Shown here one piece after another: positions 1 to 64,000 of a stretch of DNA of 64,000 nt. Position numbers and translations under genes: made by a program. This stretch comes from a virus. Lineage: Duplodnaviria; Caudoviricetes. The stretch covers positions 22,156 to 86,155 of the IMG/VR virus record IMGVR_UViG_3300032312_002284. One strand, given 5' to 3'. The notes beneath the pieces were generated by a model, which made no database searches, had not been told where the DNA came from, and saw nothing but the letters and a program-made list of their open reading frames with translations. How positions within the stretch are numbered: position 1 is the stretch's first letter; each line of letters begins with the position of its first letter.

Positions 1-1635
1 TCATTTGTCGGTGGTGGACTATATAATATTGCTAATTGTAACCAATCAACCGTGAGTGGTGGTGCTTGTAATGTCTCAAATGGTAGTAGGTCAACCATAA
101 GTGGAGGTTATAAAAATAATGCCTCAGGCAATTGTTCGTTTGTTGGTGGAGGATTTTTTAACACTGCAAGTAATACTTATTCAACCGTAAGTGGTGGACG
201 TGGTAACACCGCAAGTGGTAATACATCAACAATTGCCGGTGGTTGTAATAATATCGCTGGTGGTAAGTTATCATTCATTGGGGGAGGTAGTGGAAACACC
301 TCAAGTAATTGTTACTCAACCGTAAGTGGTGGTAGACAAAACACCTCAAGTGGCCAATATTCATTCATAGGTGGTGGATGTAGTAACACCGCAAGTGGAA
401 TTAGGTCATTCGTAGGTGGGGGTAGTCTTAATATTGCTTCAGGTGATACATCATCAGTTTTAAACGGAAATACTAACATTGCTGGTGGCGGATGTTCAAC
501 AGTTTTAAATGGGTTAAGTAATAACACTGTTGGTTGTTCCTCATTTATAGGTGGAGGTTTACTAAATAGGACAACAACTAACGCATCATTCTCATCGGTT
601 GTTAACGGACAATCAAATTGTAGTGACGCTTGTTTTACGTCAATTGTAGGGGGTGTTAGTAACTGTATAACTGCGTCAAACTGTTACTCTTCAATTGTTG
701 GTGGTAAATCTAACGTAATATGTAGTACCTCAAACTGTTCATTTATAGGTGGTGGAACATTAAATATTGCTGCGGGACAATCATCATCTGTTGTTGGGGG
801 TAGTTCAAATACTGCACTTTGTTCTTGTTCTTTTGTCGGAGCAGGACAGTTTAACTCATCTTGTTCTGTATTTTCATTCATAGGTGGTGGACAATGTAAC
901 ATAGTAACAGGTACAACTTCAGCAATTGTGGGAGGTTTTTGTAACAGAGCTCAAGGTATATATTCTTTTGTCGGAGCGGGAACAGGTAATACTGTTACAG
1001 GAGCTTACTCATCGGCAATTGGTTGTGGATTAAATGCTACCGCTAGTTGTACGTTATATGCTAATAATATTTTTGCTTGTGGTTCATTAAATGTTAGAGG
1101 GTTAAGTGTGTTATCTGCAACAACAGGAACAAGCTTAACTGTTATTAGTTCGGGTAATAGCACATCGGTACCTGTATTCTCAGTCCAAGGTTCACAAGGT
1201 GAATTGTTTAGTGTTACAGATAGTTTAACAGGTTCGTTATTCTCAGTAAGTGACATATCAGGTTTACCAATATTGGAAGTATTCTCAGATAGTACAATAA
1301 TACTTGGTGATTACCAAGCTCCGTCACTTTATACAACAAAACGTGTTTCATCAATTACTGCGACAACAGGTACCACAATTTATTCATTTCCAACAAGTGC
1401 TTACACTTCGTCATTTGTTGATTATTTTGTTAGTGGTTCAACAGGATTAAGAGCTGGAAATATGATGGTAATATGGAGTGGTAGTACAGTTAACTTTACT
1501 GAAACTTCAACTAATGATATTGGAGTTACAACTCCATTGACGTTTGGTTATACAATATCAGGGTCAAGTGCCGTTTTACGAGCGTCAGCATCAACAGGTA
1601 CTTGGATTGTGGAATCAATATTAAGAGGATTATAA
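1..1635 (+). CDS. Gly/Cys-repeat tail fibre or adhesin-like protein, 5'-truncated by the window
   Basis: Frame is open from base 1. Tandem ~14-aa repeats of the form SFIGGGxxNxASG, then a distinct C-terminal domain (PVFSVQGSQGELFSVTD...). Confidence 0.7.
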   Translation, partial: SFVGGGLYNIANCNQSTVSGGACNVSNGSRSTISGGYKNNASGNCSFVGGGFFNTASNTYSTVSGGRGNTASGNTSTIAGGCNNIAGGKLSFIGGGSGNTSSNCYSTVSGGRQNTSSGQYSFIGGGCSNTASGIRSFVGGGSLNIASGDTSSVLNGNTNIAGGGCSTVLNGLSNNTVGCSSFIGGGLLNRTTTNASFSSVVNGQSNCSDACFTSIVGGVSNCITASNCYSSIVGGKSNVICSTSNCSFIGGGTLNIAAGQSSSVVGGSSNTALCSCSFVGAGQFNSSCSVFSFIGGGQCNIVTGTTSAIVGGFCNRAQGIYSFVGAGTGNTVTGAYSSAIGCGLNATASCTLYANNIFACGSLNVRGLSVLSATTGTSLTVISSGNSTSVPVFSVQGSQGELFSVTDSLTGSLFSVSDISGLPILEVFSDSTIILGDYQAPSLYTTKRVSSITATTGTTIYSFPTSAYTSSFVDYFVSGSTGLRAGNMMVIWSGSTVNFTETSTNDIGVTTPLTFGYTISGSSAVLRASASTGTWIVESILRGL

Positions 1636-1636
1636 T

Positions 1637-2317
1637 ATGGCGTTTCAATATTCACCAAAAATAGTTACGGACGGATTAGTGTTTTATTTAGACGCAGCTA
1701 ACCCTAAATCATATGTTTCAGGGTCTACTGTTTGGAATGATATCTCACGTGGTGGGAATACAGGAACATTAGTTAATGGGCCAACTTTTAATAGTGGAAA
1801 TGGAGGAAGTATAGTATTTGATGGAATAGATGACTATGTAGATTACGGAAATAATACAGTGTTAAATGTTGGAAATAATATATCGGTATTTTCTTGGTTT
1901 TATGTTAATTCAACAAGTTCATTCCAACCAATTATATCTAAAAAAACAATTGATACCGGTTGGGAATTAGATAATAGTAGTGGCACACTTAGATGTACAT
2001 TAAGACCATCTATTGCCAATAATAATAATATCTTTGCTGGTACATTAATATTAAATAATTGGTACTATGGAGGATTTACCTGTGATAATACAACAATTAG
2101 ATTATATTTAAATAATACACAACAAGGTACATCAGATGTTAGCTCAATAACTCTAAATACTACAGGCTCTCTTTTTATAGGACGAAGAGCGGATGGTGTT
2201 AATCTTAATTATTTTAATGGTAAAATATCAATAGCACAAATATATAATAGAGCCCTTACAGCACAAGAAGTACTCCAAAATTACAATGCCACTAAATCGA
2301 GATTTGGATTAACATAA
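1637..2317 (+). CDS. LamG/concanavalin A-like jelly-roll domain protein
   Basis: GLVFYLDAAN, GSIVFDGIDDYV, WYYGGFT..IRLYLN and IYNRALTAQEVLQNYNA are motifs typical of Laminin_G_3-like phage proteins. Confidence 0.8.
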   Translation: MAFQYSPKIVTDGLVFYLDAANPKSYVSGSTVWNDISRGGNTGTLVNGPTFNSGNGGSIVFDGIDDYVDYGNNTVLNVGNNISVFSWFYVNSTSSFQPIISKKTIDTGWELDNSSGTLRCTLRPSIANNNNIFAGTLILNNWYYGGFTCDNTTIRLYLNNTQQGTSDVSSITLNTTGSLFIGRRADGVNLNYFNGKISIAQIYNRALTAQEVLQNYNATKSRFGLT

Positions 2318-2318
2318 T

Positions 2319-3002
2319 ATGGCAGGAAGAATATCATATTACGGAGGGATAGTTAGAGATGGTTTAATCTTTGATTTAGATGCTGCTAAACGAGATTGTT
2401 ACCCTGGAAGTGGTACAGTTATTAGAGAGATAACAGGTACTAATGTTATCGGTACTTTAATAAATGGACCAACCTTTAGTCTAAATAATGGAGGTTCAAT
2501 TACATTTGATGGCACGGATGATTATGTAAGAATAAATCCGAATAATATACAACCTTCAGCAGAGCTCTCAATAGAGTCGTGGTTTAATTCTTTTGGAAGT
2601 AATGGTAGAGGGCAAGGTATTTTTTACGCCAATTATGGTCTTGGTTTACGATTATCAACAACTGGCCAAATGCATTCAAGAGTTAATAGTGGTGCTGTAT
2701 CATATCAAAACACAACTACCACAACATATTTTAACAATAGATGGAATCACGTTGTTTTAACAATCAACTCAACGCAAGCAAAATTATATATTAATTCATC
2801 ATTTTTAGAACAATATTCAATTTCATATAGTGGGAGTAACATTAATTCCGCAAGTATTGGAGGTTTTGGAACTGACGTTAATGACTCAGCTAATAGAGGG
2901 CTTTATGGTAATGTGAGTGTATGTAGGGCGTATAATAAAGTATTAACTGACCAAGAAGTTCTACAAAACTACAATGCGTTAAAAGGTAGATACGGTTTAT
3001 AA
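2319..3002 (+). CDS. LamG-like domain protein (paralogue 2)
   Basis: GLIFDLDAA, FDGTDDYV, WNHVVLT..KLYIN, YNKVLTDQEVLQNYNA. Confidence 0.8.
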   Translation: MAGRISYYGGIVRDGLIFDLDAAKRDCYPGSGTVIREITGTNVIGTLINGPTFSLNNGGSITFDGTDDYVRINPNNIQPSAELSIESWFNSFGSNGRGQGIFYANYGLGLRLSTTGQMHSRVNSGAVSYQNTTTTTYFNNRWNHVVLTINSTQAKLYINSSFLEQYSISYSGSNINSASIGGFGTDVNDSANRGLYGNVSVCRAYNKVLTDQEVLQNYNALKGRYGL

Positions 3003-3014
3003 TATTTATAACAT

Positions 3015-3287
3015 ATGGAAACACAATTACAAGATTACGAACAAAGAGAATTTATGATATTTGGTACAAGTGAATTACCACTTATTGATTTTACACAAGT
3101 TTTAGAAACATCAATAGATACCGTTAGAAAGTCGGTTGATGAAACAAAGACATTTGTTAAATGGGATGGTGACATCATTCCATCAAGTGTGGGTTCTTTA
3201 ACAACAAAGGAAGGCCCATACTCTTATGAAGAAATATTAAACATTTTATCAACTCCTGAATGGACATCTCCTGAACCAATTATATGA
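3015..3287 (+). CDS. Small acidic hypothetical protein in the structural operon
   Basis: 90-aa ORF between LamG genes, preceded by TATTTATA at 3003-3010. Confidence 0.6.
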   Translation: METQLQDYEQREFMIFGTSELPLIDFTQVLETSIDTVRKSVDETKTFVKWDGDIIPSSVGSLTTKEGPYSYEEILNILSTPEWTSPEPII

Positions 3288-3994
3288 GTACAGTACAAAA
3301 TAATGGTGTAGTTACTGATGGATTAGTTTTATACTTGGATGCTGCAAATACTAAATCATATGTTAGTGGGAGTACCACTTGGAATGATATTTCAAGAAGT
3401 AATGTTAGTGGTACGTTAGTTAATGGACCTACTTTTAATACTGGGAATGGAGGAAGTATTGTGTTTGATGGGGTAGATGATTATTTTATTACACCATCAT
3501 TTGCATTAAATTCACCAACAGATTGTTTAAGTTTTAATTTTTGGGTAAAATCCATTTCACAGACACCTAGCGCACAATCTATTTTAGGTAAAGATACAAA
3601 TACTGGAGGAGTACCACACCTTTTAATAAGAAGAAATGCGAATAGTGATTCTTTGGTTTGGAATTTTTTTAATGGGTCAACATCAAATACACTAGGGTTT
3701 AGTAATTTTTTTACAAATTATGATAATACTTGGATTAATATCCAAGTAGTTGCTGATTACACCAGTGATACTGTTACAGTTTATAGGAACGGAATATTCT
3801 TTAATAAACTATCTCAACCATCTGCGATTTTTCCTAATACTAATACTGTTATGTATTTAAGTAGTTTCGCAATAAATGCTTTTTTAGTTTTTTATGGTAA
3901 TATAACATCATCACAAATTTACAACCGAGCTCTATCATCTTCAGAGGTCCTCCAAAACTACAACGCCCAAAAATCAAGATTTGGATTGAGTTAA
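3284..3994 (+). CDS. LamG-like domain protein (paralogue 3)
   Basis: GLVLYLDAAN, FDGVDDY, YNRALSSSEVLQNYNA. The N-terminus is nearly identical to that of 1637..2317. Confidence 0.8.
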   Translation: MSTVQNNGVVTDGLVLYLDAANTKSYVSGSTTWNDISRSNVSGTLVNGPTFNTGNGGSIVFDGVDDYFITPSFALNSPTDCLSFNFWVKSISQTPSAQSILGKDTNTGGVPHLLIRRNANSDSLVWNFFNGSTSNTLGFSNFFTNYDNTWINIQVVADYTSDTVTVYRNGIFFNKLSQPSAIFPNTNTVMYLSSFAINAFLVFYGNITSSQIYNRALSSSEVLQNYNAQKSRFGLS

Positions 3995-4049
3995 AATAAA
4001 TTTTCCTTAGTATTTATATAATAATCTTGGATAGGGAAAAGATTTAATT

Positions 4050-7000
4050 ATGGCAAACGAATTTAATATAAAAAATGGTTTTATAACCAGCGGAAACTCT
4101 GTTGTTTATGCGGGGTTAAATGTAACGAGTGGATTAACCGCAACAACAATATCTGCAACAACTTATTTTAACTTACCATCTTCAAGTGGTGGAACATTTA
4201 CAGGAGGAACTGTATCAGGGGGAACTAACTTCACAGGTGGGGTTACTGCAAATACAGTATCACAGGTTAATTATATTGACTTTACAACAGGGTCAACAAA
4301 TCCATCTCAAACAGGGGGAAGAATGTTCTTTGATAATGTATCAAATGCTCTTTCTTATTATGATGTGGACAATAGTTTAGTACCAATTGCGATGGGACAA
4401 CAACTCTACACAAGAGTTTATAATGGTACAGGAGTTCAGATTGATAAGGGTAAAGTAATTACAATTACTGGAACAACTATTGGTTTACCGAGTATAAGAT
4501 TGGCGACCAATAATCACACATTACAAAGTCCAAGACCTGTTGGACTTGCGGCTGAGAACATACCGAATGGAGGTACAGGGTTAGTTTTAAATAATGGCAT
4601 TTTAAGTGGAATAACACTTAACACATTTGCAAATGGTGATACGTTATACCTTTCTGATACAATTCCTGGTGAGTATGTTAATTCAACATCGTCATTATCT
4701 TTTACGGCAAGAACAAATGAAATTGGATATGTTCTTCAAACAGGTACAACGACAGGTAAGATTTATGTTAATATCAATAATGAAGATAGTAATCTAACTC
4801 TAACGGATATTGAAAGAAATATCTTGGAGGGTAATGTCATTTCAGGTGGTGTTTATGAATACACTGGAATGACTCAGGGTACGGGTCAAACAATTAACGT
4901 TGCATATGCTAGAGGATGGATTGTTAAAAATACATATTCATTTGCAACATTACCTGATGTAACCAATGTTTATTATTCAGGTGGAACAAACATACCTTTA
5001 ACATATTTGAATAGTGCAGATGCAACATATATTTTAATTAATAGTGCATCAACACTCTATCAACAAACGTCATTTCCAACACCACAACAAAGAAGGGAAA
5101 ATATATTTCTTGGTAAGGTAGTTCATCCAAATAGAAGTACGATTACATCAATTAACCAAACGGTTGACTTTGATGTATCTCCTATGGCAGCACTTCGTGA
5201 CTTGTGGACACCATTAAAATTAATTAATCAGGGTGTTATTGTTTCATATTATAGTGCGGGTACGATGAGCATTCAGACATCTGCCGGAACATTATGGGGT
5301 AATGGTATTGGGTGGACGACGAATCAATTAAATCCTGATAGTATTTCCATTTCAGGAACATCACCAACCACATTTCAATATCGTTCAAGATTAGGTCCTA
5401 TTACAGGTTCAACATCAAACCCTGGTGACCCAGCGGCACCAACTGGAAATACAACAACAATTGATTCTCACCATTATGACTTAAATGGTAGTATTGTTCC
5501 TGTAGGTGGTAATAACAGGGCAACAAATCAAAGGATTTATTTGTTTCCAACTGGGTTAATTAGAATACAGTATGGTCAGTTTTCATATTCAAGTATGGCA
5601 AATGCTATTGCTGGTATAGATACTGAAATATTCGTTGAATACGGGAATAATAGAGATAACGGTATATTAATAGGTATATTAACGGTTCGTGAAGATGCCT
5701 CTGACTTATCGTTAACCACCGATGCTCAATTTAGGTTTGTATCAAAATTTGGTGAGTTATTAGCCGGCGCTGGAGGTATATCAACAACAACTTTACAACA
5801 AGCATATGAAAATTCAGCAACACCTGAAATAGTAACAAATTCAGCAGAAGGAGCATTATCAATCCAAAATGGAACGGGAGCTGCGGATAATGTAACAAAT
5901 TTATTTGAGGGTAGAAATACCGCAACATCACTCACATCATTCATTAGAGCTGATGGAGCGTTTTCAGGAACTTCAATATTTGGAACAGGATTAACTGCGA
6001 CTACAATATCTGCAACAACTGCAACGATAAGAAAAATTACAGGTGGTTCAGGTAATACCAATTCAGGAACATATTCATTTATAGGTGGGGGTCAATCAAA
6101 TTCGGCAACAGGTAATTGTAGTGTAGTTGGTGGAGGACGACAAAACACCTTGAGTGGGTCATATTCATTTATTGGTGGTGGACTTTGTAACACAGCAAGT
6201 AATAATTGCTCAACCGTAAGTGGAGGATATAAGAACACTGTACTAAGTACGTCATCATTTATTGGTGGTGGAAGATGTAATATCTCCAACATTGCTGGAG
6301 GAGGTAACACTAATAGTGATGTTATTGTTGGAGGTATCTCTAACTCAACATCATCGGGATATTATGGAGTTGGTCAAAATTTTATCGGAGGTGGAGTTAC
6401 AAATTCCATATGTGGTGATTATAATGTTGTTGTGGGTGGGGGTGGAAATTCTGTAAATGATATATCGGAATATTCGGCGATAGTCGGAGGATATAACAAT
6501 AAGATTTGTTTTGCACCTTCTTACTCACAATATTCTGTGATTGGTGGTGGAGAGTCAAATGTATTATCCGCAACTCATAGTTTTATTGGTGGAGGAGAAT
6601 TGAATACTATTTCAGGATTTACTTGTTATTCTGTAATTGGTGGTGGTTTTTGTAATAGAGTTACGTGTAATTTATCAAGTGTCGCGGGTGGGGTTTTAAA
6701 TAGAATATCAGGTCAAAATTCATTTATTGGAGGTGGAAGTGGTAATACTGTTTCAGGTCAATATTCATTTATTGGTGGAGGATGTAATAACATTACAAGT
6801 GGTAATACATCAACCGTAGGTGGAGGACGATGTAATATTGCAAATGGAGCGTGTTCATTTATTGGTGGAGGTCAGTTTAACACCGCAAGTAGTACGGGTT
6901 CGACCATAGCTGGAGGACTTTGTAATATTGCCGGTGGAGCGTATTCATTTGTTGGTGGAGGTACGGGTAATACGATGAGCTCATCTACAACTTGTTTTAG

Positions 7001-8648
7001 TTCAATAAGTTCAGGTGTTAGAAACAATGTTGCTTGTCGTCATTCATTCATCGGTAGTGGTTCAGGTAATACAATTGGTGGTGATTTTGGAGTTATTGTA
7101 GGGGGTTGTGGTAATTGTGTGTCAGTTTTTTGTAATCAATTCATTGGTGCTGGATTTGCAAATCGTGTAGGAGGAGCATACAACTCAATATTAAATGGAA
7201 TATGTAACATTAACAATGGAAATACTTCAGTAATTGTCAATGGAAGTTTTAATTGTGTTGAGTGTGGAAGTAATAATTTTATAGGTAGTGGATATCTTAA
7301 TAAAACACAAAGTACTTATTCGGTTATTGTAGGAGGTCTCCAAAATTGTCATACATCCAGTACATATTATCCAAACGATAAAAGTGTAATTGTTGGAGGG
7401 CAATTAAACACAACGGCTTCAGGATATTACGGTGTCGGACATAACTTCATAGGTGGTGGTTGTTCAAATAATGCCGGTGGAAATTACAGTTTTTTAGGTG
7501 GTGGTGCAAAAAATACGGCATCTGGTTATTATACTGTTGTTGCCGGTGGGTTTAGCAATGCATCTACCGGAAGTTATACATTTGTTGGAGGTGGAACTAA
7601 CAATAGTGCAAGTGGTAATTATACATTTGTTGGTGGAGGAGAAAAAAATATAATTAATGGCGGGTATTATGCGGGAATTATTTCAGGACGGATAAACTGT
7701 ATAACACCTACAGTTGGAGCATATGTCTATCTAAGTACTATTGTAGGTGGTGGTTGTAATTTTATGACAGGAAATGGAAGTAGTAATACTATAAGTAACT
7801 CAACAATTAGTGGAGGATATTGTAATCGTATATATGATAGTTACTCATCAATTGTGGGAGGTGAAAGTAATACCATATCTGGAATATCCTCGTCATTGGC
7901 ATCTTTTTCAACAATAGCTGGAGGTTCTTGTAATAGTGTTAGATGTTCATATTCATTCATAGGTGGTGGTAGCGGTAACATAGCGAGAGGTCAGTATTCG
8001 GGTATATTAGGTGGTAGTGGTAACACTGTTACAGGTAACTATTCATTCGCGATTGGTTGTGGATTAAATGCGACATCAGCGTGTACACTTTACACAAACA
8101 ATATTATAACAGGAACTATATCTGCGACAACAATGTCTGCAACAACAATATCCGCAACAACAATATCATCAAGAGGTGGAAATGTAGTTACAAAAATTTC
8201 AAATGGAATTGATAGTTCCGGAAATACAATCACAGGTGCTTATCAATTAGTTCAATCTGTATTGATTCCTGCAAATACAATTACTGCCGGAGATGTTGTT
8301 CTATTTAAAGTCAGGTACCGTAAAATAGGTACAAACGCCGCGGCAAACTACAGAATAGTTGTTAATACAACTTTAAACTTAACTGGGGCTCAAATAGTTG
8401 CTCAATATAATAGTGGGGCAACAATTCTTTATAGTGAATTGTCAAGAACTGCCGCGGTTAAGGGAGCAGAAACGGAAGTGCTTAGTCCAGCAGTAACCAA
8501 TACTCCAGATGATGTTAACATAAGTACTATTACAGCTACCAAATTAACTATTGACTGGACTGTTAATCAATTTATTATGTATAGTATACTTAATTCAAGT
8601 GCTTCAGATACAACAGTTGTATCATATTACTCAATAAGTGAAATTTAA
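4050..8648 (+). CDS. Large tail fibre/adhesin-like protein with a Gly/Cys repeat shaft
   Basis: 1532 aa. About 700 residues of S(F/V)(I/V)GGGxxN repeats and TTISATT linkers. The repeat type is shared with 1..1635 and 44709..46922. Confidence 0.7.
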   Translation: MANEFNIKNGFITSGNSVVYAGLNVTSGLTATTISATTYFNLPSSSGGTFTGGTVSGGTNFTGGVTANTVSQVNYIDFTTGSTNPSQTGGRMFFDNVSNALSYYDVDNSLVPIAMGQQLYTRVYNGTGVQIDKGKVITITGTTIGLPSIRLATNNHTLQSPRPVGLAAENIPNGGTGLVLNNGILSGITLNTFANGDTLYLSDTIPGEYVNSTSSLSFTARTNEIGYVLQTGTTTGKIYVNINNEDSNLTLTDIERNILEGNVISGGVYEYTGMTQGTGQTINVAYARGWIVKNTYSFATLPDVTNVYYSGGTNIPLTYLNSADATYILINSASTLYQQTSFPTPQQRRENIFLGKVVHPNRSTITSINQTVDFDVSPMAALRDLWTPLKLINQGVIVSYYSAGTMSIQTSAGTLWGNGIGWTTNQLNPDSISISGTSPTTFQYRSRLGPITGSTSNPGDPAAPTGNTTTIDSHHYDLNGSIVPVGGNNRATNQRIYLFPTGLIRIQYGQFSYSSMANAIAGIDTEIFVEYGNNRDNGILIGILTVREDASDLSLTTDAQFRFVSKFGELLAGAGGISTTTLQQAYENSATPEIVTNSAEGALSIQNGTGAADNVTNLFEGRNTATSLTSFIRADGAFSGTSIFGTGLTATTISATTATIRKITGGSGNTNSGTYSFIGGGQSNSATGNCSVVGGGRQNTLSGSYSFIGGGLCNTASNNCSTVSGGYKNTVLSTSSFIGGGRCNISNIAGGGNTNSDVIVGGISNSTSSGYYGVGQNFIGGGVTNSICGDYNVVVGGGGNSVNDISEYSAIVGGYNNKICFAPSYSQYSVIGGGESNVLSATHSFIGGGELNTISGFTCYSVIGGGFCNRVTCNLSSVAGGVLNRISGQNSFIGGGSGNTVSGQYSFIGGGCNNITSGNTSTVGGGRCNIANGACSFIGGGQFNTASSTGSTIAGGLCNIAGGAYSFVGGGTGNTMSSSTTCFSSISSGVRNNVACRHSFIGSGSGNTIGGDFGVIVGGCGNCVSVFCNQFIGAGFANRVGGAYNSILNGICNINNGNTSVIVNGSFNCVECGSNNFIGSGYLNKTQSTYSVIVGGLQNCHTSSTYYPNDKSVIVGGQLNTTASGYYGVGHNFIGGGCSNNAGGNYSFLGGGAKNTASGYYTVVAGGFSNASTGSYTFVGGGTNNSASGNYTFVGGGEKNIINGGYYAGIISGRINCITPTVGAYVYLSTIVGGGCNFMTGNGSSNTISNSTISGGYCNRIYDSYSSIVGGESNTISGISSSLASFSTIAGGSCNSVRCSYSFIGGGSGNIARGQYSGILGGSGNTVTGNYSFAIGCGLNATSACTLYTNNIITGTISATTMSATTISATTISSRGGNVVTKISNGIDSSGNTITGAYQLVQSVLIPANTITAGDVVLFKVRYRKIGTNAAANYRIVVNTTLNLTGAQIVAQYNSGATILYSELSRTAAVKGAETEVLSPAVTNTPDDVNISTITATKLTIDWTVNQFIMYSILNSSASDTTVVSYYSISEI

Positions 8649-8871
8649 AAATATGTTAGAAATTAATAAAATACCAAACGGATTAAATTTTAATAATCAA
8701 AACCATTATTTTACATTTGATATGTATCAAAATGGATATAATATAGATAGTGATAATTCTTGTGTGATTGAATTAGGAAATAGTTTATACTTTTTTCAAA
8801 ATGGTGAATTTACTCTTGATGGACAAGTAACATCGTCGATTCAAGATTTTATTAGTCAAATTTATTCTTAA
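8638..8871 (+). CDS. Small hypothetical protein following the fibre gene
   Basis: 77-aa ORF overlapping the stop codon of the fibre gene. Confidence 0.5.
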   Translation: MKFKNMLEINKIPNGLNFNNQNHYFTFDMYQNGYNIDSDNSCVIELGNSLYFFQNGEFTLDGQVTSSIQDFISQIYS

Positions 8872-8878
8872 TTATTGG

Positions 8879-8922
8879 TTTTCTATTTACCAAAAATATT
8901 CTTAAATTATTTTTTTAAAAAA
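8879..8922 (+). promoter_or_regulatory. Putative TTTACC-N16-TATTTT promoter shared with the cysC cassette
   Basis: TTTTCTATTTACCAA-N12-ATTATTTTTTTAAAAAA. The same element lies on the minus strand at 41332-41375. Confidence 0.6.
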
Positions 8923-8931
8923 AAATTAATT

Positions 8932-9822
8932 ATGAATATAATTTTACAAATTAATGGTGGGTTAGGTAAATGTATTGTAGCCACCGCAATAACAGAAATA
9001 ATTAAAAAAAAATATCCTAATTCTAAACTTATTGTTGTCTCAGGATATCCTGATGTTTTCTTAAATAATCCTTATGTTGACCGAGCGTTTAATTTTGGTG
9101 AACATTCTTATTTTTATTCTGATTATATTGAAGATAAAGAATTTAAACTTTTGGCTCATGACCCATATCTTGAGACTAACCATATTAATAAAACAGAACA
9201 TTTAATTGAAACTTGGTGTAAATTATTTGATTTGGAATATAATGGGGAACTACCAAACATATATCTAACTGAAAGAGAGATTAATTTCTTTTCAAGAAAA
9301 TATACAACTGATAAACCAATCATGGTTATTCAAACTAATGGAGGGGTTGAACAAAATTTAAAATATTCATGGGCTCGAGATATTCCGTCACATATCGTTG
9401 AAAATGTGATTGAAAAATTTAAATATGGTTATACTATTTTTCATTTAAAAAGAGAAGACCAAATGTCATTTTCTAATACAATCCCTGTAACTGATACTTT
9501 TAGGTCAATTGCCACTTTGATTGCTATAAGTGATAAAAGATTTTTCATGGATAGTTTTGGACAACATGTTGCAGGGGCTTTAAAGTTAGAATCAACAGTT
9601 TTGTGGGTTGTAAATTCACCAAAAGTTTTTGGATATGAGACAAATAAGAACATAACTTCTAAACCTTTCACAAAGAAAGCAGAATTAAAAATGTCGTATA
9701 TTAATAAATTTAATATACAAGGGGAACCTTTGGAATTCCCATACAATAGTGAATTTGAAATGTTCGATATTGATGACGTAATAAATTCTTTGAGTAATAA
9801 TGAATATACCAATACCAAATAA
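8932..9822 (+). CDS. Glycosyltransferase, GT9/RfaF (heptosyltransferase)-like
   Basis: Likely start MNIILQINGGLGKCIVAT...IKKKYPNSKLIVV...NPYVD. Later DSFGQHVAGALK resembles the GT9 DSGxxHxAxA motif. Confidence 0.7.
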   Translation: MNIILQINGGLGKCIVATAITEIIKKKYPNSKLIVVSGYPDVFLNNPYVDRAFNFGEHSYFYSDYIEDKEFKLLAHDPYLETNHINKTEHLIETWCKLFDLEYNGELPNIYLTEREINFFSRKYTTDKPIMVIQTNGGVEQNLKYSWARDIPSHIVENVIEKFKYGYTIFHLKREDQMSFSNTIPVTDTFRSIATLIAISDKRFFMDSFGQHVAGALKLESTVLWVVNSPKVFGYETNKNITSKPFTKKAELKMSYINKFNIQGEPLEFPYNSEFEMFDIDDVINSLSNNEYTNTK

Positions 9823-10186
9823 AATAGAAGTTAAATCATCCCCAATCCATGGGTTTGGTGTCTTTGCAACCGAAAAGATTTTAAAAAACGAGATAATTGA
9901 AACTTGTTATTCAATTTTCTTCAAAACCAATTTGGGTTATAATGATGATATATTATTAAAATATCGTTTCTCATATCCTTGTGGTTCGGCTCCAATAAAG
10001 TATGCAATACCCTTAGGATACGGATGTATCTATAATCATAGTGATGATAATAATGCGACATGGACGTGTGATTCAGACAATGGTATGTATTATTTCATTG
10101 CTGTAAGAGACATTGAACCAGGTGAAGAAATTTGTACATCATATGGAAAAAAAGAATATTGGGAATCAGTAAAAAAAATATATTAA
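9800..10186 (+). CDS. SET-domain protein (putative lysine methyltransferase)
   Basis: SSPIHGFGVFAT, YNHSDDNNA and AVRDIEPGEEICTSYG match the canonical SET motifs. Confidence 0.9.
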   Translation: MNIPIPNKIEVKSSPIHGFGVFATEKILKNEIIETCYSIFFKTNLGYNDDILLKYRFSYPCGSAPIKYAIPLGYGCIYNHSDDNNATWTCDSDNGMYYFIAVRDIEPGEEICTSYGKKEYWESVKKIY

Positions 10187-10188
10187 AA

Positions 10189-11013
10189 ATGGAAAAATTA
10201 TTTTTTCAGAGTTCACTACCACGAGCAGGTAGTACTCTACTACAAAACATTTTAGCTCAAAATCCTAACATATACGCAACACCGACAAGTGGTGTTTTAG
10301 AATTAGTGTACGCAGCTAGAGCAAACTATAGTAATTCACCTGAATTTAAAGCTCAGGACCCTGAACTTATGAAAAATGGATTTTTATCTTTTTGTAGAGA
10401 AGGATTGAAAGGTTTTTATGAAGGTGTAACTGATAAAAAGTATGTGATTGATAAAAGTAGAGGATGGGGAGTCCATTATGGATTTTTACAACAAATTGTT
10501 GATAAACCAAAAGTTGTTTGTATGGTGAGAGACCTTAGAGATATCTATACCTCTATGGAAAAAAACTTTAGAAAAAATCAACACAAAGATTTTGGGATTG
10601 TAAATCATTCTGATTTAACAGGTACATCAACACCTAAAAGAATAGATATTTGGGCAAATTCCCAACCAGTTGGAATGGCAATTGAAAGACTTCAAGAAAT
10701 TTTTAGACAGGGTATTAATGAAAATATTATGTTTGTTAAGTATGAAGATTTATGTTTGTATCCCGATTTAATCATGAGAAAAATTTATGAATATTTTGAA
10801 ATACCTTATTTTGAACATGATTTTGAAAACATTGAACAAATAACAAAAGAAGATGATGAAGTGTATGGTATTTTTGGAGACCATAAGATAAAAAAGACTT
10901 TGGAGTTGTTACCGTCAGATTCACAAAAAATTTTAGGGCCGGATGTGTGTGATTGGATTTATAATAATTATGGGTGGTATAATGAAATTTTTAAGTACCC
11001 TAAAAATATATGA
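10189..11013 (+). CDS. PAPS-dependent sulfotransferase
   Basis: Likely start MEKLFF. SLPRAGSTLLQNIL is the 5'-PSB loop, DKSRGW is present, VRDLRDIYTS is the 3'-PB motif, and VKYEDL follows. Confidence 0.85.
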   Translation: MEKLFFQSSLPRAGSTLLQNILAQNPNIYATPTSGVLELVYAARANYSNSPEFKAQDPELMKNGFLSFCREGLKGFYEGVTDKKYVIDKSRGWGVHYGFLQQIVDKPKVVCMVRDLRDIYTSMEKNFRKNQHKDFGIVNHSDLTGTSTPKRIDIWANSQPVGMAIERLQEIFRQGINENIMFVKYEDLCLYPDLIMRKIYEYFEIPYFEHDFENIEQITKEDDEVYGIFGDHKIKKTLELLPSDSQKILGPDVCDWIYNNYGWYNEIFKYPKNI

Positions 11014-11059
11014 TTAATTTATATATTAACAAAGTAATAGGAACGGTATTTATATTTGA

Positions 11060-13429
11060 ATGAGTTGCTATATAACAATATCAAATATAACTGGAGGACC
11101 TCCATATGAAATTACAGTTTGTGACAATTATGGGAATAATTGTTTTTTAGCAGCGTACGAAACATCATATGTTCCCCCAACAATTTATGTTAATATCCCA
11201 TCAGATTGGTCATTACTACCATTTGTTCAAGTGAGTGTCCAAAGTTCAGAAGGATGTGAACAATTACAATTTGTTCAAACAACCCCAACACCTACACCAT
11301 CCCCTACATCAACACCTGTTGTACCAACACCAACACCAAGTATTACTGCAACTATAACTCCAAGTATTACACCTTCAAAATCTATTCCGATACCACCTTA
11401 TTTTCAGGTTCAAAATATTAATGGTGCAAACCCTCAGTCAATAACTTTAAATGCTAAATTAAATAGTAAATTTATCGTAGATTTTGGAGATGGTTCGTCT
11501 CCAATAAATTATTCAATTACTAATCCTTCTTACACTGGCTCTACAAATTTAGTTGTTTTAAGTAAAAGTTATTTACCTTCAGATTATATTACAACAATAT
11601 ATGATTTAAGATATGGTTCACCTACTTTTCCAAATTCCGCTGACGGTTTAAGGGATATATATGTGGATAAAATATCTGAAATTTTTGTGAATGATTATAC
11701 CTTTACCGCGTTTACTAGTTTAGACGGAATATATATTACTAATTCTACTGTCGATACTTTTAAATTTGCATTGACAAATGCCTTTGATGTTTTTACTTAT
11801 CAATACAACTCGGCAACTACTTTTAATTTTGAAATATTAAATCCGACATCTATTACTCAGTTACAGAATGTTTTTTATCGTTATAATAATTTTACTTCGG
11901 CGACTATTAATTATTCGGGATATACTACAGCTTCACGACCTGCCAGAATAGATATTGTCGGGAATTTAAGTTTAACAAATCTTAACTTTGCTCCTCCCCA
12001 AACGGGTGGTGTTTTTTTTATATCTGAAAATGCTCAATTAAATGATATAAATTTTATAACACCATTAAGTTCGAGCACTACAGTTTCAAGAATTGACTTA
12101 CACGCGAATCGTTTTACAGGGTGGACAACAAATTTCCCAACACAAGTTTCCAGAATTGATATGGAACAACAACAGGGTGGACTTAGTTTAGGGGTTAATT
12201 CATTTAAATATTTCTCACCTAATTTGTCAAATAATACTGGTTTAACACAATTGAATTTATATACCAATAGTTTAACTAGTATTACTGAAACTATATCAGG
12301 TTGCACATCATTAACCGATTTAAGAGTTGATAGAAACCAATTAAAGACCCTACCACCTATACTTCCAAATTCTATCACTGACCTAACCGCTAATAGTAAT
12401 TATTTTACAGGGTATACTTCTAATTTCCCAACGTCCATGAATTACTTTAATATTAATAAAGGGACTGGGAACCCTTCATTACCTACTTGGAATGTTGAAA
12501 TTACGGGAGCAACAAATTTACAAACATTTTTGGCTAACTCTGTTGGACTAACTGCGTGGACTAAAAATTTCCCAACCTCAATTGTGACTATAGATTTTAG
12601 TGAAAATAGTCTCACCTCATTCCTTAATTCAATTTCAGGAAACACAAGTTTAGTTACACTATCTCTTAATAATAATAATTTAATTTCAATCCCCCCAATT
12701 TTTCCTAACTCCATTCAAACATTAAGATTACAAAATAATGATTTAACGGGTTATACTAGTAATGTTCCAACATCTTTAGTGACCTTCTCAATTGAAAATC
12801 AATTTGTGATTGGTAACTATATACCTGAATGGACTCAAGAATTGACAGGTTCCACAAATTTGAATTCTTTTGATATAAGTAGAGTTGGACTAACTGGATG
12901 GACTAAGACTTTCCCATCTTCAATACGAACAATCGATTTTAATGGTAATAATCTTACTAATATTAATTTTGGATTAATGACAGGGGCGACTAATATTGAT
13001 TTAGGTGGTAATTTGACTTTAAGTGCTGCGACTAATTTAAGTGCGGTTACAAATTTAGTAACTCTGTCCTTGGACTCAACTGACTTTAAAAATTCGTCAG
13101 ATATTATACAAGGAAATTTTCCTAAAACTCTGAAAAATTTTGATATCAGTATTTCTACTAATTTATCAGGATGGACTAATTCTTTTTCGGCTCTTACAGG
13201 TTTTACTTATGGGTATTTTTTTAGGACAAATTTAAAAACTGCTGCGGTAGATTTCTTGTTAGAAGATTTTTATAAATTAGCAACCGCTAATACATTAACA
13301 AATAAAACTTTATTATTTACTGGAACGTCAATCCCACAACCTGAATCCCCGACAGGAGGTTTATCTAACCCATATTATTTGGCTCTAAAAAGTTCCCCAT
13401 ACAATTGGACAGTAACTGTTAAACCATAA
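11060..13429 (+). CDS. Pro/Thr-linker, leucine-rich-repeat protein, probably virion-associated
   Basis: N-terminal Cys module, then PTPTPSPT linker, then LRR-like repeats (LTQLNLYTNSLT, LTDLRVDRNQLKTLPP, LVTLSLNNNNLISIPP). Confidence 0.65.
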   Translation: MSCYITISNITGGPPYEITVCDNYGNNCFLAAYETSYVPPTIYVNIPSDWSLLPFVQVSVQSSEGCEQLQFVQTTPTPTPSPTSTPVVPTPTPSITATITPSITPSKSIPIPPYFQVQNINGANPQSITLNAKLNSKFIVDFGDGSSPINYSITNPSYTGSTNLVVLSKSYLPSDYITTIYDLRYGSPTFPNSADGLRDIYVDKISEIFVNDYTFTAFTSLDGIYITNSTVDTFKFALTNAFDVFTYQYNSATTFNFEILNPTSITQLQNVFYRYNNFTSATINYSGYTTASRPARIDIVGNLSLTNLNFAPPQTGGVFFISENAQLNDINFITPLSSSTTVSRIDLHANRFTGWTTNFPTQVSRIDMEQQQGGLSLGVNSFKYFSPNLSNNTGLTQLNLYTNSLTSITETISGCTSLTDLRVDRNQLKTLPPILPNSITDLTANSNYFTGYTSNFPTSMNYFNINKGTGNPSLPTWNVEITGATNLQTFLANSVGLTAWTKNFPTSIVTIDFSENSLTSFLNSISGNTSLVTLSLNNNNLISIPPIFPNSIQTLRLQNNDLTGYTSNVPTSLVTFSIENQFVIGNYIPEWTQELTGSTNLNSFDISRVGLTGWTKTFPSSIRTIDFNGNNLTNINFGLMTGATNIDLGGNLTLSAATNLSAVTNLVTLSLDSTDFKNSSDIIQGNFPKTLKNFDISISTNLSGWTNSFSALTGFTYGYFFRTNLKTAAVDFLLEDFYKLATANTLTNKTLLFTGTSIPQPESPTGGLSNPYYLALKSSPYNWTVTVKP

Positions 13430-13476
13430 TGAATTTATTTTTCATAAAACTTAATTACAATTATTTATAATATAAA

Positions 13477-15576
13477 ATGATGTTTGTACCACCATATAAT
13501 TATTTAGTATCCAACTGTTGTGATGGTAATCAATATATCATCAATATGCCAAGTGGTGGACAACCCGGTGAAATGTGGTATATTGAATCGGTTGAGGGTG
13601 TTAATTTTTGTTTTATAATTGAAAATTTAATTGGACCATCCTCTTCAGGATATGATTATGGAGCAAATACTGCGAGTATAGTTTTAAATGCACCGGCAGT
13701 ATGTGGTTCCGCACCGGGTTTTTGTTGTGCGGCTTCAACACCTACACCTACACCAACCAAGACTAAAACACCAACCCCTACACCTACTAAGACTAAAACA
13801 CCAACTCCAACTAAAACTAAAACACCAACCCCGACTAAAACACCAACTCCAACAAAAAGCCCAGCGTTATCCCCAATGGCGACGTTGACTCCTACTCCTA
13901 CCCGAACTCCTACTTTAACTACTACTCCTACAGTTACTCCTTCATTGTCGGTATCAAGGACTCCGTATCCTGAAGTGACATATAGCTCAAGACCATCAGG
14001 TAGAAATGAGTGTGATGTAATTACAATTTACCCAATGGAGGTACAATGTCAGGTAGTTCAAGAACCTTCAGGTATCGGGTATAGTGATGGAATTGTTTCG
14101 TTATTGATTACTGGAGGAACTGCCCCATATACCATACAATGGTCTAATGGGCAAACATCTCAAACATTAAATGGTATATCTTTTGGTTCATATATTGCAA
14201 CTGTTACTGATTATTATAACGATTTTACAACAACAATTACTTGTGGATTTAATATACCAACACAAACCCCAACTTCATCTATTACTCCAACACCAAGTAT
14301 TACAAGTACGGTTACTGTAACCCCTACGAAAACGCCAACACCTGGTCTATCTCCAACAATGACTCCAACCAATACCCCGACACCTTCAGTTAGTCCAAGT
14401 TTTGGAGCTCCATTGACCCCAACACCTTCAATAACTCCATCGATAAGTTCGGGATTTGTTTCTGATTTGTGTATGTCATTTACGTATTGTAAACAATCTT
14501 ATACTATAACTTTTGTTCCAAATGGAACTTATAATTCGTATAATACTTGGATATCTCAAAATGGACAATATACAATAATATATAATGGAACTAATTGGTC
14601 GTTAACAGGATTACCTGTTTGTGGTAACTTAACACCATTAATCATTTCTAACGCTTCTCCATCATCTATCCCAACAACAGGATGGTCATTCTTGGGTGGA
14701 GGAAATAGTACTGGCGGAACTATAAGAGTTACTTTAGGTGATTGTGTTACTTCTCCATTATCTTTAAGTGTTAGTAAAACTGATTCTTGTACAAATAATG
14801 GTACAATATTAGCGACGGCTACAGGTGGATTGTCTCCGTATACGTATTCAATTAATAATATAACTTATCAAAATTCGCCATTATTTAATAATTTAGTTTC
14901 AGGAAATTACACATTATATGTTCAGGATAGTCTTGGTAACGTTGTGAATGTTGGAGTTACAATTTCACAATTATCTTCTCAGAATTATGTTGTGAATTTA
15001 TATGCGGATGGATTACCATTCGGTAATTATTTGTCAACTAATTGGTCAGCTCAACCTGGGTCTTTATTTACTACACCAATTACAAATGGTAGAAATGGTA
15101 TAATAACAATAAACCCGGCATTACCTAATGGTGTGTATATTGAGCTTGATATCGAGTATTCCGAAGCAATAACTCAAAGTCCGATATACCCAATTGAAAC
15201 ACACGTTACATGGGATACGACTGAAACAGTAGTTAATGGATTATTAACATTAGTACCAACTAATGGACCTACAACAAATAACATTGTAAATAACGGTTCG
15301 TGTGGGGGAGCATTTAGTGCGGTATCTACAGTGACAAATGTAAAGAATTACTCTTCAGTACAAATTTATAATACTACAAATATTGATTTATCATTATCTA
15401 TCACTAGTCAATTTATAAGTCAAAATGTTGGTTCGTTGATTTGTAAAGAAAAATTCTCATACCTATTAAAATACACCATTAGAAATGTTAAAATCTACGG
15501 AGCTAGTTGTGCTACAGTAACAATTGGTAATAATAACTTTGGTGCAACTGCCAATTACGGAGTTCAGTTTTTCTAA
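13477..15576 (+). CDS. Pro/Thr-repeat Cys-rich protein with SprB-like repeats
   Basis: TPTPTKTK repeats, and DG...ITGGTAPYTIQWSNGQT and ATGGLSPYTYSIN segments resembling SprB repeats. Confidence 0.6.
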   Translation: MMFVPPYNYLVSNCCDGNQYIINMPSGGQPGEMWYIESVEGVNFCFIIENLIGPSSSGYDYGANTASIVLNAPAVCGSAPGFCCAASTPTPTPTKTKTPTPTPTKTKTPTPTKTKTPTPTKTPTPTKSPALSPMATLTPTPTRTPTLTTTPTVTPSLSVSRTPYPEVTYSSRPSGRNECDVITIYPMEVQCQVVQEPSGIGYSDGIVSLLITGGTAPYTIQWSNGQTSQTLNGISFGSYIATVTDYYNDFTTTITCGFNIPTQTPTSSITPTPSITSTVTVTPTKTPTPGLSPTMTPTNTPTPSVSPSFGAPLTPTPSITPSISSGFVSDLCMSFTYCKQSYTITFVPNGTYNSYNTWISQNGQYTIIYNGTNWSLTGLPVCGNLTPLIISNASPSSIPTTGWSFLGGGNSTGGTIRVTLGDCVTSPLSLSVSKTDSCTNNGTILATATGGLSPYTYSINNITYQNSPLFNNLVSGNYTLYVQDSLGNVVNVGVTISQLSSQNYVVNLYADGLPFGNYLSTNWSAQPGSLFTTPITNGRNGIITINPALPNGVYIELDIEYSEAITQSPIYPIETHVTWDTTETVVNGLLTLVPTNGPTTNNIVNNGSCGGAFSAVSTVTNVKNYSSVQIYNTTNIDLSLSITSQFISQNVGSLICKEKFSYLLKYTIRNVKIYGASCATVTIGNNNFGATANYGVQFF

Positions 15577-15607
15577 CATAAAATTTAGATTTGAATAATT
15601 ATTATAT

Positions 15608-17791
15608 ATGGGTTATATATTACAAAACACATCAGGACTAATCTCAACTAGAATTACAGATGTTGGTAGAAGAAAGATTTCACAAGGAAATTTAAACATC
15701 CAATATTTCCAAATAGGTGATAGTGAAGTTTCTTACACTGGAGTTACTAACTCAGTATCAACAACTTCTAAAGTTTTGATGCCACCATATAACGCTCAAA
15801 ATAATACTGGATACCCACAATCTACAAAAAATTATATTAAGTATCCGTACTATATGCAAGGTACTTCGGGTAATACCTACGGTATACCTTACATGGAATC
15901 TGAATATGTTTCAATCTATAACTCCGCAGAACCAAGAGGATTTTTTTCTGGAGATTCAAGTTGTTGGTATGTACAACCTTGTTCGGCGTATACTATTAAC
16001 AGTACATTTGAAACTAATACTACATTACTTGACGGGGGAATATTAATATCTGGAGTTACAAATCCTTTAGCGTGTGATTCCACTGCAAACGGAACTATTG
16101 AAGTTGGTGATTTTGTTACAATTTTCTATAACCAATCAGACCTTTGTTCATGTTATCAATCTTGTTACCCAACTCTTACTTATAGAGTGACTTACTACGA
16201 TTCAGGTACTAATTTAATAGGTTTGGACAGACCATGTATTAATTTTACGACTTTATCAACCACTGCGAATTCAAGAATAATGGTGTATCCTTCAGGGATG
16301 ACTGAACTTTATGATACAATTACACCTGCAGGACATTGGAACGACGATGTTGTGAATTATGAATCTTTATGTTATACAGACCAAATTTCTTCACTTGTTT
16401 GGAACATGAATATAATATGGAGTCAGAGTATTGCAGGTCTTAATAACGCGGTTTATCAAGATTACAATTATTATACTTCAAAAGACTACATAGGTACAAA
16501 AGAATATTTAGGTTACATGAGTTCTTTAGGACAATCGGCAAGTACTGAAGTGTTCTATTTTAATTCATATGATGAACCGATTACGGTAACTCCTGAAGAA
16601 CAAAAATCAATTGCTGTAATACATTTTACAAATCAAGCGATAAATAATTTTTATGGTGAAAAATTTGCAGTTGAAGAGTATGACCCAAATAACCCTGGAG
16701 AATCAGGACAAGCTAGAAATTTTAAATTCCATGTCCCAACTTTAATGTGGCATAAAAGTGATAATTGTTGTTTAGGTGAAACTTTTTATATTGACCCACC
16801 TGTAAATGGGGGAGGATTTATGGAACAGGGATTACTTTACTCAAGTAAAAATTCAGATATGAATAATCCTGGTATTAGATACTACACTCTTTGGGACAAT
16901 TATTTAAATACTGGAGGTACACCAAGTAGAATTGGTAAAGTATTTCCTGATGACCAATTAGTTGTTATTGATGACGCTGAAATAATTTCGGCATTATCCT
17001 ATAAATCAAATAGGAATTGGACTTTACCCGCTCCAAAAGTAACATTAGTTGCTCCTAACATATGTAATGGAGATATTACAAGTACAGGTGTTCTAAGTGG
17101 GGACGGGGAAACCTTATGGGTTTCATATGGTTTTTATAATAACGGGACGTTTACAAATTCTTTACATTGTCAATACTATCAAAAAATACAAGGACCAGCT
17201 AGTGGATGTACTAACTACGCTATGGATGTTTCATTAATATTTAACAATGAATTTGGATGTATGAATGTTGATGGGGTTACAGGATTCGTTGCGGAAGAGT
17301 TTTACGTTATTGCTCAGAAAGTTACAACAGGACAACACCCAAATCCAAATCTTTGGAGAGAAATTGATTTTACTAACCAACTAAGTGGATATACAATCGG
17401 TGGATATATTAATCCACAAGGGTTATATCAAAGTACGTTTACAATAACGTCTGATTTATATGATAATGCATCAATTCATAATATGGGTACTGTTTTATAT
17501 ATACCAACATTAGGTAGTAGTGGAGGTTTAAATTTTGGTGATGAATATTATTTTTACGGTAATATTGAAACTGATATACAAGCGACCATCTATGAAATGA
17601 AGTATAGGATTAATTTACCTTCAGGAATGTTTGTAAATAGTAGTAATCCATCTTGGAATAATTCATTAACTCCACATTTTAATGAAATCGGTCTTTACGA
17701 TTCTGATAATGACCTTATTTTTATATCAAAAATGCAAAGACCTACTCAAAGAAGTGGTATACAGCAGATAATGATTAAATACGATTTTTAA
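15608..17791 (+). CDS. Putative baseplate/tail structural protein
   Basis: N-terminal TRITDVGRRKISQG...FQIGDSEV and C-terminal FNEIGLYDSDNDLIFISK resemble tail/baseplate proteins of large phages. Confidence 0.45.
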   Translation: MGYILQNTSGLISTRITDVGRRKISQGNLNIQYFQIGDSEVSYTGVTNSVSTTSKVLMPPYNAQNNTGYPQSTKNYIKYPYYMQGTSGNTYGIPYMESEYVSIYNSAEPRGFFSGDSSCWYVQPCSAYTINSTFETNTTLLDGGILISGVTNPLACDSTANGTIEVGDFVTIFYNQSDLCSCYQSCYPTLTYRVTYYDSGTNLIGLDRPCINFTTLSTTANSRIMVYPSGMTELYDTITPAGHWNDDVVNYESLCYTDQISSLVWNMNIIWSQSIAGLNNAVYQDYNYYTSKDYIGTKEYLGYMSSLGQSASTEVFYFNSYDEPITVTPEEQKSIAVIHFTNQAINNFYGEKFAVEEYDPNNPGESGQARNFKFHVPTLMWHKSDNCCLGETFYIDPPVNGGGFMEQGLLYSSKNSDMNNPGIRYYTLWDNYLNTGGTPSRIGKVFPDDQLVVIDDAEIISALSYKSNRNWTLPAPKVTLVAPNICNGDITSTGVLSGDGETLWVSYGFYNNGTFTNSLHCQYYQKIQGPASGCTNYAMDVSLIFNNEFGCMNVDGVTGFVAEEFYVIAQKVTTGQHPNPNLWREIDFTNQLSGYTIGGYINPQGLYQSTFTITSDLYDNASIHNMGTVLYIPTLGSSGGLNFGDEYYFYGNIETDIQATIYEMKYRINLPSGMFVNSSNPSWNNSLTPHFNEIGLYDSDNDLIFISKMQRPTQRSGIQQIMIKYDF

Positions 17792-18384
17792 TGTCAAAAA
17801 AAGAACTTAAAAACAATCCTAAAATATTAGGGTTAGATGTGTCTACTAAAACAATAGGTTGGGCACTCTTTGATTTACAAACTAAAGAGTTATTAGAATT
17901 GACTCATATCTCTCCACAACCTAAACCTAAATCAGAAGACAAAATAGAAGAACTTCTTAAAAAATCTGACTTGTTTAAATTGAAATTAGACCAATATAAA
18001 AATTTAGGAATTGTTAAAGTTGTAATTGAAGAACCATTACTTAATTCAAATAATGTGTACACAATAGGAACTCTATTAAGATATAACACTTTAATAACTA
18101 AAGAAGTTTACGATGTGTTAGGAATTGTACCTGAATACATATCCACATATAACTCTAGAAAAAACGCATTTCCTGAATTGGTTAAAGAAAATGATAAAGG
18201 TAAATTTGTTTTGTTCGGAGGTTACCCTAAAGACATAGATAAAAAACAAGTCATATGGGAATTGGTTGCAAAACGTGAACCCCAAATAACTTGGTTATAT
18301 ACAAGAAACAATACATTAAAGAAAGAAAACTTTGATATGACAGATGCTTATACTGTGGTATTAAGTTATTTTAATTCTAAATAA
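17791..18384 (+). CDS. ruvC: RuvC-like Holliday junction resolvase
   Basis: ILGLDVSTKTIGW, VVIEEP and FDMTDAY supply the RNase H-fold acidic catalytic residues. Confidence 0.75.
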   Translation: MSKKELKNNPKILGLDVSTKTIGWALFDLQTKELLELTHISPQPKPKSEDKIEELLKKSDLFKLKLDQYKNLGIVKVVIEEPLLNSNNVYTIGTLLRYNTLITKEVYDVLGIVPEYISTYNSRKNAFPELVKENDKGKFVLFGGYPKDIDKKQVIWELVAKREPQITWLYTRNNTLKKENFDMTDAYTVVLSYFNSK

Positions 18385-18403
18385 AAAAAAACTAATAAAA
18401 TTT

Positions 18404-18429
18404 AAGGGTCCTAATTGGACCCTTTTTTT
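18404..18429 (+). terminator. Intrinsic terminator between convergent operons
   Basis: AAGGGTCC-TAATT-GGACCCTT hairpin followed by a T-tract. Confidence 0.85.
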
Positions 18430-18464
18430 ATTTAATGTGTTGTGTAAACTACGATTTATTATGT

Positions 18465-21400
18465 CTATGAAGGACAGTTTGGTGTGTCAGTTATATTCGA
18501 TGCTACCCCAAAATAGTTACCTGTGAATACAATATCTGCAGGATAGTTAGGGTTCCAACCTGGAATTACATTTATAAATGTTACTTTTTTACCTTGTGAA
18601 GGTGAAGTTGGTTGAGATGTAAATCCTTGACCTAAGTTAACATTCAATACTGGTTGAGATTGTATAACAATAATAGGACTTAATGGGTAACTTCTACAAA
18701 CTCTGTATATGTAAGTATATAATTGTGAGGATGGTGTTGGGGTTGTTGTTTTAGTTGGAGTAGGTGTAACCGTATTAGATGGGGTCACTTGAGGACTAAC
18801 ACCTGGAGTACAGAAAACACAATTTAACAAATCTCCTGACTCTATTGAAGTTAACGTATGAGTAGGTGCTTGTGATACACTATCTAAATAAGTAACACAA
18901 TAACTTATATTATTTATGAATACTGAAATTATACCACCTATTGGTATGTCTCCTAAACTTCCTGTTACATAAAATATTTGGTCAGAATTACAGTCAGACA
19001 ATTTTTTAGAAATTGGACATAATAAATTTTGTTCAAACGAATTATAGGTAACAGAACCTGATAATGGTACGTTATATGGAATAGGACTAGTTGTCGGAGA
19101 AGGTGTTGGTGTTTGTGATACTGAAATAGTGAAAGTAGTAGCTGAAACATCTACTGATTTGCCATAACAATATTGAGTTGGTGTAACAGTTGGAGTTGGA
19201 GTTAATGTAGGTGTGGATGTGACGGTATTACTTGGAGTTAATCCTGGGTAAGTTGACCCACCAATTGAACAATCAAATAATGCTTCGAAATAAAAATCAG
19301 AACATGTGTTATCAGATGGTGAAGGTGTTGGTGTAATATAACCAGTATAAAGTATGTCATCACATAAATCAGGACAAATACTATAACAAGGACTTTTACC
19401 TTCAAGGATACAGGATTCTCCTAAATTTGTTGACAAACACCATCTGGTATTTGCTGAACTATAATATATAAAATATTCGTTAGAAGGATTCCAAAAATAA
19501 GCTTCACTGTTATATTCACCATATTGTAAATATACACCATCATATTGAGTATATAATGGGTCATTGGTGTATAATGTATACACTTGTTGAGGACAAATTG
19601 TGTATGTCGTTGGAGTAACCGTTGGAGTAACTGTTGGTGTTGATGTATTAGTTGCGGTTGGTGTTGGTGATTTAAAACTAATTCCTGTTTTAGTTGGTGT
19701 TGGAGTTGGTGTAAATGACGCTGTAACAGTTGGACTTTGAGATGTTGGTGTAACAGTTGCGGTTGGAGTTTTAGTTGAGGTTGGAGTTTTAGTTGGGGTC
19801 GCGGACCTTGGAGGTGTATTTGAAGGAGTGACTGATGGTGTAACTGATGGTGTAACAACGATTGGAGTCGTTGAAAATATTTTAGATGGAGATGATACTC
19901 CACCACTACTACAAATTGCCTCGGTATATACATAAACTGGACCTGTTACGTACCCTCCCATAACAATACTAGCGGGTGAACTACAGCCAACAGTACTTGG
20001 AGTATAACTAATTCCGTCAAATGAATAATAAACTGTTACTGATGTACAATTAACTCCTGCTCCTGACCAAAATACAAAAAACGCATTTGGTGGGGTATGT
20101 AGTACTACATTAGTTATTACAGGTGATATACAAACAGGTGAAGGTGTGACTGTTGATGTCTTAGTTGGAGTTACAGAAGCTTTAACAGGAAATGGAGTAC
20201 TTGTTGCAGTTTTTGTTGGAGTGATAGTTGGTGTCGTAGTTGGAGACGCTCCAAATTTTGGGGTTGTTGATGGAGTTATTGAAGTAGTTGGACTTGGAGC
20301 GACTAATCCTGGAGTTCTTGTTGGGGTTGGGGTTTTAGTTTGAGTTGCGGTTTTAGTTGGTGTTGGACTACCGGGTATTGGAGCTGGTGCTGGTTCTGGA
20401 TTATTTTCTAAGTCAGTTAGGGATATTGTATTACACGCAACTAATGATGCTGCGCCTGCATTAGCTACAGTTGACCCTTGAGGGGTTGTTGACCAACTAC
20501 CTAAATTATATGTTAATTGTAAAATTGGCCCTGAACCGCGGTATAGATAAACATTACCCCCCTTCATAGCAATTCCGTATATGTCAGAATATCCAAAACT
20601 GCCTCCAGAGTTTGTATAACCACCAACTAATACCTCAACTTCAATATTACCTGTTGAACTATATTGTCTTATATAAAAAAATTCATCATCATTTGAGGGA
20701 TTATATTGATATTCTGAAGTAATATATTTACCATTTGATAATATTAAAACGTCACCATTTAAAGTTGAATATAATCCGTTACCTAATGTGAATAATGTGG
20801 TAACAATTGGAACAGTTGGTATCAGGTTTGCCCGATATAAAACCCCATCAGATTCAAATACTACATTATTGTCGTCTATGGCGTCAAACCCTGCCCCTAT
20901 AAAAAAACCGCTAGGTAAAGTTCTGGAGTCTACAAATTGTAAAGTTTGTTTATTATATCTTGAAATTACAAACGAAGCATAACCAAAAAAGTAATTTTGA
21001 GAAACCGCTAAATCAGCAGTTGGAGGAGTACCCCCAACACACGCACCAACTAAAGAGGTTGTCTCAGTTATTGGATTATTCAGGTAAATACTGCCTGCAA
21101 AATTAACATATATTGGACAAGTGTCAGTTCCTGAAGATGGTGTTACTGTTGGTGTTTTTGTTGGTGTTTTTGTTGGTGTCTTTGTTAAAGTTTTTGTTGG
21201 TGTCGGTGTTGGTGTTTTTGTTTTTGTTGGTGTTGGTGTTGGCGATGTACATATAATACTTTCAGATGATAAACAATTTGCGCAATCATTTGTTCCATAT
21301 TTTGTTATTGTAGTTGAAGCAACTGTTGGAGGTCCATATAAAGGTAATGTCCCATTGAATACTGTTGAAAATGAAATAAGAACAAAACAACTTGTAATCT

Positions 21401-22841
21401 CAGTACCTAATGACAAGTTTTTGATTGACATATGTACCGTCATGCCGACTGTAGGGACCACACCTTGACCAACCCAGTTAACCCCTGTTACTTGATAATT
21501 AACACTTGAACAACATTCTTGTAGAATGTAGTATGCGTTTTTATTAACAGGTGTTGGTGTTAGTGTTGGTGTTACGGAAGGTGAAACTGGTGATGGTGGG
21601 GAAACAGGGTTATTAATTAAATATTGTAATGTTACAGTATTACAAGATGGACTGGATGAACCAGCGCCTGAAATATTTTGACCATTAGCTAAGTTAAATT
21701 GAAACGTGACTTGCCAAACAGTCCCACTATAAGTTAATCTATAAACAGAATAACCATTTATTAGATATAAGTTATTACCTTGAGTTGCAATACCTTCAAC
21801 CTGAGTTAATCCCAAGTTTGTTAGGTTTATTGTATTTTGTAGTACTCCTGAACCATTATACTCATTTAAATACTTTACACCTGAGCCACTTGTCACAGAC
21901 ATTATGTATGTGTTTGAAGATGTCTTGATTAAATCACCAGTAATTGAATATCCTGCAGGTAATGAAAATAATAATGTATTACTTGCGGTCGAAGTACTTA
22001 CGTTTAATGAGTAAATTGAATTACTTGAATTACAAATTAATACGTTTTCACTCACACTTGCTAAACCTCTACCAAGAGTAATCGTTGTCGATATTGTATT
22101 AATTAATTGTAAATTTGACTTGTTATATCGATATATTACATTTCCTAAATTGGATGTGTAAATATAACTTGTTGTTACCGCAATATCATTTGAAGTTAAT
22201 GCCGGATTTAAAGTACCTAAAAGAGAATATGTATTTGCACTAGGATTGATTGTTGTAATCCTATCTGCATTTGCATCAATTAAATATATTGTACAATCAA
22301 CATAACCTGGTGGTGGACTTGTTGATGGTGTTGGTGTTTGTGTGGGTGTTTTGGTTGGGGTCTTAGTTTGTGTTTTAGTAACTGTTGGAGTCTTAGTTTT
22401 TGTTGGGGTAACTGTTTTAGTTGGTGTTGGAGTTTTAGTTTTAGTTGGTGTTGGAGTTTTTGTTGGAGTTCTAGTTGGACTCGCAGCTGGACCTCCTGAA
22501 TCTAAACAAATTGTAATTTCATCTTTACAAACAGCACAGCTAGCACAAGCATAATTAAAACTTGGACATGGTCCATAACCACCACTACCTACAAATCCAG
22601 TCCAAGTGTATGTTGAAAGAGATGGATTAGGTCCTGGAAGTGAGGATACAATTATTCCACAATCACCTGCTGGGAAACCTGTACTTACAATCGTATATAC
22701 TTCACCTATTCCAACAGTTATAGTATCGCCTAAGTAATTAGTATAATCAGGAATACCGCTAGGGGCGTAAAGAACATACTGAGTTTGAGATACTCCTACG
22801 CAACATCTAACAATTTTATAATAACCTGGTAATAAAGCCAT
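18465..22841 (-). CDS. Very large Pro/Thr-repeat, Cys-rich modular protein, probably virion surface
   Basis: 1458 aa with at least 6 TPTPTKT/SVTP tracts separating globular modules. Two internally repeated ~230-aa beta-rich domains and paired-Cys (RCC, ECC) modules. Confidence 0.65.
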   Translation of the reverse strand: MALLPGYYKIVRCCVGVSQTQYVLYAPSGIPDYTNYLGDTITVGIGEVYTIVSTGFPAGDCGIIVSSLPGPNPSLSTYTWTGFVGSGGYGPCPSFNYACASCAVCKDEITICLDSGGPAASPTRTPTKTPTPTKTKTPTPTKTVTPTKTKTPTVTKTQTKTPTKTPTQTPTPSTSPPPGYVDCTIYLIDANADRITTINPSANTYSLLGTLNPALTSNDIAVTTSYIYTSNLGNVIYRYNKSNLQLINTISTTITLGRGLASVSENVLICNSSNSIYSLNVSTSTASNTLLFSLPAGYSITGDLIKTSSNTYIMSVTSGSGVKYLNEYNGSGVLQNTINLTNLGLTQVEGIATQGNNLYLINGYSVYRLTYSGTVWQVTFQFNLANGQNISGAGSSSPSCNTVTLQYLINNPVSPPSPVSPSVTPTLTPTPVNKNAYYILQECCSSVNYQVTGVNWVGQGVVPTVGMTVHMSIKNLSLGTEITSCFVLISFSTVFNGTLPLYGPPTVASTTITKYGTNDCANCLSSESIICTSPTPTPTKTKTPTPTPTKTLTKTPTKTPTKTPTVTPSSGTDTCPIYVNFAGSIYLNNPITETTSLVGACVGGTPPTADLAVSQNYFFGYASFVISRYNKQTLQFVDSRTLPSGFFIGAGFDAIDDNNVVFESDGVLYRANLIPTVPIVTTLFTLGNGLYSTLNGDVLILSNGKYITSEYQYNPSNDDEFFYIRQYSSTGNIEVEVLVGGYTNSGGSFGYSDIYGIAMKGGNVYLYRGSGPILQLTYNLGSWSTTPQGSTVANAGAASLVACNTISLTDLENNPEPAPAPIPGSPTPTKTATQTKTPTPTRTPGLVAPSPTTSITPSTTPKFGASPTTTPTITPTKTATSTPFPVKASVTPTKTSTVTPSPVCISPVITNVVLHTPPNAFFVFWSGAGVNCTSVTVYYSFDGISYTPSTVGCSSPASIVMGGYVTGPVYVYTEAICSSGGVSSPSKIFSTTPIVVTPSVTPSVTPSNTPPRSATPTKTPTSTKTPTATVTPTSQSPTVTASFTPTPTPTKTGISFKSPTPTATNTSTPTVTPTVTPTTYTICPQQVYTLYTNDPLYTQYDGVYLQYGEYNSEAYFWNPSNEYFIYYSSANTRWCLSTNLGESCILEGKSPCYSICPDLCDDILYTGYITPTPSPSDNTCSDFYFEALFDCSIGGSTYPGLTPSNTVTSTPTLTPTPTVTPTQYCYGKSVDVSATTFTISVSQTPTPSPTTSPIPYNVPLSGSVTYNSFEQNLLCPISKKLSDCNSDQIFYVTGSLGDIPIGGIISVFINNISYCVTYLDSVSQAPTHTLTSIESGDLLNCVFCTPGVSPQVTPSNTVTPTPTKTTTPTPSSQLYTYIYRVCRSYPLSPIIVIQSQPVLNVNLGQGFTSQPTSPSQGKKVTFINVIPGWNPNYPADIVFTGNYFGVASNITDTPNCPS

Positions 22842-23065
22842 TAACTTACATTAAAATTATTAATTATCACACAACCATAGACATCAATTAATTTGATAAT
22901 ATAATTACTTTGAGTATCAAATGGTTGTGGTATTATAAAATTATATGGTAATTGAGAATCGGTAATTTGATTAATATAAATACAAGTTGTTTGTGAAGTA
23001 TCACAAAGATATACATCATACGGAGTTGACCCCGTTATATTATTAACCGTAACTTGAACTGCCAT
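22841..23065 (-). CDS. Small Cys-module protein, paralogous to the N-terminus of 11060..13429
   Basis: NNITGSTPYDVYLCD...C...GC versus SNITGGPPYEITVCD...C...GC. Confidence 0.6.
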   Translation of the reverse strand: MAVQVTVNNITGSTPYDVYLCDTSQTTCIYINQITDSQLPYNFIIPQPFDTQSNYIIKLIDVYGCVIINNFNVS

Positions 23066-23142
23066 AACTTTTAAATAAATATAGAAATAACAAAAAGTTT
23101 GTGTAGTTTGATTTAAATAACTTTTTTATTATATTTTATGGT

Positions 23143-24039
23143 ATGGACGAAAATGAAGTATTGGTGGATATGATGAGAGACCTTTTTGGAAAAGAAAAAC
23201 ATTTCTATTCTTCAAAAGGTCAAATTTCATTTAATTGTCCTTATTGTGATGATGGAAAAAATAAAGGTAACTTAGAAATTAATATTAATGAACACGTATA
23301 CAAATGTTGGGCGTGTTCTGAAACAAATGGAACTCATGGAGTGTTAGGTAAATTAATTGACATCTTTGGCACCAAAAGACAAAGAAAAATTTACGACATA
23401 TTCAAACCTGAAGACCAAAAGGTAAAAGAAAAATTTATTCCAAAATTACAGTTACCTAAAGAATTTACATCATTCAAAGATATTAATCCATTACACATTC
23501 CACATAAAGAAGCGTTAAAGTATATAAAATCACGAGGTATAACCGACCAAATGATTGAAAAATATAATATTGGATTTGCAAGTGAGGGTGAATACATGGG
23601 AAGGGTTATTATCCCATCATACGATAAAGAAGGTGAATTAAATTACTTTGTTTCAAGAGCGTGGTTTAAAACCAAAAACAAATATAAAAACCCTGAGGCC
23701 CCAAAGGAAGTTATCATATTTAACGAAAAGTTAATTGATTGGGAAAAACCAATTTATCTATGTGAAGGTGTTTTTGATGGGTTCTTTGTTCCAAACCCTG
23801 TAATACTTTTAGGTAAGGTTTTAAGTGAAAAGTTATTTGAGACAATTTATGATAACGCAAAGTCGGATATTATTATTTGTTTGGACGCCGATGCTTGGAA
23901 AGATGCTCAAAAGTTATACAATCAATTAAATGGTGGAAAGTTAAGAGGTAGAGTTAAAGTTTTAAAACTACCAAAAGATTCAGATGTTGCCGAGTTACGA
24001 GGTAAGATTGATGATTATTATTATGAAATGAAATACTAA
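23143..24039 (+). CDS. dnaG: DNA primase (zinc finger plus Toprim)
   Basis: CPYC...HVYKCWAC zinc-binding domain, YIKSRGI, GRVIIP, LCEGVFD and ICLDADA Toprim motifs. Confidence 0.9.
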   Translation: MDENEVLVDMMRDLFGKEKHFYSSKGQISFNCPYCDDGKNKGNLEININEHVYKCWACSETNGTHGVLGKLIDIFGTKRQRKIYDIFKPEDQKVKEKFIPKLQLPKEFTSFKDINPLHIPHKEALKYIKSRGITDQMIEKYNIGFASEGEYMGRVIIPSYDKEGELNYFVSRAWFKTKNKYKNPEAPKEVIIFNEKLIDWEKPIYLCEGVFDGFFVPNPVILLGKVLSEKLFETIYDNAKSDIIICLDADAWKDAQKLYNQLNGGKLRGRVKVLKLPKDSDVAELRGKIDDYYYEMKY

Positions 24040-24040
24040 T

Positions 24041-24895
24041 ATGGATTTATATAAAATAAGAGATGAAATTTTAGAAATAATTTCACAAAAACAAAAAGAG
24101 ATAGGGATTACGTTTGAGGAAGAATCACATAAATACACTATGTTAGATAATGAGGGTAATTTACGAAGTGATTGGCCATCAGTATCTAAGGTATTAAAAA
24201 AGTTTTATCCCGAGTTCCCAACTGACGAGGCTGCGGAAAAGAAATCAAAAGGTGACCCTATTGTTAAACAACAATTGATTGAAGAGTGGGCGGCTGCCGG
24301 TGACTACTCAACCAATATGGGAAGTAGAGTTCACTATATTTTAGAACAAGAATCTCATAAAGTTTTTAAAATAAATAAGGTCGTTAGAAAACCTGAGTTT
24401 AATTGTGATTTTACTCAAATACTGAAAGGGGATAGTATGGTTAGTGCTGGTAAAAAATTTTTAAAATTAATGGAGAATCGTAATGTGGTTCTCTTGGATA
24501 CTGAAATTGTTCTAGGGTCAAATGAATTAGGCTACACAGGTCAACCTGACAAAGTGTGGTTAGTTATAAATAAGAAAGGTGATGAGTTTGGATTATTAAT
24601 TACGGATTATAAAACAAACAAACCAAAAAACTTTGTTGCCAACAACTTTACAAAACCTATGTTTAGACCCTTTGAAAAATATTTAAACACTGCGTTAGGT
24701 CACTATTATGTTCAATTACCTTTATATGGTAAATTATTGTTAAAAATGTTAGAGGGGACAAAATATGAAAACATTAGGTTATATGGATGTATTGTTGTAT
24801 TATTGCGTGAGGATTCAGAATATGAAGAATATCGTGTTCCGCAAGATGTAATTGATACCGTTCTTAATATGAACGTAAAAGATTATTTAAATTGA
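24041..24895 (+). CDS. PD-(D/E)XK exonuclease
   Basis: GSRVH, GYTGQPD, ITDYKT and YYVQLPLY motifs. No Cas4 Fe-S cysteines are visible. Confidence 0.75.
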   Translation: MDLYKIRDEILEIISQKQKEIGITFEEESHKYTMLDNEGNLRSDWPSVSKVLKKFYPEFPTDEAAEKKSKGDPIVKQQLIEEWAAAGDYSTNMGSRVHYILEQESHKVFKINKVVRKPEFNCDFTQILKGDSMVSAGKKFLKLMENRNVVLLDTEIVLGSNELGYTGQPDKVWLVINKKGDEFGLLITDYKTNKPKNFVANNFTKPMFRPFEKYLNTALGHYYVQLPLYGKLLLKMLEGTKYENIRLYGCIVVLLREDSEYEEYRVPQDVIDTVLNMNVKDYLN

Positions 24896-24920
24896 CAATC
24901 AACTTAAAAAGTTATATATT
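24892..24920 (+). promoter_or_regulatory. Canonical sigma70-type -35/-10 promoter
   Basis: TTGACA-N17-TATATT, 9 nt before the ATG at 24929. Confidence 0.65.
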
Positions 24921-24928
24921 TAAACACT

Positions 24929-25147
24929 ATGATTAAACTAACATTTTACACAAAAAACAAACAAGTTACCGTTGATTTTGGTGAACTACATCACGAAAGT
25001 TACGAGAACGTACCAACAGTTCAGGTAAGAGAAGGATACTATGAAGTTATGAAACGAATTGATAATATTACGGTTCCTTCAGGTTACTCATCAATTCCTG
25101 TACTAAGAGTACCAATTAATAATACAATAATGTTTATAGAAGAATAA
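24929..25147 (+). CDS. Hypothetical protein
   Basis: 72-aa ORF in the replication operon. Confidence 0.55.
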   Translation: MIKLTFYTKNKQVTVDFGELHHESYENVPTVQVREGYYEVMKRIDNITVPSGYSSIPVLRVPINNTIMFIEE

Positions 25148-25148
25148 T

Positions 25149-25382
25149 ATGGAATTAGAAAAACCAAGAATTAATTTAAGAGAAATGAACTTTGTTAAAT
25201 GTGACGAATGTGACTTTGACCAGTTCAAAGAAGTAACTTATTTAAAATTAGTGCCAAAACTAATGACAGGGTCACCTAATGACACAATCGTACCTTTCCC
25301 AACTTACGCTTGTTTAAAGTGTGGACATATTAATGAGGAATTAAATCCTTTCACACAAGATTCACCTAAACTTGACTTATGA
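25149..25382 (+). CDS. Small zinc-ribbon protein
   Basis: CDEC...CLKC. Confidence 0.6.
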   Translation: MELEKPRINLREMNFVKCDECDFDQFKEVTYLKLVPKLMTGSPNDTIVPFPTYACLKCGHINEELNPFTQDSPKLDL

Positions 25383-26158
25383 TAAAAAAAATAATTCATT
25401 TCAGTGATTTACACATTCGTTTATTTAAAGACCACGACTTGTATAAGAGAATTTTACAAGATGCCTTCAAACAGTGGAGAGATATTGCTCCTGACCGTAT
25501 TGTCTTTACTGGAGATTTAGTCCATTCTAAAAATCAAATGACACCTGAGCTTGTTGAATTTATTGCTTGGGTATTGACAGAATGTTCAAAAATTACTAAG
25601 ACAATTTTAATACCTGGTAACCATGACTTCCTTGAAAATAATATGGAAAGATTGGACGCCTTAACTCCAGTGGTAGATTCATTACAAAATGAAATGGTGG
25701 TCTATTATAAGAATAGAGGTGTGTACCCTGACCAAAATATTGATTGGTGTGTGTACTCACTTATGGACCATAATATTCCACCTGAGATTGAAAAATCAGA
25801 CCGAGTTAAGATTGGATTGTTCCATGGTCCTGTACAAGGATTAACAACCAATTTAGGATTTAAATTTGAAGATGGATTTGAATCTTCAAAATTTGATGGA
25901 TGTGATTTGGTATTTTGTGGTGACATCCATAAGAGACAAATCTTTGATATACCCGGTGGGAAGAAAGCTTATATGATTGGTTCAACCATTGTACAAAACT
26001 ATGGTGAAACTATTACAAAACATGGGTATGGTATTTACGATGTTGAAAAGGATAAATATGTTACTGTTGACTTACATAACCCAAAACCATTTATTGCTTT
26101 TAGAATAAACTCATACGAAGATATTGAAAATGGAAAAGAAAAACTTGTTAACTATTGA
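25379..26158 (+). CDS. sbcD: Mre11/SbcD-like metallophosphoesterase (T4 gp47-like)
   Basis: DLH, GDLVH, GNHD, FHG and GDIH phosphoesterase motifs. Lies upstream of a Rad50-like gene. Confidence 0.85.
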   Translation: MIKKIIHFSDLHIRLFKDHDLYKRILQDAFKQWRDIAPDRIVFTGDLVHSKNQMTPELVEFIAWVLTECSKITKTILIPGNHDFLENNMERLDALTPVVDSLQNEMVVYYKNRGVYPDQNIDWCVYSLMDHNIPPEIEKSDRVKIGLFHGPVQGLTTNLGFKFEDGFESSKFDGCDLVFCGDIHKRQIFDIPGGKKAYMIGSTIVQNYGETITKHGYGIYDVEKDKYVTVDLHNPKPFIAFRINSYEDIENGKEKLVNY

Positions 26159-26582
26159 GTTAAGTAAATTAGACTCTGAGGATATCAATTTATTTTGTAA
26201 ATCAAATGAAATAGATGATATTAATGGATTTGTTACATTATGTTTGAGAAAGGGTTACTATATTGAAAAATATGGATTATTAAATCAAGGTAACCTACCT
26301 GATGTAATTGAGAGAGAATTTGAGAGAGAAATAAAAGTTGAAGACACCTCAAAGATTGAAGAACTTGAAAACCAAATTTATATACTCAAAGGTAAACTTG
26401 AAAACCAAAAAGAAATCGAGTGTTTAAAACTCCAAGAGACACTTATGGAACTTAATAGACAACTTGGAGATAAAAATGAAACAATAAAAGAATTAAGAAG
26501 TAAGGTTAGTGACCTTGAAAATTTGACAAAAACTTCTTATGCTTTTTATATGAAAAATTCAAACTTAACAAATAAATTATAA
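26130..26582 (+). CDS. Coiled-coil hypothetical protein
   Basis: Heptad-rich C-terminal half. Confidence 0.5.
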   Translation: MEKKNLLTIELSKLDSEDINLFCKSNEIDDINGFVTLCLRKGYYIEKYGLLNQGNLPDVIEREFEREIKVEDTSKIEELENQIYILKGKLENQKEIECLKLQETLMELNRQLGDKNETIKELRSKVSDLENLTKTSYAFYMKNSNLTNKL

Positions 26583-26586
26583 TATT

Positions 26587-26937
26587 ATGACAGCATTTAT
26601 TGTATGGGCAATATTAGCCTACGGATTCAGCACAATAATGGTATATGGTACCATTTTTAAAGGAATGAGAAATTTCATAAAAGAATATGGAGAATCTGAT
26701 TTGATTATGTCAGACACATTAAAATTCATATCTAGTATTTTATCATGTATGATGTGTTGTTCTACATGGATTGGGTTTTTCTTAGGTTTATTTATTTATT
26801 CTCCTACCCACGAATTATTCCAATTAAACTCATATTTCTCTTGGTTTTTTGACGGATTATTGGCTTCAGGGTCAGTATGGGGAATAAATGGATTTATTGA
26901 ATGGTTCGAAGAAAATAGACCAAGTAAAATTAAATAA
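26587..26937 (+). CDS. Membrane protein, DUF1360-like
   Basis: Hydrophobic segments with CMMCCSTWIG (CxxCxSxW). Confidence 0.55.
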   Translation: MTAFIVWAILAYGFSTIMVYGTIFKGMRNFIKEYGESDLIMSDTLKFISSILSCMMCCSTWIGFFLGLFIYSPTHELFQLNSYFSWFFDGLLASGSVWGINGFIEWFEENRPSKIK

Positions 26938-26953
26938 CTAAAAACAAATATAT

Positions 26954-27139
26954 ATGCCAAAATCAAGATTAAGACCAAACCACAAACAGAAAGTTACGGC
27001 TTGGAAAATGAGAACCGAAAATGATAAACGACGCTATCAAAAATTGATGAATGAAGCGATGATGGAACAAATTGAAAAAATGAGGGCCGCTCAATCGGGT
27101 ACCACTGAAAACAATGCACCTGTTCAGCAAACCGTTTAA
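26954..27139 (+). CDS. Small basic hypothetical protein
   Basis: MPKSRLRPNHK..., 61 aa. Confidence 0.55.
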   Translation: MPKSRLRPNHKQKVTAWKMRTENDKRRYQKLMNEAMMEQIEKMRAAQSGTTENNAPVQQTV

Positions 27140-27155
27140 TTTAGAAAGAGTAAAG

Positions 27156-29483
27156 ATGATTAAAGATTTGGATTTTGATAAGTTGGAGAACCCATATGTA
27201 CAAGTCGTATGGGAGGACGCTCCTGAAAACTTCACACAAGAAAAGTTAAAGAATGTAAAACATTACTTTCAAAAGAAGTATAACACAACCAGTGTAAATG
27301 TTATTACAAAACTTAAAAAAAGTGAAGAAGTTCAGGATAATGTTGATGTATCATTCAATATTATGGATGAGAACTTCCAACATGAACTTATGAAATCCAT
27401 TCTTGAATCTAAAGGACAAGTAAATCTTTATGAAGATATTCTAAAGATTGACTCAGCGGTTAACAACAAAATGATTGCTGAGCAAGAAGAGGTTGGGACA
27501 TTTAAGAAGTGGTTTATTAAGAAAATTGAGTTTTCAAATTTTTTATCTTACGGTGAAAATCAAACCCTTAACTTTGAAAAGTTAGGGGGTATCACTGTAA
27601 TTGAATCGGACCCACCTAACTTTGGAGGTAAAACTGTTCTATCAGTTGATTTATTGTTATTCTTATTCTTTAATACAACAACCAAGACAAACAAGGCTGA
27701 GGAAGTATTCAATAGGTACTCAGATAAAGATAAAGTATCTGTTCGTGGTGAGATTGTAATTGATGGTGAGGATTACATTATTGTTCGAGAACTTGAACGT
27801 AAAAAATCAAAGGCAGGTGAATGGAATGTTAAAACTGAATTAGATTTTTTTAAAAAATATCCTGATGGTTCATTAGTTAAGTTTACTGGAGAACAAAGAC
27901 GAGAAACTGAAAACTTTATCAAAACATCTATTGGAAGTTATGATGATTTCTTAATGACTATCTTAACCACAGGTACTAACCTTGAAGATTTACTTGAGGC
28001 TAAACCAACGGCAAGAGGACAAGTTTTGTCAAGATTTTTAGGATTGGATTTCTTAAAAAGAAAAGAAGAAACAGGTAAAGAAATTTATTCGGTTTTTTCT
28101 AAGTCTATGATTTCAAATATCTACAACACTGAATCATTAAAAACTCAGAATGAGGAGTTAGTCATTACCAATGAGACTATTAAAAATACAATTAAGGAAA
28201 ACCAAACTAAGATTGTTGATGTTAATGTACGTATTGATAAAGGTCAGGAGTATCGTGATAATTTATTAAAATCAAAAGTTGTTGTTGAAAAAGAACTTAC
28301 TCTAATGAACCCTGACCAAACTCAAAAAGAGATTAATGGGTTTGAAAATCAGATTAAACAAAACATTTCATTGAGAGATTCAATTAAGATTGTTGAACCT
28401 TCAGAGTTTTATACTGAAAATGAACACGACAAGATTAAAGAAGAATACCAAAAGGCTTACAAGCAAAAAGTTGAGGTTGATACAAACATTTCAGGAATTG
28501 AAAAGTTAAAAAGTTCTGTGAGTGGTGGAATCAAATGTGAACACTGTGGTATTGAATTAATGAACGCGGCAATCACACAATCCAGAATTGCTGAACTTGA
28601 TGGTTATATCAAGCATAAAACCGAAATACAGGGGTTAATACAGGAATTATCCGACAAAGAACAGGGGTTTGTTAAACTTAAAAAAGACTTTGATGAATAC
28701 GAAAAAAACAAATTGGTCTATGAAAAATACCAAGCAACGATTGAAACTATCCAAATTAAAAGAGATACTTTGGAATCAAAACTTAATCGATACGGAGAGA
28801 TGCAAGATGTTATTAAGTCAAATGAGCAAATCGAGAGCCAAATCATAAAGGCAAATTTAAGGTTGGAAGAATTGAAAAGAGAATTGGAACAGGTACAAAA
28901 AAGTATCTCCAATTCAGAGTTCCAAATTAAACAAAACGAGGAGAAAATTGATGGTAATTTAAAAACAATTGTTAAAATTGCCGAGGAACAAGAAAAAGAA
29001 ATGAAATATAAGTTATACTTGGAATTGTTTGGTAAGAATGGTATCGCTAAGAGAATTATGAAGAGTATGATGCCACTTATCAATTCAGAGTTACAAAGAT
29101 TACTTCAGGACTCTTGTTACTTCAGATTAGAAATCCGTATCAGTGAAAAGAATGAAGTTGAGTTTTGGATGATTGACAACAATACTCAAGTTGAAAAACT
29201 TATGACGACAGGTTCAGGATATGAAAAAACAATTGCTTCACTTGCTTTAAGAGCGGTTCTTGCCAAAGTATGTTCATTACCAAAACCGAACATTACAGTA
29301 TTTGACGAGGTGTTTGGTAAGATTTCTAATGACAACCTTGAGATGGTTTATGAGTTCTTTATTAAGATTAAAGAATACTTTGAAAACATCTTGGTGATTA
29401 CACACAACCCAATGATTTCAAATTGGGCGGATAATATAATCAAAATTTCAAAAACAGATAATATCTCCAAAGTTTCACAATAA
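27156..29483 (+). CDS. sbcC: Rad50/SbcC-like SMC ATPase (T4 gp46-like)
   Basis: NFLSYG, Walker A (NFGGKT), coiled coils with a CEHC zinc hook, signature (GSGYEK), and Walker B (VFDEVFG...VITH). Likely start MIKDLDF. Confidence 0.9.
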   Translation: MIKDLDFDKLENPYVQVVWEDAPENFTQEKLKNVKHYFQKKYNTTSVNVITKLKKSEEVQDNVDVSFNIMDENFQHELMKSILESKGQVNLYEDILKIDSAVNNKMIAEQEEVGTFKKWFIKKIEFSNFLSYGENQTLNFEKLGGITVIESDPPNFGGKTVLSVDLLLFLFFNTTTKTNKAEEVFNRYSDKDKVSVRGEIVIDGEDYIIVRELERKKSKAGEWNVKTELDFFKKYPDGSLVKFTGEQRRETENFIKTSIGSYDDFLMTILTTGTNLEDLLEAKPTARGQVLSRFLGLDFLKRKEETGKEIYSVFSKSMISNIYNTESLKTQNEELVITNETIKNTIKENQTKIVDVNVRIDKGQEYRDNLLKSKVVVEKELTLMNPDQTQKEINGFENQIKQNISLRDSIKIVEPSEFYTENEHDKIKEEYQKAYKQKVEVDTNISGIEKLKSSVSGGIKCEHCGIELMNAAITQSRIAELDGYIKHKTEIQGLIQELSDKEQGFVKLKKDFDEYEKNKLVYEKYQATIETIQIKRDTLESKLNRYGEMQDVIKSNEQIESQIIKANLRLEELKRELEQVQKSISNSEFQIKQNEEKIDGNLKTIVKIAEEQEKEMKYKLYLELFGKNGIAKRIMKSMMPLINSELQRLLQDSCYFRLEIRISEKNEVEFWMIDNNTQVEKLMTTGSGYEKTIASLALRAVLAKVCSLPKPNITVFDEVFGKISNDNLEMVYEFFIKIKEYFENILVITHNPMISNWADNIIKISKTDNISKVSQ

Positions 29484-29486
29484 TTC

Positions 29487-29519
29487 TTTGGGGATATTGT
29501 TTTTTTCATCGTATATTTG
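29487..29519 (+). promoter_or_regulatory. Bacteroidota-type -33/-7 promoter
   Basis: TTTG-N21-TATATTTG, upstream of the 29533 ORF and the sigma gene. Confidence 0.65.
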
Positions 29520-29532
29520 TAGAAATAAAATT

Positions 29533-30054
29533 ATGGAATATATACTTTTTGCTTTTGGGGATTACAAGGAAACTGAACCTCACATTAAATTAATAATTGA
29601 TTGTGTTTCACAAATATCTAAAAAAGACGTAAGGTATCAATACGGAGATGCGGGAATAATAGTTAACTTTGAAACATCATTGGATACTGATGGAATCAGT
29701 AAATTTTTTGAAGAATCAATAACTAAATTGACCGCAATGTTTTTTGTTTTTCCTGTAAACGATAATATGATTCTTTCTATGGATGAAGATATTCATAGTC
29801 ATTTATTTGGTGAAACTGACAAAAAGTCAGAAAGTCATGTTAAAAATTTTACAATCGATATGACTGACATACCTAAGTTTGGTGATAGTGATATGACTGA
29901 TTCTATGGAAAAACTTTTTAGTATATTATTTAAACCACAAACAATACCTAACGAAGTACTTACTTTGGACCAATTATTGGACAAGATAAATGAGTCAGGT
30001 ATTGACTCACTAACTGAAAACGAAATCAAATTATTAAATGAATACTCAAAATAA
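29533..30054 (+). CDS. Hypothetical protein
   Basis: Likely start MEYILF. C-terminal LDQLLDKINESGIDSLTENE helix motif. Confidence 0.55.
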   Translation: MEYILFAFGDYKETEPHIKLIIDCVSQISKKDVRYQYGDAGIIVNFETSLDTDGISKFFEESITKLTAMFFVFPVNDNMILSMDEDIHSHLFGETDKKSESHVKNFTIDMTDIPKFGDSDMTDSMEKLFSILFKPQTIPNEVLTLDQLLDKINESGIDSLTENEIKLLNEYSK

Positions 30055-30061
30055 ATTAAAT

Positions 30062-30862
30062 ATGATAAATAAACAATCTGTAATTCCAATTAATCAGGAT
30101 GAAGTTAGTTACTACTTAAAAGACATCAGAAAAATTAAAGTAATGACTCCTGAAAGAGAGAGAGAGTTATCTAAATTAATGCAATCTGAAAATGTTTCTG
30201 AAAAACAAAAAGAGTCAATTAAGAAAGAAATTTTAGAAGGAAATTTACGTTTTGTCATTACAGTTGCAAAACAATATCAAAACCAAGGGGTTGATTTTCC
30301 TGACTTGGTTGCTGAGGGTAATATTGGATTGATGAAAGCTTTAAATAACTTTGATTGGTCTAAAAATTTAAGATTTATTTCTTACGCGGTTTGGTGGGTT
30401 AGACAATCAATTTTACAGTCTTTAAATGAGCATTCGAGAACTATTCGTATACCTGTAAACGTTGTTCAAGACTTGCACAAAGAAAAGAAAAGAGTTGAAA
30501 AAACAGATGGTAGAATGGAAGATAGGTTTGCGAACTTACCATATACGATTAACTTAGAAACTCAAATTAATGAAGAAGGTGACACCTTAATTGATTTAAT
30601 TGAAAATAAAAATTCTATGAGACCTGATGAAGTATTTAATACTTCACAACAATTAAAAGATGGTTTGATAAACATATTAAACATCTTAGATGAGAGAGAA
30701 AAACAGATTGTTGAGGATTATTACGGGATTTCAGGTACCCCTAGAACATTAGAGGATATTGGTTCAGATTTTAATTTAACTAAAGAAAGAGTTAGACAGA
30801 TTAAAGAAAAAGCTCTACGTAAGTTACGTAATGAAAGTTCATCGTTGTTCGATTATATCTGA
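30062..30862 (+). CDS. Phage-encoded RNA polymerase sigma-70 family factor
   Basis: NLRFVITVAKQY, DLVAEGNIGL, RFISYAVWWVRQSI (region 2) and RTLEDIG..FNLTKERVRQIKEKALRKLR (region 4). Confidence 0.95.
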   Translation: MINKQSVIPINQDEVSYYLKDIRKIKVMTPERERELSKLMQSENVSEKQKESIKKEILEGNLRFVITVAKQYQNQGVDFPDLVAEGNIGLMKALNNFDWSKNLRFISYAVWWVRQSILQSLNEHSRTIRIPVNVVQDLHKEKKRVEKTDGRMEDRFANLPYTINLETQINEEGDTLIDLIENKNSMRPDEVFNTSQQLKDGLINILNILDEREKQIVEDYYGISGTPRTLEDIGSDFNLTKERVRQIKEKALRKLRNESSSLFDYI

Positions 30863-30911
30863 TGAAGTATTTATTGTTTATTATTTATATTTAAATTTAA
30901 AAAAAAAAGTT

Positions 30912-31190
30912 ATGGACAAAATTAAAAATTATCTTCCGATTGCGACTTTTGTTTTAGTATTCTTTATTTTCATTAAAGGATGTGGAACAGGAAGTCAAGT
31001 TAAAACAACACAAAAAGATGTTCAAGTTTTAAAAACTAAAGTAGACTCGTTATCAAATATTTTGATAACACAAGATGAGATGGTTAAGTTAATTAAAGAG
31101 ACTCCAAATTGGAAAACTTTAGAAATTGAAGAACTATCTGACAAAAACCATATGCCAATAAATCATTATAAGAATGAGTTAGAAAAATGA
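30912..31190 (+). CDS. Putative lipoprotein or membrane-anchored coiled-coil protein
   Basis: N-terminal hydrophobic stretch ending FIKGC, followed by a coiled coil. Confidence 0.5.
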   Translation: MDKIKNYLPIATFVLVFFIFIKGCGTGSQVKTTQKDVQVLKTKVDSLSNILITQDEMVKLIKETPNWKTLEIEELSDKNHMPINHYKNELEK

Positions 31191-32053
31191 AAAATTGGTT
31201 AACTAAAAATCTAAAAAACATTATCGTAACTGCTTTTGTTGTACCGATTTTACTTGTTGCCTTTGTTTCTATTTCCCACGTAACTTCTTTTTATGGGTTA
31301 TCGAATCCATTTACTTGGGCAATTTATTTGTCTGTTGGTATCGAAATTGCTGCGTTATCTGCACTTGCTGCAGTGTCTGTTAATATGGGTAGGTTTGTTT
31401 ACCTACCTTTTTTCATTGTAACTCTAATCCAAATGTTGGGTAATATATTTTTCTCATTCACTTACATTGATGAGACGGGTCAATCATTTAAAGATTGGAT
31501 TGATATGACTGGAGGTTTGTTTGAGACTATGGGGGTTGAAAGGAATGATTTAAATTCACATAAAACAATTTTATCTTTTTTAACTGGAGGATTATTACCA
31601 ATCATATCTTTAACTTTTGCTCATATGTTGGTTAAATTTAGTGAGAAAAATCAGTCAGTAGTTGAAGAAACTAATGATAAAGTAGAGATAACAACTGAGG
31701 ATGCTCGTAAGATAATGGAGGAAAAAATTAAACAGGAAGAAGAAATAAGATATAAACCAACAGAAGAGGACTTACAAAAATTAGAAAAGGTTATTAATGT
31801 TATTCAACACGAACCTGAAGAAGTACCCACAGAACCTATTAGACCATCTGAAGAGGATTTAGATAAGTTACAAGATTTATTGAACCAAAAATATATGGGA
31901 CATATTGAAAATTCTACAGATACTGAAGATACCGAAACAATTTTGAATCAAGATGTAAATCAAGATATTACTTTGGATGAAAATACAATAAACGATTCAT
32001 TGAATCAACCAAGGTCATTGAGATATGTCAATCAAAGAATTTACGGTAGATAA
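31187..32053 (+). CDS. Multi-pass membrane protein with an acidic C-terminal tail
   Basis: About 4 hydrophobic segments in the first 150 aa. Confidence 0.6.
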   Translation: MKNWLTKNLKNIIVTAFVVPILLVAFVSISHVTSFYGLSNPFTWAIYLSVGIEIAALSALAAVSVNMGRFVYLPFFIVTLIQMLGNIFFSFTYIDETGQSFKDWIDMTGGLFETMGVERNDLNSHKTILSFLTGGLLPIISLTFAHMLVKFSEKNQSVVEETNDKVEITTEDARKIMEEKIKQEEEIRYKPTEEDLQKLEKVINVIQHEPEEVPTEPIRPSEEDLDKLQDLLNQKYMGHIENSTDTEDTETILNQDVNQDITLDENTINDSLNQPRSLRYVNQRIYGR

Positions 32054-32642
32054 GTATGGTACTTTCAAATCTGTAGGTACCCACGATAAAAAGAACATAA
32101 TACTCTGTTCAACTAACCGAGATGTTACAAATTATTTAATTAGTTTAAAATATCGGTATTTAAAAGAGTATTCTAAAATTCCTCACTATATAATTACTAA
32201 AACCGGCACAGTGTTACAACTATTGAATAACACTGATGTCGGTTATTTTTTTCAAAATACTGATATTGATAACGAGAGTATTGTTATCTGTTTAGAAAAT
32301 TTAGGATGGTTTGAAAAAGAAGTTCAAAATAATGGGTTCAAAGACTGCTTTGGTAATATTTATAAAGAAGTAGAAGTTTTTGAAAAAAAATGGAGAGATA
32401 AGATTTATTGGGATGTTTTTACTGAACAACAAAAGAATGTAATTTACCCATTATTGGAAAAAATTTGTACTGAAAATAACATAAAAAAAAGATTTATTGG
32501 ACATAATACAAAGGTAAAGGGGTTCAATAAGTTTGAAGGTGTTCTGATACGAAGTAATATTAGTCAGAGATACTTGGACTTAAACCCGTCTTTTGATTGT
32601 GAATACTTGACAAAAAAATTTGATAATGATGAATTCATATAA
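32025..32642 (+). CDS. N-acetylmuramoyl-L-alanine amidase (Amidase_2)-like protein, possibly degenerate
   Basis: PHYIITKTGTVLQL, SIVICLEN and IGHN...DLNPSFD. The first Zn-binding His appears to be absent. Confidence 0.5.
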   Translation: MSIKEFTVDKYGTFKSVGTHDKKNIILCSTNRDVTNYLISLKYRYLKEYSKIPHYIITKTGTVLQLLNNTDVGYFFQNTDIDNESIVICLENLGWFEKEVQNNGFKDCFGNIYKEVEVFEKKWRDKIYWDVFTEQQKNVIYPLLEKICTENNIKKRFIGHNTKVKGFNKFEGVLIRSNISQRYLDLNPSFDCEYLTKKFDNDEFI

Positions 32643-33231
32643 TGACATTAAAGACCATTTAGCTAAAGTAAGATTGGCTCTTAGCTCTAATCAAAAAAAC
32701 ATTAAAGAAAATGAGGACATTAAAAATCTTTATCTCATTAATGAAGATTTTGAAGCGACTGGAAATATCACTAAAAAATATGATTTGGCAAAAACTATTG
32801 AGGATGAAATTGACGTAGATGTTGATAGAGAAATTCCAAAAGATGAGTATGACCAAGCTTATAGAATATCTGGAGGGGTACTAATCATTCACGGAAATAA
32901 AAAGTCTGATACCGAACTTACTAGTGAAGAAAAAACAGTTTTTCAAGAAACAATGGATGAATTTGTAAGTGAAGTTTCCGATTTAACAAATTTTGGTCCA
33001 TTACAAATATATTCAAATAATGTTGAGTGGACAGGTAAAATTGTTGATTTTGATATGACATTTAAATTTAGAATAGGTGAAAGTAACGGATTGTATATTA
33101 CAGGTGACACATTACAGGTTGATGATAACTTTTTAAATACAATCACAAAATTACAAAATTATTACGAGAAATTTAAATCTAAGTGGGCTAAAGTGATGGC
33201 ATCAAGAAAAAAGACAAGTGTAAAAAAGTAA
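32620..33231 (+). CDS. Hypothetical protein
   Basis: 203-aa ORF in the operon. Confidence 0.55.
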   Translation: MIMMNSYNDIKDHLAKVRLALSSNQKNIKENEDIKNLYLINEDFEATGNITKKYDLAKTIEDEIDVDVDREIPKDEYDQAYRISGGVLIIHGNKKSDTELTSEEKTVFQETMDEFVSEVSDLTNFGPLQIYSNNVEWTGKIVDFDMTFKFRIGESNGLYITGDTLQVDDNFLNTITKLQNYYEKFKSKWAKVMASRKKTSVKK

Positions 33232-33237
33232 CTAATT

Positions 33238-33483
33238 ATGGCTCTATCTCAAAGTGAAAAAAAAGAAATTGAAACTCTTGTAAAAAAAGAGATTAAAGAC
33301 TTTTTAAATTCAAACACTCTTAGGCAGTTTGAAGATAAAATGTTAGATATGGTCGCTAAAGATTTAAAAAGAGGAAAACTAGAATCTGAGACCAAAGAAA
33401 TTGTAATAAAAATGTTCAAAGAGTTTTACCAATTGATGTGGACACAAAGGTCAATGTGGGAACCAAGATTAAGAAGTGCTTAA
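33238..33483 (+). CDS. Hypothetical protein
   Basis: 81-aa helical ORF. Confidence 0.55.
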   Translation: MALSQSEKKEIETLVKKEIKDFLNSNTLRQFEDKMLDMVAKDLKRGKLESETKEIVIKMFKEFYQLMWTQRSMWEPRLRSA

Positions 33484-33487
33484 AAAA

Positions 33488-34351
33488 ATGGAAAACAAAA
33501 TCTCAAGTAATTTTAAAAGTGAGTTAATCAAACAATTTGCTGCGGCTTCTGCCCAAAATCCAGATATGAACTCAATTGACGGTGTTAAAACTAAATCTGA
33601 ATTCATCAGTTCAATAAAAGAGAAGAAAGGTGAAACTAATGAAAAATGGTCTGAAAAGTACAAAAAAAGCATAGACTGTAATAACCCAAAAGGTTTTAGT
33701 CAAAGAGCTCATTGTCAGGGTAAAAAAAAGAAAATTGAAAATAAAGAAGCCACTTCGGCAGGTGGAGCAGGTGGATTTGAAACTCCATTATTTGGTAAAA
33801 TAAAAGAAAATATTACTGAAGCGGAAAGGACCATCATGGCTAAATTAAGAGACTTGGCTAAAAAGTACGCTAAAGAAAAAAATGAGTCACCATCAAAAGA
33901 ACAAATAGAAAAAATTTATCAAGATTTAAAAAAACAATTTAACAAAGGTGTTAGTGTTGAAAAAGAACATAAATCTGCGGACCCTAAACTTATTACTTTA
34001 GACCACTTATCTGAGGACCCAAAGTATTATGATAAGTTAGAAAAGGTTGAAGCTAAGGAAGCGACGGGGTCAGGTTCAGCAGGTTCATACGAATCCCCAT
34101 CATTTTTGGCGAAATCTATGAGTCCAAAAAAATGGAGAGGTAAAAGTAAGACACAGATTCCTGGAGGTAAATTTGTTGAGGTTAAAAAAAAATGTAAGAA
34201 GTTTCCTTACTGTAACCAAGGAGATATTAATGCGCTTACTTTAACTGAAAATAGTACAATAAAAAATATTATTAAAAAATTGGCAAAAGAATTTGGAGTT
34301 AATGAGTCAATTATAAAAAAAATTATAATTAGAGAATACTCTAAAAACTAA
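33488..34351 (+). CDS. Modular charged protein, probable head/internal protein
   Basis: Contains short modules seen in large-phage head-region proteins (EKWSEKYKKSIDCNNPKGFSQRAHC; KGVSVEKEH...DHLSEDPKYYDKL). Confidence 0.45.
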   Translation: MENKISSNFKSELIKQFAAASAQNPDMNSIDGVKTKSEFISSIKEKKGETNEKWSEKYKKSIDCNNPKGFSQRAHCQGKKKKIENKEATSAGGAGGFETPLFGKIKENITEAERTIMAKLRDLAKKYAKEKNESPSKEQIEKIYQDLKKQFNKGVSVEKEHKSADPKLITLDHLSEDPKYYDKLEKVEAKEATGSGSAGSYESPSFLAKSMSPKKWRGKSKTQIPGGKFVEVKKKCKKFPYCNQGDINALTLTENSTIKNIIKKLAKEFGVNESIIKKIIIREYSKN

Positions 34352-34380
34352 AAAGACAATTATTGTTGTATTTATATAGT

Positions 34381-36000
34381 ATGAACAAAAAAACTATCAC
34401 AGATAAAATTTTGAATGAGTCAATTAATGACAAAATTAATGAATTGACATCAAGACTTGAGGAAAAAATTAATATTTTGGAAGTTGATGCATATGATTTA
34501 GAATATGAACAAACATATGATTTTGATAGTGTTAACGGAAAACCAAAAAGAGTAATTTTCAAAGGTAGGGGTAGAAAAGGTAGGAGTGATTCTGAAACTC
34601 AAACTTATCATTTTGAGGATGAAAAAGGTAATGATATAATGTTATCAAAAAAAGGAGTGTTGAATAAAATTAAAAATGTAGATAAAGAAATGAAAAAAGA
34701 AAATGAAGAGTTTACCGAGGGTAACGCTTTCACAAAAAAATTGAAAGATACCAAAAAAGGTGGTGAATTTAAAATTGGAAATAAAACTTATATTGACAAA
34801 TCAGAATTAGAAGAAAAACTATATGGTGGTCAAAAAAAGTTAGATAAAAATAATAACAATAAGATTGATTCTGAAGATTTTAAAATGTTAAGAAAACATA
34901 ATAAATCTGAAATTGAAGAGTTGGGTGGTATGGATGACGTACACCCAAGATTTGGAAAGAGAAATTTTGGAAAAATGAGTTATGATGAGATAATGGGTCT
35001 TTTAACTCAAAAATTGGAAGATGATGAAGATGAAAGTGGGACCAAAAACTATGATACAAATCGTTTGGAAGAGGCTAAAAAATTTATTCAGAAAGCAGTA
35101 AATAAAATGGAGAAGAAAGGTACCTCAGGTAAGTTTGCTTCTTGGTGTAAGAAGAATGACTTAGCATCTGAGGATGGTGAAGTTACTCAAAAATGTATAA
35201 ATAAGGCAATGAAATCGGATGATTCCAAAGTTGTTAAAATGGCAAACTTTGCTAAAAATATTGGAGGGTTTAAAGGCGCAAAACATGAGTCAATTATGTA
35301 TAAATTAGCATTGACTGAAAACACAACAATGGATTTAACTGAAGATGAGTTGATTGATATGATTGAGGAATTAGTTATCGAAGCTAAGGAAAATGAAAAG
35401 TATTCAGGAAAGGCCAAAGGTATGGTTGAATATGAAAGAGTCTTTAAGTTGAATAAAAAAGAAAACTCAGACGCTATGAAGGCGGTTGAGAAAAAAATGA
35501 AAGATTATCTAAAAGACGGTTCAAAGGGGGATTATTCAATGAATCCTAAACATTTCCCAAAAGGTAATGGTGAGTTGAGTAAAATGGATAAAAAGGCTTA
35601 TACCCCAAGTAAAGATGTTGAAGATTACGTTGATGATTATGCGTACCCTGGAATGACAAATTTAAACTATGATGAAATCAAACCTAATGATGAATGGGTT
35701 GAGGCCAACATTAAAGGAAGTGCTAAAACAGGTAACTCTGATGAATATGCAAATGCTGTTAAGACAGAAGTTGGTGAAAAGATGGTTAAAAATTATAAGA
35801 AAAATGCGTGGGGTAAACAACAAAAAAATGCGTCTTATAAGAGACAATCACAACCTGTGGATTATGCCGGTGAGAACACACCTAAAAAAACTTCATTAGA
35901 TAAGTTGAGTGAAAACTTTGAAGTTGAAAGTAATAAATTAATTATTGAAGAATTTGAAAAAATTCAACATTTGATGAGTTACAACAAAAAGACTCAATAA
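34381..36000 (+). CDS. Highly charged protein with an EF-hand-like motif, probable prohead core/internal protein
   Basis: LDKNNNNKIDSEDFKMLR and many (I/L)xE sites. TATTTATA lies immediately upstream of the likely start MNKK. Confidence 0.45.
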   Translation: MNKKTITDKILNESINDKINELTSRLEEKINILEVDAYDLEYEQTYDFDSVNGKPKRVIFKGRGRKGRSDSETQTYHFEDEKGNDIMLSKKGVLNKIKNVDKEMKKENEEFTEGNAFTKKLKDTKKGGEFKIGNKTYIDKSELEEKLYGGQKKLDKNNNNKIDSEDFKMLRKHNKSEIEELGGMDDVHPRFGKRNFGKMSYDEIMGLLTQKLEDDEDESGTKNYDTNRLEEAKKFIQKAVNKMEKKGTSGKFASWCKKNDLASEDGEVTQKCINKAMKSDDSKVVKMANFAKNIGGFKGAKHESIMYKLALTENTTMDLTEDELIDMIEELVIEAKENEKYSGKAKGMVEYERVFKLNKKENSDAMKAVEKKMKDYLKDGSKGDYSMNPKHFPKGNGELSKMDKKAYTPSKDVEDYVDDYAYPGMTNLNYDEIKPNDEWVEANIKGSAKTGNSDEYANAVKTEVGEKMVKNYKKNAWGKQQKNASYKRQSQPVDYAGENTPKKTSLDKLSENFEVESNKLIIEEFEKIQHLMSYNKKTQ

Positions 36001-36045
36001 TATACACGATTTATTAAATCTTATTATATTCTCCATAGTATCCCT

Positions 36046-36525
36046 ATGGAGAATTTTTTTAACTACATATCAAAACCAGTTACTGAAGACGAGTTTAGTC
36101 TTTGGTATGAATCTAATAATATAATTTTTGAAAGGCTCGAAGTCTATCAGGATTTTGTTGTTTCATTAGTCCTTATGATTATGGATACGTACTTAGGGGA
36201 CGATGGGGACGAAAACACGGAAACTAAAATTAGATTAACTAAAGATGAAAAAGACGACCATTTTGAATGGTGTTGGAATAAAGTGGTTAATAACTTCTCA
36301 AAGGAGAATATTCTAATAGAACAAGATGGGGAACATAAGACATTTCTTAAAGACTTCATATTTGAAATTTATTATGAGCAAAAAAATAAGTACATCAAAG
36401 ATTCAATGATTAAATTTTTTCAAGATGTATTTAAACTTGGAACGGTAATAACTAAATCTGACTTGGATTTAATAACAACAATTTATAAAACATTTAATCG
36501 AAGTACTAAATTTAGATTTACATAA
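36046..36525 (+). CDS. Hypothetical protein
   Basis: 159-aa ORF. Confidence 0.55.
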   Translation: MENFFNYISKPVTEDEFSLWYESNNIIFERLEVYQDFVVSLVLMIMDTYLGDDGDENTETKIRLTKDEKDDHFEWCWNKVVNNFSKENILIEQDGEHKTFLKDFIFEIYYEQKNKYIKDSMIKFFQDVFKLGTVITKSDLDLITTIYKTFNRSTKFRFT

Positions 36526-36561
36526 ATAAAAAAAATAGTATTTTTTTAAAAAAATAAACTT

Positions 36562-36741
36562 ATGGAAACAACTATTGAAAAAATCAAAGCTTTAACAGAG
36601 TCTCTTTCAGGTGATGTCACTAAATTCAATAACGGGAATAACAGTGCTGGGACTAGAGCTAGAAAAACATCACAAGAATTAAAATCATTATTACAAACTT
36701 TAAGAGGTGAAATTCTTGAAAAAAGAAAAGAAGAAAAATAA
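36562..36741 (+). CDS. Histone H1-like nucleoid protein (Hc1 family, Bacteroidota-type); not in the supplied ORF track
   Basis: Translated by hand: METTIEKIKALTESLSGDVTKFNNGNNSAGTRARKTSQELKSLLQTLRGEILEKRKEEK. GNxxAGTRARK is the family signature. Confidence 0.8.
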   Translation: METTIEKIKALTESLSGDVTKFNNGNNSAGTRARKTSQELKSLLQTLRGEILEKRKEEK

Positions 36742-36743
36742 TA

Positions 36744-36926
36744 ATGGATTTTAGTATTTTGTATAAGTTCTTTTGGGTATTTTCACTCTTGTATAGTGGA
36801 ACGTTTTTGATTAGATTTATATTCTCAATTTTTAAAACTGTTCCTGAAAAAATACAAGTGAGTTATTGGGAAAGAATTTTTCTGTACATTAATATTTCTT
36901 ACTTTATAACTTATTTAATAAAATGA
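36744..36926 (+). CDS. Small membrane protein
   Basis: Two hydrophobic segments. Confidence 0.5.
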   Translation: MDFSILYKFFWVFSLLYSGTFLIRFIFSIFKTVPEKIQVSYWERIFLYINISYFITYLIK

Positions 36927-37366
36927 AAATGTTTGATTACCTAAAAAAAATTGGCCCTTATTTCTTTCAGTTAAGAAAACTTGAAGACTATTTGGTCTTT
37001 GATGTTTTATTTCCTAGTACTTGGAAATTACCCAAAAGATTTGTACAAGAAGATAAATTTTTAAATAATGGTGAAACCGAAGATGGTAATTTATCATTAT
37101 CCTTCATTAGTGATTTTACTGAAGAAGGGGTTGATTTGATATACCAAAATATAATCGGTATCATTAACTTCAATCTTGAAAGAGAGGAAAAAGAAAGATT
37201 ACTTGATGAAAAAATTGGTGAGTTAAAAAAATTATTTGATTCACAAAAATTAGAAAACTTAAAAGAATTAAAGTTTGATATTAATCAATTAAAAGATGCG
37301 GTAAATGAAAAGACAAAATCTGGAAACAGAGTTAAACCTACTTCAGAAATCACAACAGAAGAATGA
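36923..37366 (+). CDS. Hypothetical protein
   Basis: 147-aa ORF, translationally coupled. Confidence 0.55.
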   Translation: MKMFDYLKKIGPYFFQLRKLEDYLVFDVLFPSTWKLPKRFVQEDKFLNNGETEDGNLSLSFISDFTEEGVDLIYQNIIGIINFNLEREEKERLLDEKIGELKKLFDSQKLENLKELKFDINQLKDAVNEKTKSGNRVKPTSEITTEE

Positions 37367-37490
37367 GTTGGAAATTGAGGACTATAAAAATAGTCTAATC
37401 AATGAAATAAAATCTTTTAAAAAAGAAGATTTAGTTAAATCAAAAAAACTTACACTATGGCAGAGAATCAAGATAATATTGGGTTTGTAG
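37305..37490 (+). CDS. Small hypothetical protein
   Basis: Ends KKLTLWQRIKIILGL. Confidence 0.45.
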   Translation: MKRQNLETELNLLQKSQQKNELEIEDYKNSLINEIKSFKKEDLVKSKKLTLWQRIKIILGL

Positions 37491-37678
37491 AAAAATTGGC
37501 TCTTATTGCTGATGCTTGTGAAAGTTTAATACCCGTACAAACCAATATATTATTTGAGTTAAATGATGAGAATTATAAGAAGGTATGTGAACAAGTTGGG
37601 TTTAGTAAAGAAAACTCTGAATTAAAAGTTGATATTGGAATGACATCATTTATTTTTATTCGCGAGGGTGAGTTGTAG
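37457..37678 (+). CDS. Small hypothetical protein
   Basis: 73-aa ORF. Confidence 0.5.
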   Translation: MAENQDNIGFVEKLALIADACESLIPVQTNILFELNDENYKKVCEQVGFSKENSELKVDIGMTSFIFIREGEL

Positions 37679-38285
37679 TTTTACGGTATAACATCTTTTT
37701 GTTAAAACCATAGTCCTCTAATAACTTATAAAGGTACTTTCTTTGTTCAATTGAAAAATCAACAGAAATCAAATACGGTTTCTGTTTTTCGTTTGACAGT
37801 ATATCAATTATCCTTTCACTATCTTCTTCGTTTTTTAATGAAAACAATTCAATTAAATCATTATTTTGAGTAATAATTTTATTATTCAACTTTGAAATTA
37901 AAGTTAGTTCTTTTTTATTAATGATTGAATTATAAAATTCGTCATAAGATATTTTTTTATTTTTTTTAATATCAAATAAAAAATCTTCACTTAGATAGTC
38001 ATTTAATTTTATAATTTCAAAACCTGAAGATGTTATAGATACATTTCTACCAAATTTATCGGTAAAGAAAAATTTACTATTTGAATTTAATTCTTCAAAA
38101 ATTAAACCAATCATATAAGAACACCGTTTACCATTCTCAAACTCTTTATTAAATTTAACAAGTGAGTTTTTATTTAATAAATCATTATAGTAAGATAGTG
38201 CTCGTTGTTTTGTTACAAAACTTTTGACAACTTTCTTTTTTTTATTATTTTTAAAAACGACTACTTTGAATTTTTGTTGATTCAT
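37656..38285 (-). CDS. Basic hypothetical protein
   Basis: 209-aa ORF, divergent from dnaJ. Confidence 0.55.
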   Translation of the reverse strand: MNQQKFKVVVFKNNKKKKVVKSFVTKQRALSYYNDLLNKNSLVKFNKEFENGKRCSYMIGLIFEELNSNSKFFFTDKFGRNVSITSSGFEIIKLNDYLSEDFLFDIKKNKKISYDEFYNSIINKKELTLISKLNNKIITQNNDLIELFSLKNEEDSERIIDILSNEKQKPYLISVDFSIEQRKYLYKLLEDYGFNKKMLYRKTTTHPRE

Positions 38286-38325
38286 ATGTAAAAAATAAAT
38301 ATTAATTTAAAATTTTGAATATAAT

Positions 38326-39252
38326 ATGGAGAATTATTATAGTGCTTTAGGGGTGTCAGAAAATGCGACACAGGAAGAAATAAAAAAAGCGTACAAAAAA
38401 CTTGCTGTACAACATCATCCTGATAAAGGAGGTAATGAGGAAACGTTTAAAAAAATTTCAGAAGCGTACGACACTTTAGGAAACCCGGAAAAAAAACAAC
38501 AATATGATTTACAGAAAAATAATCAATTTGGTGGTGGAGATGGGTTTGACCCATTTAGTATGTTCTCAAACATGTTTAATAACATGGGAGGTGGACAAAG
38601 AAAGAATCCAGATAAAGTTGTTAATTTAAAAGTTGGTGTTTTTGAGGCTTATAGAGGGGGAAGAAAATCTGTATCATACATGAGAAATGACAAGTGTGAT
38701 GTTTGTTATGGTACAGGTGGAGATAAAGAGACTTGTAAACCATGTCAAGGACATGGGTACTTCACTCAGAGAGTAGGGAATGGATTTTTTCAAACAATTC
38801 AAAGAAGTACATGCCAGGCTTGTAATGGGAAAGGGTTTAGATATACTAAAGCGTGTTATTCATGTAATGGTAGTACAAACATGGTAAAAATGCAAAACAT
38901 CGATATTGAATTACCTAGAGGTGTTGATGATGGTACATTCTTCAAATCACATGGAGGTGGAGATTATTTAAATGGTTCTTATGGTGATTTATTATTTAAA
39001 GTTGAAGTTGTTTCTGAAAATAATTTTGATAAAGTAGGTGCTGATTTAGTATATAATTATGACTTTACTGTTGATAGTCTTAATGATGAAAAAATAAATA
39101 TACCTCATCCTGACGGGAGTTTACAAATTGATTTCCCAAATGACTTGGAAACAAAAAAACCTTTACGTGTTAAAGGTAAAGGTTTTTACAGAGACGGAAG
39201 TGATTTGTACGTAAAATTTAATTTCAAACACAAGAAGTTAAAAGAATGTTAA
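38326..39252 (+). CDS. dnaJ: DnaJ chaperone
   Basis: J-domain with HPD, a G/F-rich region, four CxxCxGxG repeats and the C-terminal domain. Confidence 0.95.
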
Positions 39253-39381
39253 AATCCACTTTGTACATTCAATACAACCCCATATAAACATGGTTAAACT
39301 GAATAGTTGAAACATTAATAACCATGGTTTAAAATCATTGATTTTTGCACATGCCTTACATTTTGGTGTATTTTCTATCAT
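39238..39381 (-). CDS. 47-aa membrane micropeptide (not in the track)
   Basis: [47 protein letters not shown]. Confidence 0.4.
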
Positions 39382-39440
39382 AATTTAATATTTTATTTGT
39401 TATTTTAAATAATAATGATATTTATTTATAAATAAATACA

Positions 39441-39608
39441 ATGGCATCAATAAGCGCAAATACTGAATATTTAATTTGTATCGAGTGTTCTGGTACGACT
39501 GTCTCAACAAGAACAACACCACATCCAACCTATTCTGATTTAACAGGGGGAACTGTGACACAATTAAATGCGGTGTTGATTGGTGGAAGAAACGGACTTA
39601 ATTCTTAG
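39441..39608 (+). CDS. 55-aa hypothetical protein (not in the track)
   Basis: MASISANTEYLICIECSG...GGRNGLNS, preceded by TATTTATA. Confidence 0.5.
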   Translation: MASISANTEYLICIECSGTTVSTRTTPHPTYSDLTGGTVTQLNAVLIGGRNGLNS

Positions 39609-39993
39609 ATTCTGGAACTACAAGATACATCCAAGCGTAATCGTTATATTCTATTATTATAAATAACACTCCTGTAATTTCAGAAGGTCCCATATAGAAG
39701 TTACAACTATTCCCATTAGAATCTTGCATTCGGTATTGAGCAACATTATTTTGTTCTGCAAGTTTACCAACAACATAATAATCTTGTTGAGATTTACTGA
39801 AAATAGTAACTTTGGAATCCGTAAGTTTAATTAGAATGTCACAATCATTTATTGTTCCGTTCCATACAATTTCATTTGTACTAAAGTCACGGTAACCAAT
39901 ATTAAATGTTCGGGCTCTCGCGTACTCAATGTCTTGAGAAAAAGAAATGATTGATGTGAATAAGAAAAGAATTGATAAGATAAAGTTTTTCAT
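39598..39993 (-). CDS. Putative secreted protein
   Basis: N-terminal signal-like sequence MKNFILSILFLFTSIISFSQ. A -33/-7 promoter lies at 40010-40040 on the minus strand. Confidence 0.6.
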   Translation of the reverse strand: MKNFILSILFLFTSIISFSQDIEYARARTFNIGYRDFSTNEIVWNGTINDCDILIKLTDSKVTIFSKSQQDYYVVGKLAEQNNVAQYRMQDSNGNSCNFYMGPSEITGVLFIIIEYNDYAWMYLVVPESKN

Positions 39994-40061
39994 TTGTTTT
40001 TATTTTCTACAAATGTAAGAATAATATTTTGATTACCAAAGATAAATAAATCTAATGTTGG

Positions 40062-40505
40062 TTATTTACGTTTAATTTTAACGTATCTGTACCACAATCT
40101 TTCATGAAGAAAATAAATTACAGGTTTAAGAAGTAACTCACCAATACCTAATAAAGAAGACATTTCTAATGATACTCCACAGGAAAGTGCAACCAATACT
40201 GTAGTTAAGGTACCAAGTAATCTATAAGAAATAGTTTTTAAAATATGACGAAGAATAACAGTTTCTTCCTTTACTGTTTTAACATAAGCAATGTTATCGA
40301 CCACATTACAATGACCTTCACAACTGATGTGCCATTTATAATCATTTAATTCAGGCATCCAATCCTTTGTTGTGAAAGTATGACCATCAATGATAATGTC
40401 AGAAACTAATATTTCATTACCATCTTCAATTAATCTCCATCTATCATTTTCAGATGTTGATACGGTATTAAATCTGATTTGAAATTTTTTGATTTTGTTT
40501 TTCAT
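40062..40505 (-). CDS. Protein with a C-terminal DUF2061-like membrane domain
   Basis: RHILKTISYRLLGTLTT...YFLHERLW. Confidence 0.7.
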   Translation of the reverse strand: MKNKIKKFQIRFNTVSTSENDRWRLIEDGNEILVSDIIIDGHTFTTKDWMPELNDYKWHISCEGHCNVVDNIAYVKTVKEETVILRHILKTISYRLLGTLTTVLVALSCGVSLEMSSLLGIGELLLKPVIYFLHERLWYRYVKIKRK

Positions 40506-40900
40506 AGTTTTCCTTGAGCTCTTAATTCTTCTCTTATCTTTGTTGCTGAAATATCGTGTATTTCTTGTGGTGGAATTCTTTCAATGATATTATAACCAAC
40601 ACCTCGTCCAAATTCAATAGAACAAATATCAGGAATAACCATAACTTTTATCTTGTTACCCATATCAGAATAATGTTCTTCAATATTTTTTTTAACTTCT
40701 TCGGCACTATATGGATTTTTTTCATCAGGTTGAATATCTCTGATACAAATTAAAACGTTTTTACCTTCATCTAAAGCCTGTTGAAATAAAGATTGATGAC
40801 CTTTATGTAAAGGTTGCCATCTACCAACAAACATTGCATATTGACCATCTTTTGCAGGTAGTGATGATTCTACGTGAATTTTTTTATCCCAAGTACTCAT
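40502..40900 (-). CDS. HIGH-motif nucleotidyltransferase (candidate minimal ATP sulfurylase)
   Basis: FVGRWQPLHKGH, FGRGVGY and ISATKIRE. Likely start MSTWDKK overlaps the cysC stop codon (ATGA). Confidence 0.75.
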   Translation of the reverse strand: MSTWDKKIHVESSLPAKDGQYAMFVGRWQPLHKGHQSLFQQALDEGKNVLICIRDIQPDEKNPYSAEEVKKNIEEHYSDMGNKIKVMVIPDICSIEFGRGVGYNIIERIPPQEIHDISATKIREELRAQGKL

Positions 40901-41325
40901 TTTTTGTTGAAAGGTATTAAATGAAGACATTCATCTATTGTTTTATTTGTGGTATCAATATCTATAAAGTTTTCAGTAGGTTGTTCATACTCTTTAACAA
41001 AGTTTTGTTCTCTACCTCTAATTTCACTTGTATGAACATAGATTTCAACAACCTTATTTGTTTTCTTTAATGAGTCCCTCATTTCTTTGTAAGGAGCCAC
41101 AACAGAAATTACAACTGTAAATCCCTTGTGGTCTAAAAAACGAGCCAAATCAACAACAGATTGGATATTCTTAATTCTACCTTCAGGTGAATAATCAAAG
41201 TTTTGAAATAACTCCCTCAAACCATCTCCATCAACATTAATACAATTATCTGAACACTTTTCAATTAATGCATTTGCCAATGTTGTTTTTCCAGCACCTG
41301 GCTGACCTGTAAACCAATAAATCAT
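40897..41325 (-). CDS. cysC: Adenylylsulfate (APS) kinase
   Basis: IYWFTGQPGAGKTTLA, DGDGLR, RIKNIQ, VVISVVAPY..MR and YEQP. Confidence 0.85.
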   Translation of the reverse strand: MIYWFTGQPGAGKTTLANALIEKCSDNCINVDGDGLRELFQNFDYSPEGRIKNIQSVVDLARFLDHKGFTVVISVVAPYKEMRDSLKKTNKVVEIYVHTSEIRGREQNFVKEYEQPTENFIDIDTTNKTIDECLHLIPFNKK

Positions 41326-41331
41326 ATATTA

Positions 41332-41375
41332 TTTTTTAAAAAAATAATATATTAATTGTCTTGGTAAATAGAAAA
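41332..41375 (-). promoter_or_regulatory. Copy of the element found upstream of the GT9 gene
   Basis: Minus strand reads TTTTCTATTTACCAA-N12-ATTATTTTTTTAAAAAA. Confidence 0.6.
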
Positions 41376-41404
41376 ATATATTAATCAGTTTTTGATATTT
41401 GAAA

Positions 41405-42304
41405 TTACCAACAAGTAATTATAACTAATCCGTCACCTCCTCTTCCACCGGAGCCACCTGTAATTCCGGCACCACCACCTCCTCCACCACAACCTCGACC
41501 TGCATTCCCTCCTCTTCCACCTGATTGACCTGCAGTATTATTACTACCACCACCTGTTCCTCCTAATGAAATAAATGGTTTTAAAAGGAGTTGTCCGTCA
41601 ATTCCGTTACCACCACCTGCAGTACCCCCTGAAACGCTAGGGACAAATCCTGCACCAATGATACCACCTCCTACTCCGGTGGTATTACCTGTGGTTATTC
41701 CTGCCCCACCTCTACCTTCGCCAAGTATAGATGAACCTGTTCCATATATACCGTTTAAAGCGGTCCCTGATGCATTACCATTACCACCTGAAACTCCATC
41801 TCTTGTTGTTAGTATACCTAAAGACCCAATAGTGTAATTGCGTGTTGTTAAAGACCCTCCTCCTCCTCCAAATCCGCCATTTCCTCCTACGGAGCCAGTT
41901 CCAGGTTGACCACCACCTGCACCATTAGCAGATATCACTCTTGTTGATACTGTACCTGATAAAGTATTATTTAGTCGTAATATCGTATCAATAAATGTGG
42001 TACCACCAGCGTTACCAATTCCATTTGCGGCCCCACCGGAACCACCTGAACCAATATTGATAAATAATGCATCTCCAACATATTGTCTTTGAATCATTAT
42101 TCTTGATACTTCAGATGTTCCACCTCCACCTCCACCTCCACCTTGTACTCCTGAGGCTCTTGTAAAACCACCTCCACCTCCACCTCCACCACCTATTGCA
42201 ATAATCAACAATGAACTGACACCTATAGGTATATTATATTGACCACTTGCATAAAATATTTGTGTTCTTTGACTATTGTCGGCTAAACCGTATATAAAAT
42301 CCAT
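41405..42304 (-). CDS. Glycine-rich domain protein (tail-associated type), paralogue 3
   Basis: IAIGGGGGGGGG...GRGGDGLVIITCW. Confidence 0.7.
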   Translation of the reverse strand: MDFIYGLADNSQRTQIFYASGQYNIPIGVSSLLIIAIGGGGGGGGGFTRASGVQGGGGGGGGTSEVSRIMIQRQYVGDALFINIGSGGSGGAANGIGNAGGTTFIDTILRLNNTLSGTVSTRVISANGAGGGQPGTGSVGGNGGFGGGGGSLTTRNYTIGSLGILTTRDGVSGGNGNASGTALNGIYGTGSSILGEGRGGAGITTGNTTGVGGGIIGAGFVPSVSGGTAGGGNGIDGQLLLKPFISLGGTGGGSNNTAGQSGGRGGNAGRGCGGGGGGAGITGGSGGRGGDGLVIITCW

Positions 42305-42316
42305 AATTAATTATTT

Positions 42317-43201
42317 TTACCAACATTGTATTATTACCAAACCATCACCACCTCTACCTCCTACTCCTCCAACACCTGTTGGGGACGTTCCGGCTCCACC
42401 ACCACCACCTCCAGAACCTATTGCACCATTACCACCTCTTCCACCAGAATTTGGAGTATTTCCTCCACCTCCACCACCGCTTCCACCTAAAGAGTAAAAT
42501 GGTGTAATGGAAAATAGTCCGGCATTTCCATTTATTAATGAACCAAAAGTTCCGCCTGCAACTGTTGGTACAAATCCTGAACCTACTACTGGAGCTCCAA
42601 GTGTCGGACTAGTAGTTCCTCCAAACATTCCTCCACCACCTCCACCACCACTAACTGGTAAACCTAATATACCATAAGCAACTCCTGGAGTCGCGTTTGT
42701 AAAAGAACCATTACCACCTAATTGCCCTGAAGCTATAGACCAAAGACCTAATTGTGAATATATTGAGTTAGCCACCGACGCTGCAACACCACCCGCCCCA
42801 CCATTTGCTCCAACAGCACCTGTTCCGCCTGAAGCCACCAAAAGAAATGTTTGAATAACTTGATTATTTGGTCCTTGCATGTCGACATATGTATTACCTC
42901 CGTTACCACCTGAACCACCACCTGAAGCCCCACCTGAACCACCAACACCAATATTAATTACAAGTGTATCTGTTATACATATTGTTGGAATAATTATTCT
43001 TGTTAGAGCACCTGAACCTCCACCTCCACCTCCTGACCTTCCGTTAGCCGAAGTGTTAGTTGCACCTCCCGCTCCACCACCTCCCGCACCTATTGCCATT
43101 ATTGATATCATATTAATACCTTGTGGTATTGTCCACGAAGTTGAATTATAAAATACGTTTGTTTTGTAATTTGTGTCAGCTAAATTATATACGTAACTCA
43201 T
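42317..43201 (-). CDS. Glycine-rich domain protein, paralogue 2
   Basis: MAIGAGGGGAGG...GRGGDGLVIIQCW. Confidence 0.7.
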   Translation of the reverse strand: MSYVYNLADTNYKTNVFYNSTSWTIPQGINMISIMAIGAGGGGAGGATNTSANGRSGGGGGGSGALTRIIIPTICITDTLVINIGVGGSGGASGGGSGGNGGNTYVDMQGPNNQVIQTFLLVASGGTGAVGANGGAGGVAASVANSIYSQLGLWSIASGQLGGNGSFTNATPGVAYGILGLPVSGGGGGGGMFGGTTSPTLGAPVVGSGFVPTVAGGTFGSLINGNAGLFSITPFYSLGGSGGGGGGNTPNSGGRGGNGAIGSGGGGGGAGTSPTGVGGVGGRGGDGLVIIQCW

Positions 43202-43213
43202 ATAAAAAAATTA

Positions 43214-44077
43214 TTACCAGCAAGTTATTATGACCATACTTCGTCCTCCATTTCCTCCGGCTCCGCCTGTTAGTCCCGCACCTCCACCACCGCCTCCAGA
43301 ACCTATTTCACCATCACCACCTTTAAACCCAGTAAGTCCAAAATTAGCGTTTCCACCACCTCCACCTAATGAATAAAAGGGGCTCATATTAAAACGACCA
43401 TTAGTTCCAGCTAATACTGTAGGAACATTACCTGAACCAAGTATATTACTTCCAGCACCATTTACGTTTGCTGCACTTTTACCGCCACCACCTCCACCTT
43501 CTGTAAGTGGAATACCTTCAAATCCGTTGTATACAGTATTAGAAGCACTTCCAGTACTACCTCCGAATTGACCTCGAATACCATTTGACGTTGAAAAGTT
43601 TCCTAATGTTGAATAAAGGGAAGTGGCCGCTCCACCCCCATTACCTCCAGTTCTGTTTGCAAGTCCTGGCGAACCTCCTATTATAGATATTAACTGAGTT
43701 TGTGTAACACCCGTAGAACCTCTCGCACATATAACATAAGTGGGTCCCCCACTATTACCATTACTTGCGGCAGCACCTCCAAGACCTCCACTCCCACATA
43801 TAACTGTAAGCTCATCGGTTATAAAGATTGAAGGGATTACTAATCTTGCAGGTGCTGACGAACCTCCACCACCACCTCCATTCGCAGCAACTCCATTACT
43901 TGCGGAACCTCCTCCAGCCCCTCCTCCTCCAGCACCAATTGCGGTAATCTGTACCATACTGATACCTCTTGGTTTAACCCAATAATATATTGTCACATCA
44001 ACGCTGGTACCAATACCCCCATAAAATATTTGGGTACGGTCAGAATTATTTGGTAAATTATATAAATCTAAACTCAT
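43214..44077 (-). CDS. Glycine-rich domain protein, paralogue 1
   Basis: TAIGAGGGGAGG...GGRSMVIITCW. Confidence 0.7.
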   Translation of the reverse strand: MSLDLYNLPNNSDRTQIFYGGIGTSVDVTIYYWVKPRGISMVQITAIGAGGGGAGGGSASNGVAANGGGGGGSSAPARLVIPSIFITDELTVICGSGGLGGAAASNGNSGGPTYVICARGSTGVTQTQLISIIGGSPGLANRTGGNGGGAATSLYSTLGNFSTSNGIRGQFGGSTGSASNTVYNGFEGIPLTEGGGGGGKSAANVNGAGSNILGSGNVPTVLAGTNGRFNMSPFYSLGGGGGNANFGLTGFKGGDGEIGSGGGGGGAGLTGGAGGNGGRSMVIITCW

Positions 44078-44080
44078 ATT

Positions 44081-44248
44081 TTATTCAGCCCAAGATGGTG
44101 TTTCAACAGAGATACACTCGTATCCACATTCATTAAGTATTAATACATTACCGTCTAAATCGGTAAGTACTGGTTCCCCATTTCCTGTTATTAAATAACC
44201 ATATTCAACAGGTGAACCAATAGTAAATCTAATTTTATTGTACATCAT
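44081..44248 (-). CDS. 55-aa hypothetical protein (not in the track)
   Basis: MMYNKIRFTIGSPVEYGY...PSWAE. TAATG coupling to the upstream gene. Confidence 0.55.
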   Translation of the reverse strand: MMYNKIRFTIGSPVEYGYLITGNGEPVLTDLDGNVLILNECGYECISVETPSWAE

Positions 44249-44679
44249 TAGTAATCTCCTCCTATAACAGTTGCTTGTATGAATGTACCTGCGGTTGGTG
44301 CAGTACCTAATGTTACGTATATTCCGTAGTTTGGTGGTATTGCAAAGTTTAATGGTAATTCATAGTTTATTGCTGCAGTCGTGGAACTTGTTGTATTTGC
44401 GGCTAGTGTGATTTCATCAAATAAGGTACTGTTAGTAGCAGCACTTACCGCACTACCGTTATTTATCCAAACCCTTGCAACGGTTTGGTTAGCGTTTGCA
44501 GTTGCCGTGTTTGGTAGATGCCTAAATCTTATTTTTTGAAGATAACTTCCATTAGTCCCTCCGGTAAATACCAAATATGAAGTACTACCTGAAACGTGTC
44601 CTGTGTTTGCGGCATTCATTACTGTTGTAAACTCAACGGCTCCTATGATTGAAAATATAGGTGTTGTATTTGCTGGCAT
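44248..44679 (-). CDS. Small beta-rich structural protein
   Basis: MPANTTPIF...IQATVIGGDY, within the fibre operon. Confidence 0.55.
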   Translation of the reverse strand: MPANTTPIFSIIGAVEFTTVMNAANTGHVSGSTSYLVFTGGTNGSYLQKIRFRHLPNTATANANQTVARVWINNGSAVSAATNSTLFDEITLAANTTSSTTAAINYELPLNFAIPPNYGIYVTLGTAPTAGTFIQATVIGGDY

Positions 44680-44708
44680 GTTTTATTTATTTTTTTTAAT
44701 TTATTGTT

Positions 44709-46922
44709 TTATAAAAAGTTAAAGTTATTCGCGGTAGTGTAAACAGTTCCTATACTAGCTCCTCCTCCCGCAATACCTACATAAGTAGTTGCCGATATTG
44801 AACCTGTTATTATGTTATTAGTGTATAACGTACAATTGGCGGTTCCATTTAATCCACAACCCATTGCGAATGAATATAATCCTGAAACAGTATTACCACT
44901 ACCACCTAATATACCTGAATTTTTACCAGATACTCTGTTAAGTGTTCCTCCACCTATAAACGAATAATAAGCAGACGCGGTATTATTAGCTCCTCCGACA
45001 ACATTTGCATAATAATTACTTGCGGTATTACAAATCCCCCCGACAACAACTGTATTTCTACAACTTGCTAGGTTACCATTACCTGCTCCTATGAATGAAC
45101 GACAAAAACATGAAAGGTTATTAAATCCACCAACTACTACTGATTGACCACCAGTTGCTCTGTTAGTTTGACCTCCACCAACAAATGAAGTTGAGCCACT
45201 TGCAGTATTTAGTCGTCCTCCTACAACAGATGAGTAACTATTACTTGCAGTATTTAGTCGTCCTCCACCAATAAAAGAATATAACCCTGAATTTGTATTA
45301 CCTGAACCACCAGTTATTGTTGTTGCAGATATAGTTGTCGCAGATATAGTTGTTGATATAATATTATTAGTGTAAAGTGTACAATTTCTAATTGCGTTAA
45401 GACCACAACCTATTGCTGCCGAAAAATCAGCTGTTACAGTGTTACCTGACCCACCTCCAATAAATGAATGTTGACCTGATACTCTATTTAAAACCCCACC
45501 TGCAACACTTGAATAATTACCATTAACTCTATTACAAAAACCACCACCAATTACAGAATAATTAGTAAATCCTGAAATAATATTACATGTTCCTGCACCA
45601 ATGAAACTATACATTGCGGATAATACATTTGATGCTCCTCCCCCAATCACAGAATATTGTGAATAAGAAGGTGCAAAACAAATTTTATTGTTAAATCCTC
45701 CGACTATCGCGGAATAATCCGCTGAACCATCTGCAGAATTTTGACTCCCACCAACAATTACTACATAATCACCGTATGTGGAATTTGTACATCCACCTCC
45801 AATAAAACTATAACCAGCTCCATAATACGCTGAGTTGGTTGAATTCGCAGTTCCTCCAACAATAACATCTCCGCTAGTATATCCAGCACCACCTAAAAAA
45901 GAGCAATTTGATTGACCTCCACCAATAAATGAAGATTGACTATATATTTTGTTAGAAAATCCGCCAGCGATGGTTGACCTGGCGGCAGACTCTACGCAAT
46001 TACCATATCCTCCACTTACGGTTGACCTGTAACCACTTGCAGTATTACCACATCCACCACCTACGGTTGTGTAACTATTAGTCGCATTATTCAATCTACC
46101 CCCTCCAATAACACTGTATATACCTGTCGCAGAATTTGATTGACCTCCTCCAACAAATGAATAAGTTCCTGAATTGGTATTTCCTGAGCCTCCTGTGATT
46201 CTTCTTATTGTTGCAGTTGTTGCCGATATTGTATTAGCAGTTAAACCTGATATAAACCTAGTTGCTCCTGATACAGTTCCTCCTGTAAAAGTACCTCCTG
46301 TACTTCCTGTAAAGTTAACTCCAAAATTAGGATAAGCACTTACTATTTGTATATTTGTCCCACCTGTTATTGTAACAGTTTGGTCAGGACTAGAATTAGT
46401 AATTGTAAAGTTTGGATAAGTTCCGCCCGTTATAATTCCGGTACCTCCCGATATTGTCACGGTTTGGTCGGGAGCCGTATTTGTAATTGTTACTGTACCA
46501 TTAATTGTAGATGCGGTTATTCCTGTTCCATTAGTGACTGCACTAACAGGTAAATTATAATATGTTGTTGCGGATAGTGTATTTGCGGTTAAACCACTTT
46601 GAAATATTGTTCCTCCTGTTACGGTTCCACCGCTTAATGGTAAATAAAATCCTACAACATTTTGTTGTGGATACCCACTAAAGGTAAGTTTATCACCACC
46701 ATCTATAATAGTGATATTAACACCACTAAAACTTTTTAATGCAATGTTTCCACCTGTAACACCTGATATATCTGAAACACCATTACCAACAGTATAAGCA
46801 CTTGTTATATAACTTGTTAGAGCAGAATATACTTCCCAGTACGTTCCGTTCCACTCCCACGTTTTATTATCGTAGGTATAAAGTTGATTTGGTGATGGAC
46901 TATTTGGAAAATTAATTGGCAT
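44709..46922 (-). CDS. Gly/Cys-repeat tail fibre/adhesin-like protein
   Basis: N-terminal MPINFPNSPSPNQLYTYDNKTWEWNG fibre motif. The SFIGGG repeats share DNA homology with 4050..8648. Confidence 0.7.
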   Translation of the reverse strand: MPINFPNSPSPNQLYTYDNKTWEWNGTYWEVYSALTSYITSAYTVGNGVSDISGVTGGNIALKSFSGVNITIIDGGDKLTFSGYPQQNVVGFYLPLSGGTVTGGTIFQSGLTANTLSATTYYNLPVSAVTNGTGITASTINGTVTITNTAPDQTVTISGGTGIITGGTYPNFTITNSSPDQTVTITGGTNIQIVSAYPNFGVNFTGSTGGTFTGGTVSGATRFISGLTANTISATTATIRRITGGSGNTNSGTYSFVGGGQSNSATGIYSVIGGGRLNNATNSYTTVGGGCGNTASGYRSTVSGGYGNCVESAARSTIAGGFSNKIYSQSSFIGGGQSNCSFLGGAGYTSGDVIVGGTANSTNSAYYGAGYSFIGGGCTNSTYGDYVVIVGGSQNSADGSADYSAIVGGFNNKICFAPSYSQYSVIGGGASNVLSAMYSFIGAGTCNIISGFTNYSVIGGGFCNRVNGNYSSVAGGVLNRVSGQHSFIGGGSGNTVTADFSAAIGCGLNAIRNCTLYTNNIISTTISATTISATTITGGSGNTNSGLYSFIGGGRLNTASNSYSSVVGGRLNTASGSTSFVGGGQTNRATGGQSVVVGGFNNLSCFCRSFIGAGNGNLASCRNTVVVGGICNTASNYYANVVGGANNTASAYYSFIGGGTLNRVSGKNSGILGGSGNTVSGLYSFAMGCGLNGTANCTLYTNNIITGSISATTYVGIAGGGASIGTVYTTANNFNFL

Positions 46923-48148
46923 TATAAATAATATAATAAATTAATTGCTCCCCTTAATTTAGGGTCTGCGGTTAATGGTGTTATACAAATCCACATTTCA
47001 TCTCTTGTTCCATTTACATTTGTACCAACTCTTATTTGATTATCACTTGTACCGAAATCAATTGCCGTTGACGTACTTAAATCGGCGATGATTGAATTTA
47101 ATATATAACCTGAATTAGATACTGTTAATGTCCCGTCCTGTAAAGAATATTCAAACGGAGAATTTGTCGTACCTGACCAAGTTGGAGTTGAGGATAGAAT
47201 AGGGTTAAACTCAACGGTAATTAAAAATATATCGTTAGTTACACCAACAATATTTGAACTTACCAATTCGGAAACTACGGAACCATAGCCTGGCCTCAAT
47301 CTAAATCCAATGTATGGGTACTTTGTTCCGTTAGGTGTTGCAGGAGTATTAAGAGTAATTTGTGAGGAATGGGCAATACCAACAGTACTATATAAACCAT
47401 TTAAAGCGCCTTCAGTAGAAACCTGACTACATATCATATCAAAACTACCCGAACCTGCCCCAACTTGTCTTATCTCATATCTTATAGGCTGGTTTGGTGA
47501 TGACATATAAACCGAACTATCATTATTTGCACAATTATGTTCGGTAAAATAAATTGTTTGTCCTGATAAAATAAGTCCAAATCTCATTCTTCCAACACCT
47601 AACCATTGGTAATCAACCAACATTAATTGAGAGTTAGACCAATTAAAATTTGAAGGGTTAAACTCATTTGTTTTCCAAGTTGTGGTTGATGCGCTAAATA
47701 TTGTTGTGCCTGACCTCCATAGTTGGAAACTTATTGTATTTGATATCCCGTTGCTCTCCAAGAAGAACCCGTCAAAAACTGAATTATAAGTTGATGCGGT
47801 TGTTGTAGTAAAACATCCCACTCTTTTTATTACATTTGTCTCCAATTGAAAATTTGAAAAGCTTCCCTCAAATAACTGACTCTTACCAGGTTGATATATT
47901 GGGTGTGTTTTTGATTGCCTAATTACCAAATCATTATTTGCTGAAGTTGACATTCTAACTCTGGCATATTCCTGACTAAAAATAGATGTTGCAGTTCCTG
48001 CGGTTACTTCATTAATTTGCAATGGATTTTTGTCGTAAACATGTTTAATATCCAATAGATTAGTTACTGCTGCAACTCTCAATCTACCGAACGCATCTAT
48101 GTTTGGACTATCAGAGTATTTTACCGCATTATTATATATAAAACTCAT
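46922..48148 (-). CDS. Putative structural protein
   Basis: DAFGRLRV...YQPGKSQL, beta-rich. Likely start MSFIYNN. Confidence 0.5.
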   Translation of the reverse strand: MSFIYNNAVKYSDSPNIDAFGRLRVAAVTNLLDIKHVYDKNPLQINEVTAGTATSIFSQEYARVRMSTSANNDLVIRQSKTHPIYQPGKSQLFEGSFSNFQLETNVIKRVGCFTTTTASTYNSVFDGFFLESNGISNTISFQLWRSGTTIFSASTTTWKTNEFNPSNFNWSNSQLMLVDYQWLGVGRMRFGLILSGQTIYFTEHNCANNDSSVYMSSPNQPIRYEIRQVGAGSGSFDMICSQVSTEGALNGLYSTVGIAHSSQITLNTPATPNGTKYPYIGFRLRPGYGSVVSELVSSNIVGVTNDIFLITVEFNPILSSTPTWSGTTNSPFEYSLQDGTLTVSNSGYILNSIIADLSTSTAIDFGTSDNQIRVGTNVNGTRDEMWICITPLTADPKLRGAINLLYYL

Positions 48149-49119
48149 ATTAAATACCAATTTCCACCCCTAACCATACAAGTTAAGGACATATAGTTTA
48201 TGTTCATATCAATGTAATTATTGTTATCAATTGTTCCTGATGAAGGTGTTATTCTTATTCTATAAGTACCACAAATCCCAGATTCATCTTTTATTATTAA
48301 ATAGTAACCCTCTTTACCAACCACTGACGGTAATACTAAATCAATATTACTATTACCACTTATACCCCAATATGTTTTATCCCAAGTTAAAGTTTGTCCT
48401 GTAGTAATTCCTGTTGTAGTATAATATCCCGCATCGGGTGATAACGGACCTGGTACCGAGAATGGTTGAATCCATTGTTGGGAGTCCCCATCATCAATCC
48501 AAACCAATTCAACACCTGTATTTGTATTAAACCACCTATCACCACTTATAATAGTTCCTGTAGGTGTTGATGCGGATACGAAGTAATCTAACCCTCCACT
48601 TGAAGACCCAGTATATGAAATTGTGTAATTACCATTTGAATTTGATATACCAATTCCAGTTCCACTTGTTAAACCACTTACTGGTAAATTAAAATAAGTT
48701 GTTGCGGATATTGTGTTGGCAGTTAACCCACTTTGGAATATTGTTCCACCTGTTACAGTTCCACCACTTAATGGGAGATAATCTCCTGAAGTTGAACCTG
48801 TAAACACAATAGTTACCGCACCTGTTGAAGAATTTGCAGATAAACCATTACCTACTGTAATACTTGTAACACCTGATGACGGAGAGGCTCCCGATATAGG
48901 ACCCCAATAAGCATAACCTGTCCCATCTGTTAATAATGCATAACCAGGTTGTTCGGTTCCATTTAAATATGTAAAACCACTATTAACTGTTAACCCTGAA
49001 GAAAATATTGGATTAACAGGAATTGCTCCACCTATTCTATAAACAATACCTGTTGATAAGTCAGATTGTAAGACGTAATTATAAGAATCTTTAATTAATT
49101 GGTCTTTAATATCGGCCAT
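48145..49119 (-). CDS. Tail fibre-like protein
   Basis: YLPLSGGTVTGGT repeats shared with the neighbouring gene, and GDRWFNTNTGVELVWIDDG. Confidence 0.55.
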   Translation of the reverse strand: MADIKDQLIKDSYNYVLQSDLSTGIVYRIGGAIPVNPIFSSGLTVNSGFTYLNGTEQPGYALLTDGTGYAYWGPISGASPSSGVTSITVGNGLSANSSTGAVTIVFTGSTSGDYLPLSGGTVTGGTIFQSGLTANTISATTYFNLPVSGLTSGTGIGISNSNGNYTISYTGSSSGGLDYFVSASTPTGTIISGDRWFNTNTGVELVWIDDGDSQQWIQPFSVPGPLSPDAGYYTTTGITTGQTLTWDKTYWGISGNSNIDLVLPSVVGKEGYYLIIKDESGICGTYRIRITPSSGTIDNNNYIDMNINYMSLTCMVRGGNWYLI

Positions 49120-49157
49120 GCTTTAATTTTACAAATTTTAAGTTATTTATAAATAGT

Positions 49158-49499
49158 ATGGCAAGTGTTTGTTATAAATGGAGTGACGCACCTTTTGCGT
49201 GGATGGAGACACCTTTTACTTGGGCTGAAGGGTGTATTATTGCCAAAATTGTTGAAAATATTGGTGCTGGTGGTATGCAATCCATCAGGAGATTCAGAGA
49301 AAAAATTAAAGAATTAACAAAAGAAGAAAAAGAAGTTCTAATAAAACTTTTCGTAAGATTAGAAGTTGATGAGATAGAAATTGAAAAAAAAGTTAATAAA
49401 AATAAAAACACAAAAGTTAAAATAAAACTTAAAGATATCGAAGTTGCAATGGCTCAGGAAAAATTTATAAAAGTCAATGTTAAAATTAATGAAGATTGA
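49158..49499 (+). CDS. Hypothetical protein
   Basis: 113 aa, after the palindromic TATTTATAAATA. Confidence 0.55.
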   Translation: MASVCYKWSDAPFAWMETPFTWAEGCIIAKIVENIGAGGMQSIRRFREKIKELTKEEKEVLIKLFVRLEVDEIEIEKKVNKNKNTKVKIKLKDIEVAMAQEKFIKVNVKINED

Positions 49500-49513
49500 T
49501 ATATTTATAGGAT

Positions 49514-49975
49514 ATGGGATACAATTTATACACAGACAAACCAAATAAATTCAATTGTAATATTGAAATTGAAGGTACTTCCTTATCTAAATCTAAAGTT
49601 AGATTAGTTGTTGAGACAGATGATATGTCATACATGTTTAATGGTAGTATTGAAAACAACGGAGTTTGTGAAGTTAATATCCCAAAGACAAAATACTTTT
49701 TACCTGAAGGTACAAAAGGTAATATGAGACTTGAAGTTATTGCTGACGATGTTTATTTTGAACCATGGTCATCAGACTTCAACGTTAAAACAAACAAAAA
49801 AGTGAATGTTACGGTTTCAGAACAAGTTGAAGAAAAACCAAAATTAAAAGTTCAAGTATTTGAACAAGAAGACGAAAAAAATGTTAAACCCGTTGTTGAG
49901 ACAAAACAACCTGTTAAGAAATTCAAAAAACAGTTAACAAAAGAGGACCTTCTTAAAAAATTGATGTCACTTTAA
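49514..49975 (+). CDS. Hypothetical protein
   Basis: 153 aa, with TATTTATA upstream. Confidence 0.55.
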   Translation: MGYNLYTDKPNKFNCNIEIEGTSLSKSKVRLVVETDDMSYMFNGSIENNGVCEVNIPKTKYFLPEGTKGNMRLEVIADDVYFEPWSSDFNVKTNKKVNVTVSEQVEEKPKLKVQVFEQEDEKNVKPVVETKQPVKKFKKQLTKEDLLKKLMSL

Positions 49976-50025
49976 TTCTAAAGTTGATATTTCTACCGTT
50001 TAGTATTATTTTTAAATAAAAAATT

Positions 50026-50865
50026 ATGCTGTCATACATTGGTGGAAAGTCAAAGATTGGTAAATGGATTGTTCCTTACTACCCAAAAGAAATGGAAACA
50101 TACGTTGAAACATTTGGAGGAATGTTTTGGTGTTTCTTTAACATGGATTTAAAAAATTATCCAAATCTAAAACGAGTTGTTTATAATGACTTCAATCCAT
50201 TAAACTATAACTTGTTTATGTGTTTACAAAATCCTGACGTTTTGTTGTCGGTGGTTAATAGTATTCCATGTCAAGAAAAAGGAGTTGAGGACACGCCACC
50301 AATTTATAAAGAACAATTTAAGGAATTTCAAGAAGAATTATTCTCGGATGGTTTTACAATAAACTATCCTGATTATGATGTTGCGGCTAAATATGCTTAT
50401 GTTCTTACTCAAGTATTTAGTGGGTCTAAACCTGAAACAAGTTCATTTATTGATTTAAAAGGTAAATACAAGTCAAAATATCTTACATTTAGAGATAAGT
50501 TATCTAAACCTGAATGGGTTGAACATTTTAATAAAATAAGTCATTTCAGATTAGGTGACTTTGAAAATGTTATTAAAGAATTCGATAGTCCTACTACATA
50601 TTTTTATCTTGACCCTCCATATTGGAAAACTGAAAATTATTACTCAAACCATGATTTTGATAGAGATGACCATGAGCGTCTTGCAAATTCTTTAAAAAAT
50701 ATACAAGGAAAATTCTCACTATCATATTATGATTTTGAACTATTACACACTTGGTTTCCTGAGAGTCAATATAAATGGGAGAAAAAAGAATTTGCTAAAG
50801 CAGCTGCTGCCAAAAAAGGAAAATCACAAAATATGGGTGAGGAATTGTTAATTATGAATTATTGA
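50026..50865 (+). CDS. dam: Dam-like (D12 class) N6-adenine DNA methyltransferase
   Basis: YIGGKSK, ETFGG (atypical motif I), VYND, YLDPPY and ELLIMNY. Confidence 0.8.
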   Translation: MLSYIGGKSKIGKWIVPYYPKEMETYVETFGGMFWCFFNMDLKNYPNLKRVVYNDFNPLNYNLFMCLQNPDVLLSVVNSIPCQEKGVEDTPPIYKEQFKEFQEELFSDGFTINYPDYDVAAKYAYVLTQVFSGSKPETSSFIDLKGKYKSKYLTFRDKLSKPEWVEHFNKISHFRLGDFENVIKEFDSPTTYFYLDPPYWKTENYYSNHDFDRDDHERLANSLKNIQGKFSLSYYDFELLHTWFPESQYKWEKKEFAKAAAAKKGKSQNMGEELLIMNY

Positions 50866-50890
50866 TATATTTATTGTAAAAACTTAAAAG

Positions 50891-52252
50891 ATGAAATTTA
50901 CAAATTTATTAAAGTCGCTTATTGTCGAAAATTCAAGATTTAAGCTACTATATGACAAACTTGTTCAACAAACTGAAAAAGATAAGAAGGAAGGTAAGAA
51001 AATTCCGTTTGAAATATTAAAGGCATTGATATTCGCTGACCCTGATACTAAAATACCAAGAGGTATGGAAGGTGATATTGACACATTAACTCCTGAACAA
51101 ATGGAAAATGTGAAGGTTGGTAAATACACCCAGTGGTTATTGAAAAGTTTTATCGCTCCAACATCTGCAACTATTACTGCTGAAGTTGGTACCCCTGAGT
51201 ATAAGAAACAATTGAAAAATTTTAGAGATTTGTTTTTGGAGGATTTATATAAGACAACAACTGACCTCAAAAAATTTGAAAAATATAAAGGTAGATTACC
51301 TGAAGATTCAAGAGACATTAATAAGTTAACTCCTGAAACTTTATTTGATTTAGTTAAAGATTTTTCTTTAGAAAAAGTTAAAGCTAGCAAAGAAGAGAAA
51401 AAACAAGCGGCTACAACATATTCCCATCCTGGTGGTGACATTGTATTTAAAGGTCCTAATTGGACTGTTATTAAAATTGAAAGACAGGATAAATTAGGTA
51501 AAGACGCGGCATGTTTCTATGGTGGACAACATGAGTATGATAAAGGTGAATCAAGATGGTGTACATCATCACCTGGTTTGACTTATTTTGAAAGATATAT
51601 TAAGGATGGTCCTTTATATGTAATTTTACCTAATGATGCCGAACAACGTGGACAAGTTTCACAATTACCCGTTGATAGATACCAATTCCATTTCCCATCT
51701 AATCAGTTTATGGATAGACATGACCACAACCAAGACTTAGTTAAATTATTGAGTCCTGGTGGTAAACTTGCAGAGATTGCTGATTATTTAAAACCTGAAT
51801 TTGCAAAAGGATTTAAAACTCAAGGAGGTAAAAAGGTTGAAATTAATATTCCTGACAGTTCAGCAGGTAAGTTTATTGCGATTTACGGACCTAAAGAACT
51901 TTTTGATAACTTACCTGACGATGTTGAACATTTATTGATTCAAAATAGAAGTGATAGAAATTTAGGATGGAAATCTGACGTTTTAATGGGTATCGGAAGA
52001 TTTAACAATTTGGAAGCTTTAATGTTGAAGAATTGTGTGGACGAAGTTCCTGACACTTTATGTAATTGTAACCAACTTACTTTATTAGCGTTACCTAATA
52101 ATCCTAATTTAAAGAGTATTCCGGCATGTGTTGGAGATTTTGAAAACTTGGCTTTCATTAACTTAAAAGACAGTAACAAAAACGTACATATTCCTGAAGA
52201 GTTGAAATCAAAACTTGACGACCAAGGTGATGGTTTTTATTACATTATGTAA
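50891..52252 (+). CDS. Hypothetical protein with a C-terminal LRR-like segment
   Basis: AACFYGG...RWCT core, then LEALMLKNC.DEVPD.LCNCNQLTLLALPNN..LKSIP. Confidence 0.55.
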   Translation: MKFTNLLKSLIVENSRFKLLYDKLVQQTEKDKKEGKKIPFEILKALIFADPDTKIPRGMEGDIDTLTPEQMENVKVGKYTQWLLKSFIAPTSATITAEVGTPEYKKQLKNFRDLFLEDLYKTTTDLKKFEKYKGRLPEDSRDINKLTPETLFDLVKDFSLEKVKASKEEKKQAATTYSHPGGDIVFKGPNWTVIKIERQDKLGKDAACFYGGQHEYDKGESRWCTSSPGLTYFERYIKDGPLYVILPNDAEQRGQVSQLPVDRYQFHFPSNQFMDRHDHNQDLVKLLSPGGKLAEIADYLKPEFAKGFKTQGGKKVEINIPDSSAGKFIAIYGPKELFDNLPDDVEHLLIQNRSDRNLGWKSDVLMGIGRFNNLEALMLKNCVDEVPDTLCNCNQLTLLALPNNPNLKSIPACVGDFENLAFINLKDSNKNVHIPEELKSKLDDQGDGFYYIM

Positions 52253-52300
52253 TTAGAATTTGAAAAAAAATTCTTACATTTGTTGTTTAAATTTTAGATT

Positions 52301-52591
52301 ATGAATAATGTAGAAGCTGAAATATATTTAAACAACCTTTTAGGATTCTTTGAAAAAAATCCTAATGACCTTATTGACCTTATCGGTGAAATGAATAAGG
52401 ACGCTTTCTACAAAAAATTAAGAGAAAAAGTTTATGAAAACGCTGAAAAGGGTGAGGAAATACAACTCACCCAAAAACAGCTTATTGATATTGTAGTTGG
52501 TATGTACGACAAAATGACTAAAAAGGGTGAAAAGATAGAAGTATTAGTCCCTGTTATTAAAACAAATTATGGAATTATTTGGTTGAATTAG
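52301..52591 (+). CDS. Hypothetical protein
   Basis: 96 aa, with TACATTTG (-7-like) at 52275-52282. Confidence 0.55.
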   Translation: MNNVEAEIYLNNLLGFFEKNPNDLIDLIGEMNKDAFYKKLREKVYENAEKGEEIQLTQKQLIDIVVGMYDKMTKKGEKIEVLVPVIKTNYGIIWLN

Positions 52592-52609
52592 AATTTTGAT
52601 GTATCTTTG
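52578..52609 (+). promoter_or_regulatory. Bacteroidota-type -33/-7 promoter
   Basis: TTTG-N20-TATCTTTG, upstream of the DUF932 gene. Confidence 0.7.
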
Positions 52610-52634
52610 TACTCATAATTAAAAACCAAATAAT

Positions 52635-53384
52635 ATGATAAACCTACAGTCACTTCAAGAAAACGTACCTTCACTTTTCCAAACAGAAAAACTTTCAAAA
52701 TTATCTGACCGTTATGTAATGGTTCCCACTATTGATGTGGTAGATAAATTTATCCAAAATGGTTGGCAAGTTAGTTCGGCAAAACAAGTTGGTAAGACCG
52801 CCTATGGTAAACACCAAATTCGTCTTCGTAACTCAGATTTACCACAAGTAGGTGACTCATTATTAGAGGCGGTAATCACTAACTCACACAATGGTACATC
52901 AGCTCTTCAAATTGGAGCCGGACTACACAGATTGGTATGTTCTAATGGTCTTACAGTTCCTGTATCGACATTCGGAGATATGAAACAAACTCACTTAAAT
53001 TTGAGTATGAGTGATGTTGAGATGATTACTGAGCAGTTCGTGTTAAACACTCCAAAAATTCAAAAGTCAGTAAATCGTATGATGGAAGTGACTATGGATA
53101 CTGACAGAAAGATTGATTTTGTATCTAAAGCGGTTGGAATTCGTTGGAAGAACACTGAAGATATTTCATCTTTGACTTTGGAAACAATCATTGACCCACT
53201 TCGTGATGGAGACCGAGAAGACAACTTATGGAATACCTTTAACGTTGTTCAAGAGAAGTTAATCCGTGGTGGTTTCATCAAACAACAAGGTCGTAATGTT
53301 AGAACTGTAAAGGGTATCCAATCCTTAAATATGGACAACATGATTAACACTAAACTTTGGGAACTCGCTGAAACATACTGCTAA
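52635..53384 (+). CDS. DUF932-family protein
   Basis: SDRYVMVPT, HQIRLR, NSHNGTSA..IGAGLHRLVCSNGL and LWNTFNVVQEKLIRGG. Confidence 0.8.
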   Translation: MINLQSLQENVPSLFQTEKLSKLSDRYVMVPTIDVVDKFIQNGWQVSSAKQVGKTAYGKHQIRLRNSDLPQVGDSLLEAVITNSHNGTSALQIGAGLHRLVCSNGLTVPVSTFGDMKQTHLNLSMSDVEMITEQFVLNTPKIQKSVNRMMEVTMDTDRKIDFVSKAVGIRWKNTEDISSLTLETIIDPLRDGDREDNLWNTFNVVQEKLIRGGFIKQQGRNVRTVKGIQSLNMDNMINTKLWELAETYC

Positions 53385-55075
53385 TGGAGAACTTGTTTAA
53401 GATAATTAATGAAAAACATTATGTCGGTTATTATCTCCCCTACAATGAGGTAGGGGAGTTCGAACTTGATTTTAAGGAAGATACTGAGTCATTATTTAGA
53501 TTACGTAAATCAAACCCTAAAGACCATTTTGATGGTAAACATTTTGTTTATGCATTTGATAAATCTGTAAATGGTAGTAAAGAAGATTTTGAAAAAAACT
53601 ATGGTAATCCGCTATGTGAGGTAACTGTTTATAGAAGTACTTTTGTTGTTGATGAGAATGAAGATAAAATTTGTTTAAAAGTATTCTATTGTGGGAAACA
53701 CAGAAAGGTTGGGGAAGTGTTTTTTAGAAAAAGTACTAAACTAAATTACATTACATTTAATAAGAAAACCAATATTTTTACTGTTGGTAAAAACACTGAA
53801 TACCATAAAAAAAGAGGTAAGGGTAAGGGTAGTGTTGTTAGAAGAAACTCATTTCCGATATCATTAACTACTGATTTTTATCATTCATTTATGAATGGGT
53901 TAGATGATACAAACACTTATGGTATTGAAGTCGTTGAAGGTGTTAATGTATTTTTGTCTAAAATCGGGGCTGAAAGAATTTTAAACTATCGTAAGTTACC
54001 GATGTCTTTATTTGGATGTTTGTTAGACAAACAAGGTATTAAGAAACCTGACAATTGGAGAGGGTATTACGAGGTATTTCCAAAACCAACTAAGAAAGAT
54101 TATCAGAAAAATGGGTTTAAGATGATTGATACTTTTATGAAATTACATAATGTAAGTTCAGAGAAAATTAAAAAAGTATTACATAAAGTCCAAAACCCTT
54201 GTTTCAAAAGTATTAAGAGTTTGATACACATCTTCGGTAAAGATTTTATTTTACAAAGACCTGAAGAAGAGTTATGTATTATCTTTAATGTCAAAGGTGG
54301 TGAGTCTCCATTTCAACCTACGGTGTATCATTTCGAAAATTTTGGTAAAAGGGATATGATTAATTGTTACCTTACTTACTTATTATGTAAGAAGGACCCT
54401 AATGCATCCATTCATACTTTTTATGACCACATAAGATTTTTTGACACCATATCAAGATATGAACCGATTAAATGGATGTCTAAAACATTAAAAGAATTAA
54501 TCACTGAACATAGTGTTTGGTCGGACAAAGTTGACTTCTATACCAAAGGAAAATATTCAAGAGAGTACTCCGATGAATTTGTTGAACAAGTTTCAAAACC
54601 AATTATAACAAAAGATGGTACGGTATTTAATCCTGTTGTTTTACAAAGTAGTGAAGAGTATGTTAATGAATCAGTACATCAGTCTAATTGTGTAAGAACT
54701 TATCAAGATAGACCTTCATCATTAATTATATCACTTCGTAAGGAAGATGGTGAGAGAGCATCAATCGAATACAGACCTTCAATCGGTAAGTTTGGTATGA
54801 ATGAAAATCAACCAGTTCATTTTAAACGAGTTCAGACACTTGGAAGGTTTAATAATACGTTAGATGATACTTGGCATGGTGCAATTTTTGATTTGGATGT
54901 TAGGTTAAAAACCGTGACTTTGAAAAAGTGGGGTAATCCAATTGCTAAGTTTATAAGTGGTGGTGGGACGAAAGAATACGACTTTATCTTTGATAAAGAT
55001 GGAATATTGTCATGGAATAATCTTCACAAAGACGAAACAATGGATTATCTTCCATATTATGAAATTGACTTTTGA
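53384..55075 (+). CDS. PcfJ-like domain protein
   Basis: C-terminal SEEYVNESVHQSNCVRTY...IISLR...RASIEY...QTLGRFN. Confidence 0.65.
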   Translation: MENLFKIINEKHYVGYYLPYNEVGEFELDFKEDTESLFRLRKSNPKDHFDGKHFVYAFDKSVNGSKEDFEKNYGNPLCEVTVYRSTFVVDENEDKICLKVFYCGKHRKVGEVFFRKSTKLNYITFNKKTNIFTVGKNTEYHKKRGKGKGSVVRRNSFPISLTTDFYHSFMNGLDDTNTYGIEVVEGVNVFLSKIGAERILNYRKLPMSLFGCLLDKQGIKKPDNWRGYYEVFPKPTKKDYQKNGFKMIDTFMKLHNVSSEKIKKVLHKVQNPCFKSIKSLIHIFGKDFILQRPEEELCIIFNVKGGESPFQPTVYHFENFGKRDMINCYLTYLLCKKDPNASIHTFYDHIRFFDTISRYEPIKWMSKTLKELITEHSVWSDKVDFYTKGKYSREYSDEFVEQVSKPIITKDGTVFNPVVLQSSEEYVNESVHQSNCVRTYQDRPSSLIISLRKEDGERASIEYRPSIGKFGMNENQPVHFKRVQTLGRFNNTLDDTWHGAIFDLDVRLKTVTLKKWGNPIAKFISGGGTKEYDFIFDKDGILSWNNLHKDETMDYLPYYEIDF

Positions 55076-55385
55076 TTTTAAATTTGAGGATATTGTAGAT
55101 AAGATAGATAACACTCTATCAAGAATTCAAATTTTGGATAACAAGATAAGTCCTGACTACATTTTAAAAAATGCTAAAGATTATGAAATTTTATTCATAA
55201 ATTCTAAATTTTCTGATAGTAAGGAAATTGTTTATGATGAAATATTCAAACTTAAAAACGGATTGATTTTGTATTTATCAAGAGAACAAGAGACCCCAAA
55301 TTTTAAATTAAAGGTCTATTATAATATTAAACAAATAAACGAATTAAAAATGTTTTTAAGTACATTAAAATTATGGAAAGAATAA
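55059..55385 (+). CDS. Hypothetical protein
   Basis: Likely start MKLTFDF. Confidence 0.5.
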   Translation: MKLTFDFKFEDIVDKIDNTLSRIQILDNKISPDYILKNAKDYEILFINSKFSDSKEIVYDEIFKLKNGLILYLSREQETPNFKLKVYYNIKQINELKMFLSTLKLWKE

Positions 55386-55675
55386 GCTCACAAGAAGTAA
55401 AAAGTAAAATTGATAATAAAGAATCTTTTATTTTAAAAATGTCTGCAAGTTGGTGTGGACCATGTAGACAACTAACCGAAGAAATTAACAAGTCTGGAGT
55501 ATTGGTACCTGTTTATGAATTTGACGTAGAATCTGACGTTAACTTTTCAAGAGAAATGAATGTTAGAAGTGTACCTGTAATGAAATTTTTTAAAAATGGA
55601 ATCGATTCAATGACCACAGTAGGGTTAAAACAGGGAAATGAAATAAAACTTATGTCAGAACAATATATCCTATGA
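55373..55675 (+). CDS. trxA: Thioredoxin
   Basis: ASWCGPC active site and VRSVP cis-Pro loop. Confidence 0.85.
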   Translation: MERISSQEVKSKIDNKESFILKMSASWCGPCRQLTEEINKSGVLVPVYEFDVESDVNFSREMNVRSVPVMKFFKNGIDSMTTVGLKQGNEIKLMSEQYIL

Positions 55676-55962
55676 TTAAAAAAAGAAAACCTCTTAAAGT
55701 ATTAGTGGTATACTCTATGGAAGGGTGCCCATGGTGTGTAAAATTTAAAGAATTATTAACCAAACATAGAGTTAAGTTTAAAGAAAGGGATATTGTAAAA
55801 TTTAAAGACGAGTATGACTTGTTTGTTGAAGCGACTCAGAATGACTTTGTTCCAGCATTTATGATTTTGGATGTTGCGTCAGAAAAAGGAGAATTCTTTG
55901 CACCTGATAGAGATTTCCAAGATTTAGATGAAGCTTTAAAGATTGTTAAAGAAAATTTGTAG
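55672..55962 (+). CDS. Glutaredoxin-like protein
   Basis: VYSMEGCPWC...FVPAF. Confidence 0.8.
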   Translation: MIKKRKPLKVLVVYSMEGCPWCVKFKELLTKHRVKFKERDIVKFKDEYDLFVEATQNDFVPAFMILDVASEKGEFFAPDRDFQDLDEALKIVKENL

Positions 55963-55974
55963 TATATTTGTTAC

Positions 55975-56502
55975 ATGAAAGAATTAGTTTTTAAAAAGAA
56001 AGGGGTGGTTCACACCCCTTTGACTTACTGGCAAATTGATAAACGATATACAATTGCGATTTATCAGGGAGGTAGAGGGTATAGACCTGACCTTGACTTT
56101 ATTGTAAAATATAAAGAAGAGGGTAAACGGTTACGTACTCCATCACATACTCATTGGATTGTAGATTTGATTGCAAAGGCTCAATACGATAAGGGAAGAG
56201 TTAAATCATATGTTGAAGATATGATTAAAATGTATGATGAGTGTGAACCTTTTAATAGTGAGGAAGAACGAAACAATTATAAGTTACAATGTCCTACAAA
56301 ATTTTGGATGAATCACATTATGATTGAGGATAAAGGATATTATCCACTACAGGTATTAACTACCTTTATTGAGTTATTTTCTAAATGTGAAAAACAAACA
56401 CCAGGGGCTTTCATGTTTAGAAACTTATTGGTTTTGGTTAAAGAGTATTGTGAAGGTAAAAAAGACTTTTACCAGATAGTAGGTTACTCTAAACGAGTTT
56501 AA
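55975..56502 (+). CDS. Hypothetical protein with its own -7-type promoter
   Basis: TATATTTG at 55963-55970. Contains RTPSHTHWIVDL. Confidence 0.55.
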   Translation: MKELVFKKKGVVHTPLTYWQIDKRYTIAIYQGGRGYRPDLDFIVKYKEEGKRLRTPSHTHWIVDLIAKAQYDKGRVKSYVEDMIKMYDECEPFNSEEERNNYKLQCPTKFWMNHIMIEDKGYYPLQVLTTFIELFSKCEKQTPGAFMFRNLLVLVKEYCEGKKDFYQIVGYSKRV

Positions 56503-57116
56503 AATAAATTTAACAATAACCTACTTTCATCTAACAATACATCAATTGGACCATCGTAGTTATCTTTTAGGATTGACAATAGTTTTTCTGATGTATAATA
56601 ACTATCAGATTTTATTGATGTAATTTCAAAATCTGTTTTAGTTAGTTTACAAGTTAACTCGACCCAACTAAATTTAAAATACGGTTGAGATTTACAAGAT
56701 ATTTCTTTCAGATGATTATAAGTTTGTTTAAGGTAATTTTCAGAGTAACCGTGAGGGAATTTTGAAGATACCGAAATACTTAATTCTGAATTGATTTGAG
56801 GGACTTCTTTAGTGGAATATGAGATTACCTCATCTTCAAAATCTTTTTCATCACAACTATATGATATTACATCAATCGTACTAATATATTTTAAATATGG
56901 GTATTTGTTTTTAACCGACTCAACAAACTCAGAAGATATTTTGCTGGGAGATATTACTTCAGAACTTTCAGTAAACCCTTTAATTACCATAAAGTTCTCA
57001 ACATCAACTACTGATAATCTTGTTTTATGTGTGTTATTCTCACTGATTAAATTACATAGATAATCGGCAAAATCGTTAACTAAATTTTGGCGAACTGATA
57101 CTTCCATTTTTTCCAT
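56499..57116 (-). CDS. Hypothetical protein, weak resemblance to the MetK N-terminal fold
   Basis: 205-aa ORF. The resemblance is judged by eye only. Confidence 0.4.
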   Translation of the reverse strand: MEKMEVSVRQNLVNDFADYLCNLISENNTHKTRLSVVDVENFMVIKGFTESSEVISPSKISSEFVESVKNKYPYLKYISTIDVISYSCDEKDFEDEVISYSTKEVPQINSELSISVSSKFPHGYSENYLKQTYNHLKEISCKSQPYFKFSWVELTCKLTKTDFEITSIKSDSYYTSEKLLSILKDNYDGPIDVLLDESRLLLNLF

Positions 57117-57173
57117 GTTAAAATTTAGTAGGAAAAAAAATGACTATAAATAGTAAATTGATTTTTACAATTA

Positions 57174-58499
57174 TTAAAAGTAATCTCCGATATTTCCGTT
57201 AACACAACTATTAACTTTCCTATGGTCGGGATATTCGTCTAATCTTGGAACTCTCAATAAATCACGACCACCATCATCAATTAAATCTGAATATAATCTT
57301 TCGTAACTACCAAAATATATGATTGTATCGCAATAAGTACCATTACAATCTTTGTTATCGTTTAACCATTCTGAAACAACATTATATATACAGTTTGTTG
57401 CTTTGTATCTTGTTCCGTAAAATGTTCTTGATACTTTATTACCATCTTTATCGAAAGATTGTTTTTTGTATGAATATTCATCTATTTCACCATTATCAAT
57501 TACAGAACCAATTAGTTCCCCCATTAAACTTTTATACCATTCTTCAGTTAATACTCCTTCATAACAACCCTGGTATAAACTATACAAATCACTTCTAACA
57601 TCATATAATTCTTTATTGATTAGATATTCAATGGTATCATCGTCACCAAGTACTCGAGAAATAACATCATCGGTTAACTCAACGTCATTACGACCTTGTT
57701 CCCGAGCAATTTCTTCAAGTAATTCGGTGTCGGTACCTATTGTTTTCATATCTCTAAGTTCTAATACAATTCTTTCATTAACCAATTGTTTATTTTCATT
57801 TGTTAATTCAGTATATACGTCCCTATAAACATCATCAGTCACATCCCAAAAATTCATATCATGCTCACCTTGTAAAATACTTTCAATCGTATCTCTACTC
57901 ATTTCACTGCGATAACCTGTTTCAAAGAAACCTGAAAGTTCCGCAGGGGATGTGTCAAAATAATAATCGTTACCAATTTTTGTAACATCTGAAATAAATT
58001 TATCAACTATTGTCCAAACAAATGAACTATCGTTTTCATAGAATAAATAAAATAATTTATTTTGGTAATCATCCCAATCACTTGAAAAAGGGTCAATGTA
58101 ACCAAGAAGATTGTTTTTGGTTAATAAATTAAAAAATTTATCTATACCACCTATTGCATTTTCAATAAAATCAACATCGATGTCCCCATTTTGAAATTTA
58201 TTAAGGATTCTAAGTAATTTTTCTTGAACTTTATTTAATTTAAGTTCTTCTTGTTCTTCTTCATTTAATTTTTTATTGCGTATTAAATTACCGTTATCAA
58301 TAACTTCATAATTAACACAATCTTCATTAAAATTTACTACATCTAAAATTGGGTGGGTAACATATATTTTATTATTTTTAATTAGACAAACTTTTGTTGG
58401 AAACCCTATTAAGTCTTTCATGGGTTTCCAGCAATGAAATTCAGGGTCTTCATTTATGAACCCTTTGATATAAATTGTGTCACCCATTTTTAATTCCAT
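57174..58499 (-). CDS. Acidic hypothetical protein
   Basis: 441 aa, D/E-rich, with TATTTATA upstream on the minus strand. Confidence 0.55.
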   Translation of the reverse strand: MELKMGDTIYIKGFINEDPEFHCWKPMKDLIGFPTKVCLIKNNKIYVTHPILDVVNFNEDCVNYEVIDNGNLIRNKKLNEEEQEELKLNKVQEKLLRILNKFQNGDIDVDFIENAIGGIDKFFNLLTKNNLLGYIDPFSSDWDDYQNKLFYLFYENDSSFVWTIVDKFISDVTKIGNDYYFDTSPAELSGFFETGYRSEMSRDTIESILQGEHDMNFWDVTDDVYRDVYTELTNENKQLVNERIVLELRDMKTIGTDTELLEEIAREQGRNDVELTDDVISRVLGDDDTIEYLINKELYDVRSDLYSLYQGCYEGVLTEEWYKSLMGELIGSVIDNGEIDEYSYKKQSFDKDGNKVSRTFYGTRYKATNCIYNVVSEWLNDNKDCNGTYCDTIIYFGSYERLYSDLIDDGGRDLLRVPRLDEYPDHRKVNSCVNGNIGDYF

Positions 58500-58512
58500 A
58501 GTTATAAATATT

Positions 58513-58538
58513 AAAAAAGGGAGAATATTCTCCCTTTT
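58513..58538 (-). terminator. Intrinsic terminator after the Cys micropeptides
   Basis: AAAAGGGAGA-ATAT-TCTCCCTTTT perfect hairpin with a U-tract on the minus strand. Confidence 0.8.
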
Positions 58539-58567
58539 AAATTTTTTAATTAATAGATTTGGATTGA

Positions 58568-58618
58568 TTATTTACCACAACCACATCCACCACCATTATT
58601 ACCACCACCGTTTTTCAT
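58568..58618 (-). CDS. 16-aa micropeptide MKNGGGNNGGGCGCGK (not in the track)
   Basis: ATG..TAA, with its own upstream TATTTATA and a downstream terminator. Confidence 0.5.
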   Translation of the reverse strand: MKNGGGNNGGGCGCGK

Positions 58619-58655
58619 AGTATTATTTTTTTAAAGTTTATTATCTATAAATATT

Positions 58656-58790
58656 TTATTGCTGCTTGTTTTTATAAAATCTTTCAATAGTTTTTTTTAC
58701 TGCATTTTGTACACTTTCATTTTGTTGTTGAACTTGTTGAATTTTAACCTGTTGTTCAGGATTTTGTTTGTTTTTACAGCCACAGCCCAT
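58656..58790 (-). CDS. 44-aa Gln-rich micropeptide starting MGCGCK (not in the track)
   Basis: MGCGCKNKQNPEQQVKIQQVQQQNESVQNAVKKTIERFYKNKQQ, with upstream TATTTATA. Confidence 0.6.
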   Translation of the reverse strand: MGCGCKNKQNPEQQVKIQQVQQQNESVQNAVKKTIERFYKNKQQ

Positions 58791-58884
58791 ATTTTTATTT
58801 TTTTTAGATTTATTCTTTTTTATAAATATTATTAATTGAAATATTAAAAGGAAATAGTTATTAATTTAACAGTATTTATTTAAT

Positions 58885-60162
58885 ATGAATAGTAGAAACT
58901 TAATAAAAAAATTCATTAAAGAACTGGTTTTAGAATCTGAAAATGATATTGTACATTTAACACCTGAGAAATATATTGAGTTAATGAATTTTGTTGACCA
59001 TGACGGAAGAAGAATTAATAATCTAAAACAATATAAAGGAAAACAAATTGTTATTGATGGAAATATAAAACTACCAAGTGATACGACTCATTTAGGTAAT
59101 ATTACTGTTAATGGTAGTGTTGATGCGAATTACAGTCAGCTAAGAACTAAACAAGGAGTTATTGCTAATTACATATCATATTATAATACACCTCTTAAAA
59201 AACAAGAAATCTATCAAGAATTCCAAAGAAGAAAGGAGGTTCAAAATGATAGAAGAGAAGAAGGTTATTTTGAAGAAAGGGAAAATTTATCTGATGTTGA
59301 TAAATGCACGTTAGCATTATTTAATTTTTTAATATCAACTGTATATGAAGAGAAAACACCTGAAGATACACAAAGATTAGAGGACCTTTACGCTGAAAAA
59401 GAAAGAAGAGAACAAATAGAGAAAGAGACGGAGGATGATGAGAATCTAACCGCACTTAGAGAGATTGACGCCGAAATAGAAGAAATTGAAGGTCGTATTG
59501 ACATTTATGATATTATCTACGAAGGTAAACATTATTTCTTACATTCATTCAAAGTACTAGAACACCATGGTGAAAGTCGTGCAACATGGGCGGTTGGTGA
59601 TGAATATTATACTGAAAAAACGGCATTTCAAACTGTTGAAAACTTAATTGATGATGTTGGACTGGAAGGATTTAGAAGTAGTTTCGTTGAGAATCATATT
59701 GATGAAGAAGAATTGAAAGATTATTTTAGAGAAAGTGAAGAAGAATATGTAAGAGAGAATTTGGAAGATTATTTTGATGAAGATGATTTTGAATATTCTG
59801 ACCCTGAAGTTCAAGAAAGAATTGATGAACTTGAAATGAGATTAGAAGATTCTGAAATAGACCAAGAAGAGGTGGATGAATTAAATGAAGAATTGGATGA
59901 GTTGAAAAATAGTGATAAAACTATACCTGACAATTTGATTGAAGAAAAGGTTGAAAGTTTGTTGGAAGATAAAACTTATGATGCCGCCACAACAATTAGA
60001 GATTACGGTCTAAATATACAAGATTTTGTTGATATGGACGCGTTAATTAAAGATGTTGTTAATACTGATGGATATGGGGATACAATTAATTCATACGATG
60101 GTACAGAAGATACTGTTGAGTTTGATAACGAAACATACTATATTTTCCAAATAGATGGTTGA
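58885..60162 (+). CDS. Very acidic hypothetical protein
   Basis: 425 aa with long D/E tracts. N-terminus MNSRNLIKKFIKELVLESE. Confidence 0.6.
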   Translation: MNSRNLIKKFIKELVLESENDIVHLTPEKYIELMNFVDHDGRRINNLKQYKGKQIVIDGNIKLPSDTTHLGNITVNGSVDANYSQLRTKQGVIANYISYYNTPLKKQEIYQEFQRRKEVQNDRREEGYFEERENLSDVDKCTLALFNFLISTVYEEKTPEDTQRLEDLYAEKERREQIEKETEDDENLTALREIDAEIEEIEGRIDIYDIIYEGKHYFLHSFKVLEHHGESRATWAVGDEYYTEKTAFQTVENLIDDVGLEGFRSSFVENHIDEEELKDYFRESEEEYVRENLEDYFDEDDFEYSDPEVQERIDELEMRLEDSEIDQEEVDELNEELDELKNSDKTIPDNLIEEKVESLLEDKTYDAATTIRDYGLNIQDFVDMDALIKDVVNTDGYGDTINSYDGTEDTVEFDNETYYIFQIDG

Positions 60163-60925
60163 TATGGAAAAAACCGACAAACGGAAATACAATAGAAAGA
60201 AAAAACACTTGAAGTTAAATCCTGAGTGGATAGTCGAACACACTCCTGATTTTGAATATCACTATTATAAATTAATGGATTTTATTAAGTATTCAGATTC
60301 ACAGATTGATAAATTTGAGTTATATCCATTATTTAGTGAAATGTCATTACATCTTGCTAACCTACAATCAATTAGTAATGATTCAAAATACATTACAATT
60401 GATAAAAAATTTAAAAGCGTTGATGATGAAATACTCATAACTGATTTGAAATTTAACCCAATTCCTAATATGACCGACAATGAAATTAAGGAGTTTGACA
60501 AAATTTTAAAATACTGTGGTCAAAAAATTTTCGAATATTTTAATATTGTTAAAGCACTTTGGACAATAACTTATGATTCAATATCCATTAACATAATAAA
60601 TACTGAAAAATTTGACACTATTGAAAATGGGTATTTTTTTACAGTTTATAACGGAGAGACGTACATTTGGAAATACAATGTTAAAATTTCTGATGTTGTC
60701 AGATTTGATAAAAAAAATGGGGCTAATCTAATCTATGAAGAGGAGACTCAAAAAAATGTATTTGAAATATTACGTGAAATAGATGAGGATGATAAATTAC
60801 CGGTGTTTGAATTATCATCAAAAAATGAGTTACCTTTAGAAAATACACTATTACCAGTCTTTAAAAGAAAATTACTTACATATATTACACAAGCTAAAAC
60901 TATTGTTGTTTTGAAAAATCCGTAG
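60155..60925 (+). CDS. Hypothetical protein
   Basis: 256-aa ORF. Confidence 0.55.
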   Translation: MVDMEKTDKRKYNRKKKHLKLNPEWIVEHTPDFEYHYYKLMDFIKYSDSQIDKFELYPLFSEMSLHLANLQSISNDSKYITIDKKFKSVDDEILITDLKFNPIPNMTDNEIKEFDKILKYCGQKIFEYFNIVKALWTITYDSISINIINTEKFDTIENGYFFTVYNGETYIWKYNVKISDVVRFDKKNGANLIYEEETQKNVFEILREIDEDDKLPVFELSSKNELPLENTLLPVFKRKLLTYITQAKTIVVLKNP

Positions 60926-60937
60926 TATATTTGTAAT

Positions 60938-61114
60938 ATGGGTTTTAATAAAAAAATAGTAGGGGAGTTACAGATATCCAATATTTGTAAAAATTTAAAC
61001 GAAATTAGATATTTTTTAAACTCAGATTGTTTGTTGTTTGTTAGTAAAGAAGTAGAACTAAAATTTAGAACATATGAGAAAAAATACATCTCCGACAGAA
61101 ATTCTGTTATCTAA
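60938..61114 (+). CDS. 58-aa hypothetical protein (not in the track)
   Basis: MGFNKKIVGE..., directly after TATATTTG at 60926-60933. Confidence 0.55.
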   Translation: MGFNKKIVGELQISNICKNLNEIRYFLNSDCLLFVSKEVELKFRTYEKKYISDRNSVI

Positions 61115-61277
61115 ACTTGAAACACCAATACATATCAATTATATTTCTGAATATATTCTTAGAGTTGGTTTAAATGAAACTAAAGAAAGAATTGACAATT
61201 TAATTGAGGATGGATTAGTTAAAGAAAGTGAATATGGAAAAGGATATTATGTCAGAACAAAAAGAAATGGTAAATAA
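61074..61277 (+). CDS. Small winged-helix-like protein
   Basis: IHINYISEYILRVGLNETKERIDNLIEDGLVKE..GKGYY. Confidence 0.4.
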   Translation: MRKNTSPTEILLSKLETPIHINYISEYILRVGLNETKERIDNLIEDGLVKESEYGKGYYVRTKRNGK

Positions 61278-61479
61278 CCCCGAACACTATGGTGGGGGTT
61301 CAAATCCATATGAGGCGATAAAAGTAATTGATGCTTGGGACCTTGGGTTCTGTTTAGGTAACACAGTGAAATATATTTCTAGAGCTGGTAAAAAACACAA
61401 AGAAAAAGAGTTAGAAGATTTGAAAAAAGCTCTTTGGTATTTACAACATCACATTGAAAAGTTAGAAAATAATGATTGA
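61249..61479 (+). CDS. DUF3310-family protein
   Basis: VNNPEHY...EAIKVI...FCLGNTVKYISRAGKK...EDLKKALWYL. Confidence 0.8.
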   Translation: MSEQKEMVNNPEHYGGGSNPYEAIKVIDAWDLGFCLGNTVKYISRAGKKHKEKELEDLKKALWYLQHHIEKLENND

Positions 61480-62329
61480 AAATTATATTAATAAAGTTAT
61501 TACCGGAGATTGTATTGAGGTGATGAAAGAAATGCCTGAAGGTTGGGTTGATTTAATTGTTACATCTCCACCTTACGGTGTTAATATTGCTTACGATGTT
61601 CACAACGACGACATGGAGATTGGTGAATATTTGGAATTTACCAGACAATGGTTAACTGAAGCTTATAAAGTATTAAAAGACGATGGACGTATCGCTTTAA
61701 ACATTCCTTATGAGATTAATAGACAATCAAAGGGAGGTAGAATTTTTTTCGTATCTGAAGTTTATCAGGTTATGAAAGAGATTGGGTTTAAGTTCTTTGG
61801 TGTAGTTGATTTAGAAGAAGATAGTCCCCACAGAAGTAAAACAACTGCTTGGGGAAGTTGGATGAGCCCATCTAGTCCGTACATCTATAATCCAAAAGAA
61901 TGTGTTATATTGGCTTATAAGAAGGTTCATATTAAGAAAGTTAAAGGTGAAGCACAATGGAAGGGAGAACCAACAGTAACTGAAGAAGGTAAGAACAAGA
62001 TGGTTTATCAGGAGGAGGATAAAAAAGAGTTTATGGAGTTAGTATTTGGTCAGTGGAAGTATTTTGCTGACACAAGGTCCTTAACTAAAGCAACATTCTC
62101 AATGGACATCCCAAATAAAGCAATTAAGATTCTATCTTACAAGAATGATGTTATTTTAGACCCATTTAATGGAAGTGGTACAAGTTGTGTGGCAGCCGAG
62201 ATTAATGATAGAAGATGGGTAGGGATTGAATTATCTGAAAATTATGCAAATATTTCTAGAGAAAGAATACAAGGATTTGTTGACCAAAAGAAACAACAAA
62301 AATTAGAATTTGAAAACGGAGGGCAATAA
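61472..62329 (+). CDS. Beta-class N4-cytosine/N6-adenine DNA methyltransferase
   Basis: GDC, IVTSPPY (motif IV) before LDPFNGSGT (motif I). Confidence 0.9.
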   Translation: MIENYINKVITGDCIEVMKEMPEGWVDLIVTSPPYGVNIAYDVHNDDMEIGEYLEFTRQWLTEAYKVLKDDGRIALNIPYEINRQSKGGRIFFVSEVYQVMKEIGFKFFGVVDLEEDSPHRSKTTAWGSWMSPSSPYIYNPKECVILAYKKVHIKKVKGEAQWKGEPTVTEEGKNKMVYQEEDKKEFMELVFGQWKYFADTRSLTKATFSMDIPNKAIKILSYKNDVILDPFNGSGTSCVAAEINDRRWVGIELSENYANISRERIQGFVDQKKQQKLEFENGGQ

Positions 62330-62345
62330 CCTCCGTTTTTTATTT
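62313..62345 (+). terminator. Intrinsic terminator
   Basis: AAAACGGAGG-GCAATAA-CCTCCGTTTT followed by a T-tract. Confidence 0.8.
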
Positions 62346-62372
62346 TATGATATATTTATTAATAAAAGAATT

Positions 62373-62738
62373 ATGGAACAGGTTATTATTGAACTTTTAA
62401 CAATACAAAATCAATTTAGAATTTTTCATTGGCAAACAAAGTCATACTCAAGACATAGTGCATTTGGAATGGTTTACGACAGTCTTGATGATTTAATTGA
62501 TACGTTTGTTGAAATTTGTATGGGTAAGCATGGTAGACCTGACTTCCAAGGGAAAGTCAGTTTAATACTTTCTGATTTAAAAGAATTGGACCCAACTCAT
62601 TTCTGTGACACTGTTATTGAATTTTTAATTGATTTGAACAATAAGTACGACAAAACAAAAGACAGTGACTTATTAAATTTACGTGATGAAATTATGAGTC
62701 TAATCAACAAGTTGAAATATTTGTTGACTTTAAAATAA
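62373..62738 (+). CDS. Ferritin/Dps-like four-helix protein (DUF5856-like)
   Basis: FHWQTKSYSRHSAFG..YDSLDDLIDTFVE and NLRDEI...NKLKYLLTLK. Confidence 0.65.
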   Translation: MEQVIIELLTIQNQFRIFHWQTKSYSRHSAFGMVYDSLDDLIDTFVEICMGKHGRPDFQGKVSLILSDLKELDPTHFCDTVIEFLIDLNNKYDKTKDSDLLNLRDEIMSLINKLKYLLTLK

Positions 62739-62757
62739 TCAATTTTAATTTCTTATT

Positions 62758-63171
62758 ATGAAAGACGTAGCGGGTATTTTAGTTAAATACCAAGATAGGT
62801 GTTTGCTTTGTAAAAGAGCTCCGGGTGAGCATTTGGAAGGATATTGGTCAATTCCTTGTGGAGGGGTTAAACCTAAGGAAGATTTAAAAGATGCTGCAGT
62901 AAGAGAATTTAGGGAAGAAACTTATTTAGTTTTAAATCCTCAAGAAGTTTCTTATGTAACATCAATTCTTAATTCAAACAAAAAAAAAGTAATAACATCT
63001 ATATTACATGTATTTTATACAAAGGCCTCAACCATTAAAAAACCTAATTTAGAAAAGGCAAAAGATGGGTTTGAACATACTGAATGCCGTTATTTTGGGT
63101 TAAGTGAGGTGGATAATTTAAAAATTACTTCAAAACTCAAAGAAATTATCAAAAAAGCCTTGGCAAATTAA
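62758..63171 (+). CDS. Nudix hydrolase
   Basis: Nudix box GGVKPKEDLKDAAVREFREET. Confidence 0.9.
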   Translation: MKDVAGILVKYQDRCLLCKRAPGEHLEGYWSIPCGGVKPKEDLKDAAVREFREETYLVLNPQEVSYVTSILNSNKKKVITSILHVFYTKASTIKKPNLEKAKDGFEHTECRYFGLSEVDNLKITSKLKEIIKKALAN

Positions 63172-63248
63172 AAAAAAAGTATTAGATTTGTATCACTTTT
63201 GAAATATTAAAGATATTTATATTTCACAAGAAAAAAACTCTAAAAAAG

Positions 63249-63280
63249 TTTGACACTTTGAAAAAAATGTCGTAAGTTTG
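63249..63280 (+). promoter_or_regulatory. Promoter P1 of the ncRNA locus
   Basis: TTTG-N20-TAAGTTTG (Bacteroidota -33/-7), overlapping TTGACA-N17-TAAGTT. Confidence 0.75.
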
Positions 63281-63340
63281 TAAAAGATTTGAGATAGGTA
63301 ACGATTCAGATACAAGTCTCAAAAAAAATAAAACAAATTA

Positions 63341-63372
63341 CTTGACAAGAACAGAAAAATGTCGTAACTTTG
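63341..63372 (+). promoter_or_regulatory. Promoter P2 of the ncRNA locus
   Basis: CTTG-N20-TAACTTTG, overlapping TTGACA-N17-TAACTT. Shares AAAAATGTCGTAA with P1. Confidence 0.75.
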
Positions 63373-63380
63373 TAAAACAA

Positions 63381-63423
63381 ATCTCAAATGTGAGATTTAA
63401 AACGGGGAAACGTTCTTTGAAAA
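63381..63423 (+). promoter_or_regulatory. boxB/boxA-like antitermination element
   Basis: Hairpin ATCTCA-AATG-TGAGAT (63381-63396) followed by GTTCTTTGAAAA (63412-63423). Confidence 0.5.
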
Positions 63424-64000
63424 TACCTAAATACCCCCTTTGAAGTATATAGGTAATATTAATTATCCGTTCAGTAGTTGATTATGAGACCTTCGGGTTG
63501 ATTATGAGACATTTAATCTGATAAACGATAATGGGCCGTGTATGGTCCTTAAATAAACTACGAAAGTAGGATAAAGTGGTCTCCCCTGTGTTGAGGAGAC
63601 TGCGGTTTGAAACCCCGTAAGGGGAATTGAACTCAAGTACACAAGTGGGATATCATCAAACCTTTAGTACCGAGGATAACTTCGTAGGGAAAATGGTAGG
63701 GTGACTTGGGAAAGTAGATTCTCAAGTTGAGTTCGGAAGAACAATAAGAATAACCCATAGGAACTCTGTAAGAAATGTGACCATCCAGTTACACTATTGC
63801 GGGTCCCAATATAATAGAGGACTTAAAACCGAAAGGTAAGATAGAGAACGAGTGGTGTCGCTACTATCCCTAAGGAATACCTACCAAGGTATCTTTATGA
63901 AGTAATCTTGAAATATGGAGGTGGGGACACTTCACGGAGTAGTTTAGTATTCTGTCGCTCAAAAGGAGACGGAGCTTACGGTGGACCACTACTCTGACAC
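63424..64000 (+). ncRNA. Large structured non-coding RNA (GOLLD/ROOL-class candidate), 3'-truncated by the window
   Basis: No ORF of 60 aa or more, elevated GC, multiple GNRA/UUCG tetraloop hairpins and nested long-range helices. The 5' boundary is approximate. Confidence 0.7.

Follow-up and report, generated by a model that had tools for sequence, protein, structure and literature searches.

A putative split sulfation system in a large uncultured water phage, with a candidate minimal ATP sulfurylase

Two cassettes in one phage

A large uncultured water phage is probably able to supply its own activated sulfate (PAPS), which would be used by a sulfotransferase (ST) working with a sugar-transferase-like protein. 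The six genes concerned are confirmed in the window (the whole stretch of DNA analysed here, 64,000 nucleotides) as two cassettes about 30 kb apart, both adjoining fibre-type genes. Cassette A consists of a GT9-fold protein, a SET methyltransferase and a PAPS-type ST, and cassette B of a short APS-kinase-like protein, a 132-residue HxGH nucleotidyltransferase (NT) and a DUF2061 membrane protein. All six open reading frames of the two-cassette arrangement described in an earlier note on this DNA are present, each with Pfam or fold support:

8932-9822, plus strand: GT9-fold protein (296 amino acids, soluble; AF2 and Foldseek)
9800-10186, plus strand: SET-domain gene resembling protein-lysine methyltransferases (128 amino acids; PF00856, E = 1.2e-14)
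10189-11013, plus strand: PAPS-type sulfotransferase (274 amino acids, soluble; PF13469, E = 1e-17)
41325-40897, minus strand: short APS-kinase-like protein (142 amino acids; PF01583, E = 5e-19, 69.3 bits)
40900-40502, minus strand: HxGH/ISxTxxR nucleotidyltransferase (132 amino acids; PF01467, E = 2.4e-7)
40505-40062, minus strand: DUF2061 membrane protein (147 amino acids; PF09834, E = 3.2e-12, 47 bits)

The two cassettes are very likely the two halves of one functional phage sulfation system. The best explanation of the whole, with a probability of about 0.65, is a split system in which the NT adenylylates sulfate, the kinase yields PAPS and the ST consumes it.

The sulfotransferase cassette

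The ST, whose true start is at 10189, scores 65.5 bits on PF13469 and 46 bits on PF00685 and carries the motifs PRAGST (5'-PSB) and VRDLRDIYTS (3'-PB). As P11, R12, G14 and S15 of the former and R114 and S122 of the latter are invariant in 32 homologues, the enzyme is predicted to need PAPS. Its closest solved structure is human TPST1 (E = 3e-4, residues 4-218 aligned). The SET gene, which overlaps the end of the GT-like gene and abuts the ST start, occurs in 9 of 120 non-redundant loci, all from the closest clade, and the closest solved structure to its product is PBCV-1 vSET (E = 9e-13).

Profile searches gave no Pfam or NCBIfam match for the GT9-fold protein, and the 'GT9-like' label that it had received is nevertheless backed by its fold: the AF2 model (pLDDT 92.6) has a GT-B fold, and its best Foldseek PDB matches are all GT9 enzymes, namely Veillonella 3tov (E = 3.5e-14), the heptosyltransferases WaaF (1psw) and WaaC, and the protein heptosyltransferase TibC (4rb4), with TM scores of 0.60-0.64. 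A GT-like homologue in the relative G003 scores 20.4 bits on PF01075. Unlike these enzymes, however, the phage protein (i) carries, in an N-terminal Gly-rich loop, a GGxGK motif that is invariant across 41 homologues and whose Lys, as placed by motif and not by superposition, occupies the usual position of the GT9 catalytic Asp (the Gly-Asp general base), and (ii) is always paired with a sulfotransferase, whose constant partner it is; the GT-ST gap does not exceed 50 nt in 42 of 70 loci. Given the invariant Lys, the protein may not transfer sugar at all, and the 'sulfated glycan' part of the earlier reading is thus unproven.

The PAPS-supply cassette

The best PDB match of the kinase is the adenylyl-sulfate kinase 7yq0 (E = 6e-19), and the kinase covers profile positions 4-111 of 152. 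The P-loop, DGD, R37, YS..R50..N53 and P78 are common to it and the canonical CysC of the relative G002, from which it differs by the deletion of a 14-residue piece of the lid. The gene was earlier called cysC; the APS-kinase motifs are indeed kept, but the product is a shortened APS-kinase-like protein that scores under the TIGR00455 cut-off. The same slot, in front of NT and DUF2061, holds a canonical CysC in G002 (220 bits) and in many cellular loci. Judged by its motifs, the phage kinase is quite likely to make PAPS. The DUF2061 protein combines an 85-residue N-terminal domain with a C-terminal DUF2061 region that has hydrophobic segments (hydrophobic stretch at residues 95-121); its gene lies 3' of the kinase-NT pair in most viral loci, in a form of about 70 or about 147 amino acids.

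Linkage of the cassettes in related phages

The two cassettes had been joined in the earlier note on functional grounds, and across relatives they do co-occur, mostly as one same-strand operon. In our viral set (120 non-redundant related loci, 83 with an ST), the ST and the kinase lie on the same strand no more than 3 kb apart in 57 of the 83 ST-bearing loci, and in 39 the gap is 50 nt or less. The usual arrangement is a single GT-ST-kinase-NT-DUF2061 operon, and close relatives of the phage (L005/L090, L007-L009, L084) have a contiguous GT-SET-ST-kinase-NT-DUF2061 operon. The lineage of the window has split this operon. Furthermore, both cassettes are preceded by the same element:

8879-8922, plus strand: 44-nt upstream element, copy A (15-mer TTTTCTATTTACCAA, 12 nt, 17-mer ATTATTTTTTTAAAAAA), ending 9 nt short of the GT-like ATG
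41332-41375, minus strand: 44-nt upstream element, copy B, ending 6 nt before the kinase ATG

The exact 15-mer, alone or followed by 12 nt and the 17-mer, occurs nowhere in the 86-kb contig other than before the two cassettes. In L006, the GT-like gene is preceded by a near-identical copy, and L007 and L009 have partial ones. The relatives have the kinase gene directly against the ST stop codon, with no 44-nt element in front of it, so copy B of the window goes with the splitting of the operon. A scan for sigma-70 sites gave no more of them than in shuffled sequence; the element is a putative promoter at most.

The PAPS-supply genes also occur by themselves. No ST is present within 10 kb of 31 non-redundant kinase-NT-DUF2061 loci, and a PF13469 gene is found anywhere in one of 20 such ST-less contigs, most of which are fragments. 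In Xylella and Stenotrophomonas phages, more distant fusions of kinase and NT are surrounded by DNA-metabolism genes and have no ST close by.

Candidate acceptors

The genes that flank the cassettes are of the structural type:

4050-8648, plus strand: fibre-type structural protein (1532 amino acids), immediately 5' of cassette A, of the neighbour family f4
11060-15576, plus strand: two virion-type proteins with Thr/Pro(/Lys) repeat linkers, directly 3' of the ST, candidate acceptors
41405-46922, minus strand: three Gly-rich fibre-type genes, a small gene (44248-44679) and an f4-type fibre gene, upstream of cassette B

Cassette A had been described as following a plus-strand fibre operon. A fibre gene does lie upstream, but the cassette sits inside a structural operon, as the genes for the linker proteins continue on the same strand. 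These proteins contain TPTPTPTKTK-type stretches with 20-24 Thr and Pro per 30 residues and have a PHROG match to a virion structural protein. The genes upstream of cassette B have PHROG tail-fibre and minor-tail matches, their products are 28-34% Gly, and the f4 match among them is at 44778-46223.

That a virion protein is the acceptor is a plausible proposal, held at somewhat less than even odds. The same PAPS chemistry might instead act on the host surface (LPS core, O-antigen or capsule precursors), where it would block superinfection or aid release, a reading that we also hold tentatively. GT9 enzymes are typically LPS-core heptosyltransferases, some relatives have a GT25 'LPS biosynthesis' gene between GT and ST, cellular kinase-NT pairs serve capsule/EPS loci and DUF2061 is a membrane protein, all of which would suit a host-surface acceptor. 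Pointing the other way, if not decisively, are (i) the location of the cassette within fibre or tail-sheath modules in most lineages (family f4 flanks it in 77 related loci, and a tail sheath is near others), (ii) the Thr/Pro-linker virion proteins directly 3' of the ST, (iii) the addition of a PF11397 polypeptide-type GlcNAc transferase in some relatives, and (iv) the presence of the protein-modifying TPST1, TibC and vSET among the closest structures.

The nucleotidyltransferase as a candidate ATP sulfurylase

The NT gene overlaps the kinase gene in an ATGA junction and encodes the conserved motifs GRWQPxHxGH, IPDI, GRGVGY and ISATKIR. We propose that its product is a minimal ATP sulfurylase, probably of an undescribed, very small kind; a literature search found no paper on such an enzyme. 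The candidacy comes from gene fusion, gene order and a distribution complementary to that of Sat. These agree with the role of APS supplier given to the NT earlier, but membership of a sequence or fold family does not.

In phages, bacteria and archaea, the NT is found either coupled to an APS kinase or fused to one. At most 50 nt separate the two genes in 78 of 88 viral loci, 68 of 80 loci from bacteria and archaea have the kinase upstream of the NT, and 34 of 49 longer NT homologues are fusions with an APS kinase domain. The NT tracks the kinase and not the GT-like gene: 31 kinase-NT-DUF2061 loci lack GT, and 20 GT-ST loci lack the NT. Among NT-bearing genomes, which are MAGs and SAGs whose completeness is not known, 17 of 20 lack both Sat and CysD/CysH. 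Across 101 sampled genomes of one bacterial order, the NT is present in 5 of 11 genomes with the kinase but without Sat (five genomes that probably represent only one or two clades) vs 0 of 63 with both, and it adjoins CysC, where Sat otherwise sits. In marine Flavobacteriales, CysC-NT is followed by a CysQ-like phosphatase, a flippase and two or three sulfotransferases, and the NT loci of Marinimicrobia are capsule loci with a Sulfotransfer_5 gene.

The pairing resembles that in PAPS synthases (human PAPSS1, 1x6v; Aquifex aeolicus Sat-CysC, 2gks; CysDN/CysC), which adenylylate sulfate and then phosphorylate the 3'-OH, and whose two enzymes tend to be encoded side by side or fused. The kinase halves are homologous, and the NT has the HIGH-nucleotidyltransferase superfold of the Sat catalytic domain (Z 6-7.5). 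By contrast, the NT half is 115-160 residues long vs about 380 for Sat, has no PUA-like domain, fails PF01747 (17.4 and 11.9 bits against the Pfam ATP-sulfurylase cut-off of 24.3) and has GRGVGY in place of the Sat motif GRDHAG; the phage kinase lid is shortened, and the module includes a DUF2061 membrane protein.

By both sequence and fold, the families closest to the NT are NMN adenylyltransferases (NadM and archaeal NMNAT; 1f9a, 1ej2, 2qjo, 2qjt), with which it shares GRxQPxHxGH and ISxTxxR, and PPAT. The structural neighbours of its AF2 model (pLDDT 89.7) are NMNAT (Z 9.4), PPAT (Z 8.7) and ATP sulfurylase 1v47 (Z 7.5). It is thus conceivable, if unlikely, that only the kinase serves sulfation, turning host APS into PAPS, and that the NT makes another activated compound, such as NAD from NMN or an ADP-sugar for the GT9-fold protein. 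HldC and HldE act in ADP-heptose synthesis, and GT9 enzymes use ADP-heptose; the NT has a weak PHROG match to heptose-1-phosphate adenylyltransferase. Furthermore, the complete 322-kb genome of the relative G003 encodes ST, kinase and GT and lacks the NT, which shows that the NT is dispensable in some phages. Yet the NT is coupled and fused to the APS kinase and not to the GT-like gene, is kept beside CysC in cellular loci that have sulfotransferases and a CysQ-like gene but no GT9, and occurs in genomes without Sat and CysD, as counted above. Its scores are far under the NMNAT family cut-offs (29 vs 181 bits; 35 vs 127 bits), and its gene is found beside those of APS kinase and sulfotransferases and never beside NAD genes. 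Foldseek aligns only 75-80 of its residues, and it is 30-40 residues shorter than NMNATs, a length that would fit a very small substrate.

Sulfation and sulfur assimilation

Profile searches of the 86-kb contig, about 29% of the phage genome, found no cysH, cysD, cysI (PAPS_reduct, NIR_SIR) or Sat gene in that share, and cysH, cysD and cysI are likewise absent from three relatives that are 95-100% complete (294-385 kb). The earlier note had seen no cysH or cysI and had raised their presence elsewhere in the genome as a concern; none turned up in the contig or in these relatives. This absence argues against sulfur assimilation and, together with the co-occurrence of the cassettes, supports the note's preference for sulfation over an auxiliary assimilatory role.

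Virome surveys commonly count viral cysC among the sulfur auxiliary metabolic genes, and many kinase-NT-DUF2061 loci have no nearby ST, but that cassette B is an ordinary set of this type, unrelated to cassette A and boosting host assimilatory sulfate reduction towards cysteine, is highly improbable in view of (i) the lack of cysH, cysD and cysI in the contig and in three near-complete relatives, (ii) the kinase abutting the ST in 39 non-redundant loci, (iii) the unique upstream element common to both cassettes, and (iv) the cellular homologues of the pair, which lie in polysaccharide-sulfation loci of genomes without PAPS reductase. The phage gene has the same Pfam APS_kinase assignment as those viral genes; unlike them, it belongs to a sulfation operon with its own candidate sulfurylase and no reductive genes, and to file it under 'assimilatory sulfate reduction', as is usually done, would be a mistake.

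Proposed course of sulfation

Gene content, motifs and folds are observed, as are the structure of the operon in relatives and the lack of reductive genes; the activities and the acceptor given below are inferred. In the infected cell, the NT would convert ATP and sulfate to APS and PPi. The APS-kinase-like protein, translated from the overlapping gene, would phosphorylate the 3'-OH of APS to give PAPS and in doing so drive the unfavourable adenylylation step. The soluble ST would then consume PAPS beside its GT9-fold partner and, in this clade only, the SET methyltransferase. DUF2061 may be a small membrane accessory of the PAPS half; we guess that it lets sulfate in or serves as a membrane anchor. 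Produced late, together with the fibre genes, the acceptor would be either the fibre proteins with Thr/Pro linkers or a glycan of the host envelope.

A dedicated PAPS supply that adjoins the consuming sulfotransferase, apart from assimilation, has a parallel in rhizobial nodP/nodQ/nodH. NodPQ are CysDN/CysC homologues and not a mini NT, and that system is cellular, not viral, with a lipo-chitooligosaccharide as acceptor. Like the phage cassette, however, Mesorhizobium nod loci hold a DUF2061 gene together with nodH, nodP and nodQ (bioRxiv 10.1101/2022.04.26.489235).

Gene content and genomic setting

The 86-kb IMG/VR contig that contains the window (bases 22156–86155) has a GC content of ~31% and a CheckV completeness of 29%; since near-complete relatives measure 294–385 kb, it is a piece of a very large phage. 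Gene calls and profile searches confirmed that all six genes singled out in the earlier note are real. They form two cassettes, one on each strand, and both are adjoined by fibre-type genes.

Genes of the two cassettes
8932–9822, plus strand: GT9-fold protein (GT), 296 aa; no Pfam or NCBIfam match
9800–10186, plus strand: SET-domain protein, 128 aa; overlaps the end of the GT gene; PF00856, E 1.2e-14
10189–11013, plus strand: sulfotransferase (ST), 274 aa; begins 3 bases past the SET stop; PF13469, E 1e-17, and PF00685, E 5.6e-12
41325–40897, minus strand: APS-kinase-like protein, 142 aa; PF01583, E 5e-19
40900–40502, minus strand: HxGH nucleotidyltransferase (NT), 132 aa; ATGA overlap with the kinase gene
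40505–40062, minus strand: DUF2061 protein, 147 aa; ATGA overlap with the NT gene

Downstream of the ST, the same strand encodes two proteins with linkers of the TPTPTPTKTK type (11060–13429 and 13477–15576). Directly upstream of the GT gene lies an ORF of ~72–77 aa (8638–8871, plus strand; also L176:4988–5221) that is 94% identical in the related viral locus L006 and of equal length in the relative genome G002; in other relatives its place is held by an ORF of ~109 aa from family f9. A 131-aa ORF just past the DUF2061 gene (39598–39993, minus strand) carries an N-terminal signal peptide ending in ...SFSQ. A Gln directly after the signal cleavage site is typical of exported proteins of Bacteroidota, and this peptide, together with the names of the MAG bins that hold the entire five-gene cassette (Sediminibacterium, Flavobacteriaceae, Ignavibacteria), hints at a host from this group. 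DNA-level searches with both cassettes returned no match among isolated phages.

Sulfotransferase, SET protein and APS-kinase-like protein

The ST scores 65.5 bits against PF13469 (cut-off 27), and its residues P11, R12, G14, S15, R114 and S122, which belong to the 5′-PSB and 3′-PB motifs, are invariant in an alignment of 32 homologues. Its nearest solved relative is TPST1 (E 3e-4). The SET protein scores 55.1 bits against PF00856 (cut-off 22.4), contains both the NHS motif (YNHS) and the C-terminal Tyr motif (TSYG), and has vSET as its nearest solved relative (E 9e-13).

The kinase exceeds the PF01583 cut-off (69.3 versus 21.1 bits) and falls below that of TIGR00455 (77.9 versus 138.7 bits), with only profile positions 4–111 of 152 matched. 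Its P-loop and DGD motif are intact, as are the Arg, Asn and aromatic residues of the APS site: G7, G12, K13, D32, D34, R37, R50, N53, P78 and R83 are invariant and line up with canonical CysC, as encoded by G002, and with 7yq0. Its lid segment (KGLYKKAR..FTGI) is incomplete, 14 residues being deleted relative to canonical CysC. In G002 (385 kb, 95% complete), the kinase position ahead of the small NT and the DUF2061 gene is taken by a canonical CysC (220 bits), and this cassette is convergent with a GT–ST pair. This swap supports a predicted APS-kinase function of the short form, and canonical CysC also fills the kinase slot in cellular loci. A CoA pair (PPAT plus DPCK) or a NadR-like pair is ruled out, because the kinase matches APS kinase and not the CoaE or NadR families.

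In one clade (L092:10001–10759 and L093–L096), the short kinase bears a C-terminal extension of ~110 aa with a DxDGT motif ('FCDIDGTIF...ILTTARPE'). The extension resembles a HAD-type phosphatase that has been joined to the APS-kinase-like domain, with PAP or PPi as its possible substrate.

Very probably one system in two pieces

With the ST and the kinase as queries, 160 related viral loci were fetched and the six genes located in them; 120 loci were left after deduplication. The ST and the kinase lie on the same strand no more than 3 kb apart in 57 of these 120 loci, and in 39 of the 57 the gap is 50 nt or less. Gaps of 50 nt or less also separate the kinase from the NT (78/88 non-redundant loci) and the GT from the ST (42/70). 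The commonest layout is a single operon, GT–(SET)–ST–kinase–NT–DUF2061, in which the GT gene is at times shifted to the end. The operon is contiguous in L005/L090, L007–L009 and L084, the kinases of which are 84–93% identical to that of the window, so the layout of the window is a derived split. We thus state with high confidence that the two cassettes are one system, and the functional link claimed in the earlier note is supported by this co-occurrence. For cassettes that are separated, co-occurrence at the contig level is weak (a kinase in 3 of 13 GT–ST-only contigs, an ST in 1 of 20 kinase-only contigs), as most contigs are 14–70% fragments.

In the nearest relative, contig 3300044844_001196 (L083), the second cassette is fuller and reads ST2–small ORF–kinase–NT–DUF2061–GT2; ST2 and GT2 are lost in the window. 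This loss, the insertion of the SET gene, and the operon split with its duplicated upstream element are the features particular to the window.

In L041, a 115-aa ORF (8136–8483) runs from the P-loop N-terminus of the kinase straight into the C-terminal half of the NT, as if a deletion had left a remnant of the pair; in some lineages with GT–GT25–ST retained, the PAPS half would thus be decaying. In an ST-less clade (L102–L134 and L149–L154, e.g. L125:8398–12781), kinase–NT–DUF2061 sits amid other putative decoration genes, which encode a NodU/CmcH-type carbamoyltransferase, several 2OG-Fe(II) oxygenases, a Trp-halogenase-like protein and DUF6734 proteins.

A duplicated upstream element

Both cassettes are preceded, at a near-equal distance to the ATG, by a 44-nt element built from the 15-mer TTTTCTATTTACCAA and the 17-mer ATTATTTTTTTAAAAAA with 12 nt between them. 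Elsewhere in the 86-kb contig, the 15-mer has no exact copy. In relatives, the kinase gene directly follows the ST stop codon without such an element, which is present ahead of the GT gene of L006; the operon split was therefore accompanied by duplication of the element. The strict pattern is not general, L006 being the only relative to display it. The duplicated element would keep both halves co-regulated and would provide a natural example of co-regulation surviving rearrangement. Scans for sigma-70 promoters and terminators were uninformative in this AT-rich DNA. A third, looser copy, TTTACA-N16-TATTTTTTTAAAAAA, is found at 36517–36553 (plus strand) ahead of a 59-aa ORF (36562–36741); the 17-mer portion could act as a promoter or leader signal used generally by the phage.

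The small nucleotidyltransferase is a candidate ATP sulfurylase

By sequence and fold, the NT is a shortened HIGH-superfamily protein that comes closest to NadM and archaeal NMN adenylyltransferases (E 1e-6 to 1e-10 in sequence matches), and it scores below the cut-offs of TIGR01527 (29 versus 181.2 bits) and NF002243 (35.1 versus 127 bits). Its HxGH and ISxTxxR motifs (GRWQPLHKGH and ISATKIR) are generic to the superfamily, and no sulfurylase-specific motif is present. Matches to the ATP sulfurylase (Sat) profile PF01747 (17.4 and 11.9 bits, cut-off 24.3) are confined to the HxxH stretch. In fold comparisons, Z is 9.4 for NMNAT, 8.7 for PPAT, 7.5 for the Thermus ATP sulfurylase 1v47 (113 residues) and ~6 for 1x6v, 2gks and 1j70. 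Sat has an N-terminal PUA-like domain and a length of ~380 aa, whereas the NT, a single domain of 132 aa, has neither feature. The family comprises 956 clusters at E ≤1e-10 among 1.84 billion representatives. A frameshifted kinase–NT fusion in the window is ruled out by the clean ATGA overlap of the two genes.

The fold leaves the substrate unassigned; it is the gene context that assigns it. Judging from this context, we consider the NT to be probably an ATP sulfurylase, with a probability of about 0.65. An APS-kinase domain is fused to 34 of 49 longer NT homologues, and PHROG 10255 is a kinase–NT fusion. One scan of bacterial and archaeal genomes yielded 80 NT loci, from Marinimicrobia, Flavobacteriales, other Bacteroidota, Verrucomicrobiota, Patescibacteria, marine group II/III archaea and others; in 68 of them, the NT is preceded by an APS kinase of either the short or the canonical form. 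In marine Flavobacteriales, CysC–NT is followed by a CysQ-like Inositol_P phosphatase, a Wzx-type flippase and two to three sulfotransferases; in Marinimicrobia, the pair and a Sulfotransfer_5 gene belong to capsule loci (Wzz, Wzi, Poly_export, GT4, sugar-modifying enzymes). Such cellular sulfation loci hold the full set for a PAPS cycle except a recognised ATP sulfurylase. Sat and PAPS_reduct are both absent from 17 of 20 NT-bearing genomes, which are incomplete.

The distribution of the NT is also complementary to that of Sat. In a sample of 101 genomes from the order around one NT-bearing bacterium, an APS kinase is present in 74 and Sat in 64, the latter mostly adjoining or fused to CysC. 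The NT is present in 5 of 11 genomes with the kinase and no Sat and in none of the 63 with both, and it stands beside CysC in the position otherwise held by Sat (raw Fisher ~3e-5, a hand calculation). The five NT-bearing genomes, each ~1 Mb, probably belong to one or two clades and hence represent one or two displacement events rather than five. A phylum-wide sample, with the NT in 3 of 121 genomes, was too broad for use.

Alternatively, the NT could make an ADP-sugar donor for the GT-like protein, a role that we regard as quite unlikely given that, in the 120 viral loci, it keeps company with the kinase rather than with the GT gene. Several points count against the sulfurylase reading, among them the missing sulfurylase-specific motif and the incompleteness of the genomes that lack Sat. 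In addition, the complete relative G003 contains the ST, kinase and GT and lacks the NT, so some phages must draw APS from the host; and distant kinase–NT fusions of Xylella and Stenotrophomonas phages lie amid DNA-metabolism genes. A 248-aa fusion annotated 'kinase' is present in Casjensviridae isolates that infect Xylella, Xanthomonas and Stenotrophomonas. In Xylella phage Salvo (L179; NC_042345.1, 15167–15913), its neighbourhood contains a MazG-like pyrophosphatase and a 'cysteine dioxygenase' and lacks an ST. These isolates are culturable.

We know of only two established kinds of ATP sulfurylase. If the NT is one, it would be a third, unrecognised enzyme form for sulfate activation and would explain the 'orphan' APS kinases of streamlined marine genomes. 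At 115–160 aa it would also be the smallest, handy for enzymatic PAPS regeneration, and viral 'cysC' in virome surveys would have to be read as sulfation rather than assimilation.

Probable sulfation rather than assimilation

Profiles for PAPS_reduct (cysH, cysD), NIR_SIR (cysI) and Inositol_P (cysQ) found no match in the contig or in four large relative genomes (G001–G003, 95–100% complete; G004, 76%). No Sat-type sulfurylase in the contig exceeded the threshold, the sole match (11.9 bits) being to the NT. The preference of the earlier note for sulfation over assimilation is upheld by the absence of cysH and cysI, and the view that the cassettes serve sulfation is supported. The phage PAPS supply proposed in that note likewise finds support, for the kinase step indirectly through the CysC swap. 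In its logic, the phage system would resemble a PAPS synthase coupled to a sulfotransferase, on the pattern of rhizobial nodPQ–nodH. The NT belongs to neither the Sat nor the CysDN family, and the phage kinase is an atypical CysC.

Our literature search, thin on subscription journals, found no description of a phage sulfation operon or of a small NT as sulfurylase, and we know of no documented phage with sulfated virion or receptor structures. A self-supplied sulfation cassette inside the fibre and tail modules of dozens of lineages points to such structures.

The GT9-fold protein and the acceptor

The 'GT9-like' call of the earlier note holds for the fold and fails at the profile level. A model built from 41 homologues (pLDDT 92.6) has GT9 enzymes as all of its best Foldseek matches in the PDB (3tov, E 3.5e-14; WaaF 1psw, 1.6e-11; WaaC; TibC). 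PF01075 does not match the window protein and gives 20.4 bits (cut-off 22) for the G003 homologue, and a profile of the 41 homologues has no match among PDB sequences. The family has an invariant GGxGK, the Lys of which, placed by motif position only, we take to correspond to WaaC Asp13, the GT9 Gly-Asp general base; the protein may thus not be a conventional sugar transferase, a caution that bears on either of the acceptors considered next.

That the acceptor is a virion protein is plausible, at somewhat less than even odds. The cassette lies within structural modules across lineages, with f4-family fibre proteins flanking it in 77 loci and a tail sheath adjoining it in others, and proteins with Thr/Pro linkers are encoded directly downstream of the ST. 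Some relatives add a PF11397 GlcNAc transferase, from a family that includes polypeptide O-GlcNAc transferases, and the nearest solved relatives of three of the enzymes include the protein modifiers TPST1, vSET and the protein heptosyltransferase TibC. At similar odds, the acceptor could be a host glycan: LPS core is the target of most GT9 enzymes, a GT25 gene lies between GT and ST in some relatives, and cellular kinase–NT modules serve capsules. The joint picture, in which the NT would represent a third, minimal, NMNAT-derived ATP sulfurylase class in many marine bacteria, archaea and phages, and the phage would sulfate its own Thr/Pro-linker fibre proteins, possibly adding sugar and methyl groups, to give a mucin-like virion surface, is somewhat unlikely as a whole.

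The DUF2061 protein

The DUF2061 protein scores 47.1 bits against PF09834 (cut-off 23.1) over residues 88–138 and has a hydrophobic stretch at residues 95–121, a feature absent from the five enzymes. A DUF2061 gene follows kinase–NT in most viral loci, encoding either ~70 aa or, as in the window, an extra N-terminal domain of ~85 aa, which is a separate gene in some loci. Most cellular kinase–NT loci lack it, and it is thus dispensable for the chemistry itself. A search for homologues of near-equal length found close phage copies only. Sulfate entry and membrane anchoring are guesses at its role. According to a preprint (bioRxiv 10.1101/2022.04.26.489235), Mesorhizobium nod loci include a DUF2061 gene alongside nodH, nodP and nodQ; in other papers, genes of this family are listed as iron-regulated, Caulobacter being one example.

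Follow-up and report, generated by a model that had tools for sequence, protein, structure and literature searches.

The plus strand from 63532 to 64000 of the analysed stretch of viral DNA (64,000 nt; hereafter, the window) very probably carries a GOLLD RNA gene (RF02032) of a large uncultured phage, comprising the 5′ domain and the first helix of the 3′ domain. The sequence is a further member of a known RNA family, and the window holds the front two-thirds of the GOLLD RNA, cut where the contig stops. The source record is an IMG/VR virus of 86,155 bp. Because the window covers its positions 22156–86155, the contig stops at base 64000, and the RNA was therefore truncated by the assembly. The assignment draws partly on near-identical contigs and not on the window record alone. 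The understanding of what GOLLD is remains unchanged by these results; they give a firm identity to a stretch that is missed by the standard Rfam threshold, with the contig breaking inside the gene.

An earlier note, made from the letters of the window alone, had described 63424–64000 as a large non-coding RNA, and its basic observations were reproduced. The longest open reading frame (ORF) overlapping this stretch encodes at most 46 aa, and the GC content is 0.39–0.42 in 63400–63999 versus 0.21–0.37 in the 5 kb before it. All 11 quoted arm pairs were found letter for letter at the coordinates given for them. Neither a tRNA nor a tmRNA was detected in the window by ARAGORN, and Rfam returned no match to rRNA, RNase P or a group I/II intron in 63100–64000; the OLE and HEARO models did not match in the same interval. 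The plus strand folds better than each of 100 shuffles (z = −2.96), and the signal of the minus strand is weaker (z = −1.83).

The Rfam model RF02032 spans only the 3′ domain of GOLLD, which is universally conserved. No match was obtained across the whole window at the Rfam gathering thresholds because the contig end cuts through the modelled part: the gathering score of RF02032 is 150 bits, and the match in the window, which covers 66 of 416 positions, scores 52.5. A permissive search of 63100–64000 placed GOLLD RF02032 at 63935–64000 on the plus strand (52.5 bits, E 1e-12), with model positions 1–66 of 416 covered and the match flagged as truncated at its 3′ end. The next-best matches in this interval had E > 1 and represent noise. 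The earlier note had suggested an Rfam search of this kind, and its outcome was a match to GOLLD at a permissive threshold and none to a housekeeping RNA or an intron. ROOL was also considered; its model gave no match at E ≤ 10 in 63100–64000 and none at the gathering threshold in the whole window. ROOL is likewise a large, ornate RNA that forms an RNA-only cage (an octameric nanocage), is found in phages and prophages and often lies near tRNAs, but its sequence and secondary structure are unrelated to those of the window RNA.

Because GOLLD is too divergent for blastn, homologues in IMG/VR were sought through the first 3′-domain helix, with a DNA pattern that takes its structure into account, and 68 loci were obtained. 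The 5′ part of the RNA in the window is common to nearly all of these loci at 73–100% identity. Four contigs (L010, L053, L063 and L070) are 100% identical to the window over 63200–64000, its last 801 nt, show approximately 96% identity to it over 3–6 kb and all continue past the break; they are strains of the same phage. L010 and L053, the two of the four that were scanned with Rfam, continue into the whole GOLLD 3′ domain and carry the full RF02032 model (1–416, 317.6 bits), which begins exactly at the position equivalent to 63935 of the window (L010:6293-6686; L053:3950-4343). The remaining 330 nt or so of the 3′ domain are therefore visible in contigs that are identical to the window up to its end. 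Rfam scans of 13 homologous loci, namely, these two and eleven others, gave 298–325 bits in all.

The RNA region was also compared by blastn with 50,697 phage records, and only two records matched. The interval 63533–63776 matched LR745206 (635 kb) and LR756502 (642 kb), both of them uncultured huge phages. Each contains a complete GOLLD match (287 and 275 bits, respectively) with the homologous 5′ stretch approximately 420–440 nt upstream of it, the same spacing as in the window. A blastn search with the full 3′ domain against the same 50,697 records likewise matched only two, and named phages were almost unreached. Other RF02032 GOLLD RNAs, such as those of the Caulobacter phages phiCbK and Ccr34, have the 3′ domain in common with the window relatives, which score 275–325 bits. 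The 5′ region differs among GOLLD groups (PMC12286853). With almost no named phages reached by blastn, the window family forms a separate sequence lineage within GOLLD.

The full gene in the near-identical strains is approximately 800 nt long and runs from the equivalent of 63532 in the window to approximately 64330. The RNA ends at 6686 in L010, and an intrinsic terminator consisting of a 9-pair stem and a T run follows at 6701–6721, approximately 15 nt behind. In L053, ORFs restart 64 nt past the RNA, and a tRNA island lies 6.5–9 kb downstream of it. Several other homologues have a tRNA gene directly after the RNA, many have tRNAs near it, and tmRNA genes occur near the RNA in four homologues. 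The linker in the full-length relative is short and has no embedded tRNA. The gene is a free-standing transcription unit of approximately 800 nt plus a leader of approximately 150 nt.

The GOLLD RNA known as env-38 (JCVI_SCAF_1096627009515/1239-410; PDB 9MEE; Kretsch et al. 2025) was used for comparison; it was resolved by cryo-EM as a closed, RNA-only 14-mer nanocage of D7 symmetry, in which the 5′ regions form the caps and the 3′ regions form the rings (PMC12286853). The comparison consisted of two motif searches and an alignment by eye over the whole length from 63532. A 20-mer of env-38 is present exactly at 63560–63579 of the window, and a 36-mer is present with 2 mismatches at 63725–63760, with 0 occurrences of either expected by chance. 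An exact env-38 46-mer that was searched among viral contigs had no match. The 5′ domain of the window is visibly homologous to the 5′ region of env-38. The two RNAs share the two-domain layout, the type of 5′ domain, the order of the hairpins, the start of the 3′ domain (P14, env-38 residues 422–481) and the phage context. However, the env-38 start is preceded in the window copy by a leader that includes a UUCG-capped hairpin, one arm of this copy has an extra CCCC-GUAA-GGGG tip, and its 5′ domain measures approximately 403 nt versus 420 nt in env-38. The surroundings also differ: env-38 lies downstream of a Met-tRNA, whereas in the window the RNA comes after a NUDIX gene and a set of promoters in tandem.

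The fold of the 5′ domain was analysed by covariation in an alignment of 34 distinct full-length homologues. The consensus comprises 94 pairs in 18 helices, is 97.6% paired when tested on the same alignment from which it was derived, and contains 67 pairs that have changed on both sides. None of 500 shuffles was as good, and slid controls were 34–46% paired. The published GOLLD covariation table covers the 3′ region only, residues 422–832 (PMC12286853); approximately 34 distinct 5′-domain sequences of the env-38 type, with covariation for 18 helices, are thus a small addition to what is in print.

Eleven helices had been proposed in the earlier note, of which eight hold across the 34 homologues (88–100% paired) and three are unsupported (64–74%). 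The local hairpins GACC/GGUU, CUAC/GUAG, GUCUCC/GGAGAC, CCCC/GGGG, ACC/GGU and GAGGUG/CACUUC are paired and show compensatory changes. In the first element of the 3′ domain, the outer helix GAGUAGU/ACUACUC is always paired, with six of its seven pairs invariant and one varying between G-C and G-U, and the inner helix UCUGUC/GACGGA is 100% paired with compensatory changes at 5 of 6 pairs. The helices that failed are GAGUUC/GAACUC (64% paired) and the two nested long-range helices, GGGAAAGUAG/CUACUAUCCC (68%) and GGUAGG/CCUACC (74%), all with almost no compensatory change. The segments of these three pair elsewhere in the alignment-based consensus, whose replacement helices, given below, lie between 63645 and 63916. 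Energy folding of the single sequence does reproduce GGUAGG/CCUACC; CCUACC looks pairable but does not covary with GGUAGG because it is part of the loop of bridge B5, which is described below.

The 5′ ‘cap’ domain, the less conserved of the two, occupies 63532–63934 on the plus strand (403 nt) and corresponds approximately to residues 1–420 of env-38. At its start, a GGGC...GUCC hairpin (63534–63549) and the helix GUGUAU/GUACAC (63538–63543 with 63637–63642) both covary, and the two cannot be nested; this conflict could reflect a pseudoknot or two alternative folds. The hairpin CUAC-GAAA-GUAG (63558–63569) is 98.5% paired with all four pairs compensatory, and its loop reads G-A-A-A in 32–33 of 33 sequences. 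Two adjacent hairpins follow at 63576–63633, namely, GUGGUCUCC...GGAGACUGC and GGUUUG...UGAACU (93.6% and 99% paired, respectively). The second carries the tip CCCC-GUAA-GGGG (63613–63624), which is optional and present in 13 of 34 homologues.

The consensus replaces two of the rejected helices, GGGAAAGUAG/CUACUAUCCC and GAGUUC/GAACUC, with a set of helices in 63645–63758. The long-range helix GUGGG.UAU/AUA.CCCAU (63645–63653 with 63750–63758), derived from covariation, encloses three hairpins: one at 63670–63688 with the loop GAGG.UAAC, a local one at 63705–63726 taken from the alignment consensus, and GUUC-GGAA-GAAC at 63731–63742. The helices of this region are 95.8–100% paired, with 17 of 24 pairs compensatory, and neither the GGAA loop nor any of G63674, G63675, A63679 and C63680 varies among the 34 sequences. 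The next element is a three-segment arm at 63760–63807, whose helices are 94–100% paired and whose loop, CCAUCCAG at 63781–63788, has conserved U63784, C63785 and C63786. A second long-range helix supported by covariation, AUAU..AGA..ACUU/AAGU..UCU..AUAU (63809–63824 with 63900–63916), contains the hairpin ACC-GAAA-GGU (63828–63837), the helix GAUAG/CUAUC (63840–63844 with 63864–63868) with the inner hairpin CGA-GUGGUG-UCG, together spanning 63840–63868, and the hairpin UAC-CUACCAAG-GUA (63878–63891), of which CUACCAAG is the loop. Pairing within 63809–63916 is 94–100%, and the loop residues GUGGUG (63852–63857) and ACCAA (63883–63887) are invariant in 34 of 34 sequences. The last hairpin of the domain, GAGGUG-GGGA-CACUUC (63918–63933), is 100% paired, with compensatory changes at 4 of 6 pairs and a conserved loop. 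The first helical element of the GOLLD 3′ domain (P14 region) then begins at 63935, as placed by RF02032, and the contig ends at model position 66 of 416.

Residues that form the inter-subunit bridges of the env-38 cage were taken from the supplement of the published structure (PMC12286853) and mapped by motif, with the env-38 count running 1–4 nt short of the published numbering; the correspondences given here are accordingly putative. Bridge B1 is an A-minor contact from the 5′ domain to the 3′ domain of a neighbour (PMC12286853), and its residues A34/A35 would correspond to the last two A's of the CUAC-GAAA-GUAG loop (63564–63565). G140-G142, A145 and C146 of bridge B2 would fall in GAGG.UAAC (63672–63680), and A203/A204 of B3 would fall in the GGAA loop (63737–63738). 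The kissing bridge B4 (G410-U414 with A253-C257) probably corresponds to GGGA (63924–63927) with AUCC (63783–63786), and the intermolecular bridge B5 (G340-U342 with A369-A372) probably corresponds to GUGGUG (63852–63857) with UACCA (63882–63886). The positions matching B1–B5 are invariant or nearly so in the 34 homologues. The B4 pair A63927-U63784 shows one compensatory change, to G-C, in the three most divergent homologues, in which the neighbouring pair is lost.

Given the conserved B1–B5 loops and a 5′ domain of the env-38 type, the same cage would be expected for the window member. Its transcript is predicted to self-assemble without protein into a D7-symmetric 14-mer nanocage, in which the two caps would be built from 5′ domains and the rings from 3′ domains, with the short A-rich linker directed towards the interior. 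The retention of the B1–B5 cap-bridge loops across the lineage is a modest addition to the published record.

Upstream of the RNA, three promoter-like units on the plus strand form 36-nt direct repeats with spacings of 90 and 92 nt. Unit 1 (63160–63195) reads TTGG-N19-TAGATTTG, overlaps the end of the NUDIX gene and has its TAnnTTTG box at 63183–63190. Unit 2 (63250–63285) consists of TTTG/TTGACA, 20 nt and TAAGTTTG. Unit 3 (63342–63377), the closest to the RNA, consists of TTGACA, 17 nt and TAACTTTG, with CTTG 20 nt upstream, where a −33 TTTG box would be. Each repeat thus contains TAnnTTTG (at 63183, 63273 and 63365, respectively) with TTGG, TTTG or CTTG 19–20 nt upstream. The promoter consensus of the Bacteroidota sigma factor sigma-ABfr has TAnnTTTG at −7 and TTTG at −33 (PMC7366714). 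The motif TTA..TTTGTAAAA is conserved among homologues at the site of unit 3 (alignment columns 85–101), and transcription would start near 63379–63381.

In 32 of 33 distinct homologous loci, the 400 nt preceding GOLLD contain at least two TAnnTTTG boxes, and the density of the boxes there is 7.0 per kb versus 1.14 per kb elsewhere in the loci. Across the whole window, the full −33/−7 pattern was found 4 times versus 2.6 expected, which is no significant enrichment, and because of this the host inference draws on the repeats upstream of GOLLD and on nothing else. These TAnnTTTG units are no more than suggestive of a Bacteroidota host. The three tandem units (63160, 63250 and 63342) would drive the RNA in an arrangement similar to that of rRNA operons with their several promoters, and such an array may imply high expression together with a host in the Bacteroidota. 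The GOLLD genes of this lineage lie behind two to four tandem units of the Bacteroidota type, another small addition to the published record; such arrays would suggest very high expression and a host phylum that is amenable to functional studies.

The stretch 63424–63531 is a 5′ leader, and the canonical RNA begins at approximately 63532. A small hairpin read from the sequence, AAATCTCA-AATG-TGAGATTT (63379–63398, plus strand), would lie at the 5′ end of the transcript; homologues have TCGG...CCGA at this site (columns 103–125), with the pairing kept and the letters different. The UUCG-capped leader hairpin spans 63471–63521 on the plus strand, with its core GACC-UUCG-GGUU at 63488–63499, and lies outside the solved env-38 core. 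Pairing in the hairpin core stands at 89.9%, two of its four pairs show compensatory changes, and the stem length varies among homologues. It is conceivable, although rather unlikely, that this lineage is a distinct functional variant, in which an rRNA-like array of 2–4 tandem promoters is combined with a conserved UUCG-capped leader hairpin that decorates or gates the cap. If so, the leader hairpin would stay on the mature RNA and alter the binding properties of the cage or the timing of its closure.

The earlier note had left the choice between membership of a known class, GOLLD and ROOL being named as examples, and a new class. The former is borne out, with GOLLD as the class, by the RF02032 match, the full model in the 100%-identical contigs and the match of the 5′ domain to env-38, and the RF02032 match, the homologues with a full GOLLD 3′ domain and the env-38 homology exclude the latter. 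The note's further idea of an RNA-only assembly fits the 14-mer cage known for GOLLD (PMC12286853). A large structured phage RNA of a new class, with no relation to GOLLD or ROOL and ending by chance beside a short GOLLD-like hairpin, would agree with a default Rfam scan of the window that has no matches and with a blastn search of 50,697 phage records that reaches only two uncultured huge phages. But the negative scan is explained by the truncation, in every homologue scanned the 5′ stretch runs directly into a full GOLLD 3′ domain (275–325 bits), and this stretch is itself homologous to the 5′ region of env-38, which leaves this reading with a vanishingly small probability. It is also very improbable that the RNA is a cis-acting leader or 5′ UTR controlling downstream protein genes rather than a free-standing RNA. 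The RNA and its flanking genes share one strand, and ORFs follow 64 nt after it in near-identical contigs, which fits such a role; however, a 9-pair stem and T run stand directly after the RNA, a tRNA gene and no ORF comes next in other homologues, and the GOLLD family forms a closed multimeric cage alone in vitro (PMC12286853). One homologue (L031), which lacks approximately 133 nt of the 5′ domain, could be taken as a sign of decay. The probability of a decaying, non-functional GOLLD remnant is nevertheless close to nil, considering the 97.6% pairing, the 67 compensatory pairs and the invariant loops across homologues of 70–100% identity, with the promoter units and the terminator intact.

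The function of the GOLLD RNA can be approached through published leads and through its neighbourhood. For the family, the leads are its origin in phages, its occurrence in tRNA islands, an expression that increases at lysis, a pull-down with ribosomes and a cage that is empty inside (PMC12286853). A role on the translation apparatus was proposed because GOLLD genes are recurrently linked to tRNA and tmRNA genes; the cage may serve as an abundant RNA compartment or scaffold from lytic growth that acts on tRNAs, tmRNA and ribosomes. This role on translation components is the best guess and the least certain step of the proposed mechanism. The main alternative is that the same cage has another job, as a decoy or shield against host defence (e.g. 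by sequestering a nuclease or sensor) or as a small-molecule container. Metabolites and stress-response proteins are among the possible cargoes in the published discussion (PMC12286853), and the neighbouring NUDIX hydrolase and DNA methylase fit counter-defence or nucleotide metabolism no less well than other roles. No defence or anti-defence gene is, however, consistently linked to the RNA in the loci seen, and the genes that recur beside it are those for tRNAs and tmRNA, so that a defence or container role is possible but doubtful and an action on translation components is preferred.

The genes just upstream of the RNA encode a DUF3310 protein, an N6/N4 DNA methylase, a DUF5856 protein and the NUDIX hydrolase, and virion structural proteins and an SbcC-like nuclease subunit are encoded elsewhere in the window. 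The CheckV completeness of the 86-kb record is 29% and homologue contigs reach up to 321 kb; thus, a genome of approximately 300 kb is plausible. The lineage with Bacteroidota-type promoters sits in large phages of roughly 150–640 kb.

The region preceding GOLLD, the giant phage RNA family whose copy begins at approximately 63532 in the window, contains three promoter-like direct repeats of 36 nt (63160-63377), which are spaced 90 and 92 nt apart and each carry a TAnnTTTG box. Two to four such boxes were detected 5' of GOLLD per homologous locus, so that the repeats make up a putative rRNA-like tandem promoter array. The genes immediately 5' of the RNA (61228-63171) are all on the + strand and encode a DUF3310 protein, an N6/N4 DNA methylase (112 bits), a DUF5856 protein and a NUDIX hydrolase (65 bits). 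Between the last promoter-like unit and the RNA, the 14-mer GTTGATTATGAGAC is present twice, 20 nt apart (63477-63513), on either side of the UUCG loop that caps the hairpin in the leader; this repeat is a direct duplication and not an inverted one.

The 5' domain opens with two pairings that cannot be nested with one another (63534-63549, and 63538-63543 with 63637-63642); compensatory changes were found in each, and together they may form a pseudoknot. In one homologue (L031:3303-3980), the equivalents of window positions 63517 and 63651 are joined directly. This locus is a natural deletion variant: approximately 133 nt of 5'-domain sequence are missing, and with them the GAAA hairpin mapped to bridge B1, an inter-subunit contact of the cage.

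Genes for tRNA and tmRNA were observed near GOLLD in related contigs. In L053, a near-identical contig carrying the complete 3' domain, a tRNA-like gene called by ARAGORN, with an undetermined two-base anticodon, lies approximately 6.5 kb downstream of GOLLD (L053:10910-10985); it matches tRNA in Rfam with 48 bits. Further on, regular tRNA genes for Lys, Trp, Thr and Ile form an island (L053:13247-13574). Phage-encoded tmRNA genes (83-113 bits) are located 0.2-2.4 kb from GOLLD in four related contigs (L016:2090-2488, L017:6034-6424, L012:5469-5846 and L026:7893-8285), the first of which also carries a tRNA array with more than 12 members.

Like the window's own contig, 15 of the 68 loci fetched around GOLLD end no more than approximately 500 nt from the helix that opens its 3' domain (L005, L011, L015, L018, L021, L024, L030, L045, L054, L056, L061, L062, L064, L065 and L067); these are true contig ends where the locus is the whole contig, but in some cases the stop may reflect only how much sequence was fetched. 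Should the stops be contig ends, assemblies may tend to break at the conserved GOLLD RNA when related phage strains occur together.
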